From Candidatus Saccharimonadota bacterium (GTDB lineage: Bacteria; Patescibacteriota; Saccharimonadia; Saccharimonadales; Saccharimonadaceae): a stretch of 32,000 bases of DNA. How positions within the stretch are numbered: position 1 is the stretch's first letter; every line of letters begins with the position of its first letter. Under the pieces are notes generated by a model. It saw nothing but the letters and a program-made list of their open reading frames with translations. It ran no database searches and was not told the origin of the DNA. Shown here piece after piece: positions 1-32,000 of this stretch. The stretch lies in the NCBI GenBank assembly GCA_017460105.1, contig JAFUBS010000005.1, positions 17,111 to 49,110 of the forward strand. Direction: 5' to 3'. The position numbers and the translations under genes were made by a program.

Positions 1-1065
1 AAGACCTTTTGGAGTACCAATTTTGACTGAAGCCTCGAGTGCCTTCTTGGCGAACAAATCAATGTCGCGCATTTTCGCACCGCCACCAGTAAGGATAATT
101 CCCTCTGGGAGGCGTTGGTCGTAATGAGCAGCTTTGAGTTTTTTGCGGATTTCACTAAAAATTTCATCGAGACGAGCTTCAACAACTGCATCAACTTCTT
201 TGCGATCAAAATTACGCTCGTTCTTCCCTTCTTTGCCAATTTTGATGACTGGAGATTTTTCAGAATAAAAGTCGCCGGTAACAAAACGAGTCTTAATCTC
301 CTCGGCCATGTCTGGATCTATAGCAAGGACAATGGCAAGGTCGTTGGTAATATTATTCGAGCCGGCCGGAACGACACCTACATATTGCAAGTCTCCCTCT
401 TCATAGACAGCAACGGAAGTAGTGGCGGCACCCATATCAATCACGGCGACGCCGTTTTCTTTTTGGCGGTCAGTGAGGACGGCTTTCGCGGCGGCGACCG
501 GGGCTGGAATTAGCTGTTGTGCGGTAACATCTGCCGCAGCGGTAGCTTTTCTTAAGTTTTCACAATTAGGGGTAAGAGCCGAAATGACATTGGCACGCAT
601 CTCTAATCTTGCACCAGACATACCGAGTGGATCTTTGATTCCACCTTGACCATCAAGAGCATATTCTAGTGGCACGACATCGAGCACGTCACGATTAGCC
701 GGAATGCGGCCAGAAACAGCAACGTCTTCTACGCGGTCCAAATCTCCGCCTTCGATTTCGTGCTCTACGGTACCAACGGCAATCATTCCTTCGGTGCGAG
801 TAGATAGTAGCTGCGAGCCATTAATAGAAACGTAGGCGCTTCTGACATCATAGCCGCCCATACGTTCGGCTTCGCCGAGCATTTTGTCGATAGCGCCGGC
901 GGGGCCAGCGAGATTGGCTGGGATGCCTTTGCGCATGCCTGCGGATTTGCCTTCATTGTAGCCGACGACAGCAACTTGGCCGTCTTTGTCGACAGTAGCG
1001 ATGACGGCACGGACATTCTCGGTGCCAACGTCAAGACCGGTAACAAAACGTTTATCGTTATCCAT
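1..1065 (-). CDS. ftsA: Cell division protein FtsA, N-terminal 355 codons (C-terminus lies beyond the window start)
   Basis: Absent from the ORF track because no stop lies in the window. My minus-strand translation from the ATG at comp. 1063-1065 gives MDNDKRFVTGLDVGTENVRAVIATVDKDGQVAVVGYNEGKSAGMRKGI...VIDMGAATTSVAVYEEG...IILTGGGAKMRDI. These are the actin-fold ATPase motifs typical of FtsA. The frame is open for all 355 codons, and the track ORFs at 115-513, 422-649 and 783-1046 are off-frame shadows. Confidence 0.9.
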   Translation of the reverse strand, partial: MDNDKRFVTGLDVGTENVRAVIATVDKDGQVAVVGYNEGKSAGMRKGIPANLAGPAGAIDKMLGEAERMGGYDVRSAYVSINGSQLLSTRTEGMIAVGTVEHEIEGGDLDRVEDVAVSGRIPANRDVLDVVPLEYALDGQGGIKDPLGMSGARLEMRANVISALTPNCENLRKATAAADVTAQQLIPAPVAAAKAVLTDRQKENGVAVIDMGAATTSVAVYEEGDLQYVGVVPAGSNNITNDLAIVLAIDPDMAEEIKTRFVTGDFYSEKSPVIKIGKEGKNERNFDRKEVDAVVEARLDEIFSEIRKKLKAAHYDQRLPEGIILTGGGAKMRDIDLFAKKALEASVKIGTPKGL

Positions 1066-1071
1066 GATGTT

Positions 1072-1080
1072 ATTATAGCA
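1072..1080 (-). promoter_or_regulatory. Candidate extended -10 promoter (TGCTATAAT) 6 nt upstream of the ftsA ATG, implying a leaderless or near-leaderless mRNA
   Basis: Plus-strand attatagca at 1072-1080 is TGCTATAAT on the minus strand. Only aacatc separates it from the ATG, which leaves no room for a Shine-Dalgarno. Confidence 0.4.
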
Positions 1081-1110
1081 TAAGTAAATGAATAAAGAAA
1101 ATTTTGCGAG

Positions 1111-3243
1111 TTATTTCAGGATGCAGCGGACAGTGATGGCGCGACTGCGGTTATCGTTGTCTGGAATTCTATAGTTGCCTTCGTTCGTCACGTTAATTGT
1201 GTAACGATAATCGGTGCTGTAATAATCTGAGGCCCAGACATACATGAAACTGCCGATGCCGTGAACGCCGCCGTTGCCGCTCCAATAGTTCCCTGACCAT
1301 AGAACGGAGAATTCACGTCTGAAATTAGAAGTGCCAGTCTTGTTATATAAATTAGTGTATTCATTAATAGTTGGGAGGCGCCAGCCAGATGGGCAAATGT
1401 CATTGCTGATACTGCCACTACCACTGCCAGAACCATAGCAATAGCTACCAGCCGATGCGGCGCAAAAATTGTAATAGACACCGACTTTGTTACTACCGCT
1501 ACCATACACTGTGGTCGTTGTATTGATTTGAGAATTTACAATATTCGGCACATTATAGGAACCTGCGCCAGAAGTAATTGCGCGAACGCCAGTAGAAGCG
1601 TTTGGTGCAGAGCCGCCACCGTTTTTGAGATACGTTAATATTTGGTCGGTCGCATTGGTTCTGCCTTTCAAAGATTCGAGTGAAACAGAAGTGAGATTCA
1701 GGCGAAGATTATCCTGCAGCCAACAACGTCCATCAGGAAGTTGTCTGACGAGATATTGATTGTTGTCGCGCGTGTCACGTGCGGTGGCGCCAGTAGTGGG
1801 ACAACGTCCAGATGGCAAGTTTTGCATCGACAGGATTTGTCCATTTGCATAGATAGTGGCATTAGACTGAGGCATGGTAAAGGTGGTGGAGGCAGCGGCG
1901 GTGTTGCCAAATGAACCGGTGGTACCAGCGGTCTGAGACCAGGCCAAGAATTCTCCCGTGCTGGTGTAGGTGGCCGAGACTGGGACTGCGACTCCCCATC
2001 TGTAGGTCCCGGCACCAGAAATTGAAGCAATATAGGTGGTGTTGTAGTTCATCGAAAGTGTATATGTGTTACGGTAGAGGTCTAGCGACAGGGTTTGATC
2101 GGTGGTAGCTTCGGCGATTGTAATTGTGGCCGCCGAGTCGTTGGCGGAGTCACCTCTGTAGCCGCTCATCGTTTTGGTGTAAGTATATGGGCTGCCATAG
2201 ACTATGATTTCAGGCTCTTCGACAATATACTCTCCCCACGTGCCACTAGCGGTTTCTAATCTATATTGCTTGGTAATTGTGACCGTATTCGCGCTCCACA
2301 TTGCGGTAAGATTTACGATATTAGAAGCTGTTTGGTCAATACTTATTGTGTCGCCCGCCTGGAAGACTTCACCATTACAAGTATCGACAAAGTTACTGGT
2401 AGTGACAGTGCCAAGACACCAACCATCAAATTCGTAGAGTGCCCTACTCGGAGCTGTGGACGGTAGCGCCACCGTAAGCTCTGGAGTAGAAGAAGTTATG
2501 GGCTCTGGGAAATTTTCTATCTCATCTGTAGTGTTAGGATTAAAACTAATTGAATAGCCAACTGGATTGCCGGTTGCGACCAGAATGAATGTTTTGGTGT
2601 ATTCACCAGACGCTTTGGTATAATCGGCGCGAGCACCGAGACCAATTGTGTAAGTATTGGCTTCGTTATTGGCGGAATCGGTGACGTCTAAGGTGGTAGC
2701 CGCAGTGGTTGGTGATGGCAGATACACTGCACCGTCGCCAGTATTGTCTATAATTGCATTGGTGGCTTCGTCTTGGTATCTGCTAGGCCTAAAGCCCCAT
2801 TTGCCATTGTTCTCGCTACTATTGAACGAATCTGCAGCGAGTGATGAGTCTATAGAAGCGAGCGAGTCGTTTGATTCGTTAACCAGTGTGCCATCATCAT
2901 TATCGGCGGATACGCCCAGGGTGTATCCGGTGTAGTTATCCGTGGTGATAGAAAATGTCGCTTCGTCCTCTGGTGCTGAAGAAACAAAAATGCCTTCGGC
3001 GTCTACATCCATACTAGTAGTGGTCGTATCGTGTGAAGTGCTGAGAGTGATGGTGGATTCTACGGGTTTGCCATCGGCAGCTAAGGAGCTATCGGTGGGA
3101 GTGTAGAGTGGAAATACTGTGGCGGCAAACACAAGTGGCAACAAGAAAGTAGCCAGAAGACCCGCACGGCTAATGAGCTTTGCGAGCGCAAAATAGCTAG
3201 ATAGACCTTTTTTCCTTGTTTGGTTTGGTATTTGTATTTGCAT
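1111..3243 (-). CDS. Secreted or anchored modular surface protein: N-terminal signal/anchor, conserved N-domain, Listeria-Bacteroides-type repeats and a C-terminal FISUMP (Fibrobacter succinogenes major paralogous, TIGR02145-like) domain
   Basis: The track ORF is 1111-3273 (720 aa). I prefer the internal ATG at comp. 3243 (MQIQIPNQTRKK...) because AAGGA lies 6 nt upstream. There is a hydrophobic helix, AGLLATFLLPLVFAATVF. The repeat pattern is YSISFNPN...YEFDGWCLG...LTAMW. The C-terminus reads TRDNNQYLVRQLPDGRCWLQDNL...GVYYNFCAASAGSYC...CPSGWRLPT...VRCILK, matching the FISUMP consensus as I recall it. Confidence 0.85.
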   Translation of the reverse strand: MQIQIPNQTRKKGLSSYFALAKLISRAGLLATFLLPLVFAATVFPLYTPTDSSLAADGKPVESTITLSTSHDTTTTSMDVDAEGIFVSSAPEDEATFSITTDNYTGYTLGVSADNDDGTLVNESNDSLASIDSSLAADSFNSSENNGKWGFRPSRYQDEATNAIIDNTGDGAVYLPSPTTAATTLDVTDSANNEANTYTIGLGARADYTKASGEYTKTFILVATGNPVGYSISFNPNTTDEIENFPEPITSSTPELTVALPSTAPSRALYEFDGWCLGTVTTSNFVDTCNGEVFQAGDTISIDQTASNIVNLTAMWSANTVTITKQYRLETASGTWGEYIVEEPEIIVYGSPYTYTKTMSGYRGDSANDSAATITIAEATTDQTLSLDLYRNTYTLSMNYNTTYIASISGAGTYRWGVAVPVSATYTSTGEFLAWSQTAGTTGSFGNTAAASTTFTMPQSNATIYANGQILSMQNLPSGRCPTTGATARDTRDNNQYLVRQLPDGRCWLQDNLRLNLTSVSLESLKGRTNATDQILTYLKNGGGSAPNASTGVRAITSGAGSYNVPNIVNSQINTTTTVYGSGSNKVGVYYNFCAASAGSYCYGSGSGSGSISNDICPSGWRLPTINEYTNLYNKTGTSNFRREFSVLWSGNYWSGNGGVHGIGSFMYVWASDYYSTDYRYTINVTNEGNYRIPDNDNRSRAITVRCILK

Positions 3244-3375
3244 GTTATGTCCTTTTATCAAAGACATAGCCAAATGTGCATGATTCTACTTATAATCTAT
3301 AATAGCATAATAATTATAAAAAACAATAGCAAAATCGGACAATTTTACATTTTGTCAAATAAATGTCTGCTGCGA

Positions 3376-4155
3376 TTAGTCGTCGGCGAGGGTTAGCACT
3401 TCGTAGCCGTCGTGAGTGACAAGAATGGTATGCTCGCAGTGGCAGCCGATGGAGCCGTCTTTCATTTTTACCGACCAGTTATCGTCTTTGTCTACGTAAT
3501 TGGCTGGTTTGCCGAGGCAAGACATGGGCTCAATAGCGATGGTGTCGCCTTCGACAAGTTTGTAGCCGTGACCTTTGCGACCGTAGTTCGGTACTTCGGG
3601 CTTGTCGTGCATTTCTTTGTCGATGCCGTGACCGACATAATTCTCAATCACGCCGAGGTGGCCTTTTCTTAATACCGCCTCTACGGCGTGGCCGATGTCA
3701 CCAATGTGGGCGCCGGGCTTTACTTGCTCGATTCCCTCCCAGAGGGATGATTCGGTGACGGAAATCATTTTCTTGACGGCTGGAGAACCTTCGCCGCCAA
3801 CAAGCATCGTGAAAGCGGAGTCGGTGTGGTAGCCCTTGTAATAAATCACAAGGTCAAAGGAGACTTTGTCGCCGACCTCTAGGACTTCGTCGCTCGGTGC
3901 GCCGTGGACGAGCTGGTCGTTAATAGAAATACAGATAGAGCCTGGGAATTCCTCGTCCAACATGTCGTAAGAAACTTTGGCACCGCGTTTCACAATTTCT
4001 GAGCGAACCCAAGCATCAATTTCCTTCCCTGTCATGCCGGGCTGGACGTAAGCCTTGAGATCTTTTAAGAGATTGCCAAGAATCTTGCCGCCTTCGCGCA
4101 TGGCGGTGATTTTCTCGGCAAGTTTTTCTTTGGAGCTATTGTTGATATTAATCAT
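3376..4155 (-). CDS. map: Methionine aminopeptidase, type I
   Basis: MININNSSKEKLAEKITAMREGGKILG...FDLVIYYKGYHTDSAFT...YVGHGID...IAIEPM...CHCEHTILVT carries the MetAP metal-ligand motifs. I chose the start at comp. 4155, which is 1 nt after the adk stop with GGAGA upstream. The longer track ORF (to 4269) would overlap adk out of frame. Confidence 0.9.
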   Translation of the reverse strand: MININNSSKEKLAEKITAMREGGKILGNLLKDLKAYVQPGMTGKEIDAWVRSEIVKRGAKVSYDMLDEEFPGSICISINDQLVHGAPSDEVLEVGDKVSFDLVIYYKGYHTDSAFTMLVGGEGSPAVKKMISVTESSLWEGIEQVKPGAHIGDIGHAVEAVLRKGHLGVIENYVGHGIDKEMHDKPEVPNYGRKGHGYKLVEGDTIAIEPMSCLGKPANYVDKDDNWSVKMKDGSIGCHCEHTILVTHDGYEVLTLADD

Positions 4156-4156
4156 A

Positions 4157-4750
4157 TTATTCTCCGTAACTCTTCTCGATCTCGCCACCGTTGACGTCAG
4201 AACTCTGCATGGTGGCGTTCGGGCAAAATCTCTTAACCGTGGCAAGGAGGCGTCCAGTGACCGTGCCAATCTCGCCGACGCCGTCGATGCGCTCTACTGG
4301 GATATTGTGAGCCTCGAGCAGGGGCAGAATTTCACCGATGTTCGTCTCGAAAATCTCAAAGCGACGGTCGATGGACTCACGCTCTTTGTCGTCATCGCGA
4401 CCACGGAGAGCGAGGCGCTCGTAGAGCTCGTCTTTCGGGACTTCTAGGATGATGGCGCCGTCTATCTTGTCGGCCATGTGGTCTACGATATACTCGGCCT
4501 GGACCTTGGTGCGTGGATAACCATCCAAGATGACATCGAAGCCTTCGTCTTCGGCCTTACTAATCTGCCGGTTCATGAGGTCAATCACTGCCTCGTCTGG
4601 GACGAGCTTGCCTGTATTGGTGAAATCCTGAAATTCGCCAGTATCGCGTAACGCCTGCCCGACAGACAATGTACGCCAGCCGAGCATCTCGGACAAGGCT
4701 TTGCCCTGAGTACCTTTGCCAGAACCAGCGAGACCAAATAAAATAATCAT
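4157..4750 (-). CDS. adk: Adenylate kinase (short form)
   Basis: MIILFGLAGSGKGTQGKALSEMLGW... has the P-loop GxxGxGKGT, followed by ...ILDGYPRT...RGRDDD. AAGGAG lies upstream of the ATG, and adk-map adjacency is common. Confidence 0.92.
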   Translation of the reverse strand: MIILFGLAGSGKGTQGKALSEMLGWRTLSVGQALRDTGEFQDFTNTGKLVPDEAVIDLMNRQISKAEDEGFDVILDGYPRTKVQAEYIVDHMADKIDGAIILEVPKDELYERLALRGRDDDKERESIDRRFEIFETNIGEILPLLEAHNIPVERIDGVGEIGTVTGRLLATVKRFCPNATMQSSDVNGGEIEKSYGE

Positions 4751-4782
4751 ATAAAAATAACTCCTTTATTATATTATACAAT

Positions 4783-4806
4783 AAATCTCCCCTTACGGGG
4801 AGATTT
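4783..4806 (-). terminator. Rho-independent terminator downstream of rpsU
   Basis: Perfect 10-bp stem aaatctcccc/ggggagattt with a ttac loop. On the minus strand a T-rich tract follows (atttattgt). It overlaps the rpsU stop and precedes the adk promoter-like ttgtataat. Confidence 0.6.
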
Positions 4807-5024
4807 TATTTAAGTCCTAGTTTGATGCGTTCGGTCTTTTCGGCCTTGCGTGCCTCGCGGATGATAGCCTTCAAACGGCGCTCGCGCTTGGAGATAGGCT
4901 TCTCGAAACGCATTTGCGACTTCTTCAAAGGCATAATGCCGCTCTGGAGGACTTTGCGGTTGAAACGACGGATGATATTCTCGTTCGCCTCGCCCTGGTC
5001 TTTTCTTGTAACTTTAATTGACAT
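4806..5024 (-). CDS. rpsU: 30S ribosomal protein S21
   Basis: MSIKVTRKDQGEANENIIRRFNRKVLQSGIMPLKKSQMRFEKPISKRERRLKAI... has the size (72 aa) and basic sequence pattern of S21. Confidence 0.92.
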   Translation of the reverse strand: MSIKVTRKDQGEANENIIRRFNRKVLQSGIMPLKKSQMRFEKPISKRERRLKAIIREARKAEKTERIKLGLK

Positions 5025-5033
5025 ATTGGTGAC

Positions 5034-5042
5034 ATTATAGCA
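5034..5042 (-). promoter_or_regulatory. Candidate extended -10 promoter (TGCTATAAT) 9 nt upstream of the rpsU ATG
   Basis: Plus-strand attatagca at 5034-5042 is TGCTATAAT on the minus strand. No SD-like purine tract lies between it and the ATG at comp. 5024. Confidence 0.4.
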
Positions 5043-5087
5043 CAGATTGAGAGATGGTGCAAGAGGAGTTCGCTACTGCCGGTTGTT

Positions 5088-6005
5088 TTATTCTCTGCCG
5101 GGTGATATGCGGTAGTATTCCAGGAGTTTGCGGAATTTGTCCTGTCCGGCGCGACAGGTATCTAGTAGATATCCTGGTTCGGTCTTCCACTCCTTCAGGC
5201 CGCGATAATAGAATAGTTTAAGTTCTTCGTCTATAATAAACGGAATAATGTTAAGCCGTAGGCATTCTTTGAAAAGAATTAGCCTCCCGACCCGACCATT
5301 GCCGTCCTGGAATGGATGGATGCGTTCAAATTGATAATGAAACTCTAGTAAATCTTGTAAATCCAGGACCTTACGTGCTTGGTATCGTTTAATTAAGGCT
5401 TGCATTTCGTCCGCAACCTTCTCTGGTGGAGTCGTCTCTAGTCCACCGACGGTGTTCGGCATTTTCTTATATTGGCCGACGTTGAACCAATCTAATAGCG
5501 AGTCACTGGTACCATTCTTGAGAATAAAATGCAGGCGCTTGATCATGTGCTCGTTGACCTTGCGGTTGGCGTTATCTATAATGTAGTCGATACAGCGAAA
5601 ATGGTTAGATGTTTCTACGATATCGTCGGTGCGGATACCTTCGTATTTGGCGAGAGCACTTACGGTGTGAGTTTCAAAAATATAGCGCGTCTGGTCTTCG
5701 GTGAGACGGCTGCCTTCGATGTGGTTGGAGTTATAGGTGAGATCAATCTGAACCTGATGATAAATGCCTCCTTTAATTTGGAGTTTATTTTCGCGCCGTA
5801 AAATGTCTAGTAAAGTCAGCGTCGGTTCGTCTTTTTGGTTCGCTCGTTCGGGCTTCTTGGCTTCGGCAGGAATCTGCCAGATGCCGCCTAGGCATACTGC
5901 ACCTTGGACCCGCCCTTCTGCGCAGTAGTTGCGTACGCTACGCTCTGAAATATTCCAAAGTGTTGCGATTTCGTCTACGGTTAAGTAGTTTTGTTTATTT
6001 ACCAT
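5088..6005 (-). CDS. Fic family protein (AMPylase-type) with an N-terminal HTH
   Basis: Fic motif HPFQDGNGRVGRLI (HxFx[D/E]GNGRxxR). The N-terminus LTVDEIATLWNISERSVRNYCAEGRV resembles a MerR/excisionase-type HTH. Confidence 0.88.
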   Translation of the reverse strand: MVNKQNYLTVDEIATLWNISERSVRNYCAEGRVQGAVCLGGIWQIPAEAKKPERANQKDEPTLTLLDILRRENKLQIKGGIYHQVQIDLTYNSNHIEGSRLTEDQTRYIFETHTVSALAKYEGIRTDDIVETSNHFRCIDYIIDNANRKVNEHMIKRLHFILKNGTSDSLLDWFNVGQYKKMPNTVGGLETTPPEKVADEMQALIKRYQARKVLDLQDLLEFHYQFERIHPFQDGNGRVGRLILFKECLRLNIIPFIIDEELKLFYYRGLKEWKTEPGYLLDTCRAGQDKFRKLLEYYRISPGRE

Positions 6006-6011
6006 AAACCC

Positions 6012-6021
6012 ATTATATCAT
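6012..6021 (-). promoter_or_regulatory. Candidate extended -10 promoter (ATGATATAAT) 6 nt upstream of the fic ATG
   Basis: Plus-strand attatatcat at 6012-6021 is ATGATATAAT on the minus strand. Only gggttt separates it from the ATG. An inverted repeat cggcaaaaa...tttttgccg (6028-6075) lies just upstream and may terminate the preceding gene. Confidence 0.4.
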
Positions 6022-6106
6022 CTGTAACGGCAAAAATCAAGTGGAGAAAATAATTTCTGGTGAGGTTTTTGCCGAGGGTTATTTAAGGGTACAGTTCATG
6101 AAACTA

Positions 6107-6963
6107 CTAGAGCAAGCAACGCACTGAATTACCGAAGTTGCGACTGCCGCCACTATGGGGGAACACATCGGACGAATACACGCCGAGATAGTACATACTG
6201 CCGTCATTGCTCCTCGCAGAAGACCAGAAGTAGCCGCTGGAGCCCTGAACGCTGGCCGAGCCATCGTAGAAGCTGCCAGAGAGAGGCGTGGACAGGGCAG
6301 TTTTGAGGTTAGTTGCGTCACTACTATATGCTGTATATAGTGCTTGGTATTCTCCGCTGCTACCACCAGTAGGCATGCGCCAGCCTGCAGGGCAAATATC
6401 TTCTTCTGCATTACCAGATGAAGTGCCTTCACTTTTGCCATTACCGTAACAGTATGAGCCTGCGGATGCTGCGCAGTAGTTATAATAGACGCCTATCTTG
6501 CCAGAACCGGAGCCATATTTTACACTCGCCACAGTATCTTTCGTCCAACCATTACCACTAGATACTGTCATCGGAATACTATAGTAGTTTTGCGAAGAAC
6601 TAGTCCAGGCTACATTGTTGATTTTAGCCGTAGGATACTTGTCCGAAGTAGTGCCACCACCATTCTTCATGTAGTTTAGTGATGTGGCTGAAGCGTTGGT
6701 GTTGCTTGCTGTAGTGTTATTAAGAACAGTAGTATTCCCGAGGTCTAGGCGGAGGTTATCCAGCATCCAGCATTTATTATCTGCTAGTTTACCCACTAGA
6801 TAAACTTCATTATCACGAGTATCGTAGACTTGATCAGTGTCACCTACTGCTAGGCTAGAACAACCAGTCCAGTTTTGCATTGGTTGCATGACTTTACTTG
6901 TGATATTAATAGTAGCAGCACCTGCACCTACGGTGAACTCTTTGCCGTTTAGTGTACCTGCGC
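6107..6963 (-). pseudogene. C-terminal 283 codons (FISUMP domain) of a surface-protein gene disrupted by island insertion
   Basis: The track ORF 6107-6889 (260 aa) has no signal peptide. The frame stays open 23 more codons upstream (GTLNGKEFTVGAGAATINITSKV) to the TGCGC core, then hits TAA at comp. 6977-6979 inside island DNA. FISUMP pattern: DTRDNEVYLVGKLADNKCWMLDNL...GVYYNYCAASAGSYC...CPAGWRMPT...VRCLL. Confidence 0.75.
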
Positions 6964-7266
6964 GTAATCTAAATCTTTACGAACCTCTCTGTAATACAAT
7001 TGATTACATAATTTCGCATTCGGACTACCGCCCCACCTATATTCTAGTCGAAAGCAATATAATTGTCAATGAGCGAGATTTTATATATTAGGGCTATGAC
7101 AGCCAATGCATTTACGAACCAGTAATACAAAAATAAGTGAATAATGCTAAGTAGGACAACCTAACACCATCATTGTCATCGTAAAAGCTCTCTTTAGAGC
7201 TTCCATTGTCAATGTTATAATGGGAATAATACCGCTTTAAGCGCATCCCTAAGAGAAAAGGGCAAT

Positions 7267-7707
7267 ATGGTAAAAAGCCGTATCTACAAGAAGCCAAAGA
7301 ATGGCGGACCGATAGAAGTCACCGCAAGGCAACTAACCGAATTATACGAAAAACACGAAGGTATACTCACCTCGCGTCAATATAATGACTTAAAAGAAAT
7401 GGTGCTCGTCGATTCGAGCGTTCGTGATGCTAAATGGGCGCTTAGGGAGTTTGATGACGAGACTTTGCTTGGAACTTGGGACAAAGAAATGCGCTATGGC
7501 TACGGAAAACGCATTTATATTCACTTAGACCGCGAAGACGAGGATAAATATTATTTCTCTCTCGCCTATATCCCACGTGCCCTAAATAACCGCGACGTAA
7601 ACGAGGCGATTTTGCGCATGTATTTTGTCCGGCGTTGGTCGGTTGAGAAGCGCTTTTTGTGGGCGGAACCAATCGATATTACGCCGAGCTATGGTAACGA
7701 TTTTTAG
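7267..7707 (+). CDS. Hypothetical protein (146 aa), first gene inside attL
   Basis: An ORF with balanced, charged composition (MVKSRIYKKPKNGGPIEVTARQLTELYEKHEG...). An extended -10, TGTTATAAT, lies at 7213-7221. I recognise no family. Confidence 0.55.
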   Translation: MVKSRIYKKPKNGGPIEVTARQLTELYEKHEGILTSRQYNDLKEMVLVDSSVRDAKWALREFDDETLLGTWDKEMRYGYGKRIYIHLDREDEDKYYFSLAYIPRALNNRDVNEAILRMYFVRRWSVEKRFLWAEPIDITPSYGNDF

Positions 7708-7828
7708 AAAATAAAACTACAATAAGTCAATGGAGGGTATCCACTTGATCACAAACGGTGTTTCGGTCTGTTTCGTGCATAAAACAGGGGTAGAAATTTT
7801 TCTTGACGAGAAATGGTGAGATATGTTA

Positions 7829-8818
7829 TTATTTACCGTTAATTTTGGCTTCAATTTCAGCAAGTTCAGTTATCAAATCATCAAAATCTGGACGTTCACC
7901 ATAAATCATGCCTGCCATCTTTGAATAATCACGCTTTAAAGCTTCCTTGTGAATATTAGACGGAATAAGTTTGAGCGAACCGATTCTGGCTGAGTCATAC
8001 TCTGCCCATTTTCGCGGATAAAACTTAGCTTTAAAATCAGCAACTTGCTTTAGCAAATCAGATTGAGCTAGAGCCTTATCGAGCACGCCAAGTTTCGCCA
8101 TGCGATAAATGTCGTAATAATGACGCGATATTCTCGGAGGGACAGGCAAATCATCTGGGCGGTTAGCTTCGTGATGCAAGATTGTTGCCTTCTCCCAGAA
8201 AGTGCGTTCTGGTGTAGTGGTGCGGACCGAAACGGAAGCATCACTGAACTGCGCTGGATAGACCTCAGCGATATACGGTCGGATAGTGGAGGCTTCAGTG
8301 GGCGTCCAAGCCGCTTTGGCGCCGATTTCAAGCCGAATTACGTGCAGAATAGACTCATCTGCATAATCATTCCCATACCCGACGATAACCGCATCATCAT
8401 CGTAGCCGATATTGATGCCGCGATTTATAAGATTTGTAAGATCTTCCTTGAGTTTAGGAATGAATGTGGATCTTAAAAATTTCTCAGTCTTTACATCGAA
8501 TTCCTTATTTAGCGCATCCTGTTTTGTATTCGAGCGGTTCTCTAGTGGTTCTTTCGTTCCAAAACCAATCGCGCGCCAATCTAAAATTAAATCAATATCT
8601 TCGGAAAAACGCTCGATGAGATTAAAAGCCTTAGATAAACTCGTGCCGCCTTTAAAAGCAAGATTATCTTTCCACGGGCTTTTAGTAAAAAGATAGTCGA
8701 GGATAGCACAAACGAAGAGGTCTTTTTCGATAATGGCAGGACTTAAATTTTTAGCTTCAGAAACTTTTCCAATGATTATTGATAATTCATCCTTCGGAAG
8801 ATTTACTAGATCATACAT
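7829..8818 (-). CDS. abiEii: AbiEii/AbiGii-family nucleotidyltransferase toxin (type IV TA / abortive infection)
   Basis: N-terminus ...IIEKDLFVCAILDYLF...LAFKGGTSLSKAFNLIERFSEDIDLILDW carries the NTase G-S...DxD motif and layout typical of DUF1814/AbiEii. It lies 1 nt downstream of its partner gene. Confidence 0.85.
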   Translation of the reverse strand: MYDLVNLPKDELSIIIGKVSEAKNLSPAIIEKDLFVCAILDYLFTKSPWKDNLAFKGGTSLSKAFNLIERFSEDIDLILDWRAIGFGTKEPLENRSNTKQDALNKEFDVKTEKFLRSTFIPKLKEDLTNLINRGINIGYDDDAVIVGYGNDYADESILHVIRLEIGAKAAWTPTEASTIRPYIAEVYPAQFSDASVSVRTTTPERTFWEKATILHHEANRPDDLPVPPRISRHYYDIYRMAKLGVLDKALAQSDLLKQVADFKAKFYPRKWAEYDSARIGSLKLIPSNIHKEALKRDYSKMAGMIYGERPDFDDLITELAEIEAKINGK

Positions 8819-8819
8819 C

Positions 8820-9419
8820 TTAAACCTCGCAAATCTTCTTTATTACTTCGTAAATCCAATTCGTAGTAGGCTTTGCTTCGGCTAGTAGTTTCTCTTTTTC
8901 CGCAACCGAAGTTTTTCCAGCTAACTGCTCAATAATATCTTTCGAGACATGCTTAGGCCCCAAAGCCTTAATAGCCTGTATGATAAGCATTGTTTTTCTC
9001 GACATACCATTTAGTTCTCGATCTGCACGGTGGATAAAGTTGATGGAACGATTATCGATTTGATAGCTTTTCGAGTCGCCACTGCTAAGATATTCCCACT
9101 TTGCTGGAACTTGCGTTGAAAGGCCGAGTAAGTTTAAGGCCGTATTGCCGTCTGGAGCGATAGTCCAGTTATTCTTGCGTGCGATTGTCTCAGCAACAGC
9201 ATTAATGTCTGGCGCTGAATTTTCCTGTAGGATTTCAGAAAAAGCTGGTTTATCGTAAATACCGGGTAAAATTCGACGAATCTTACCTTCGCCTTCGAGA
9301 CGAGAAAAGATTTGACGAAGATTATTATCTGCTGTTATATCAGCAAAATCAGAGGTCGTGAAAACACTACCGTCTGGCATATCTATAATTCTTTTTTCAG
9401 CTAATTCGTGATTGCTCAT
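8820..9419 (-). CDS. abiEi: AbiEi-like antitoxin / transcriptional regulator (winged-HTH N-terminal domain)
   Basis: VFTTSDFADITADNNLRQIFSRLEGEGKIRRILPGIYDKP matches the AbiEi_4-type N-terminal pattern (...L.rL...G.i.ri..GiY). The gene is immediately upstream of abiEii, with AAGGAG before the ATG. Confidence 0.75.
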   Translation of the reverse strand: MSNHELAEKRIIDMPDGSVFTTSDFADITADNNLRQIFSRLEGEGKIRRILPGIYDKPAFSEILQENSAPDINAVAETIARKNNWTIAPDGNTALNLLGLSTQVPAKWEYLSSGDSKSYQIDNRSINFIHRADRELNGMSRKTMLIIQAIKALGPKHVSKDIIEQLAGKTSVAEKEKLLAEAKPTTNWIYEVIKKICEV

Positions 9420-9446
9420 ATTTTTCTCCTTAAATCCATTATACTC

Positions 9447-9480
9447 TATGTAACGAAAATTGGGTAGTTTTCGTTACATA
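9447..9480. promoter_or_regulatory. Perfect 13-bp inverted repeat (tatgtaacgaaaa-N8-ttttcgttacata) overlapping the abiEi promoter region; candidate AbiEi operator
   Basis: The arms at 9447-9459 and 9468-9480 are exact reverse complements. The minus-strand TATAAT at 9438-9443 lies just downstream, and the AAGGAG RBS is at comp. 9426-9431. Confidence 0.45.
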
Positions 9481-9503
9481 ATAAATTCTAAGAAGCTGGA
9501 TTA

Positions 9504-9512
9504 TGATATAAT
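9504..9512 (+). promoter_or_regulatory. Candidate extended -10 promoter (TGATATAAT) for the GT4 gene
   Basis: The 11-mer tatgatataat at 9502-9512 recurs at 10711-10721 and 26110-26120. It lies 30 nt upstream of the ATG at 9543. Confidence 0.4.
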
Positions 9513-9542
9513 ACGTAAGAGATAACAAAGAATAAACTTAAT

Positions 9543-10691
9543 ATGAAAATATTATTTTCATCTGACGTGTGTGAATACCAAATAAGCGGGGCTCATAATT
9601 CAAACGCTGCATTAAAAGATGAGCTAAGAAAACTGGGGCATGATGTCCGGATGCTTGTTTTATCTCCAAACGGTAAATCATATTTTAAGGATAATAATTA
9701 TTATATTGCGTCTAAGCCGATTCCGGTTTATCCGGGGGCAAGGTTTAGTTTAAAAACACATGATAAGTTGATACAAAAAATCATAGATTGGAAACCCGAT
9801 ATTGTCCATGCTCAATCAGAATTTACCACTAAAATTCTTGCAAATAAAATAATAAAAACCCTCAATATTCCATTTGTGGCAACATGCCATACATTATACG
9901 AAGATTATACTGAATATTTTTGCCCAAACAAGAAACTTGGCAAGAAAATTGTGAAAATTATGAGCAATAAAATCTATAACACTTCGGCGACGCTAATTGT
10001 CCCGTCGGAAAAGGTAAAAGCTGTAATGGAAAAATATGGTATAAAATGCCCGATAGAAATCATTCCTTCCGGTATAGATATGAATATCTATAAGAAAAGA
10101 TTGCCCAAAAAAGAAAAAACGAAAATTTTATCCGAATTAGGTTTGCAAAATTCTAATAAATATTTAGTAACAGTATGCAGATTGGCAGCAGAAAAGAATA
10201 TAGATGAGTTACTTAGGTATTTGCCAGCATTAACAAAAAGAGACAAAGACATAAAACTAATCATAGTGGGAGATGGACCATATAAAACAAAATTAGTTAA
10301 GGAAATAAATAAATTGGATATGAGTGACCATGTGATTTTTACCGGTGCGATTTTGCGAGATGAAATATACAAATATTATCAATTGGGGAATATTTTCGTA
10401 TCAGCATCAACGAGTGAGACGCAAGGGCTAACATATGTAGAGGCATTAGCATCTGGGATGCCCATGGTCTGCAAAAAAGATAAATGTCTAGATAGGATAA
10501 TAGAAAAAGGTAGCAACGGATTTGTTTTTGAAAATGAAGATGATTTTATAGAAGGTGTTGAGTCTATATTAAACAATAAGATATTGATGGATGATATGCA
10601 TAAAAATTCCTTGAAAAAATCCAATAATTTTAGCAAAGAAGAGTTTGGTATAAAAGTCGAAAGATTATATAAAAAAGTATTAGACATATAG
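9543..10691 (+). CDS. Glycosyltransferase family 4 (diacylglycerol/lipid glycosyltransferase-like)
   Basis: 382 aa with the GT-B fold pattern. The N-terminus is MKILFSSD.....GA....AALKDELRKLGHDVRMLV, and the C-terminal EX7E-type motif is SETQGLTYVEALASGMPMVC. Confidence 0.85.
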   Translation: MKILFSSDVCEYQISGAHNSNAALKDELRKLGHDVRMLVLSPNGKSYFKDNNYYIASKPIPVYPGARFSLKTHDKLIQKIIDWKPDIVHAQSEFTTKILANKIIKTLNIPFVATCHTLYEDYTEYFCPNKKLGKKIVKIMSNKIYNTSATLIVPSEKVKAVMEKYGIKCPIEIIPSGIDMNIYKKRLPKKEKTKILSELGLQNSNKYLVTVCRLAAEKNIDELLRYLPALTKRDKDIKLIIVGDGPYKTKLVKEINKLDMSDHVIFTGAILRDEIYKYYQLGNIFVSASTSETQGLTYVEALASGMPMVCKKDKCLDRIIEKGSNGFVFENEDDFIEGVESILNNKILMDDMHKNSLKKSNNFSKEEFGIKVERLYKKVLDI

Positions 10692-10712
10692 CCGTAATTT
10701 TGGCGGCGGGTA

Positions 10713-10721
10713 TGATATAAT
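10713..10721 (+). promoter_or_regulatory. Candidate extended -10 promoter (TGATATAAT) for the leader and lipid operon
   Basis: tatgatataat at 10711-10721 is identical to the 11-mers at 9502 and 26110. Confidence 0.4.
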
Positions 10722-10900
10722 AAAAATAGTTCTAGATTTCAATTTCATGGTAAGTCTACCCCTAACAAGGTAGTGTGAAATATCGAACCCTGCGTGGAGC
10801 ACTCGCTCCAGTTGGCTCGATAGCTTACTGTGAAAAATGAAGTCTAGAACACTCCATGGCGAGTGTTCCACTTGGTTATGGGGATAGTATGGAGAAAATC
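10722..10900 (+). ncRNA. Structured 5' leader (riboswitch-like or attenuator-like, class unknown) ahead of the SDR gene and operon
   Basis: This is a locally GC-richer segment within AT-rich DNA. It has a 13-bp closing helix (10729-10741 with 10838-10850, one G-U) and internal hairpins at 10755-10773 and 10781-10822, the latter including GGAGC-actc-GCTCC at 10796-10809. An 8-bp hairpin gaacactc/gagtgttc lies at 10847-10868. An alternative 12-bp pairing joins 10795-10806 to 10859-10870. These helices share nucleotides, so they cannot all form at once. Confidence 0.3.
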
Positions 10901-11899
10901 ATGAAAAAGATCTCACGTAGAGTATTAGTTACTGGCGCTTATGGATTTTTAGGTAAGTATGTTATTGCCGAATTTTTGGATAACGGATATATTGTCGTTG
11001 CTTTTGGCAGAAATAAGCAAAAAATGTCAGCTTTAAAGCAGCAATATCCGGAAATCGAATTGGCTTACGGAGATTTATGTAGTTCGTCAGATTGCTTAAA
11101 GGCTACGAAAAATATTAATATTGTCGCTCATCTCGGTGCACTTTCAACTGTGTGGGGTAAACGATCCGATTTTTTAAAAACCAATGTCGATGGTACTAAA
11201 AACATCTTGGAAGCCTGTCGTAAAAACAAAGTTAATAAACTCGTGTACATATCATCTCCCAGTATTTATGCTGGCAAATCCGATAAATTAGATATAGACG
11301 AAGATGATTATGATAGAGACAACAAATTGAACTACTATATTGAAAGTAAAATTCTAGCCGAGAAAGCTATTGAGAAATATGATGACATTAATTGGACAAT
11401 ACTTCGCCCACGAGGATTATTTGGAGTAGGTGATACAAGTATCGTTCCTAGACTAATACATGCTAACAAGAAAATAGGATTGCCTTTGTTTGGGGGCGGA
11501 AAGAACTATGTAGATATGACGTGCGTCGAAAATGTCGCATACGCAGTGAGGCTCGCAGCAGAAAGTAAAAAGTCATCACATAAGATTTATAATATCACCA
11601 ATGATGAGCCGCAAGAATTCAAAGGATTGCTGGAGGAATTATTTAAGCAACTTGGCGAAACACCAAGATACAAGAATATTAACTTAAGATTCGCCATCTC
11701 GGCCGCAACCGCCATAGAATCAATTTATAAGGTTTTTCATATTTATAAAGAGCCACCAATTACTAAATATACTATCTGCACTTTGGGCTATAGCCAGACT
11801 TTAAATATTGACAAAGCGAAGCGAGATTTGGGATATAAACCAAAGATGACATTAAGCGAAGGAATCGAGAAATATGCAACCAGCCATCAAAAGTGTTAA
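10901..11899 (+). CDS. Extended SDR, NAD-dependent epimerase/dehydratase / 3-beta-HSD family
   Basis: Rossmann motif VLVTGAYGFLGKYV and catalytic YxxxK in NYYIESKILAEK. I chose the start at 10901 because GGAG lies 6 nt upstream. The track start at 10856 falls inside the leader hairpin. Confidence 0.85.
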   Translation: MKKISRRVLVTGAYGFLGKYVIAEFLDNGYIVVAFGRNKQKMSALKQQYPEIELAYGDLCSSSDCLKATKNINIVAHLGALSTVWGKRSDFLKTNVDGTKNILEACRKNKVNKLVYISSPSIYAGKSDKLDIDEDDYDRDNKLNYYIESKILAEKAIEKYDDINWTILRPRGLFGVGDTSIVPRLIHANKKIGLPLFGGGKNYVDMTCVENVAYAVRLAAESKKSSHKIYNITNDEPQEFKGLLEELFKQLGETPRYKNINLRFAISAATAIESIYKVFHIYKEPPITKYTICTLGYSQTLNIDKAKRDLGYKPKMTLSEGIEKYATSHQKC

Positions 11900-12668
11900 G
11901 TATTTTAGTTGTGGATATTGTACAAATAACCTCGGTCGAGTTTTTAAGGGTATGCGTGGCGAAAAAAGAAAATTCCCAGCCGGAGCATTTTTGATTGAGC
12001 ACGCTAAGCATGGGCTGATTCTTTTTGATACAGGTTATTCTGCTAATATTTGTAAAACTGGTTTTGTTGGTAGAGCTTATAATTTCTTTAATCCCACATT
12101 AGTAGAAGAAAATGACGAGCTAAAGTATCAACTTAGTAAAATCGGGACTCGGCCGGAGGATATTAAGACAATCATACTGTCGCATTTGCACCCAGACCAT
12201 ATTGGTGGGCTTAGGAGTTTTGGCAAGGCGAATTTTATTGTCTCAAAAGAAACTATAAATACATACAAAAATAGAAGGATACGAGATTTAATAATGCAGC
12301 GTTTCTTTCCTGCCGATTTTGAAGATAGGGCTAACGTAATTTCAGATAAAATGATGGTAACTGAAGTTCTTGGTGCACTGAAAGGTTATGACTTGTTTAA
12401 TGACGGCAGTTTAATTTTATTAAAGCTAGGTGGTCATGCTAGCGGTCAATTGGGCGCTCTAATAGATAATAAGATTTTGTTAGCAGCAGACTCATGTTGG
12501 GGGAATGATTTAATTGATCTATCGTACCATATGAAGTTTCCCGCATCATTAATACAGGACAATATGAGAGAATATCGTAATACCCTAGATAACTTAAAGT
12601 TATTAAAGAAAAAAGGTATTAATCTGGTATTTAGTCATGATGCAAATAATAAAAAGGAGCTACTATGA
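11874..12668 (+). CDS. MBL-fold metallo-hydrolase (possible thioesterase or lactonase)
   Basis: The HxHxDH motif is in ILSHLHPDHIGGL, with later H/D ligands (GGHASGQ, AADSCW, FSHD). 264 aa. Confidence 0.8.
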   Translation: MQPAIKSVKYFSCGYCTNNLGRVFKGMRGEKRKFPAGAFLIEHAKHGLILFDTGYSANICKTGFVGRAYNFFNPTLVEENDELKYQLSKIGTRPEDIKTIILSHLHPDHIGGLRSFGKANFIVSKETINTYKNRRIRDLIMQRFFPADFEDRANVISDKMMVTEVLGALKGYDLFNDGSLILLKLGGHASGQLGALIDNKILLAADSCWGNDLIDLSYHMKFPASLIQDNMREYRNTLDNLKLLKKKGINLVFSHDANNKKELL

Positions 12669-13942
12669 ATAAAGGCTTAATTCTTAAAACATTTATTCGT
12701 GCCCGCTATTTTCACAAATTTAAAAGTCGAAGAAGGCTGGAAAAATATCAGCAAAAGCAGACAAAAAAACAACTAGATTTCTTCGAACACCATTCCCCGT
12801 ATTTCCAAAAGTTTAGTGGCAAAACTTTTGAAGAGTTGCCGTATATGAATAAAAAAGTCATGATGGATAATTTTGACAGAATGAATACAGCCGGAATATC
12901 AAAGGACGATGCCCTTAAGCTAGCTATTAATAGCGAAAAAAGCCGTGATTTTTCAGAAAAGCTGAATGGCTACTCTGTTGGGCTGTCATCTGGGACAAGT
13001 GGACACCGTGGGGTGTTTGTCCTTAGCGACATTGAGATCGCAACGTGGGTGGGCGGCATGATGGCAAAAATGCTACCGAAAGGTAAGATCTTTGGGACCA
13101 AAGTTGCGTTTTTCCTTCGGGCCGACAATAACTTATATGAGTCATCAAATAGTAAGATACTTAAATTTGAGTTTTTTGACATCTTAAAGCCAATGGAACA
13201 AAATATAATAAAATTACAGGAGTTTCAGCCGACAATTTTGGTCGCACCGCCATCTGTACTGCTCATACTAGCGGAGACTGCCAAAGTCAAGAAGCTGAGC
13301 ATTAATCCAGTAAGGATTATATCAGTTGCAGAAGTATTAACAGAAAAAGACGAACAATATTTGAAAAGGGTTTTCAAGCAAAAGATAATATACCAAGTAT
13401 ATCAATGCACCGAAGGGTTCCTTGGATACACTTGCGAGTATGGCTCCCTACATCTCAACGAGGATGTTGTAGTGGTTGAAAAGGAGTATCTTGACGACAC
13501 AAGATTTACTCCGGTTATCACGGACTTTGTTAGGACGACTCAACCTATTGTCAAATATCGATTAAACGATATTCTGGTTGAAGATAGAAGGCCATGTAAA
13601 TGCGGGACATCTATGACAAGGCTTAAAAAGATCGAAGGAAGGATGGATGATGTTTTTGAATTTGATGGCGTAAATGATAGAACGATAAAAGTATTCCCTG
13701 ATTTTATTTCCAGAGTGGTACTCTACGTGCCCAAAATAAAGAATTATAGAGTAGTACAAGAATCATCCAAAAAAGTCATTTTTTATCTAGATAATATAGA
13801 CATTGAAAATCAAAGACTAATCAAAGAAGAGTTAAAAACTCTCGCTAAGAGAATGCGTTTCAAAATGCCAGCCACTACTTTTAAGAAATATGAATCTGAT
13901 TTTAGTAAAAAGATGAAGCGAGTGGAAAGGATAAAAAAATGA
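12665..13942 (+). CDS. Adenylate-forming enzyme, F390-synthetase / PaaK / LuxE-like family
   Basis: Motif GLSSGTSGHRGVFVLS is the SSGTTG-type adenylation loop, and the size and layout are PaaK-like. AAGGAG lies upstream, and there is an ATGA overlap with the MBL gene. Confidence 0.7.
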   Translation: MNKGLILKTFIRARYFHKFKSRRRLEKYQQKQTKKQLDFFEHHSPYFQKFSGKTFEELPYMNKKVMMDNFDRMNTAGISKDDALKLAINSEKSRDFSEKLNGYSVGLSSGTSGHRGVFVLSDIEIATWVGGMMAKMLPKGKIFGTKVAFFLRADNNLYESSNSKILKFEFFDILKPMEQNIIKLQEFQPTILVAPPSVLLILAETAKVKKLSINPVRIISVAEVLTEKDEQYLKRVFKQKIIYQVYQCTEGFLGYTCEYGSLHLNEDVVVVEKEYLDDTRFTPVITDFVRTTQPIVKYRLNDILVEDRRPCKCGTSMTRLKKIEGRMDDVFEFDGVNDRTIKVFPDFISRVVLYVPKIKNYRVVQESSKKVIFYLDNIDIENQRLIKEELKTLAKRMRFKMPATTFKKYESDFSKKMKRVERIKK

Positions 13943-14871
13943 GAAATTGTAAAATATCGGGCTATGGATATTATTTACCAAAAAACATAGTGACATTTGG
14001 TAATCAAATTAGGTACAGAGCTTCAGGCAAGGAAAATCAACTTTTTATGGCGACAAATGCCGCTAAAAAGGCGATGAAAAATGCTAGGCTAAAACCAGAA
14101 AATATTGATTTGATAATAGCCGCTTCGGCAGTAGGTATCCAACCAATCCCCTGTACGGCAAGCTTAATTCATGAACAAATAATGAACGACTACAACATTC
14201 CTGCTATGGATATTAATACCACTTGTACTAGCTTTATAACCGCACTGGATATTGCATCGTATCTGATTGCAGCTGGAACATATAAAAATATTTTAATTGT
14301 ATCAAGCGAGCTGGCTAGCCCTGGGCTTCCGAAAGATAAAAAAGAAATCTATGAACTATTCTCTGACGGAGCCGCGGCAATTGTACTTTCTCATACTAAC
14401 GATACGAAACGAGGTGTAATAGCCTCTAAACAGTGCACTTGGTCAGAAAGCGCGCACGCGACAGAAATTGTAGGTGGATTAACCGGACTTAATGCCACTA
14501 AAATGAACAATAAAAACCGAGACAAATATTACTTTAAAATGGAGGGGCTCGATATATTACGTGCATGCACGCGAAAATTACCAAAAATGTTTGACGATTT
14601 TAAAAAAGAGACTAATCTATCATTGGACGATGTAGACTTAGTAATCCCACATCAGGCGAGTAAGGCATTGCCCTTGATTATGAAAAAATTGGGAGTACCA
14701 GAAGAAAAATACGTTAATCGTGTTGATAACTTTGGTAATCAAGTGTCCGTTTCGGTTCCATTCATGTTATGCAAAATGCTAGAAGAAGGAAAAATCCATA
14801 CTAGTGACAAAGTAATGCTATGTGGGACTGCAGCAGGGTTAACATCTAATATATTATTAATGGAGATATAA
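13939..14871 (+). CDS. 3-oxoacyl-ACP synthase III-like (KAS III / FabH family) condensing enzyme
   Basis: The Cys-His-Asn triad context is intact: DINTTCTSFITALDIAS, VIPHQASKAL, FGNQVSVSVPFML. 310 aa. Confidence 0.85.
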   Translation: MRNCKISGYGYYLPKNIVTFGNQIRYRASGKENQLFMATNAAKKAMKNARLKPENIDLIIAASAVGIQPIPCTASLIHEQIMNDYNIPAMDINTTCTSFITALDIASYLIAAGTYKNILIVSSELASPGLPKDKKEIYELFSDGAAAIVLSHTNDTKRGVIASKQCTWSESAHATEIVGGLTGLNATKMNNKNRDKYYFKMEGLDILRACTRKLPKMFDDFKKETNLSLDDVDLVIPHQASKALPLIMKKLGVPEEKYVNRVDNFGNQVSVSVPFMLCKMLEEGKIHTSDKVMLCGTAAGLTSNILLMEI

Positions 14872-14872
14872 A

Positions 14873-15109
14873 ATGTTGGAAGAATTTAAAAAGTTTCTAG
14901 ATGAGGAATTGGGCATAGACGATGATATTACATTAGAAACTAGCCTAAGAGACGATTTGATGATTGATAGCTTGGCGACTACGCAATTAGTGCTCTCACT
15001 TGAAGAAAAATACAATATAAAAGTAGAGCAAAGCGAGCTCGCTAAACTAAAGACCGTAAAGAATTGTTTGGATTTGCTAGCGGAGAAAGGTATAGAAAGT
15101 GCCAATTGA
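14873..15109 (+). CDS. Acyl carrier protein
   Basis: 78 aa and acidic, with the phosphopantetheine attachment motif DSL in DDLMIDSLATTQLVLSLEE. Confidence 0.85.
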   Translation: MLEEFKKFLDEELGIDDDITLETSLRDDLMIDSLATTQLVLSLEEKYNIKVEQSELAKLKTVKNCLDLLAEKGIESAN

Positions 15110-15464
15110 TAAACTGAAGAAGATTTTAGCCGATTTCGATAGTTCTGAAGCAACCGAATTTGAGTACGAGGATGCCGATTTTAGAGTTTCTATAAAGAAG
15201 AATGGTCCTAAAACGGATCAAGAAAAGACTGACTATTCAGATAAACATATTTTGTCGCCGCTGGTAGGCACTTATTATGATGTATCCCCAACCATACAAA
15301 TAAACGAAAGAGTTAAAGAAGGTCAGTCTTTATGTATCATTGAAAGCATGAAAATAATGAATAAAATTTGTGCACCGGCTGATTTGATTATTAGAAAAAC
15401 GTATTTTGAAAACGGAGAGAGTGTAGAATTTGGCTCTAAGCTTTTTGAGGTTGATTATATATGA
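15099..15464 (+). CDS. accB: Biotin carboxyl carrier protein (short form)
   Basis: GTG start with GGAGAAAGG upstream. The biotinyl-lysine motif is CIIESMKIMNKI (E[A/S]MKxM) in a C-terminal lipoyl-like fold. Confidence 0.85.
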   Translation: MPIDKLKKILADFDSSEATEFEYEDADFRVSIKKNGPKTDQEKTDYSDKHILSPLVGTYYDVSPTIQINERVKEGQSLCIIESMKIMNKICAPADLIIRKTYFENGESVEFGSKLFEVDYI

Positions 15465-16723
15465 TTCAAAAAGTACTAATTGCAAATAGAGGAGAAATAG
15501 CAGTAAGAATAATACAGACCTGCCGTATTTTGGGTATTAGAACGGTTGTGGCATACTCAAAATGCGATAAAGATACTATGGCGGTATTCTTGGCTGATGA
15601 GGCGATTTGTATTGGTGATAGCAGTCCATCGGATTCGTATCTCAACATTCCAGCAATTCTAGAGGCGGCAAAAAATACGGGATGTGATTCTTTGCATCCA
15701 GGGTATGGCTTTTTAAGCGAAAATGATGAGTTTGCAAAACGAGCCCATGAAAGTGGAATTATATTTATTGGGCCATCAAGCAACATTTTAGAAAAAACTG
15801 CAAATAAATTCCGAATGAAAGAAACGGCAAGAAAATTAGGAATTCCAGTTATCCCATCAGCTGATGAAGATAAATGTCCACTAATGATTAAATCAAGCTA
15901 TGGTGGTGGCGGAAAAGGCATAAAAATAGTAAAAAACAGAGGGGATTTCGACTATTGTCTCAAATCTGCCAAACTAAGTTTGAATACTGGGTTTAGTGGA
16001 GACAATTTCTTCTTGGAACAAATAATAGATTTATATAAGCATATAGATATACAGTTTGTTGCGGACAAATTCGGCAAAATTTCTATTCTACCGGCCAGAG
16101 ACTGCTCCGTGCAATCACATTATCAGAAGGTTATCGAAGAAACCCCAGTGTCTAATATACCAAAAGAGCTATTGGAAAAAATGGAACAAGACGCTGTCAA
16201 ACTTATAAAAGAGGTTGGATTTGATAATGTCGGGACGATTGAGTTTTTGGTGGATAAACAGATGAACTATTATTTTCTTGAAATAAATTCTAGATTGCAA
16301 GTCGAACATACTGTAACAGAAGAGGCTACGGGTATAGATCTTGTTGAACAGCAGATCAGAATAGCTTCAGGTCAGAAGAATCGTCTTCCTATGAAAGTGA
16401 GTGCTAAAAAATGTGCCATCGAATGCAGGCTATCTGCTAAGGATAATGGCGAGCTTAATATATTTAGCTTACCTACGGGAAAAGATGTGCGAATAGACAC
16501 ATATATTTATCAAGGATACCGAATAAAGCCATATTATGATCCGCTGATTGCAAAAATAATAGTAAGCGACAAGGAAAGGCGGAGGGCGATCTCAAAGATG
16601 AAACTCGCACTTGATGAAATAATTATTTTAGGTGCTCATACTAACGTTGATGAACTCTACGAGACTATTAGCCGAGAAGATTATATAGTGGGTAGCTATA
16701 GCTATTTTGGAGAGAATGAGTAA
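15461..16723 (+). CDS. accC: Biotin carboxylase
   Basis: KVLIANRGEIAVRIIQTCRILGI, the ATP-grasp loop KSSYGGGGKGIKIV, and EINSRLQVEHTVTE. At 420 aa it is somewhat shorter than the usual ~450. Confidence 0.92.
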   Translation: MIQKVLIANRGEIAVRIIQTCRILGIRTVVAYSKCDKDTMAVFLADEAICIGDSSPSDSYLNIPAILEAAKNTGCDSLHPGYGFLSENDEFAKRAHESGIIFIGPSSNILEKTANKFRMKETARKLGIPVIPSADEDKCPLMIKSSYGGGGKGIKIVKNRGDFDYCLKSAKLSLNTGFSGDNFFLEQIIDLYKHIDIQFVADKFGKISILPARDCSVQSHYQKVIEETPVSNIPKELLEKMEQDAVKLIKEVGFDNVGTIEFLVDKQMNYYFLEINSRLQVEHTVTEEATGIDLVEQQIRIASGQKNRLPMKVSAKKCAIECRLSAKDNGELNIFSLPTGKDVRIDTYIYQGYRIKPYYDPLIAKIIVSDKERRRAISKMKLALDEIIILGAHTNVDELYETISREDYIVGSYSYFGENE

Positions 16724-18345
16724 TGAGTATCCTGGATGAGCAGAAGATAAAAATAAAGAAGCGTAACGCTAGAATCTTAAATAGGCCAGCCTGTTCAAAC
16801 TGCGGTGACGAATTGGACGAGCTTCTAGTGTGCAAAAATTGCAAACACCATGAGAGGATGCCAGCTCTAAAAAGAATAGAAATTATACGAAAGAATGGTG
16901 GAAAATTCAAACAACTTTTAGCAGAATACGATATAGATAATTCAAGAACATATGATTATAGTGAAAAATTTGAACGGGACAAAAATCGTACCGGCCTCTC
17001 TGAATCCGTCATTGTCGGCAAATGTAAAGTAAACGGTAAAATTTTTATTACTATACTAATGGAACGATATTTTATGGTTGGTACTTTATCGAAGGCAAAT
17101 GGTGAAAAAATCGCGAAAGCCTTCGAATATGCAACAAAGAGTAATCTTCCTGTTGTGGCTTTCTGCGCTGGAGGCGGAGTGCGTATGCAAGAGGGCGCTG
17201 TGGGCTTAGTACAAATGGCGAAGATTGACGCTACTTTGATGAAATTTCGCAAAAAAGGCCTGCCGTTTATTTCTGTTTTAACGGATCCAACTTATGGCGG
17301 CACTACTGCATCTTTTGGATTAATGGGTGATATAAATATCGCTGAGCCAAATTCCTCAATTGGGTTCGGCGGCAAGATGCTGGTGAAAGACATATTACAC
17401 GAACAGGTTGCTGACGATTTTCAAAGTGCAAAATACGTGTTGAGAAGCGGCGGGCTAGACATGATTTGCGAGCGAAAAGATATATTGAATACAATTATTG
17501 AGCTTTTAGCTATACTAAACAAGAACAATTCAATTAAAGCTGAGAATGAAAAACCAGAATATGACCATGGCAATAAAAAACCAGAAATAGTTCTCCAAAA
17601 TATTAGAAACAACTCTAAAACAGTTGGAATCGATTATCTCTTAAAACTTTTTGACAACCCCATAATATTAAAAGGAGATCGAATTTCTTATGATGATCCA
17701 AGTTTACTCACTGGACTCGGAGAAATATCTGGTATAAAAACAGCTTTCATCATCCAGAATAAAGGCAGAAATCTGAGAGAGAATATAGAGAATAATTACG
17801 GAATGACTAGACCAGAAGGCTTTAGGAAGGCCATTAGAATAGCAAAATTGGCCGAAAGGTTTCACTTGCCCGTTCTGATATTGCTCGATAGTCCTGGGGC
17901 GCATCCTGGAGATGTTGCAGAAAAGAATTGTCAAAGTATTGCCATTTCGGAAAGTATGCTCAATTTACTGGAAACAAAAACACCAATAGTATCAATAGTG
18001 ACTGGAGAAGGTTGTAGCGGTGGTGCATTGGGTTTATCGATTTCGGACGTACTCGCAATGTTTAGTGGAGCAACTTACTCCGTCATATCACCTGAATCCT
18101 ATTCTGCAATTATTTTTAATAAACCCGAAGTCCAGCCAGAATTATTAGCAAACATGAAGTTTACAGCTAAAGATTTATATAACGAGGGATTAGTTGACGA
18201 GATTCTAAAAGAAGGTACATTGGAATATAACACTTTGCAAATAGAGCGCTATTTTGCAGAGTCCTTAGTACGTTTAAGCAAATTTGATATGAAACAATTA
18301 CTTGATAGACGGTATAATAGAATAAGGAACTGGGATAAGCAATGA
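16723..18345 (+). CDS. accDA: Acetyl-CoA carboxylase carboxyltransferase, fused beta-alpha (AccD-AccA) polypeptide
   Basis: The N-terminal C4 zinc ribbon CSNCGDELDELLVCKNCKHH and GGVRMQEGAVGLVQMAK are AccD-like. The C-terminal half, MTRPEGFRKAIRIAKLAERFHLPVLILLDSPGAHPG, is AccA-like. It is one 540-aa ORF. Confidence 0.88.
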   Translation: MSILDEQKIKIKKRNARILNRPACSNCGDELDELLVCKNCKHHERMPALKRIEIIRKNGGKFKQLLAEYDIDNSRTYDYSEKFERDKNRTGLSESVIVGKCKVNGKIFITILMERYFMVGTLSKANGEKIAKAFEYATKSNLPVVAFCAGGGVRMQEGAVGLVQMAKIDATLMKFRKKGLPFISVLTDPTYGGTTASFGLMGDINIAEPNSSIGFGGKMLVKDILHEQVADDFQSAKYVLRSGGLDMICERKDILNTIIELLAILNKNNSIKAENEKPEYDHGNKKPEIVLQNIRNNSKTVGIDYLLKLFDNPIILKGDRISYDDPSLLTGLGEISGIKTAFIIQNKGRNLRENIENNYGMTRPEGFRKAIRIAKLAERFHLPVLILLDSPGAHPGDVAEKNCQSIAISESMLNLLETKTPIVSIVTGEGCSGGALGLSISDVLAMFSGATYSVISPESYSAIIFNKPEVQPELLANMKFTAKDLYNEGLVDEILKEGTLEYNTLQIERYFAESLVRLSKFDMKQLLDRRYNRIRNWDKQ

Positions 18346-19130
18346 AACGAGCGTTTATTTTTACTGGACAAGGAGAAGGACTGGGAATTCATAATCCTCA
18401 GCTAGCCACTTTTTGGATGAGCATTGCTTTAGCGAAAATTTTAATCGCAAATGATATTAAGCCAGATGCGATAGCAGGTCTTAGCCTTGGGGAATATGCG
18501 TGTTTTGTTGTTGCGGATGTTTTTAACGTTGAAGAGCTAGAGCAAATCCTAATATTTAGGCAAAAAATAATGGATGATGCATTAAGAGGCTTAAATACTT
18601 CTATGGTGGCGTGCCTCGGTATGCCGGCAAAAGAAATTGAGAAAATGGCAACGAGGTGCGGTCTTTTTGTTACAAATTATAATTCACCTATGCAAACCGT
18701 AGTCGGAGGAGAAAAGACAAGAATAAAGGAGTTTAAGGATGCTTTCCGGCAATTTAAAAACGCATCGACAATTGATTTGCGAGTAATTGGCGCCTTCCAT
18801 TCCCCATATTTAAATAGTGCCAGTGAAAAGATGAGGAGATTTTTAGATAGCTTTTGCGAGAAAACGCCTACTATACCGATTTATTGTAACTTAACTGGCA
18901 AGAAAATAATCAAAGATGTCAGAGGAGCGATGGTGAAGCATTTAGTAAGCCCAGTACAATTCCAAAGCATTATTGAAAATATGTTGGATGACTCAGTAGA
19001 TGAATTTATCAGCATCGGCATTGGAACTACGCCGGTAAATCTAATTCGTCAAATATACAAAGGAAAGGGGGTTCGAGCTAGAGTAAGGAAAGTTGAGTCG
19101 CTAGAAGATATTGAAAGGATTATAAAATGA
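18342..19130 (+). CDS. fabD: Malonyl-CoA:ACP transacylase (short form)
   Basis: FIFTGQGEG, the active-site AGLSLGEYACF (GxSxG) and GAFHSPYL. 262 aa. Confidence 0.85.
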   Translation: MKRAFIFTGQGEGLGIHNPQLATFWMSIALAKILIANDIKPDAIAGLSLGEYACFVVADVFNVEELEQILIFRQKIMDDALRGLNTSMVACLGMPAKEIEKMATRCGLFVTNYNSPMQTVVGGEKTRIKEFKDAFRQFKNASTIDLRVIGAFHSPYLNSASEKMRRFLDSFCEKTPTIPIYCNLTGKKIIKDVRGAMVKHLVSPVQFQSIIENMLDDSVDEFISIGIGTTPVNLIRQIYKGKGVRARVRKVESLEDIERIIK

Positions 19131-20353
19131 GACGAGTGGTAGTAACTGGGTTAGGTGCGATTACTCCTATTGGCAATAATGCAAAAGACTTCTGGAATAG
19201 CCTAAAGTCTGGCGAAGATGGCATTAGTGTCTTAGATACGGAAGAATTCGCCGAGTCGCCCGTAAAGTTAGCGGCAACTGTCAAAGATTTAGACTTATCA
19301 TCCTTGCCAAAAAGAGATACAAAATTCGATTCGAGATTTACAAATTTTGCGAGAATTGCCGGACGTGAAGCATGGAATGATTCCGGACTAGATATGGCTT
19401 TAGAAGATGCCAGGAAGGTCGGAGTTTATATTTCTACAAGCATTGGTGGACCAGAGACATTGAGTGACGGTGTTAGACAATTAGACACAAAAGGCGCAGC
19501 CAGAATTTCACCATATTTCCTACAATCAGTTTTGCCAAATACGGCCGCAGCAAAAGTATCAATAGATTTAGGTGCTAAAGGGAGTAGTATGTGCCATGTA
19601 GCGGCCTGCGCAAGTAGTGGCATATCAATAGGTGAAGCATTTCTAAAAATCAGAGATGGAGATAATAATATTTTCGTTGCTGGAGCAGCAGATGCATCTA
19701 TAACTCCACTAACCCTCGCCGGCTTCGCCGCAATGAGGGCTATATATACTGGCGAAGACAAAAAATGCGCTTCAATTCCTTTCAATAAAAAGCGTAGTGG
19801 TTTTCTGATAGGAGAGGGTGCTGGTGTTCTAGTTTTGGAAGAGTTATCTCACGCGCTAAAAAGAGAGGCTAAGATATATGCCGAGATTGTAGGATACGCT
19901 AATAATTCGGATGCTTTTAATATGGTATCACCAGACTACGAAGGTCTATCGAGCAAGGATGCTATGTTGGGTGCTATTGCCTGCGCCGAGATTAATCCTG
20001 ACAATATCGGGTATATCAATGCGCATGGCACATCTACGATATTGGGCGACAAAACTGAAGCAAAAGCCATCCGCGAGATATGGAGTAAGGAATGTCCACC
20101 CGTGTCGTCGATTAAGTCACAAATCGGGCACTTGCTTAGCGCTAGCGGTGCAGTAGAGGCCATAGCTACGATATTAATGCTGGGGAGCGGAATTATACCT
20201 GGTAGTACTTACAAGTTGGATCTAGAAGACGACTGTGTCTTGAATATCTCTGAAAAAGAGCGGTTGACCAACGCTAACTATGCTCTATCTAATTCATTTG
20301 GTTTCGGCGGCCATAATGCCTGTCTGGTATTTAAGAAATGGAGCGCGCAATGA
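19127..20353 (+). CDS. fabF: 3-oxoacyl-ACP synthase II (KAS II)
   Basis: RRVVVTGLGAITPIGN, and a catalytic Cys-His-His triad in AACASSG, NAHGTST and GHLLSASG. It ends with FGFGGHNACLVFKK. Confidence 0.9.
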   Translation: MRRVVVTGLGAITPIGNNAKDFWNSLKSGEDGISVLDTEEFAESPVKLAATVKDLDLSSLPKRDTKFDSRFTNFARIAGREAWNDSGLDMALEDARKVGVYISTSIGGPETLSDGVRQLDTKGAARISPYFLQSVLPNTAAAKVSIDLGAKGSSMCHVAACASSGISIGEAFLKIRDGDNNIFVAGAADASITPLTLAGFAAMRAIYTGEDKKCASIPFNKKRSGFLIGEGAGVLVLEELSHALKREAKIYAEIVGYANNSDAFNMVSPDYEGLSSKDAMLGAIACAEINPDNIGYINAHGTSTILGDKTEAKAIREIWSKECPPVSSIKSQIGHLLSASGAVEAIATILMLGSGIIPGSTYKLDLEDDCVLNISEKERLTNANYALSNSFGFGGHNACLVFKKWSAQ

Positions 20354-20874
20354 AAAGAATTGTTCTAGAAAGCATCAATAGCACCAATGATCATGCAGAA
20401 AAAATAGCAGACAAAACGCATGAAAATATTCTAATCATTGCAAAATCCCAAACGAATGGGCGCGGGCAGTTCGATAGGAAATGGTTTTCCGAACCAAATA
20501 AAAGTATTACTCTTAGTTTCCTGTTGAAAAACAAAAGTGGAGACAAAAAGTTAAGGAAAGATGCTTTAGAACACATACCAGTTATCATTTCTAAAAAGCT
20601 AAATGAACTATACGGCGTAAATTCCAAAGTGGTTTTACCGAATGATATCAAGATTAATAATAAAAAAGTCTGTGGTATTTTGATTGAGGCGCATTTTAAG
20701 GCAGATACACTAGAATATGTCGTAGTAGGAGTAGGGATTAATCTTAATAATGATGATTTTCCGGATGACATAAAGTCGATTGCGACATCTATCAAATTAG
20801 AGATAAAAAAAGATTCAGATGCGGACATTCTCACGGATAAATTAGAGGGGGCCATAGAGGGACTATATGACTAG
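20350..20874 (+). CDS. birA: Biotin-[acetyl-CoA-carboxylase] ligase, minimal catalytic-domain form
   Basis: GRGQFDRKW (GRGRxGRxW-type) and LPNDIKINNKKVCGILIE. There is no HTH domain and the C-terminus is very short. I chose the start at 20350 because it makes an ATGA overlap with fabF and has GGAG 6 nt upstream. The track start is 20338. Confidence 0.8.
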   Translation: MKRIVLESINSTNDHAEKIADKTHENILIIAKSQTNGRGQFDRKWFSEPNKSITLSFLLKNKSGDKKLRKDALEHIPVIISKKLNELYGVNSKVVLPNDIKINNKKVCGILIEAHFKADTLEYVVVGVGINLNNDDFPDDIKSIATSIKLEIKKDSDADILTDKLEGAIEGLYD

Positions 20875-22435
20875 GGCGAATAATTTCTCTGCGATGATTT
20901 CTGAAAGTGTCCAAAAATATGGGCAGAAAACTTTCTTTGTCGGCGAAAAGTTTTCAAAGACCTATGAGGATTTTTATAACGATATCCAAAGTTTGTCAGG
21001 TTACTTTATGGATAATAGTTTAGCCGGTAAAAAGATTGGTATTTATGCGTCTAATTCCTATAATTGGCTATTACTATTCTTTGCCGTGGCTGCTGGCGTT
21101 GGAACAATAGTGCCACTTGATAAAGAGCTGCCAGAAAAAGAGCTCGCATTATCTGCTAAGCGTATCGGTTTGGATTTTATTTTCTATGATAATTTAACGA
21201 AAGACAAAGTAAATTGTCTTCCTAAAAATATCCATGCAGAACATATAAATAAAATAGACGATATCATCAGGGAGACGCCAAATCGTAAAGCCAAAAAAGC
21301 GTCGAAACGCGAATGCGCCGCACTATTTCTAACTTCCGGCACAACGTCCAAATCCAAAATTGTTATGCTATCCGAAAAGAATCTAGTTTCCTGTGCCTAT
21401 TCTTCAGCCACCGCTTTTAAGCTAAAATCCACGGATAGGTATTATACAATTTTGCCACTCCATCATACGCTTACTCTAATGTGTGCAGTGTTGGTGCCTA
21501 TTACCAATGGATGCTCGATTTGTTTTAGCAAAAATATTAAAGACATGCAGAGAGAAATGTGCTTTTACCAGCCAACTGCACTAGTTGTGGTACCGAGGCT
21601 GCTCGAATACATTATGAATAATATAAAACTCACAGCTAAGAAAACACACAAAGAAAAGGCTCTGCAAAAACTAATTTTTATATCAAGAGGAGCGAGACTA
21701 TTACATATTGATATAAGAAAGCCCTTGTTCTCTAGTATTCACGCCAGATTTGGAGGCAAGATTCGCATGATCGCTTGTGGTGGAGCAGAGCTAGACCAAA
21801 GGGTTTTTAACTTCCTGGACGATTTAGGATTTAATATTTACCAGGGATACGGGTTGACGGAGAGCTCACCGATTTTAACCATTCGCGGAATGTTTGTAAA
21901 AAGTAAAATTGGCGTCGGTAGGCCGCTAAATGGCGTACATCTAAAAATAGCCAATCCAGATGCGGCTGGTATTGGAGAAATTATTGCCAAAGCTCCACAA
22001 GTTATGTTGGGTTATTATGATGATAAAAAAGCTACAGAAGATGTTTTAAAGAATGGTTGGCTCTACACGGGTGATTTAGGCAGGATAAGAAATGATGGTA
22101 ATCTAGAAGTAGTTGGTAGAAAGAAAAACGTCATTGTGACCAGCAACGGTAAAAACATCTATCCAGAGGAACTAGAAACACTGATTAATTATAGCAACAT
22201 AGTTAAAGAGAGTATCGTAAATGGAGTTCAAAAGAAATCCGGCTTACAAATTATCGCTACGATAGTACCAGAAGATAAAAACCGGAAAGATAAGTCTCTC
22301 GACAGCAAAATAAGTAAACTTATTAAAGATATAAATGCAGAATTACCGGATTATAAACGTATCAATAAATACATAATCAAGAAAGATGAATTCGAGAAAA
22401 CCACTACATTAAAGATAAAGAGAGGAGCAAAATGA
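20867..22435 (+). CDS. AMP-dependent acyl-CoA/acyl-ACP synthetase (FadD/Aas-like ANL enzyme)
   Basis: ANL motifs LFLTSGTTSKSKIVMLS, YQGYGLTESSP, GWLYTGDLG and ...TLKIKR. Confidence 0.85.
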   Translation: MTRANNFSAMISESVQKYGQKTFFVGEKFSKTYEDFYNDIQSLSGYFMDNSLAGKKIGIYASNSYNWLLLFFAVAAGVGTIVPLDKELPEKELALSAKRIGLDFIFYDNLTKDKVNCLPKNIHAEHINKIDDIIRETPNRKAKKASKRECAALFLTSGTTSKSKIVMLSEKNLVSCAYSSATAFKLKSTDRYYTILPLHHTLTLMCAVLVPITNGCSICFSKNIKDMQREMCFYQPTALVVVPRLLEYIMNNIKLTAKKTHKEKALQKLIFISRGARLLHIDIRKPLFSSIHARFGGKIRMIACGGAELDQRVFNFLDDLGFNIYQGYGLTESSPILTIRGMFVKSKIGVGRPLNGVHLKIANPDAAGIGEIIAKAPQVMLGYYDDKKATEDVLKNGWLYTGDLGRIRNDGNLEVVGRKKNVIVTSNGKNIYPEELETLINYSNIVKESIVNGVQKKSGLQIIATIVPEDKNRKDKSLDSKISKLIKDINAELPDYKRINKYIIKKDEFEKTTTLKIKRGAK

Positions 22436-23523
22436 ATAAACATAGGTTTGCCGTCCTCATACCAGCACGTAATGAAAGCGCAGTAATTAAGCAATTATTA
22501 GACTCACTGCATTCACAAGAGTATCCTCAAAAAGATATCGATATTTTTGTTATTGCCGATAACTGCACTGATGATACGGCGAAAATAGCCGAGCAGAACG
22601 GTGCGATAGTTTATCTACGAAAGAACAACAAGCAAATTGGAAAAGGATATGCTTTAGATTATCTACTTAATAAAATTTGGAAAAATTATCCTAATCGCAG
22701 ATACGATGCCTATATTATTTTTGATGCCGACAATCTAGTAGACAAAAATTTCATTACAGAAATCAATAAGGTTTATTCAGATGGGTACGATATAGTATCA
22801 CCATACCGAAATTCAAAAAACTATGGTTCGAGTTGGTTATCTGCAACTAGTAGTATCTACTTCTTGTATCATTCAAAATTATTTCGTCACAGATTTAATA
22901 ATGGTATTAATTGTGCGACGCTGGGAACTGGTTTCCTGATTAGCCATAACGTTATAGAAAGATATAACGGATGGAAATTCTTTACACTTGGAGAAGATGC
23001 CGAGCTTTCAATGCGTGCAGTAAAAGACGGTTTCAAAATTGGATACGCTGACGAGGCGATTATTTACGACGAGCAACCCGTCACATTTATAGATTTTTGG
23101 AGACAGAGACTACGCTGGGTTAGGGGGCACTTGCAGGTAGCCAAAATCTATGGTAATTCGCCCGCTACCACGACATTCGATCCATTAGCTATCGCGACAA
23201 TCTTAGAATTTTTATCACTATTATCCATACTAGCCATTTCTATCTTTAGCATAACTACCGCAGCAAACTTATGGCCATATATACTCCTGGCAATAACTAT
23301 GCTATATATACCAACCTTTATTATAGGGATACGTACTATAATGACCGAAAAGAGTAAAATTCATGCAAAAACCATAACAAAATACACCTATGTAATATTT
23401 TTCCCACTGATGATCCTCCTGTTTATATTTGCCGCCATCATGGCATTGTTTAGCTGTGATAGAAAAGAATGGCACAGCATAAGCCACAAAGGTAAGTATT
23501 TAAACGAGCTAGATAAAGCATGA
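22432..23523 (+). CDS. Glycosyltransferase family 2 with a C-terminal multi-pass membrane domain (processive-synthase-like)
   Basis: FAVLIPARNES...VIADNCTDDT, DxD in IFDADN, and a QxxRW-type RQRLRW. The C-terminal ~120 aa is hydrophobic (several predicted TM helices). Confidence 0.85.
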   Translation: MNKHRFAVLIPARNESAVIKQLLDSLHSQEYPQKDIDIFVIADNCTDDTAKIAEQNGAIVYLRKNNKQIGKGYALDYLLNKIWKNYPNRRYDAYIIFDADNLVDKNFITEINKVYSDGYDIVSPYRNSKNYGSSWLSATSSIYFLYHSKLFRHRFNNGINCATLGTGFLISHNVIERYNGWKFFTLGEDAELSMRAVKDGFKIGYADEAIIYDEQPVTFIDFWRQRLRWVRGHLQVAKIYGNSPATTTFDPLAIATILEFLSLLSILAISIFSITTAANLWPYILLAITMLYIPTFIIGIRTIMTEKSKIHAKTITKYTYVIFFPLMILLFIFAAIMALFSCDRKEWHSISHKGKYLNELDKA

Positions 23524-24680
23524 AAAAAATAGTCTTCTTCTCTACTCCCGCTTTTGGACATATTCTTGCAGAAGAGCCAATTATCAGTGCGTTGGTCAAG
23601 AAAGGTTATTCCGTAGACTGGTATTCGTCAAAACGTTTTAGCGGAATTATTAATAAGAGTGGCGCCAATTTTATTCCGTATAAAGCTGATTTTGATTCAT
23701 ATTACGATCTGGCCACAGTAACAAAAGATTTCTATATTTTAATGGAAACGATAATAAGTATAAGCCGCGATTGTTTTTTGGAATACAATGAAAAAATACG
23801 ACAAAAAAAGCCAGACCTGATTCTCTACGATTCAATGTGTGCCTTTGCAAAAAATATTGCCAAATCTCAAAATATTCAGTCTGTATGCTTATGTTCGACA
23901 ATGGCGTTCAATCTTTTAACATCAATTGGCACATGCTTAGCATTTCCTATTGTGAAGTTGGGGGTCACTCGTTGCTTTGATATCTTGAAAATAATTATAA
24001 CAGAACGACGATTCCGAAAACAGCATAATCTACCCCACTTAAGCCTTATCGATTTATATATTAATCGCGGAGATCTGACGTTGGTTTTGTCGCCGCGAGA
24101 ATTTCAGCCATTTGCTTGGTCCTTTCCGAAAAGTTTCAAATTTGTTGGTGCTACCGTAAAAGACAAGCACTGTATGCTCAGTCGTAACTATGGCAAATAT
24201 GATATTTATATTTCTATGGGTAGCATTTTTACAGAAAATGAAATGCTACTAAGGCGAATCTGCGACTCCGAAGAATTCAAAAATAAAAAAACGATTATTA
24301 ATGTCGGAAAATTGAAAATCAAAAACAATCATAGAAATATAAAACTTGTAGAATACACCGATCAGCTTTCATTACTAAAAAGCACCGGCCTATTTATTAA
24401 TCACGGTGGCATTGGCAGCGTCTACGATAGTATCTACATGCAGGTTCCGCAAATTTGCATACCTCAACAGGAAGAACAGCGTATGGTAGCAAAGAATGTT
24501 CATAAAAAACGGGTCGGAATTTATGTTAAGCATTTCAACCCGAAAAAAATTAATATATACATGAAAAAGCTCGAAAAAAATAGCCAGAATATTTCAAAAT
24601 ATTCTACACTATTAAGAAATACCGACGGAACGGAAAACGCCGTATCAGAAATAGAAAAAATAATCGGAAACACAAAATGA
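23520..24680 (+). CDS. Glycosyltransferase family 1, MGT/UDP-glycosyltransferase-like
   Basis: The N-terminus is KIVFFSTPAFGHI. The C-terminal nucleotide-sugar signature is FINHGGIGSVYDSIYMQVPQICIPQQEEQ. Confidence 0.75.
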   Translation: MKKIVFFSTPAFGHILAEEPIISALVKKGYSVDWYSSKRFSGIINKSGANFIPYKADFDSYYDLATVTKDFYILMETIISISRDCFLEYNEKIRQKKPDLILYDSMCAFAKNIAKSQNIQSVCLCSTMAFNLLTSIGTCLAFPIVKLGVTRCFDILKIIITERRFRKQHNLPHLSLIDLYINRGDLTLVLSPREFQPFAWSFPKSFKFVGATVKDKHCMLSRNYGKYDIYISMGSIFTENEMLLRRICDSEEFKNKKTIINVGKLKIKNNHRNIKLVEYTDQLSLLKSTGLFINHGGIGSVYDSIYMQVPQICIPQQEEQRMVAKNVHKKRVGIYVKHFNPKKINIYMKKLEKNSQNISKYSTLLRNTDGTENAVSEIEKIIGNTK

Positions 24681-25201
24681 AAATTTATTTTATAAAAACT
24701 GACAATAATGCAGAAAAACTTTCTAGTGTATTATTTCCCTTAATCTATAAGAGGGAAGCCAAAGAGAGCATCGACATCCCATATCAGCAAATCAAACGGA
24801 ATCAATATGGTAAGCCGTTGCCCATACAGGGCATTTATTACAATATTAGCCATACTAAAAAGATGTGGTGTATTGTATTTTGTGACAGTCAGTGTGGAAT
24901 CGATATTGAGAAATCGAAAGATATTGACGAACGTATTAAAAGAAGAATCTTGTCTAAAAACGAAAAAATTATAGGGGGGAATATCCTGAATAATTGGGTC
25001 ATAAAAGAAGCTTATGGCAAATATCTAGGCCTTGGTCTTAATATTGATTTTCGCGATATATCCACAAACGATATTATGGAGCATGAAAATGTCACCAATC
25101 TATCTACAAACGACTATGTTTGTTTTGTTGTTTCAAAAATACCATCCGATATTGAAGTGACTTATTTAAAAGAAGAGGATTTAGTCAAAGCTGGTTGTTG
25201 A
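24677..25201 (+). CDS. 4'-phosphopantetheinyl transferase, Sfp-type (short)
   Basis: QYGKPL, NISHT, CGIDIEK and WVIKEAYGKYLGLG are the PPTase motifs. 174 aa. It is the last gene of the overlapping chain. Confidence 0.8.
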   Translation: MKIYFIKTDNNAEKLSSVLFPLIYKREAKESIDIPYQQIKRNQYGKPLPIQGIYYNISHTKKMWCIVFCDSQCGIDIEKSKDIDERIKRRILSKNEKIIGGNILNNWVIKEAYGKYLGLGLNIDFRDISTNDIMEHENVTNLSTNDYVCFVVSKIPSDIEVTYLKEEDLVKAGC

Positions 25202-25367
25202 TAAAAGCATTCAATGCTTCTCTGATCCCACATTCTGGGCAAATCTTGGTTTTGTTGTCTTTGCGCGATAGCGCAGGGTAATCTAAATAATATTTTCCGC
25301 ATTTAGGGCATTTGCGGCGCTTCTGAGCGGCTTTTGAGCTAGAGTAGGGCGTTTTACTGTATTTCAT
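25185..25367 (-). CDS. Small zinc-ribbon protein (60 aa)
   Basis: Two CxxC pairs (CPKCG...CPECG) and a basic N-terminus. It has an ATGA overlap with the upstream 99-aa ORF, and it overlaps the PPTase 3' end by 17 nt in convergent orientation. Confidence 0.55.
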   Translation of the reverse strand: MKYSKTPYSSSKAAQKRRKCPKCGKYYLDYPALSRKDNKTKICPECGIREALNAFINNQL

Positions 25368-25663
25368 AAATCCACCGAGCAGACACGCGTTAAACCGAAT
25401 TTATACCCTAATTCCTCCCACATATTATCGGGCGCATCCTCTCCTAAGACTCGCCAGACCGGGTAATTATAATCAAGCATAATTTTTGCAACATCTTTTG
25501 GATCCACCATTAGTTGGCAATAGTAGCCAGCCGTAGTTTCACCTTCAATTATGATTGGTTCACTTTCTTCGGCCTTCAATACTTCTTCCAAGCGTTTATA
25601 TTCGACCGCAATAGCTTCATTTACGAGCTTAACGGCAGCGACTAATTTATCATCTTTTTTCAT
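25364..25663 (-). CDS. Hypothetical protein (99 aa)
   Basis: An acidic ORF translationally coupled to the zinc-ribbon gene. I recognise no family. Confidence 0.5.
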   Translation of the reverse strand: MKKDDKLVAAVKLVNEAIAVEYKRLEEVLKAEESEPIIIEGETTAGYYCQLMVDPKDVAKIMLDYNYPVWRVLGEDAPDNMWEELGYKFGLTRVCSVDL

Positions 25664-25728
25664 AATGTTTGTATTTAACCTTATTTCCCAAAAATTACAA
25701 GTTAATACTTAACCAAAAGCGTAATTAG

Positions 25729-25809
25729 TGATATAATTAAAATAGTTTCAAGTTCATAGGCGCTCTTGGAACTCAAATGTTGCGGTGATTTATATCAACC
25801 GCATTTTTT
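25729..25809 (+). promoter_or_regulatory. Extended -10 promoter (TGATATAAT, 25729-25737) followed ~45 nt later by a hairpin plus T-run (25781-25809); candidate short sRNA or attenuator
   Basis: tgcggt-N11-accgca stem (25781-25786 / 25798-25803) followed by tttttt. A direct repeat aaattgcg occurs twice at ~25823-25842, just downstream. Confidence 0.3.
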
Positions 25810-25879
25810 ATACACGCGTTTATCAAATTGCGGGATAAATTGCGTCACTAAGGCCTAAGGGTTACGCAAGGAGTTCTTT

Positions 25880-26020
25880 ATGGATGAAGATAAAGAAACG
25901 TCCACAACTATCGCCAGCCTGTTTAATGTTCTAAAAAACATTAAAGTTACGCCAGGACGCATAGCACAAAATCAATGGAAATCGGTGGGCAAAAATGGCG
26001 AAGTTGAATTTTACTACTAA
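25880..26020 (+). CDS. Small ORF (46 aa), below the ORF-track cutoff, upstream of the recombinase
   Basis: The ATG is preceded by AAGGAG 7 nt upstream. The product is MDEDKETSTTIASLFNVLKNIKVTPGRIAQNQWKSVGKNGEVEFYY, and a good intrinsic terminator follows. Confidence 0.4.
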   Translation: MDEDKETSTTIASLFNVLKNIKVTPGRIAQNQWKSVGKNGEVEFYY

Positions 26021-26046
26021 AACAAATATGATTTGCAAAAACTAAA

Positions 26047-26076
26047 ATCCCCAGTCAAAAGACTGGAGATTTTTTA
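26047..26076 (+). terminator. Rho-independent terminator
   Basis: atccccagtc-aaaa-gactggagat (one C-A mismatch) followed by ttttt. Confidence 0.6.
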
Positions 26077-26111
26077 TAATAGACGACTATCTGGCATTTC
26101 CACCTCTGTTA

Positions 26112-26120
26112 TGATATAAT
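26112..26120 (+). promoter_or_regulatory. Candidate extended -10 promoter (TGATATAAT) 7 nt upstream of the recombinase ATG (leaderless)
   Basis: tatgatataat at 26110-26120. Only aaaatca precedes the ATG at 26128, and there is no SD. Confidence 0.45.
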
Positions 26121-26127
26121 AAAATCA

Positions 26128-27558
26128 ATGAAAAGCAAATCAATTGCGGCAATAAAAACCGATACGGGCGAGCAACCCTTGCTTCGCTATGTCCTTTATG
26201 CACGCAAGTCATCCGAAGATGTCGGCGCACAAGCTAAATCTCTTCCCGATCAGATTAAAGATTGCTTAGCTTACGCAGAAACTCACGGCTTGGTCGTTGT
26301 GGATATTTTAAAAGAATCCCATTCGGCTAAAATCTCCGGGCGCCGACCGATATTCTCTAAAATGTTAAAAGACCTTGAAGCCGGTAAATATGACGGAATC
26401 CTAACCTGGCACCCAGACCGCTTAGCACGTAACTCATTAGAAGCTGGGATGATTGTTGATATGGTCGATAACGGTGTAATCAAAGACTTAAAATTCCCGA
26501 TGTTTAACTTTACAAATGATTCAAACGCAAAGTTGCTCCTTAATATCGTTTTCGCAATGTCTAAGCAATATTCAGAACATCTTTCCGAAAGCGTCCAGCG
26601 TGGCGTAAATTCTAACCTTGCCCAAGGAAAATCTGGCGGCATGCCAAAATGGGGGTATAACCGCGATGAAGTAACAGGGTTCTATAAACCAGACCAGAAT
26701 TTCGACATCATCAGGCGAGGATTCGACATGTACCTTGGAGGTTATAGTCAAAGAGATATTATTGATTTCTGGCGGCAAAACGATGTTCATCGTATGACGA
26801 AAATTAATCGTAAAAACAAAAATAAACGAAAAATTACCGTATATAACAGCGTCTCGGTTCTTGGCACGATCTTAAGTGATCCATTTTATTATGGTATTCT
26901 TGTCCAGGGTGGGCAGAAGGTAGATCTACGTGAAATATTACCAGATTTCAAGCCAATGATTACCGAAGAAGAATTCGGACTGATTCAGGCAAAACGTAGA
27001 AATCTCAAAAAGGTCGTTTCAGCTTCCGTAAAGGCCGAAGAGGGTAAGATATTCATCCCGTTCCGCCAAATGGTAAAATGTGGCGAATGTGGCAATTTTA
27101 TGCACGTAGCACGCTCGAAATCACGCACTGGCAAGAAATATCTCTATTTCCGTTGTGGAAATCCAGAATGTACGCGTAAGCAGAAAAACGTACGTGCGCA
27201 AGTAGTTCTAGACGCACTCTATAAAACGCTAGACAGTCTACATTTTACGAAGAGAAACATTACGAAGATTCAAAACAGCTTAACGGATTATATCAATGTC
27301 CGCCATAACGAGCTTATTGAGGAAAAGCTCCGCGTTAATGCCGCTATCAAAGCTAAGAAACGCCGTCAGGATGAATTAGCCCAAGCTTTTATAGACCTCG
27401 GCAAAGACGCGCCAAGAGAAGCGAAGCAGATGGTAAACGAGCAGCTTGAGGAATGCCGGAACGATATAGCGACTTTGCAAACCGAGCGCGATGAAATTGA
27501 CGCTAAAATCTTCGATCCAGACCAGGTTCGCGAAATTTTGGATGAGCTTACGAACTAG
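26128..27558 (+). CDS. Large serine recombinase (integrase), terminated prematurely by an in-frame TAG
   Basis: Resolvase-type catalytic domain YVLYARKSSEDVG...HPDRLARN, then a recombinase domain, a zinc ribbon CGECGNFMHV...YFRCGNPEC and a long coiled-coil. TAG is at 27556-27558. Confidence 0.9.
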   Translation: MKSKSIAAIKTDTGEQPLLRYVLYARKSSEDVGAQAKSLPDQIKDCLAYAETHGLVVVDILKESHSAKISGRRPIFSKMLKDLEAGKYDGILTWHPDRLARNSLEAGMIVDMVDNGVIKDLKFPMFNFTNDSNAKLLLNIVFAMSKQYSEHLSESVQRGVNSNLAQGKSGGMPKWGYNRDEVTGFYKPDQNFDIIRRGFDMYLGGYSQRDIIDFWRQNDVHRMTKINRKNKNKRKITVYNSVSVLGTILSDPFYYGILVQGGQKVDLREILPDFKPMITEEEFGLIQAKRRNLKKVVSASVKAEEGKIFIPFRQMVKCGECGNFMHVARSKSRTGKKYLYFRCGNPECTRKQKNVRAQVVLDALYKTLDSLHFTKRNITKIQNSLTDYINVRHNELIEEKLRVNAAIKAKKRRQDELAQAFIDLGKDAPREAKQMVNEQLEECRNDIATLQTERDEIDAKIFDPDQVREILDELTN

Positions 27559-27768
27559 CTAGATTCCATCGGCGAAAAGATGAAATCTGCCGATTCTTGG
27601 CAAAAAGACCAGTTAGTCCGAAATATGCTTACGAACCTAGAAATCAACAACAAAAATGAGGTCTCTTTCAGATGGAAGAAACCTCTAAAGCATATATTCA
27701 ACAATGCTTTGACCGAAGAATTTCGGTCTGGTGCGCCAGAAGTCTTGGTAACAGTATTTGTTGCATAA
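27559..27768 (+). other. In-frame continuation of the recombinase reading frame after the TAG (69 codons); crosses the attR core into flanking DNA
   Basis: The frame is the same as 26128. The translation LDSIGEKMKSADSWQKDQLVRNMLTNLEINNKNEVSFRWKKPLKHIFNNALTEEFRSGA|PEVLVTVFVA looks like genuine protein sequence up to the core, not junk. Confidence 0.5.
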
Positions 27769-29573
27769 CCAGTAGTGTGGGTTGGTTTAATGGTATAGGT
27801 GCCTCCACCATATAATAGTAGACTTTGTCCACTACTTGTGATAGTGCCTACTGTATTGCCATCGGAATCTAATACCGCTATGCTAGATACATTAGAATCT
27901 TTATTAAATGTAATACTATAGCCTTGCTGCCAGACTGCGTAGAGAGTCTTAGATTCACCTTCGTTGCCTGGCATATTAGACATGACTTCGGATTCGTTGG
28001 TGTATTCTACTTGGCTAGGGAGGCCGGTTCCAGCAGTAGTCTGAGTAGATGACCAGCCATGGAAGATGGCGTTAGTGCCGGTAGGGGTAGCGTATTCACC
28101 AGAAGAAACGGTGCGACTCAGAACCGTGCCAGCACCGGTAACGACAGCGTAATAACCGGTAGAGACGCCGAATTGACCATAATCATAGAAAGTTACTGAG
28201 CCACTTGCAATATCGCATTCCATGGTGACTTGCGAGCCAGAACTACCTGACGATGCAAAGGCACCATTAGTAGCACTAACCGAACCACAGCCGCTTAGAC
28301 TGGTTGTATTATCGCTATTAGTATAGTCTGGATAATCTCCGGACCAAATATAAAGCTCGCTCGGTGGACCGCCAGCGTTTTGTGGTACGCCATACGTCAC
28401 CGTGATATGCAAACTTGTAGCGCCATCAATGGTGACGACATTATTGCCTGCAGGTTGAGTGTATCCATTATATTCCCCGCTAGATGTATATGATGCATAG
28501 GAATATTTAGTGATTTCCTGTTGTGCAGTCGTAGAATTATAATTCACCCTATTCACCGTCCTACTGCCACCATAAGTCAGCCCATTGCCTTCATACTGGA
28601 CGCAGAGTTTCGTGCCATCGCATTTAGTCTCTGCGCTTTCCCACATAGCATACAGTGTTCCATTATTTACCGTAGTCTGATCAATGCCATAAGCTAGATT
28701 AGTACCTGCGCCGTCTGGATTGTAGGTGGTACCAGAACAAGTTTCATCGCTAGTGGCTACAGAACACCAACCTTTGAAGTTATAGCCATCACGGACTGGC
28801 ACTAGGTCTGACAATGTGATACTCGTACTATTAGTATCACCGGACTGGATATTGCCAGTATTACTATATGGCATATTAGTGACAGTGTCTGTAGTATTCT
28901 TGTTATAAGTAACACTATAATTAATCTTGTTGGCTACAGCTGTTAGAATGAAGGTTTTACTATAAGTACCGCTAGGCTTAGTATAGTCTGCTCTAGCACC
29001 AAGAGCAATGTCGTAAGAATTAGCAGTACTATTAGCAGCACTTGTAACATGAAGTGTAGTAGCAGTAGTGGTTGGTGAAATAAGATATACAGCATTAGTG
29101 CCAGTATTATCTACTACAGTATTACCATTCATGTATTTACTAGGCTTGTAACCCCACATGCCATTGTAGTCACTATTATCAAAGGTAGTGTTTGTGAGGG
29201 TTTTGTTGGTCGTGATGGAAGCGAGATTATCGTTACCATTTGCTAGTGTACCTGCGTCATCACTGGCACTGATACTTAGCGTGTAGCCAGTGTAGTTATT
29301 AGTAGTGATACTGAATGCAGCTTTATTGCTTTCTGAAGAAGTAGCAAAGGTACCGTTACTGCCCACAACATTGAGGTCTAGGGCGGCAGTGTCTCGTTCT
29401 ACTGCGAGGGTGAGAGAACTCTCCTCTGCAGTGCCGGCAGCGGCTTGTACCTCCTGCTCGCCACTGTTGATGGGGAGACATAATAAAGTGACAAGAATGA
29501 AGAGTAGCACGCTTGATACAAATGCTACATTGCGGAAATAATGATTAACCCTAATATATTGTATGACCTTCAT
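27732..29573 (-). pseudogene. N-terminal 614 codons of the island-disrupted surface-protein gene (signal peptide, conserved N-domain, repeats)
   Basis: The track ORF 27555-29573 (672 aa) reads normally up to ...YATNTVTKTSGA, then continues as 58 low-quality residues (PDRNSSVKALLNICFRGFFHLK...) antisense to the recombinase 3' region. The N-terminal region is a clear paralog of 1111-3243 (FSITTNNYTGYTLSISASDDAGTL vs FSITTDNYTGYTLGVSADNDDGTL). Confidence 0.75.
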
Positions 29574-29602
29574 CTACACTTCCGTATAATGGTTATTCTA
29601 AT

Positions 29603-29629
29603 TTTATATTTGCGGAGTGGGATTGTCAA
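29603..29629 (-). promoter_or_regulatory. Candidate sigma70-type promoter of the surface-protein gene (TTGACA-N15-TATAAA)
   Basis: On the minus strand TTGACA is at comp. 29624-29629 and TATAAA at comp. 29603-29608. GGAAG RBS precedes the ATG at comp. 29573. Confidence 0.35.
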
Positions 29630-29677
29630 TAGGGTTTTTAAAAAACGTTCGCGATTCGTCAGGCCTGCGCACAGAAA

Positions 29678-29713
29678 GCAAAAAATAAGACCCTTTGGGT
29701 CTTGTTTTTTGCT
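29678..29713. terminator. Bidirectional intrinsic terminator downstream of tRNA-Asp
   Basis: gcaaaaaataagaccc-ttt-gggtcttgttttttgc has a 7-bp GC core stem flanked by complementary A and T runs, so a U-tract follows the stem on either strand. Confidence 0.6.
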
Positions 29714-29717
29714 TTCG

Positions 29718-29794
29718 TGGCGGATCCGACGAGACTCGAACTCGCGACCTCTGCCGTGACAGGGCAGCGCTCTAACCAACTGAGCTACGAATCC
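29718..29794 (-). tRNA. tRNA-Asp: tRNA-Asp (anticodon GTC), CCA encoded
   Basis: The reverse complement reads GGATTCG-TA-GCTC-AGTTGGTTA-GAGC-G-CTGCC-CTGTCAC-GGCAG-AGGTC-GCGAG-TTCGAGT-CTCGT-CGGATCC-G-CCA. That is 77 nt with all four stems forming (single G-U pairs) and anticodon GUC. The track ORF 29570-29836 is spurious. Confidence 0.93.
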
Positions 29795-29910
29795 ACTTGG
29801 TAATATTATTATAACGCACTTTTTGCGGAATTGCAAGAGCTGTGCCTACATAAAATCTCCAGCCTTTGCGAGTGCCACAGAGGCTAGTTTGCGAAACTAT
29901 ATATCACTAA

Positions 29911-31776
29911 TTACATGCCTGGGATTCTAAAAGCATCTGGGCTAGGAGCCGATGATTCTGGGGCAGGCACTGGAGCTGATGGAGCTGGGGCAGACGGCTC
30001 GATAGATGGAGCAGCGGGTGGGGTCGGGAGGATTGGCTCTGGCATACCAGCAGGAGCTGGTGGAATTGGCGTATCAAGAGACGGCATCGGTGGCTCTGGC
30101 AGTGGCGACGGAGTAGGTGAAGCAGGTGGCATCTCGGGAGACGGCATCGCAGTGTCAAAACTGACTGGAGGCATCGGTGGTGGAGGTAGGACCTGACCGC
30201 TATCGGTAGGTGCGTAGTTGATCTCTGGGACACCGTTAATCTCTGGTGCAGAGGCAACGTCTGGCGCAATCGAAGCTGCAGGATTAATAGCCGGACCGCC
30301 AAGTGGCGTGGTTCCCTGCGCTGGCATCGCTGGAGCGGATGGCTCTGCTGGAGCGGATGGCTCTGCTGGAGCAGGTGGCCCGGCGGGTACGGAACTCTCG
30401 GCGAGAGCGTCTTCGAGCATTTTGCCATATTTGCTGGTGTCGTTCAACAAATCATTGGCAGCAAAATCTGCTGGTGGCGCGATGACCTTTTCTTTGGAAG
30501 CGGTCAAGGTTGGCATATCGTCGGTCATTTTGGAGAGCTCTACTGGCTGTTCTTTGACGTCTGGTCTAGTGACGGCACTAGCAGAGGCGAGGTTCGCCTC
30601 GGCGTTCTTTAGCTCTTCGAGGAGCGAATTGTCTTCGGCAGGCTTTGCTGGCGCGGAATCTTTTGCGATGGAATCTTTTGTGGCTGGTTCTTTTTCGGTG
30701 GAGTTCTTTTCTGATGGCTCTTCCCCGCCGCGGATATCAAAGGAATTGTCTGGTGTAGGCTCATCAGCAGCTTTTTTCTCTGCTGGCTGCTCGTCTTCTT
30801 CTTTCGATTGTTCATCTGTTGATGGCTTTTCTTCTGCCGGTTCGTCTTTTGTTGGCTTTTCGCCCTTTTCTGCAGGCTGTTCGTCGGCCTCTTTGCTGGA
30901 AGGTGCGGTAGCACTCTGTGGAGCCTTGTCATAGAGACGATTATCCAGATCCGCAGTGATGTTCTTGGAAATGAGCTGGTGCTTGGCACCGGAGTCCATC
31001 AGGCGAGAGGCAATTTCCATGGTGTCAGCAGTAGTGTTGGCCTTGGAAAAACGGTCGGTAGCAGCCACGATACCAGTAAGGAATGCGGTGGCTTCTTCTG
31101 GGTCAATCTTTACTTCTCCATCTATATTATATAGTAGATTTGCCAACATCTCGGAAACAGAGCTGGTAGCCTTGTTGCTCCATTCGATTTCGCCAAATTT
31201 GCCAGGATTGCCGGTGGTGATATTGATAATTGATGCATCGTGCATAATACGGCCGTGCTCACGGAGGGCGGAGTCTAGGTCTATACCATTGGATACGCCG
31301 AGAGCTAATACTAAGTCTACATTGTAATCGCCATACGAGAAATCCAAATCTTCTTCCGAAATCCGGGCCTTGTATGGAGTGATGTAAATCTTGACGTAGT
31401 CGCCATCTAGTTTGTAGCGGAGATGGTCGGCTTTTTCTTTGCTGAGAGCAATAACGAAATCCTGGAGAGCATCGGCAGAAGTCTCGAAAGTCTCGTCAGG
31501 CTTTAGAAATTCAAGTGCATTTGGGGTATGGCCAGAATAAATCGCCGTGGCGCGCTTGCCCATACGGTCTAGATGCATAGCGAGGCCAATGGCAGCAGAA
31601 ATCTCATCTACGGATGGGTCGCTAGAGAGTGCAATGAGAATATTATGAGCGTCGTTAATCTTAGCGATAACTTTCTCTTCGGTAGCAGAAATGGCTGGAC
31701 CGGCCGGCTGTTCGGCTGGCTCGCTGGGTTGTTGGGCTAGGGGTGTTTGATTTTGATTTTGTACCTGATCTGGCAT
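29911..31776 (-). CDS. DHH/DHHA1-like (apparently degenerate) domain protein with a long disordered Glu/Lys- and Pro/Ala-rich C-terminal region
   Basis: The N-terminal ~270 aa has an NrnA-like layout (ILIALSSDPSVDEISAAIGLAMHL...VDLVLALG...IINITTGNP...TGIVAATDRF), but the canonical DxD and DHH residues appear replaced. The C-terminal ~330 aa is low complexity (PAEPSAPAEPSAPA, PPPMPP...). Overlapping track ORFs in other frames are composition artefacts. Confidence 0.7.
   Translation of the reverse strand: MPDQVQNQNQTPLAQQPSEPAEQPAGPAISATEEKVIAKINDAHNILIALSSDPSVDEISAAIGLAMHLDRMGKRATAIYSGHTPNALEFLKPDETFETSADALQDFVIALSKEKADHLRYKLDGDYVKIYITPYKARISEEDLDFSYGDYNVDLVLALGVSNGIDLDSALREHGRIMHDASIINITTGNPGKFGEIEWSNKATSSVSEMLANLLYNIDGEVKIDPEEATAFLTGIVAATDRFSKANTTADTMEIASRLMDSGAKHQLISKNITADLDNRLYDKAPQSATAPSSKEADEQPAEKGEKPTKDEPAEEKPSTDEQSKEEDEQPAEKKAADEPTPDNSFDIRGGEEPSEKNSTEKEPATKDSIAKDSAPAKPAEDNSLLEELKNAEANLASASAVTRPDVKEQPVELSKMTDDMPTLTASKEKVIAPPADFAANDLLNDTSKYGKMLEDALAESSVPAGPPAPAEPSAPAEPSAPAMPAQGTTPLGGPAINPAASIAPDVASAPEINGVPEINYAPTDSGQVLPPPPMPPVSFDTAMPSPEMPPASPTPSPLPEPPMPSLDTPIPPAPAGMPEPILPTPPAAPSIEPSAPAPSAPVPAPESSAPSPDAFRIPGM
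30329..30378. repeat. 18-bp tandem repeat (2 full copies plus a partial) inside the low-complexity coding region
   Basis: gctggagcggatggctct at 30329-30346 and 30347-30364, then gctggagcaggtgg. It encodes the (PAEPSA)n on the minus strand. Confidence 0.6.
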
Positions 31777-31915
31777 ATATACCTTTCTTATTTACTATAT
31801 TAGCATAAGCATTGAAAAGTAGCAAGAATGATTAATTGGGGTGACCCTTTACTTTTTTCCGAAAATGCGGTATAATCAAAATAAGAAGTTAATTTTTAAT
31901 CTATATAGGAAGAAA

Positions 31916-32000
31916 ATGCCGATTATTAAATCCGCCAAAAAGGCAGCTCGTCAAGCGACGAAGCGTACAGAACACAACGTTGAAATCAAGAAAGATATCA
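31916..32000 (+). CDS. rpsT: 30S ribosomal protein S20, N-terminal 28 codons (continues beyond the window)
   Basis: MPIIKSAKKAARQATKRTEHNVEIKKDI matches the S20 N-terminus (xxIKSAKKRxxQ). AGGAAG RBS lies upstream, and TATAAT is at 31871-31876. Confidence 0.85.
   Translation, partial: MPIIKSAKKAARQATKRTEHNVEIKKDI

Follow-up and report, generated by a model that had tools for sequence, protein, structure and literature searches.

The window (the whole stretch of 32,000 nucleotides analysed) comes from a ruminant-gut Candidatus Saccharibacteria metagenome-assembled genome (MAG) and contains a minus-strand surface-protein (adhesin) gene interrupted by a segment of about 20.8 kb. According to its translation, the C-terminal fragment of this gene (6107..6963; 283 codons and a stop) encodes a FISUMP/TIGR02145-type domain; it gave a weak Pfam match (PF09603) and is collinear with residues 620–904 of the protein P0375. 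Neither a start codon of its own nor a signal peptide was found in its translation, and a stop lies five codons into the island. The N-terminal fragment (27732..29573, minus strand; 614 codons) encodes a signal/TM segment, an N-domain and InlB-B-type repeats. As found, it forms an ORF of 672 aa (P0001, MBQ8156570.1), in which the 614 real codons are followed by 58 island-derived codons that are antisense to the recombinase gene and run to position 27555.

In silico deletion of positions 6964–27736 resulted in a single minus-strand ORF of 897 aa (614 + 283 codons; start 29573, stop 6107), whose fusion point reads ...VTKTSGAGTLNGKEFTVGAGAATINITSK.... A BLASTP comparison of the fused protein with the uninterrupted ortholog P0375 (MBR3254087.1) revealed 89% identity in one HSP of 902 columns, end to end, and the likewise uninterrupted P0002 and P0003 showed 70% and 67% identity with 100% coverage. 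In addition, the predicted attB DNA was aligned without gaps across the junction with an intact homolog in L001 (85%). In total, 479 homologs of the surface protein were found; P0001 and others are annotated as Candidatus Saccharibacteria. A sequence-only reading of this DNA had claimed that one surface-protein gene is split and that conservative deletion restores it exactly, and had proposed aligning the fused protein with homologs; the collinearity across the junction bears this claim out.

The left junction reads gtgtacc-TGCGC-gtaatc (attL core, 6959..6963) and the right one ggtctgg-TGCGC-cagaag (attR core, 27732..27736). The window contains TGCGC 25 times versus about 16 times expected, so the 5-bp repeat by itself is not significant. 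In at least eight further island copies (98–99.6% nucleotide identity), homology to the window breaks off precisely at 6959, where the homology of contigs L050, L051, L053–L056, L058, L059 and L042 begins, and the homology of the L008 copy stops exactly at 27736. Thus, the discrete island described earlier has boundaries that are exact to the nucleotide. Its GC content (0.34–0.42) differs from that of the flanks (0.45–0.55). The split-gene observation is real, as established by the fused-protein alignment, the predicted attB alignment and the endpoints of independent island copies.

The backbone of the island family is conserved and the cargo between its two parts is variable. On the left, the backbone includes a conserved 146-aa gene (7267..7707, plus strand), also present in L003, L004, L010, L017 and others; an identical protein was found on at least 20 contigs, and a Pfam and PHROG search gave no match for it. 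Next to it, on the minus strand, are genes encoding an AbiEii toxin (7829–8818; PF08843, 5.8e-40) and a DUF6088/AbiEi-like antitoxin (8820–9419; PF19570, 1.9e-29), a pair also found in L004, L005, L042 and L050–L059. This toxin–antitoxin/abortive-infection pair (7829..9419) likely stabilises the island. On the right, the backbone contains genes for a 60-aa Zn-ribbon protein (25185–25367, minus strand), a 99-aa protein (25364–25663, minus strand) and, directly upstream of the recombinase gene, a 46-aa protein (25880–26020, plus strand). These ORFs (25185..26020) are kept in up to 14 related loci and had no informative family matches in Pfam or PHROG; they could possibly encode regulators or a directionality factor.

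The cargo consists of 16 genes that form a lipid/glycolipid biosynthesis cluster (9543..25201, plus strand), annotated using Pfam and NCBIfam. It encodes GT4, an OleD-like SDR, an MBL-fold hydrolase, an F390-synthetase-related adenylating enzyme, KAS III, ACP (14873–15109, plus strand; an ORF with a DSL motif), BCCP and biotin carboxylase (genes 1–8), then a fused carboxyltransferase beta+alpha, malonyl-CoA:ACP transacylase, a FabF-type KS and biotin ligase (genes 9–12), and finally acyl-CoA ligase, GT2, a GT28/MGT-family GT and PPTase (genes 13–16). The cargo includes acetyl-CoA carboxylase, ACP, ketosynthases and glycosyltransferases; the host lineage has been reported to lack fatty-acid synthesis. 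The same cluster was found in L008, L042, L043, L050–L059 and GCA_016648615.1.

The large serine recombinase (LSR) gene (26128..27558, plus strand) contains 476 codons followed by an in-frame TAG (27556–27558) and ends 178 bp from the right junction; its Pfam matches (Resolvase, Recombinase and Zn_ribbon_recom) agree with the recombinase previously noted there. Its homologs are 532–594 aa long. The window frame shares 507 of 530 residues with P0367, in which position 477 is Gln, and the near-identical copies likewise have Gln at this codon. The 476-aa product was called alike in the NCBI, ENA and Logan assemblies. When islands were compared, the conserved stop codon of the extension ORF was TAG in some and TAA in others, which indicates that these genomes use TAG as a stop; codon 477 is a nonsense codon. 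The rest of the ancestral frame up to the crossover (27559..27736, plus strand; LDSIGEKMKS...FRWKKPL...EEFRSGA) was modelled using AF2 as helices (478–487 and 490–500), a hairpin (501–516) and a further helix (520–527) with pLDDT of 83–86, and it includes the invariant residues D494 and R498. The premature stop removes a conserved post-coiled-coil part of the second DNA-binding domain, which is structured according to this model. The nearest solved structure by sequence is the SPbeta integrase, whose hinge returns to DBD2 at N479/N480 (PMC11722253). We infer that the truncated enzyme is inactive; it retains the catalytic domain, DBD1, zinc ribbon and coiled coil, and judging by sequence some residual activity is conceivable.

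Throughout the family, the LSR ORF crosses attP and a conserved C-terminal module of 42–50 aa is encoded at the opposite end of the island, so that integration splits the recombinase gene, an unusual construction. In the window, the detached 3' segment (6963..7091, plus strand) consists of 42 codons, translated from the joined ends as RNLNLYEPLCNTIDYIISHSDYRPTYILVESNIIVNERDFIY, and a TAG; it falls into the LSR frame only after the two ends of the island are joined as attP. No in-frame ATG, GTG or TTG was found within it. The segment is kept in seven islands with the stop at the same codon, and the differences are mostly in third positions (e.g., 10/6/21 by codon position). Homologous modules were found in distant subfamilies too.

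The island family targets tRNA genes: 26 of the 30 evaluable LSR loci adjoin a tRNA gene at its 3' end, which lies 164–189 nt beyond the equivalent of residue 476. The nearest relatives, among them the same island with lipid cargo, are found in tRNA-Leu with the 8-bp core TGGTGCGC. Direct repeats of 8 bp were TGGTGAGC in L003 and TGGTGCGC in L017, L042 and L050–L059, and tRNA fragments and tandem remnants were seen in L017, L018 and L042. In L008, the lipid island is located at tRNA-Leu with cargo proteins 97–99% identical, and the same island (98.1–99.6% nucleotide identity) with the TGGTGCGC left junction was found in at least three different host flanks. Two family LSR loci (L011 and L033) belong to one MAG, and the family is common in animal-gut Saccharibacteria. 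The adhesin insertion was found in one population only, where the left junction is identical in the NCBI MAG contig, the ENA scaffold and the Logan contig, all three being 100% identical to each other. The adhesin site matches the tRNA-Leu core at 5/8 bp only, and beyond the core its agreement with the tRNA-Leu attB, counted by eye, is about 5/18, i.e., at chance level. The attP-derived 8-mer TGGTGCGC is located at 27729–27736, beside a 7-bp inverted repeat (GACCGAA-GAAT-TTCGGTC, 27711–27728). The sequence-only reading had described neither the tRNA target nor the LSR ORF that once ran through the junction, nor the lipid cluster as cargo.

All these characteristics allow us to assume, with good confidence, that a tRNA-targeting integrative island made a stray insertion into an adhesin paralog and is now probably fixed there, and that it is not a genetic switch. 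Segment 6964–27736 is an integrative genomic island whose LSR normally recombines its own attP (...GACCGAAGAATTTCGGTC-TGGTGCGC-GTAATC...), located within the 3' part of the LSR ORF, with the very 3' terminus of a tRNA gene. For the LSR clade of the window, the target is tRNA-Leu (...GCGCACCA), with the replacement CCA end supplied by the island. Here, the island would have recombined with a non-tRNA secondary site (...GTGTACC-TGCGC-CAGAAG...) in a paralogous surface-protein gene sharing five of the eight core bases. Since serine recombinases act conservatively, the insertion divided the gene cleanly into pieces of 614 and 283 codons. The shared TGCGC would represent micro-identity around a 2-bp crossover, which the comparison narrows to T-G-[A/C]. 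Most likely, the island inserted off target and thereby inactivated one adhesin paralog among many; the event appears to have been accidental, not selected. The insertion is probably fixed because of the nonsense codon and because the coding sequence for the conserved C-terminal 42 residues of the LSR lies at the opposite end of the island, 20 kb away.

It is rather unlikely that the island is a recent and transient passenger at this secondary site, which could leave via a trans-acting LSR or an intact-LSR subpopulation, with no regulatory role for excision. The near-identical copies in several host contexts do point to recent mobility, and, apart from the LSR gene, all backbone genes have their full length; by analogy with MAGs carrying two family LSRs, an LSR related to that of the island could be supplied in trans from another locus of the genome. 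However, all three assemblies of the population contain the truncated product. Clearly less probable is a surface-protein on/off switch in which regulated LSR excision rebuilds the adhesin, as with skin/sigK, SPbeta/spsM or the Listeria comK prophage. The earlier suggestion of such excision, which cited skin/sigK, fdxN and comK, was not upheld: relatives occupy tRNA 3' ends with the TGGTGCGC core instead of the adhesin gene, orthologs are uninterrupted and the LSR is interrupted by a stop. A search for the empty site and the circular junction, also suggested earlier, found neither, the exact fused protein being absent from a 15-billion-protein collection and the attP junction from IMG/VR and JGI metagenomes. 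Moreover, no recognisable directionality factor was found among the Pfam and PHROG matches of the island ORFs. These results outweigh the restored collinear ORF, the conservative chemistry of the encoded LSR and the fact that phase variation typically targets surface proteins. Finally, a chimeric MAG contig joining the island to two unrelated gene fragments is highly improbable: the source is metagenome-assembled and the GC content changes at the island, but the left junction recurs in three assemblies, both junctions lie exactly at the att core of the family, and the flanks rebuild one gene with zero bases lost or gained.

Gene-interrupting LSR elements excised on cue are known in B. subtilis (skin, SPbeta), Anabaena (fdxN element) and Listeria (comK prophage, active lysogeny). 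Like skin (sigK, SpoIVCA), SPbeta (spsM, SprA+SprB), the fdxN element (XisF) and the comK prophage, the window island is an LSR-encoding element of tens of kb inside an ORF, which conservative recombination at a short core would rebuild exactly. Unlike these elements, it has no conserved partnership with the interrupted gene, it normally targets tRNA 3' ends, its LSR is truncated, and the searches found neither a directionality factor nor excision; its host is a non-sporulating CPR bacterium. At phiC31 pseudo-att sites, the serine integrase inserts where the cognate attB is matched mainly at the crossover core, likewise for the adhesin site, although the latter event is natural, occurred in a native host lineage and interrupted a coding gene. 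SCCmec/ccr and Tn4451/TnpX are, like the window island, non-conjugative cargo cassettes moved by LSRs via a circular intermediate; the SCC target, the 3' end of rlmH, differs from that of the island family. In Tn4451, circularisation alters recombinase expression, as the joint creates the tnpX promoter; state dependence thus lies at a promoter there, whereas in the window island it lies in the coding sequence of the LSR C-terminus.

The family is also similar to Islander-type islands and the tycheposons of Prochlorococcus, which occur in streamlined genomes as cargo islands lacking transfer genes (bioRxiv 10.1101/2020.12.28.424599), integrate at tRNA 3' ends, restore the tRNA end, leave tRNA fragments and tandem remnants, and carry variable adaptive or defence cargo. 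Tyrosine integrases strongly predominate in those elements and were found in 910 of 937 tycheposons (same source), whereas the window family uses an LSR with 5–8 bp of identity only, and the insertion in the window lies outside tRNA genes. As in SSV1-type 'suicidal' integrases, the attachment site, which resembles part of a tRNA gene, lies within the integrase ORF, so that integration partitions the integrase gene (PMC8371274). According to that review, the SSV1-type enzymes of archaeal viruses and plasmids are tyrosine recombinases found exclusively in Archaea; in contrast, the bacterial serine recombinase described here sheds only a C-terminal module of 42–50 aa and keeps the canonical LSR fold in one piece.

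The left junction of the island reads gtgtacc-TGCGC-gtaatc (core at 6959–6963) and the right junction reads ggtctgg-TGCGC-cagaag (core at 27732–27736), as the sequence-only reading had given them. The 5-bp repeat alone carries little weight because the window contains TGCGC 25 times, with approximately 16 occurrences expected. It had also been predicted that the two parts of the surface-protein (adhesin) gene would rejoin in frame, and in silico deletion of 6964–27736 yielded exactly this: a single ORF of 897 codons on the minus strand (29573 to 6107), composed of 614 and 283 codons, with the sequence ...TKTSGAGTLNGKEF... over the join. Translation of the integrated state also agreed with the earlier description: the N-terminal half forms an ORF of 672 aa, 58 codons of which are of island origin, and the C-terminal half meets a stop 5 codons inside the island. 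The N-terminal ORF is MBQ8156570.1 (IJ101_02165), located on a 64-kb contig of a Candidatus Saccharibacteria MAG.

The collinearity of the fused protein was checked using BLASTP. A single HSP with 89% identity was found with the uninterrupted 904-aa ortholog P0375 (MBR3254087.1), extending across the fusion point. Identity with the intact homologs P0002 and P0003 was 70% and 67%, each over 100% of the length of the fused protein, and P0002 has KTSGAGTLNGKEF in common with the fused protein. The DNA of the predicted empty site aligned without gaps over the junction with locus L001, which carries the gene of P0002 (85%). An origin from two independently truncated genes was rejected because the fused protein aligns with P0375 in one HSP; judging by these alignments, the two fragments are halves of one gene. 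The comparisons with homologs and with other island copies make the junction observation solid.

The paralogous family of the surface protein is very large in Saccharibacteria (479 matches at E ≤ 1e-10), and the window contains at least one further member at 1111–3273. An HTH-Fic/DOC gene (5088–6005) adjoins the split gene, and a Fic/RhuM-type gene is located near the intact homolog in L001 (3922–4905). A reverse-transcriptase gene (L001 9244–11431) lies two genes downstream of that of P0002; a diversity-generating retroelement was considered for it and dropped, as no direct repeats of at least 40 nt were found. The sole tRNA in the window, tRNA-Asp(GTC) at 29718–29794, is situated directly upstream of the start of the split adhesin gene, away from both junctions, and is not the integration site.

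The GC content is 0.45–0.55 in the flanks and 0.34–0.42 in the island. The left backbone contains genes for a 146-aa protein of no assigned function, an AbiEii toxin and a DUF6088/AbiEi-like antitoxin; the right backbone contains three small conserved ORFs followed by the large serine recombinase (LSR) gene (26128–27558, plus strand). Genes for capsid, replication or conjugation were not found in the island. An identical 146-aa protein is encoded on more than 20 contigs, and among these the same island, with 98.1–99.6% nucleotide identity, was found at three or more further chromosomal locations. In the other copies the homology to the window begins exactly at 6959, and in the comparison locus L008 it ends exactly at 27736; the boundaries initially proposed are therefore correct to the base. 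The adhesin insertion itself was seen in no contigs other than those with 100% identity to the window (one ENA scaffold and one Logan contig, the latter from run SRR12529347); these represent the same population and not independent occurrences.

Sister islands share this backbone and carry different cargo. In L003 (1–9500) it includes DNA methyltransferases, a PD-(D/E)XK protein, a MazE-like antitoxin and an ABC transporter, and in L004 (2100–9600) a reverse transcriptase accompanied by an HTH protein and, in addition, uncharacterised proteins of 551, 325 and 322 aa. The family serves as a general cargo/defence shuttle. Several short elements were also noted in the arms. The motif TTTACGAACC is present twice in the left arm (6976–6985 and 7111–7120) and is conserved in each of the islands examined; the palindrome AAAGCTCTCTTTAGAGCTT (7184–7202), upstream of the 146-aa gene, is also conserved in L003, L016 and L017. 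The motif and the palindrome may each be a protein-binding or regulatory site. At the right end, a 7-bp inverted repeat (27711–27728, GACCGAA-GAAT-TTCGGTC) directly abuts the complement of CCA. Its equivalent in L003 (about 11584–11601) and L004, GACCGAG-AAAT-CTCGGTC, differs from it by a compensatory change. On the tRNA-sense strand the repeat forms a hairpin immediately after the restored CCA end; it may serve as a dyad bound by the recombinase or as a structured tRNA 3' trailer.

To determine the usual target, GTDB species representatives were scanned with the LSR, which gave 34 loci. Those at 40% identity or more all belong to Saccharibacteria/Nanosyncoccus MAGs, mostly from the ruminant gut. 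A tRNA on the opposite strand, with its 3' end 164–189 nt past the equivalent of LSR residue 476, was found in 26 of the 30 evaluable loci; the targets were tRNA-Leu, -Lys, -Glu, -Gln and -Val. The closest LSRs (93–95% identity; L007, L008, L017, L031 and L036, and also the proteins P0362, P0363, P0367, P0368 and P0372) all read into tRNA-Leu. The right end of the island is always ...TCGGTC-TGGTG[A/C]GC, where TGGTG is the complement of the tRNA CACCA end, and the displaced copy stands at the left junction of canonical insertions. The same lipid cargo as in the window (97–99% amino acid identity) is inserted in tRNA-Leu(GAG) in L008. The features of a tRNA-targeting island, namely a tRNA 3' end as the target and an island-borne replacement of the displaced end, are thus those of the family but not of the window copy.

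Core identity is 8 bp in L003 (TGGTGAGC at both ends) and in L017, L036, L042 and L050–L059 (TGGTGCGC), 6 bp in L004 (TGGTGA) and 5 bp in the window (TGCGC). Taken together, the identities in L004 and the window place the crossover within T-G-[A/C] of the 8-mer, which narrows the crossover dinucleotide to the same bases. The att sites are short, with little attP/attB identity beyond the core, as is typical of serine integrases. The adhesin site agrees with the 8-bp core at 5 positions, and its similarity to the tRNA-Leu attB outside the core was, by eye, approximately that expected by chance; it is therefore a non-canonical target, and on the same comparison a tRNA-like pseudo-site was rejected. 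Other non-tRNA junctions (L011, L035, L037 and L049) were decayed remnants or ambiguous, and none was in an adhesin gene. In addition, tRNA-Leu fragments and an LSR 3'-end remnant were found beside or inside islands in L017 (about 2720–2775 and 4950–5009), L018 (5857–5935) and L042 (2640–2694); this arrangement indicates repeated or tandem integration at one tRNA with decay of older elements.

The LSR of the window has the domains of a large serine recombinase up to the coiled coil. Its catalytic domain was assigned to PF00239 (9.7e-21), with S28, R73, D97 and R98 invariant in an alignment of 55 sequences, and DBD1 and the zinc-ribbon DBD2 to PF07508 and PF13408, with C318, C321, C343 and C348 invariant. 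Long helices of the inserted coiled coil were predicted by AF2 at 375–424 and 430–458. The nearest solved structure is SPbeta integrase, to residues 53–496 of which the LSR aligns; there, the coiled coil returns to DBD2 at N479/N480 (PMC11722253). The ORF encodes only 476 aa, versus 532–594 aa in homologs, and it ends at an in-frame TAG (27556–27558, codon 477), a position occupied by CAG (Gln) in near-identical copies. Past the stop, the frame runs LDSIGEKMKS...FRWKKPL...EEFRSGA to the junction, and with TAG read as CAG it ends ...RSGAPEVLVTVFVA in the integrated form; this conceptual read-through product is identical at 507 of 530 positions to P0367, a tRNA-Leu-integrated LSR with Gln at 477. 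The 476-aa product was called alike in the NCBI, ENA and Logan assemblies. Elsewhere in the family, one conserved stop can be either TAG or TAA, so TAG does act as a stop in these genomes. An AlphaFold model of the homolog P0121, built with 55 homologs (mean pLDDT 78.6), contains the coiled coil (375–458), confident helices at 478–487 and 490–500, a hairpin (501–516) and a helix (520–527); D494 and R498, which like the elements from 478 onwards lie past the stop of the window LSR, are invariant in the 55-sequence alignment. DBD2 is incomplete in the window LSR, which lacks the helices at 478–500, the hairpin 501–516, D494 and R498. We infer that the 476-aa enzyme would be defective.

The sequence-only reading had compared the island with skin/sigK-like elements, the excision of which restores the interrupted gene. 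One part of this comparison stands, as precise excision would rebuild an 897-aa ORF close to P0375. The other parts do not: the pairing of element and gene is not conserved, since all other copies and relatives are located at tRNA genes or other flanks and P0375, P0002 and P0003 are uninterrupted, and the recombinase encoded by the element is not intact. The exact fused 897-aa protein, used as a proxy for the empty site in the same population, was absent among 15 billion sequences, and a pattern scan for the circular attP junction (CGGYCTGGTGMGCGNNNNCYAAAYCTYTACGAACC) gave no matches in IMG/VR or in JGI metagenomes. Pfam and PHROGs searches gave nothing usable on a directionality factor or another role for the small backbone ORFs; such factors are not recognisable by homology. 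The most economical reading is that an off-target integration inactivated one adhesin paralog among many; the island is probably locked in at this site. The adhesin interruption is, on this evidence, most likely an ordinary insertion event and not the excision switch first proposed; such a switch would have represented a type of gene regulation new to CPR bacteria. The interest of the locus rests on the island family, its self-splitting, tRNA-targeting LSR and the lipid cargo. A mobile-island family is now defined at nucleotide resolution in Saccharibacteria, the tiny genomes of which gain genes by poorly known routes.

The cargo of the window island is a cluster of 16 genes (9543–25201). In order, they encode a GT4 glycosyltransferase, an OleD-like SDR, an MBL-fold (lactonase-like) hydrolase, a TIGR02304 F390-synthetase-related adenylating enzyme, KAS III, ACP, BCCP, biotin carboxylase, a fused carboxyltransferase, FabD, FabF, a biotin ligase, an acyl-CoA ligase, a GT2 glycosyltransferase, an MGT-family glycosyltransferase and a PPTase. 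The cluster thus contains a complete biotin-dependent carboxylase (BCCP, BC and CT) with its own biotin ligase; FabD, ACP, PPTase, KAS III and FabF; and two adenylating enzymes, the reductase, the hydrolase and three glycosyltransferases. Domain searches of the island did not reveal a FabG-type short-chain ketoreductase, a dehydratase or an enoyl reductase, and its one reductase is an extended SDR most similar to OleD, below the curated cut-off. Therefore, the cluster does not provide the complete cycle of a type II FAS. It is more likely, at low confidence, an ACP-dependent condensation pathway, the product of which would be a glycosylated beta-keto/beta-hydroxy or branched acyl compound.

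The core of the cluster was found with the island backbone in L008, L042 and L050–L059, without it in L043 (beside Fur/ZnuABC), and also in GCA_016648615.1; some copies have alternative tailoring genes. Its biotin carboxylase forms a distinct clade of 418–422-aa proteins (seventeen clusters, 56–95% identity), the next relatives being at approximately 50%, including one annotated as Bacilli, and approximately 46%, including Clostridia AccC. According to published reports (PMC10939385, PMC12455944), the synthesis of fatty acids and membrane lipids is absent from CPR bacteria, including Saccharibacteria. Movement of a malonyl-CoA/ACP-based lipid and glycosylation pathway among Saccharibacteria by the island bears on the lipid source of these epibionts. 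Literature searches found no paper on this lipid cluster or these islands, and nothing relevant on Saccharibacteria LSR islands, Saccharibacteria ACC genes or an attP within a serine-integrase ORF.

When the island ends were joined in silico, the LSR ORF was found to extend 42 codons into the left end (RNLNLYEPLCNTIDYIISHSDYRPTYILVESNIIVNERDFIY*), so that the gene would consist of 26128–27736 joined to 6963–7091. An in-frame continuation of 42–52 codons with a conserved peptide and stop position was obtained for the window, L003, L004, L018, L022, L024 and L025, and the same 42-codon continuation with its stop at the same codon for L003, L004, L010, L016, L017 and L036. This C-terminal module, which occurs across the family and is joined to the LSR only in the circular form, is located at 1634–1762 in L003, 1476–1604 in L004 and 2776–2904 in L017, and begins at 4893 in L022 and 5935 in L018. 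LSR subfamilies that are only about 50% identical contain a homologous in-frame module (...PELIYCIVDWWFLHPNYEFKPK...YPRIEEFIY* in L022, L024 and L025), and a related one was found in L018, L020 and L021. The segment lacks an in-frame start codon, and its differences are concentrated at third codon positions (10/6/21 between the window and L003), a signature that suggests purifying selection on the module.

In every integrated copy the module is swapped for tRNA-derived or host-derived residues, predicted to be disordered (AlphaFold pLDDT < 50 for 529–540); integration therefore changes the C-terminus of the LSR. A phmmer search of 1.84 billion representatives with the 42-aa extension gave seven matches, all of them C-termini of 58–139-aa run-in ORFs at integrated junctions. 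No full-length LSR was among them, but the 50% clustering would conceal one. Dyad symmetry of the reconstructed attP in an ungapped test was weak (6–10 of 24).

A broader proposal, tentative and in our estimation doubtful as a whole, is that Saccharibacteria at large carry LSR islands directed to tRNA 3' ends, that the LSR gene is split by its own integration with the conserved 42–50-aa module present only in the excised circle, which would give two state-dependent isoforms, and that these islands also disseminate an ACC/ACP/ketosynthase glycolipid pathway. Since the C-terminal residue F532 of SPbeta integrase affects directionality (PMC11722253), control of integration versus excision by the module is plausible by analogy. 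The arrangement offers a natural test of the role of the serine-integrase C-terminus in directionality, which is relevant to the integrases used in genome engineering.

The att site lies within the integrase ORF and the gene is partitioned by integration, as in the SSV1-type 'suicidal' integrases. However, the latter are archaeal tyrosine recombinases, described in a review as exclusive to Archaea (PMC8371274), whereas the enzyme of the island is a serine recombinase of Saccharibacteria with attP inside its coding sequence. The two proposed LSR isoforms could represent a built-in control of directionality or commitment and, in this respect, a bacterial serine counterpart of the archaeal 'suicidal' integrases.

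Follow-up and report, generated by a model that had tools for sequence, protein, structure and literature searches.

Analysis of the window, i.e., the whole stretch of 32,000 nucleotides, revealed a 20.8-kb integrative island (6964-27736) in a sheep/ruminant-gut Saccharibacteria genome, with a cluster of 16 co-directional genes (9543-25201) as its cargo. NCBI protein names in the flanks and in the cluster are those of Candidatus Saccharibacteria, in agreement with the host type proposed in a first-pass annotation of this DNA. The latter had taken 9543-25201 as the unit and counted 17 genes in it, whereas the unit is larger, comprising also an AbiE toxin-antitoxin pair and a recombinase. Searches against Pfam and NCBIfam reproduced the 16 genes and all gene assignments made before (ACC, BirA, ACP, PPTase, FabD, ketosynthases, glycosyltransferases, ligases, SDR, and MBL). 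The features are as follows:

6107-6889, minus strand: C-terminal part of a surface protein, 260-aa ORF with a FISUMP domain
6959-6963, no strand: left island junction attL, TGCGC as at the right junction; the first island letters are GTAATCTAAATC
7267-7707, plus strand: 146-aa island ORF, function unassigned, zero amino-acid changes versus contigs L004 and L006
7829-9419, minus strand: type IV toxin-antitoxin/abortive-infection pair, AbiEii toxin at 7829-8818 and AbiEi antitoxin at 8820-9419 (PADLOC, Pfam)
9543-10691, plus strand: GT4 glycosyltransferase (Pfam Glycos_transf_1, Glyco_transf_4)
10856-11899, plus strand: core gene 1, OleD/NSDHL-like extended SDR, 3-beta-HSD family (Pfam 3Beta_HSD, Epimerase)
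11874-12668, plus strand: core gene 2, MBL-fold hydrolase, lactonase-like, HLHPDH motif (Pfam Lactamase_B)
12665-13942, plus strand: core gene 3, TIGR02304 "F390 synthetase-related" adenylate-forming enzyme with PaaK-family fold (535 bits, cutoff 252)
13939-14871, plus strand: core gene 4, KAS III (FabH-like), intact Cys-His-Asn triad (Pfam ACP_syn_III, ACP_syn_III_C)
14873-15109, plus strand: dedicated acyl carrier protein, DSL serine (Pfam PP-binding)
15099-15464, plus strand: AccB, SMKIM motif (Pfam Biotin_lipoyl)
15461-16723, plus strand: AccC, short form (Pfam Biotin_carb_N/CPSase_L_D2/Biotin_carb_C)
16723-18345, plus strand: fused AccD-AccA (Pfam ACCA and Carboxyl_trans)
18342-19130, plus strand: FabD-like malonyl-CoA:ACP transacylase (Pfam Acyl_transf_1)
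19127-20353, plus strand: FabF (KAS II), intact Cys-His-His triad (PRK07314, 444 bits, cutoff 387)
20338-20874, plus strand: BirA biotin-protein ligase, catalytic domain only (TIGR00121, 127 bits, cutoff 83)
20867-22435, plus strand: second adenylate-forming enzyme, FadD/MenE/malonyl-CoA-synthetase-like (Pfam AMP-binding, 197 bits)
22432-23523, plus strand: membrane-anchored GT2 of the QxxRW type with three TM helices at the C-terminus; motifs DAD, ED, and RQRLRW
23520-24680, plus strand: GT1/MGT-like glycosyltransferase
24677-25201, plus strand: Sfp-like 4'-phosphopantetheinyl transferase (Pfam ACPS, 34.5 bits, cutoff 25)
25185-25663, minus strand: two small island ORFs of 60 and 99 aa, the former with CxxC...CxxC
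26128-27558, plus strand: large serine recombinase at the right island end (Pfam Resolvase, Recombinase, Zn_ribbon_recom)
27555-29573, minus strand: N-terminal part of the surface protein (residues 1 to ~612), followed by a tail of 60 aa encoded by the island
27732-27736, no strand: right island junction attR, TGCGC; the chromosome continues after it with CAGAAGTC

The borders of the island were revealed by an empty site in contigs L089, L090, and L091, in which position ~27734 is joined straight to ~6963. These close relatives, from which the island is absent, encode an identical Adk protein. Since a single intact ORF in L090 covers both pieces of the surface-protein gene (residues 431-613 of the 672-aa ORF, 93%, and residues 1-260 of the 260-aa ORF, 63%), this gene is split by the island, which the large serine recombinase (NCBIfam matches XisF and CcrB, both sub-cutoff) would have inserted there. 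Contigs L004 and L006 share the island sequence from position 6959 onward, though with differing left flanks; its left 15.5 kb recurs in these other Saccharibacteria contexts with 98-99% identity, the common block stopping at the FadD-like ligase gene. The GC content is 0.33-0.40 in the cluster (~0.36) compared to 0.45-0.55 in the flanks. Based on the empty site, the terminal serine recombinase, and three distinct insertion contexts, the cluster is horizontally acquired AT-rich cargo, as had been proposed. Apart from the AbiE pair (PADLOC AbiEii 329 bits, AbiEi 208 bits; Pfam AbiEii, DUF6088), the minor island ORFs gave no match in Pfam, NCBIfam, and PADLOC (146 aa) or nothing above noise in family searches (60 and 99 aa).

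Within the cluster, genes overlap or abut with a sole gap of 165 bp (10691-10856). Comparison with two copies of 98-99% identity revealed dN/dS values of 0.06-0.26 for most genes and no stop codons; this purifying selection indicates real coding sequence rather than chance ORFs. The catalytic residues of both ketosynthases are present, as noted previously. Domains for FabG, FabZ/A, or an enoyl reductase were found neither at 9543-25201 by Pfam and NCBIfam nor in any cluster variant examined, so that the earlier view of the unit as something other than an ordinary fab operon held up.

Four genes form the core, which the first-pass annotation had overlooked. For the SDR, a candidate beta-keto reductase, NCBIfam ranked two models of the 2-alkyl-3-oxoalkanoate reductase OleD highest, both matching along the entire protein (206 and 195 bits, cutoff 580; E-values of 1e-61 and 3e-57, next family 1e-31), and the top PDB match was NSDHL (6jkg). 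The MBL-fold protein, a candidate release enzyme acting on a lactone or thioester, revealed sub-cutoff matches to AttM, AhlS, and 4-pyridoxolactonase as well as PDB matches to the lactonases GcL and AiiB, with the HxHxDH motif seen in the alignment. In the TIGR02304 ligase, the motifs SSGTSG, YQCTEG, and EGRxDD are invariant; its AlphaFold model (pLDDT 87.7) gave BT_0428, PaaK1/2, AjiA1/NatL2/ClxA, and HCL as top Foldseek matches, and the structurally solved members of the PaaK family activate aryl or short acids. KAS III reached 281 bits against PRK07204 (sub-cutoff) and matched FabH (2ebd, 1e-39), MxnB (1e-37), CorB (9e-37), PqsD (3e-20), and OleA (1e-13) in the PDB, with PqsC also among the matches.

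Among the supply genes, NCBIfam accC, accD, and accA models matched strongly, yet under their equivalog cutoffs, and the closest AccC outside Saccharibacteria comes from cluster-linked Firmicutes sequences. The FabD-like protein has an internal deletion of ~45 aa and GLSLG where GHSLG is expected, while GQG, Ser, Arg117, and His201 are kept in alignment with E. coli FabD. FabF carries the motifs ACAS, HGTST, and GHLLSASG and scored slightly under the cutoff for TIGR03150 (444 vs 494 bits). The FadD-like ligase gave nothing beyond generic ANL matches in NCBIfam and PDB; the PPTase shows the motifs GID and WVIKEAYGK (WxxKEA). The closest family of the GT4 is alpha-monoglucosyl-diacylglycerol synthase (Mgs; NCBIfam MGlcDAGSynMgs, 215 bits, cutoff 400), and the GT2 revealed a weak GT21 match.

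The same gene order, SDR-MBL-ligase-KAS III, recurs in each of the 80 related GTDB loci as far as the contig reaches, the SDR missing solely at contig cut-offs. These loci belong to oral streptococci of the Streptococcus mitis group, Stomatobaculum, Lachnospiraceae, Fusobacterium, and Aerococcaceae. Streptococcus and Aerococcaceae harbor the core and a GT1 only, Lachnospiraceae loci the core plus ACP and FabF, while Firmicutes of 25% GC (L008, L010, L011) and GCA_016648615.1 add ACP, AccB, AccC, AccDA, FabD, FabF, GT1, GT4, and BirA. A GT1 of the MGT-like type lies beside the core in Aerococcaceae, Streptococcus, Stomatobaculum, L008, and L010. Judged from this distribution, the organizing principle is an orphan four-gene core with supply genes added, in place of the "condensation-only" FAS-type cluster suggested before, and the graded accretion implies that the core uses malonyl-ACP on an ACP. 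Since the same packaging pre-exists in the low-GC Firmicutes, it is neither an invention of Saccharibacteria nor by itself evidence for adaptation to a CPR recipient, contrary to the earlier suggestion that self-sufficiency points to a recipient lacking these genes. That Saccharibacteria lack fatty-acid synthesis, as the first-pass annotation had mentioned, is reported in PMC11659515 and PMC12455944.

Our best explanation, which we hold tentatively, is that the recombinase-inserted island carries a specialized-metabolite cluster leading by non-FAS condensation to a glycosylated product, and not a fatty-acid synthase. As the literature on the SDR-MBL-ligase-KAS III cassette yielded no characterized member, substrates and product of the core are guesses, and we infer the order of reactions as follows. 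AccB, AccC, AccD-AccA, BirA, FabD, ACP, and PPTase would form the full kit for holo-ACP and malonyl-ACP, which the island would bring along because Saccharibacteria are without FAS II. The PaaK-family ligase would activate a small carboxylic acid, which KAS III would condense with malonyl-ACP; the SDR would reduce the beta-keto group, and the MBL hydrolase would release or cyclize the product. FabF may add one more C2 unit on the dedicated ACP. The GT1 and possibly the membrane GT2 would then glycosylate the aglycone, which would be a beta-hydroxy acid, a beta-keto acid, or a lactone arising from such an acid. The product of this self-provisioned pathway would most likely be a glycosylated beta-keto/hydroxy-acyl compound or lactone; instead of fatty acids, which it is unable to make, the bacterium would probably produce a glycosylated lipid or lactone of small size. 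The glycosylated beta-keto/hydroxy-acyl or polyketide-like lipid predicted in the first-pass annotation is thus a plausible candidate. A ligase, a KAS III, and an MBL hydrolase are likewise combined in PqsA/PqsD/PqsE, which the cluster parallels, although its MBL resembles lactonases and is unlike PqsE or known MBL thioesterases. Further points speak against our explanation: extension of a beta-keto chain would not be expected from a genuine FabF lacking a chain-length factor, the FadD-like ligase also carried on the island is left without a fixed role, and the GT4 may simply make membrane glucosyl-diacylglycerol. Moreover, OleD, the closest family of the SDR, acts on free 2-alkyl-3-oxo acids, which favors a product of head-to-head condensation.

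Such an Ole-like or pyrone-like condensation by the core, followed by glycosylation, is possible, though we consider it unlikely. Here, the FadD-like ligase would put a scavenged fatty acid on ACP, FabF would extend it with malonyl-ACP to a beta-ketoacyl-ACP, and KAS III would join this to a second acyl group. The product of this Claisen reaction, which would proceed without decarboxylation, would be a 2-alkyl-3-oxo acid or alpha-pyrone; after reduction by the SDR, the TIGR02304 ligase would activate the carboxylate in the manner of OleC to yield a beta-lactone or ester. The MBL would act on the lactone, and the glycosyltransferases would modify the product last. Every supply gene, FabF and FadD included, would thereby have a role without reductive FAS enzymes. 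SDR, MBL, ligase, and KAS III correspond one-to-one by reaction type to OleD, OleB, OleC, and OleA, and PaaK-like NatL2, AjiA1, and ClxA make esters directly from adenylates. While the full-length OleD matches, the lactonase-like MBL, and the nearly equal matches of KAS III to FabH and the pyrone-forming MxnB and CorB fit this scheme, the match to OleA is weak compared to FabH, the SDR stays far under the OleD cutoffs, the ligase is related to OleC at superfamily level at most, the cluster is without the alpha/beta-hydrolase OleB, and StlD/DarB family matches are weak (50 bits). To our knowledge, no long-chain olefin or pyrone production is known from streptococci.

It is improbable that the cluster represents a partial FAS II restoring or extending the membrane fatty-acid supply, in which malonyl-ACP would serve to elongate scavenged chains, the reductive steps being provided either by the SDR together with unrecognized enzymes or by genes at other genomic loci, and the glycosyltransferases making membrane glycolipids such as glucosyl-diacylglycerol. 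FabD, FabH, FabF, ACP, and ACC are indeed nearest to genuine FAS II families, the GT4 matches monoglucosyl-DAG synthase best, and mammal-associated Saccharibacteria are reported to commonly have a module with a long-chain acyl-CoA ligase (PMC11659515). However, the reductive domains are missing from every variant examined, and the four-gene core is retained as an accessory operon in streptococci, which are FAS-proficient, so that the core is no substitute for FAS; the accessory genes also vary in the fashion of natural-product clusters (glycosyltransferases, an HxxxDG condensation-like protein, A domains). Far less probable still is an assembly or binning chimera with Firmicutes DNA between Saccharibacteria flanks, to which the deviating GC content of the cluster and its Firmicutes relatives outside Saccharibacteria might point. 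Against it, an ENA 48.6-kb scaffold and an NCBI 64-kb contig are independent assemblies showing the same arrangement, junctions included. The junctions are precise and have TGCGC in common, and the target gene, which is intact in relatives, is split cleanly. Furthermore, group-A clusters are present in at least five Saccharibacteria MAGs, where the contigs reach lengths of 123-176 kb, and the Saccharibacteria copies form a clade of their own with 56-63% identity to the nearest Firmicutes.

The cluster at 9543-25201 (+) consists of 16 co-directional, tightly packed ORFs instead of the 17 genes counted in the first-pass annotation, and its sole coding gap, of 165 bp, is too small to hold a further gene. 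Searches against Pfam and NCBIfam reproduced all listed assignments (ACC, BirA, ACP, PPTase, FabD, ketosynthases, glycosyltransferases and ligases).

Features of the window (coordinates, strand where assigned, description)
6107-6889 (-): C-terminal part of a split surface-protein gene (FISUMP domain), keeping its own ATG
7829-9419 (-): toxin-antitoxin (abortive-infection) pair AbiEii/AbiEi, complete, near the left island border and kept in the Saccharibacteria copies L004 and L006
9543-25201 (+): cluster, in the order GT4, extended SDR (3-beta-HSD family), MBL-fold hydrolase, F390/PaaK-like adenylate-forming enzyme, KAS III, ACP, AccB, AccC, fused AccD-AccA, FabD, FabF, BirA, FadD/MenE-like ligase, GT2, MGT-like GT1, Sfp-like PPTase
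26128-27558: large serine recombinase with Resolvase, Recombinase and Zn ribbon (Zn_ribbon) domains, ending 178 bp from the right junction
27555-29573 (-): N-terminal part of the split surface-protein gene, gaining a 60-residue island-encoded tail

Using Pfam/NCBIfam, domains of an adh_short-type FabG, a FabA/Z hotdog or an ENR were detected in none of the 16 cluster proteins, in line with the earlier statement that FabG, FabZ and FabI are absent and that this is not a fab operon; FabG, FabZ/A and enoyl reductase were likewise missing from the related clusters examined. Compared to a complete type II FAS, the homologous supply and condensation half (ACC, FabD, the FabH-type KAS III, the KAS II FabF, and ACP) is present with intact motifs, whereas the enzymes of the reductive cycle (FabG, FabZ/A, FabI/K/L/V) are lacking in the cluster. 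It further differs in the fusion of AccD and AccA, the shortened AccC and FabD, its own BirA and Sfp-type PPTase, the linked glycosyltransferases, two ANL ligases, MBL hydrolase and extended SDR, and its setting on a mobile island.

The genes are under purifying selection, with dN/dS values of 0.06-0.26 for nearly all of them and no stop codons in the copies of the window, L004, and L006. FabF passed the cutoff of PRK07314 and displayed the active-site Cys (motifs ACAS, HGTST, and GHLLSASG), and intact motifs were also found in ACP (DSL), AccB (SMKIM), PPTase (GID and WxxKEA), and GT2 (DAD, ED, and RQRLRW, followed by three C-terminal TM helices). BirA (20338-20874), which passed TIGR00121, comprises only the catalytic domain (178 aa) and lacks the usual C-terminal domain, and the FadD-like ligase revealed only generic ANL matches, malonyl-CoA synthetase among them. 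With a BCCP carrying the biotinyl-Lys motif, a biotin carboxylase and an AccD plus AccA carboxyltransferase, all above the Pfam gathering thresholds, the components of a multi-subunit AccABCD-type ACC are present; AccD and AccA occupy residues 32-270 and 284-537 of a 540-aa fusion protein. The ACC subunits did not reach the NCBIfam equivalog cutoffs and are thus divergent; acetyl-CoA is their predicted substrate. AccC (15461-16723) is a short form of 420 aa vs. about 447 aa, common to all close Saccharibacteria relatives. FabD (18342-19130, +) lacks about 45 internal residues downstream of GQG, shows GLSLG instead of GHSLG (Leu for His), and retains GQG, Ser, Arg, and His. Its short form also occurs in the related Saccharibacteria copy L002 (254 aa), compared to 308-312 aa for the full-length FabD of Firmicutes, and its dN/dS of 0.4-0.8 lies above that of the other cluster genes.

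When one genome from each GTDB species was scanned, 523 loci with a relative of the TIGR02304 protein (the PaaK-like ligase) were obtained, 80 of which were kept for comparison. SDR, MBL, ligase, and KAS III (10856-14871 in the window) were collinear in 80/80 as far as the contigs reach; this conserved four-gene core had not been recognized in the first-pass annotation, in which the extent of the unit was also incomplete, the island (6964-27731) being larger. Most kept loci belong to Streptococcus (mitis, oralis, infantis, pseudopneumoniae, a pneumoniae strain, salivarius, parasanguinis, and australis), the remaining ones to Stomatobaculum, Lachnospiraceae, Fusobacterium, Aerococcaceae, and Erysipelotrichaceae. 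In Streptococcus, the core forms an operon GT1-SDR-MBL-ligase-KAS III flanked by genes for a DUF3642 lipoprotein and cardiolipin synthase; Streptococcus pneumoniae strain 291 (L040, 6980-13888) carries the five genes at the same site as the mitis group. Reference pneumococci (TIGR4 SP_0198/SP_0199) are presumably devoid of this operon, which would make it an accessory insertion at that site.

The same five genes were found in Aerococcaceae, some Lachnospiraceae add ACP and FabF to the core, and the locus L012 additionally has AccDA, FabD, and FabF. Three Firmicutes loci (L008, L010, and L011) and a 389-kb NCBI contig (GCA_016648615.1) harbor ACP, AccB, AccC, AccDA, FabD, FabF, and GT1, with GT4, BirA, and PPTase being variable. 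The three loci have about 25% GC throughout; L011 carries a Bacteroidaceae label, which is probably a binning error. These gut Firmicutes may themselves be devoid of FAS II, which would fit self-provisioning. In a second Saccharibacteria lineage (L022 and L025), PPTase, core, ACP, FabD, FabF, and FadD were found but no ACC; in L022 (5527-19984), an alpha/beta hydrolase, a VTT/DedA protein, and GT2 precede these genes, the genes directly after the cluster encode a large serine recombinase and the large subunit of a phage terminase, and the cluster does not contrast in GC with its flanks.

In a neighbor-joining tree based on the concatenation of SDR, MBL, ligase, and KAS III, calculated with no support values, the window and L004, L006, L005, and L002 formed one clade inside the Firmicutes, and the second Saccharibacteria group was placed elsewhere. 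The nearest AccC sequences outside Saccharibacteria (47-53%) were cluster-linked ones from Firmicutes, several of them on contigs with a ligase homolog, followed by housekeeping AccC of Clostridia (45-47%). The supply module therefore moved as part of the cluster instead of being put together in Saccharibacteria, which the cluster probably entered at least twice.

With respect to the core enzymes, the ligase is a clear member of TIGR02304 (535 bits vs. a cutoff of 251.9, residues 6-422 of 425, NCBIfam), with SSGTSG, YQCTEG, and EGRxDD being invariant. Sequence and profile searches resulted in PaaK-type enzymes only. Its AlphaFold model (pLDDT 87.7) matched BT_0428, PaaK1/2, the ester-forming AjiA1/NatL2/ClxA, and 2-hydroxyisobutyryl-CoA ligase, so that the fold search assigns it to the PaaK family without discriminating the substrate; enzymes of this family activate aryl or short acids. 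KAS III, with its Cys-His-Asn triad intact, matched FabH (1e-39), the pyrone-forming MxnB/CorB (about 1e-37), PqsD (3e-20), BioZ (1e-17), and OleA (1e-13) in the PDB. By far the best matches of the SDR were to the two models for OleD (2-alkyl-3-oxoalkanoate reductase), with E-values of 1e-61 and 3e-57 over the full length, followed by HpnA, though the scores of 206 and 195 bits lie below the cutoff of 580, so that OleD is its best-scoring family and not an assignment; the top PDB match was human NSDHL. The MBL protein (motif HLHPDH intact) was nearest to AHL lactonases (AttM, AhlS, GcL, and AiiB) and 4-pyridoxolactonase, and PqsE was absent from its PDB matches at E<=1e-3. The match of KAS III to 3-oxopimeloyl-ACP synthase, together with BirA, had raised BioZ/pimelate (biotin) synthesis as a candidate, which was rejected on the weakness of that match relative to FabH; BirA lends no support to it because AccB accounts for its presence.

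The bare core occurs in FAS-proficient hosts, and ACP, FabF, FabD, ACC, BirA, and PPTase were gained stepwise in other hosts, which speaks for malonyl-ACP and acyl-ACP as substrates of the core; streptococci would draw both from housekeeping FAS II. We thus infer that the cluster encodes a non-FAS condensation pathway. The PaaK-like ligase would activate a small acid, KAS III and perhaps then FabF would extend it with malonyl-ACP, the SDR would reduce the beta-keto group, the MBL enzyme would release or cyclize the product, and GT1 (and GT2) would glycosylate it, following the logic of PqsA/D/E and of polyketides released by MBL thioesterases. A role in membrane FAS is unlikely, as the reductive enzymes appear in no cluster variant examined and the core of streptococci is retained in the form of an accessory operon. 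The main competing scheme is a head-to-head condensation, in which FabF would elongate a scavenged, FadD-activated fatty acid to a beta-ketoacyl-ACP and KAS III would join a second acyl group, followed by OleD-like reduction, ligase-driven lactonization, and an MBL step on the lactone. The affinities of the SDR to OleD and of the MBL protein to lactonases speak for it, as do the clear roles it gives to FabF and FadD, but KAS III is FabH-like and not OleA-like, and we consider this scheme rather improbable. Nevertheless, our in silico analyses could not discriminate between it and the ligase-starter scheme.

The OleABCD olefin/beta-lactone pathway (also lipstatin or nocardiolactone-type LstA-D) shares with the core the OleD-closest SDR and the same four reaction types, i.e., a thiolase-fold condensing enzyme, an ANL-superfamily enzyme, a lactone-type hydrolase, and an SDR. 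In contrast, the ligase is of the PaaK family and not OleC, the hydrolase has an MBL and not an alpha/beta fold, the condensing enzyme lacks OleA character, and the core is tied to malonyl-ACP supply and glycosyltransferases. An OleC model was not among the top NCBIfam matches of either ligase, and no alpha/beta hydrolase (OleB) was found in the cluster of the window, so that none of OleA, OleB, and OleC can be assigned. The logic of PqsA/PqsD/PqsE and of MBL-fold polyketide thioesterases, i.e., an aryl-acid ligase, a KAS III condensing with a malonyl thioester, and MBL release of a beta-keto acid, is one that the cluster would follow, whereas its ligase is not PqsA-like, its MBL enzyme is nearest to AHL lactonases, PqsBC is missing, and reductase and glycosyltransferases are extra. 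The pyrone/resorcinol-forming KAS III enzymes (MxnB, CorB, PpyS; DarB/StlD), which in the MxnB/CorB type act on a beta-ketoacyl thioester that FabF-type enzymes can provide, are similar at the level of MxnB and CorB, but FabH is just as similar, the match to the StlD/DarB family is weak, and a DarA-type partner is lacking. Aromatic type II PKS clusters (e.g., jadomycin-type) embed their own genes for malonyl-CoA and holo-ACP supply, and the principle of placing ACC, ACP, MCAT, and PPTase inside a biosynthetic cluster is shared. However, FabF is the only KAS I/II-type gene and a second KS-like ORF, and with it a KS-alpha/KS-beta (CLF) pair, is missing, as are cyclases and aromatases, and the cluster occurs in Firmicutes and Saccharibacteria instead of actinomycetes. 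We also rejected a mycolate-like Pks13/FadD32/AccD4 scheme, since the carboxyltransferase is of the AccD/AccA and not the AccD4/5 type and the relatives are Firmicutes.

Among the papers covered by full-text searches, none described the core cassette or an ACC/ACP/KS cluster in Saccharibacteria, and publications on ACC, ACP, or fatty-acid biosynthesis in Saccharibacteria contained only general statements of absent fatty-acid synthesis. Biosynthetic clusters that bring their own supply genes on a genomic island are known in kind, and the chemistry of the orphan core could be new. Tentatively, and with some doubt, we suggest that the core is an undescribed pathway parallel to Ole/Pqs/pyrone chemistry, built from other families, whose glycosylated products, lactones or hydroxy-acyl lipids of a new class, would be common to streptococci of the mouth and gut, Lachnospiraceae, Fusobacterium, and Saccharibacteria; among Saccharibacteria, the pathway would travel on serine-recombinase islands with a complete malonyl-ACP supply. 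If true, this would be the only carbon-chain-building lipid chemistry of a FAS-less CPR epibiont, plausibly serving surface or host interaction. The comparison also exposes a conserved, unstudied four-/five-gene operon of the Streptococcus mitis group, which is naturally competent and in which the chemistry is tractable.

Saccharibacteria and other CPR are textbook cases of bacteria devoid of fatty-acid or lipid-chain biosynthesis. The reduced CPR/Saccharibacteria-type host suspected in the first-pass annotation was borne out, as flank (Adk and the 672-aa protein) and cluster proteins are deposited at NCBI as MBQ8156544-570 of "Candidatus Saccharibacteria bacterium"; the ENA scaffold XIEF21-1_scaffold_400 spans the window, the flanks encode rpsU-adk-map-ftsA-ftsZ and FISUMP-domain surface proteins, and the closest relatives of the ligase come from Saccharibacteria MAGs, e.g., sheep-ileum RGIG5791. 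In this member of a group reported to be without fatty-acid synthesis (PMC11659515; PMC12455944), a mobile element is predicted to provide ACC, two ketosynthases, holo-ACP, and malonyl-ACP, the genes being under purifying selection and tied to an orphan pathway instead of FAS. Metabolic reconstructions scoring ACC, FabD, and FabF as present could mistake such genes for a partial FAS.

An identical Adk is encoded by seven other metagenome contigs. In three of them (L089, L090, and L091), the homolog of about 29009-27734 is joined straight to that of 6963-6741, so that 6964-27731 is missing there. The left junction (6959-6963) reads GTACC-TGCGC followed by GTAATC and the right junction (27732-27736) GGTCTGG-TGCGC followed by CAGAAGTC; TGCGC is thus present at both, the empty site (attB) reads GTACCTACGCCAGAAGTC, and the predicted attP is …GGTCTGGTGCGC joined to GTAATCTAAATC…. 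The intact ORF in L090 corresponds to residues 431-613 of the 672-aa ORF (93%), followed by residues 1-260 of the 260-aa FISUMP ORF. A recombinase at the element end, defined junctions, and an empty site in relatives characterize an integrative element, and together with the split target gene and the GC contrast (0.33-0.40 within the cluster vs. 0.45-0.55 in the flanks) they substantiate the earlier view of an AT-rich, horizontally acquired cargo. The three different insertion contexts of the window, L004, and L006 likewise show horizontal acquisition. That the arrangement was assembled independently, has clean junctions, and splits a gene makes an artefact of binning or assembly very unlikely.

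The left 15.5 kb (6959-22436, through the FadD-like gene) is also present in L004 and L006 at 98.0% and 99.1% nucleotide identity, with left flanks that differ from that of the window and from each other, each ending in TGGTGCGC before GTAATC. Downstream of the FadD-like gene, both encode a 380-aa HxxxDG (condensation/acyltransferase-type) protein (L006 19768-20910) in place of GT2-GT1-PPTase. In L002 (19643-end), it is fused to an adenylation domain (945 aa), as is probably the case in Lachnospiraceae L016 (5263-8193, 976 aa), which suggests alternative tailoring by esterification or amidation and not glycosylation. Besides three small ORFs of unassigned family, the island carries the AbiE pair, probably as a stabilization or defense module. 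A serine-recombinase island with an AbiE module moves a biosynthetic cluster of 13-16 genes between Saccharibacteria genomes, disrupting a surface-protein gene, which bears on the acquisition of accessory functions by epibionts.

Gene-interrupting elements with large serine recombinases (SCCmec Ccr, XisF fdxN, skin-type) are similar in having the recombinase at one end, insertion within a coding gene, a short core common to the two junctions, and relatives in which the target gene is intact. In contrast to them, the recombinase of the island falls far short of the cutoffs for XisF and Ccr, and a biosynthetic cluster is carried together with AbiE. If the recombinase excises the island, the surface-protein gene would be restored, as in skin or fdxN-type elements. 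IMG/VR was scanned for relatives of the ligase (by its profile) and of the recombinase and contained none of either, and we therefore did not adopt the label of a prophage, yet L022 has its terminase beside the recombinase.

Rfam and tRNA scans detected only a tRNA-Asp(GTC) outside the island (29718-29794, -), which lies about 2 kb beyond the right junction and is not the integration site. A promoter and terminator scan of 6900-26200 resulted in counts equal to those of shuffled sequence. The sole strong terminator-like structure in the island is a hairpin with a 13-bp stem and T-runs on both strands (26044-26073), located between small island ORFs and the recombinase gene. Just outside the island lies a Fic-domain gene (5088-6005, -; PADLOC candidate defense family PDC-S04, 357 bits), which is itself an indel: about 5070-6037 of the window is absent in L089, L090, and L091, which are otherwise 96-97% identical there.
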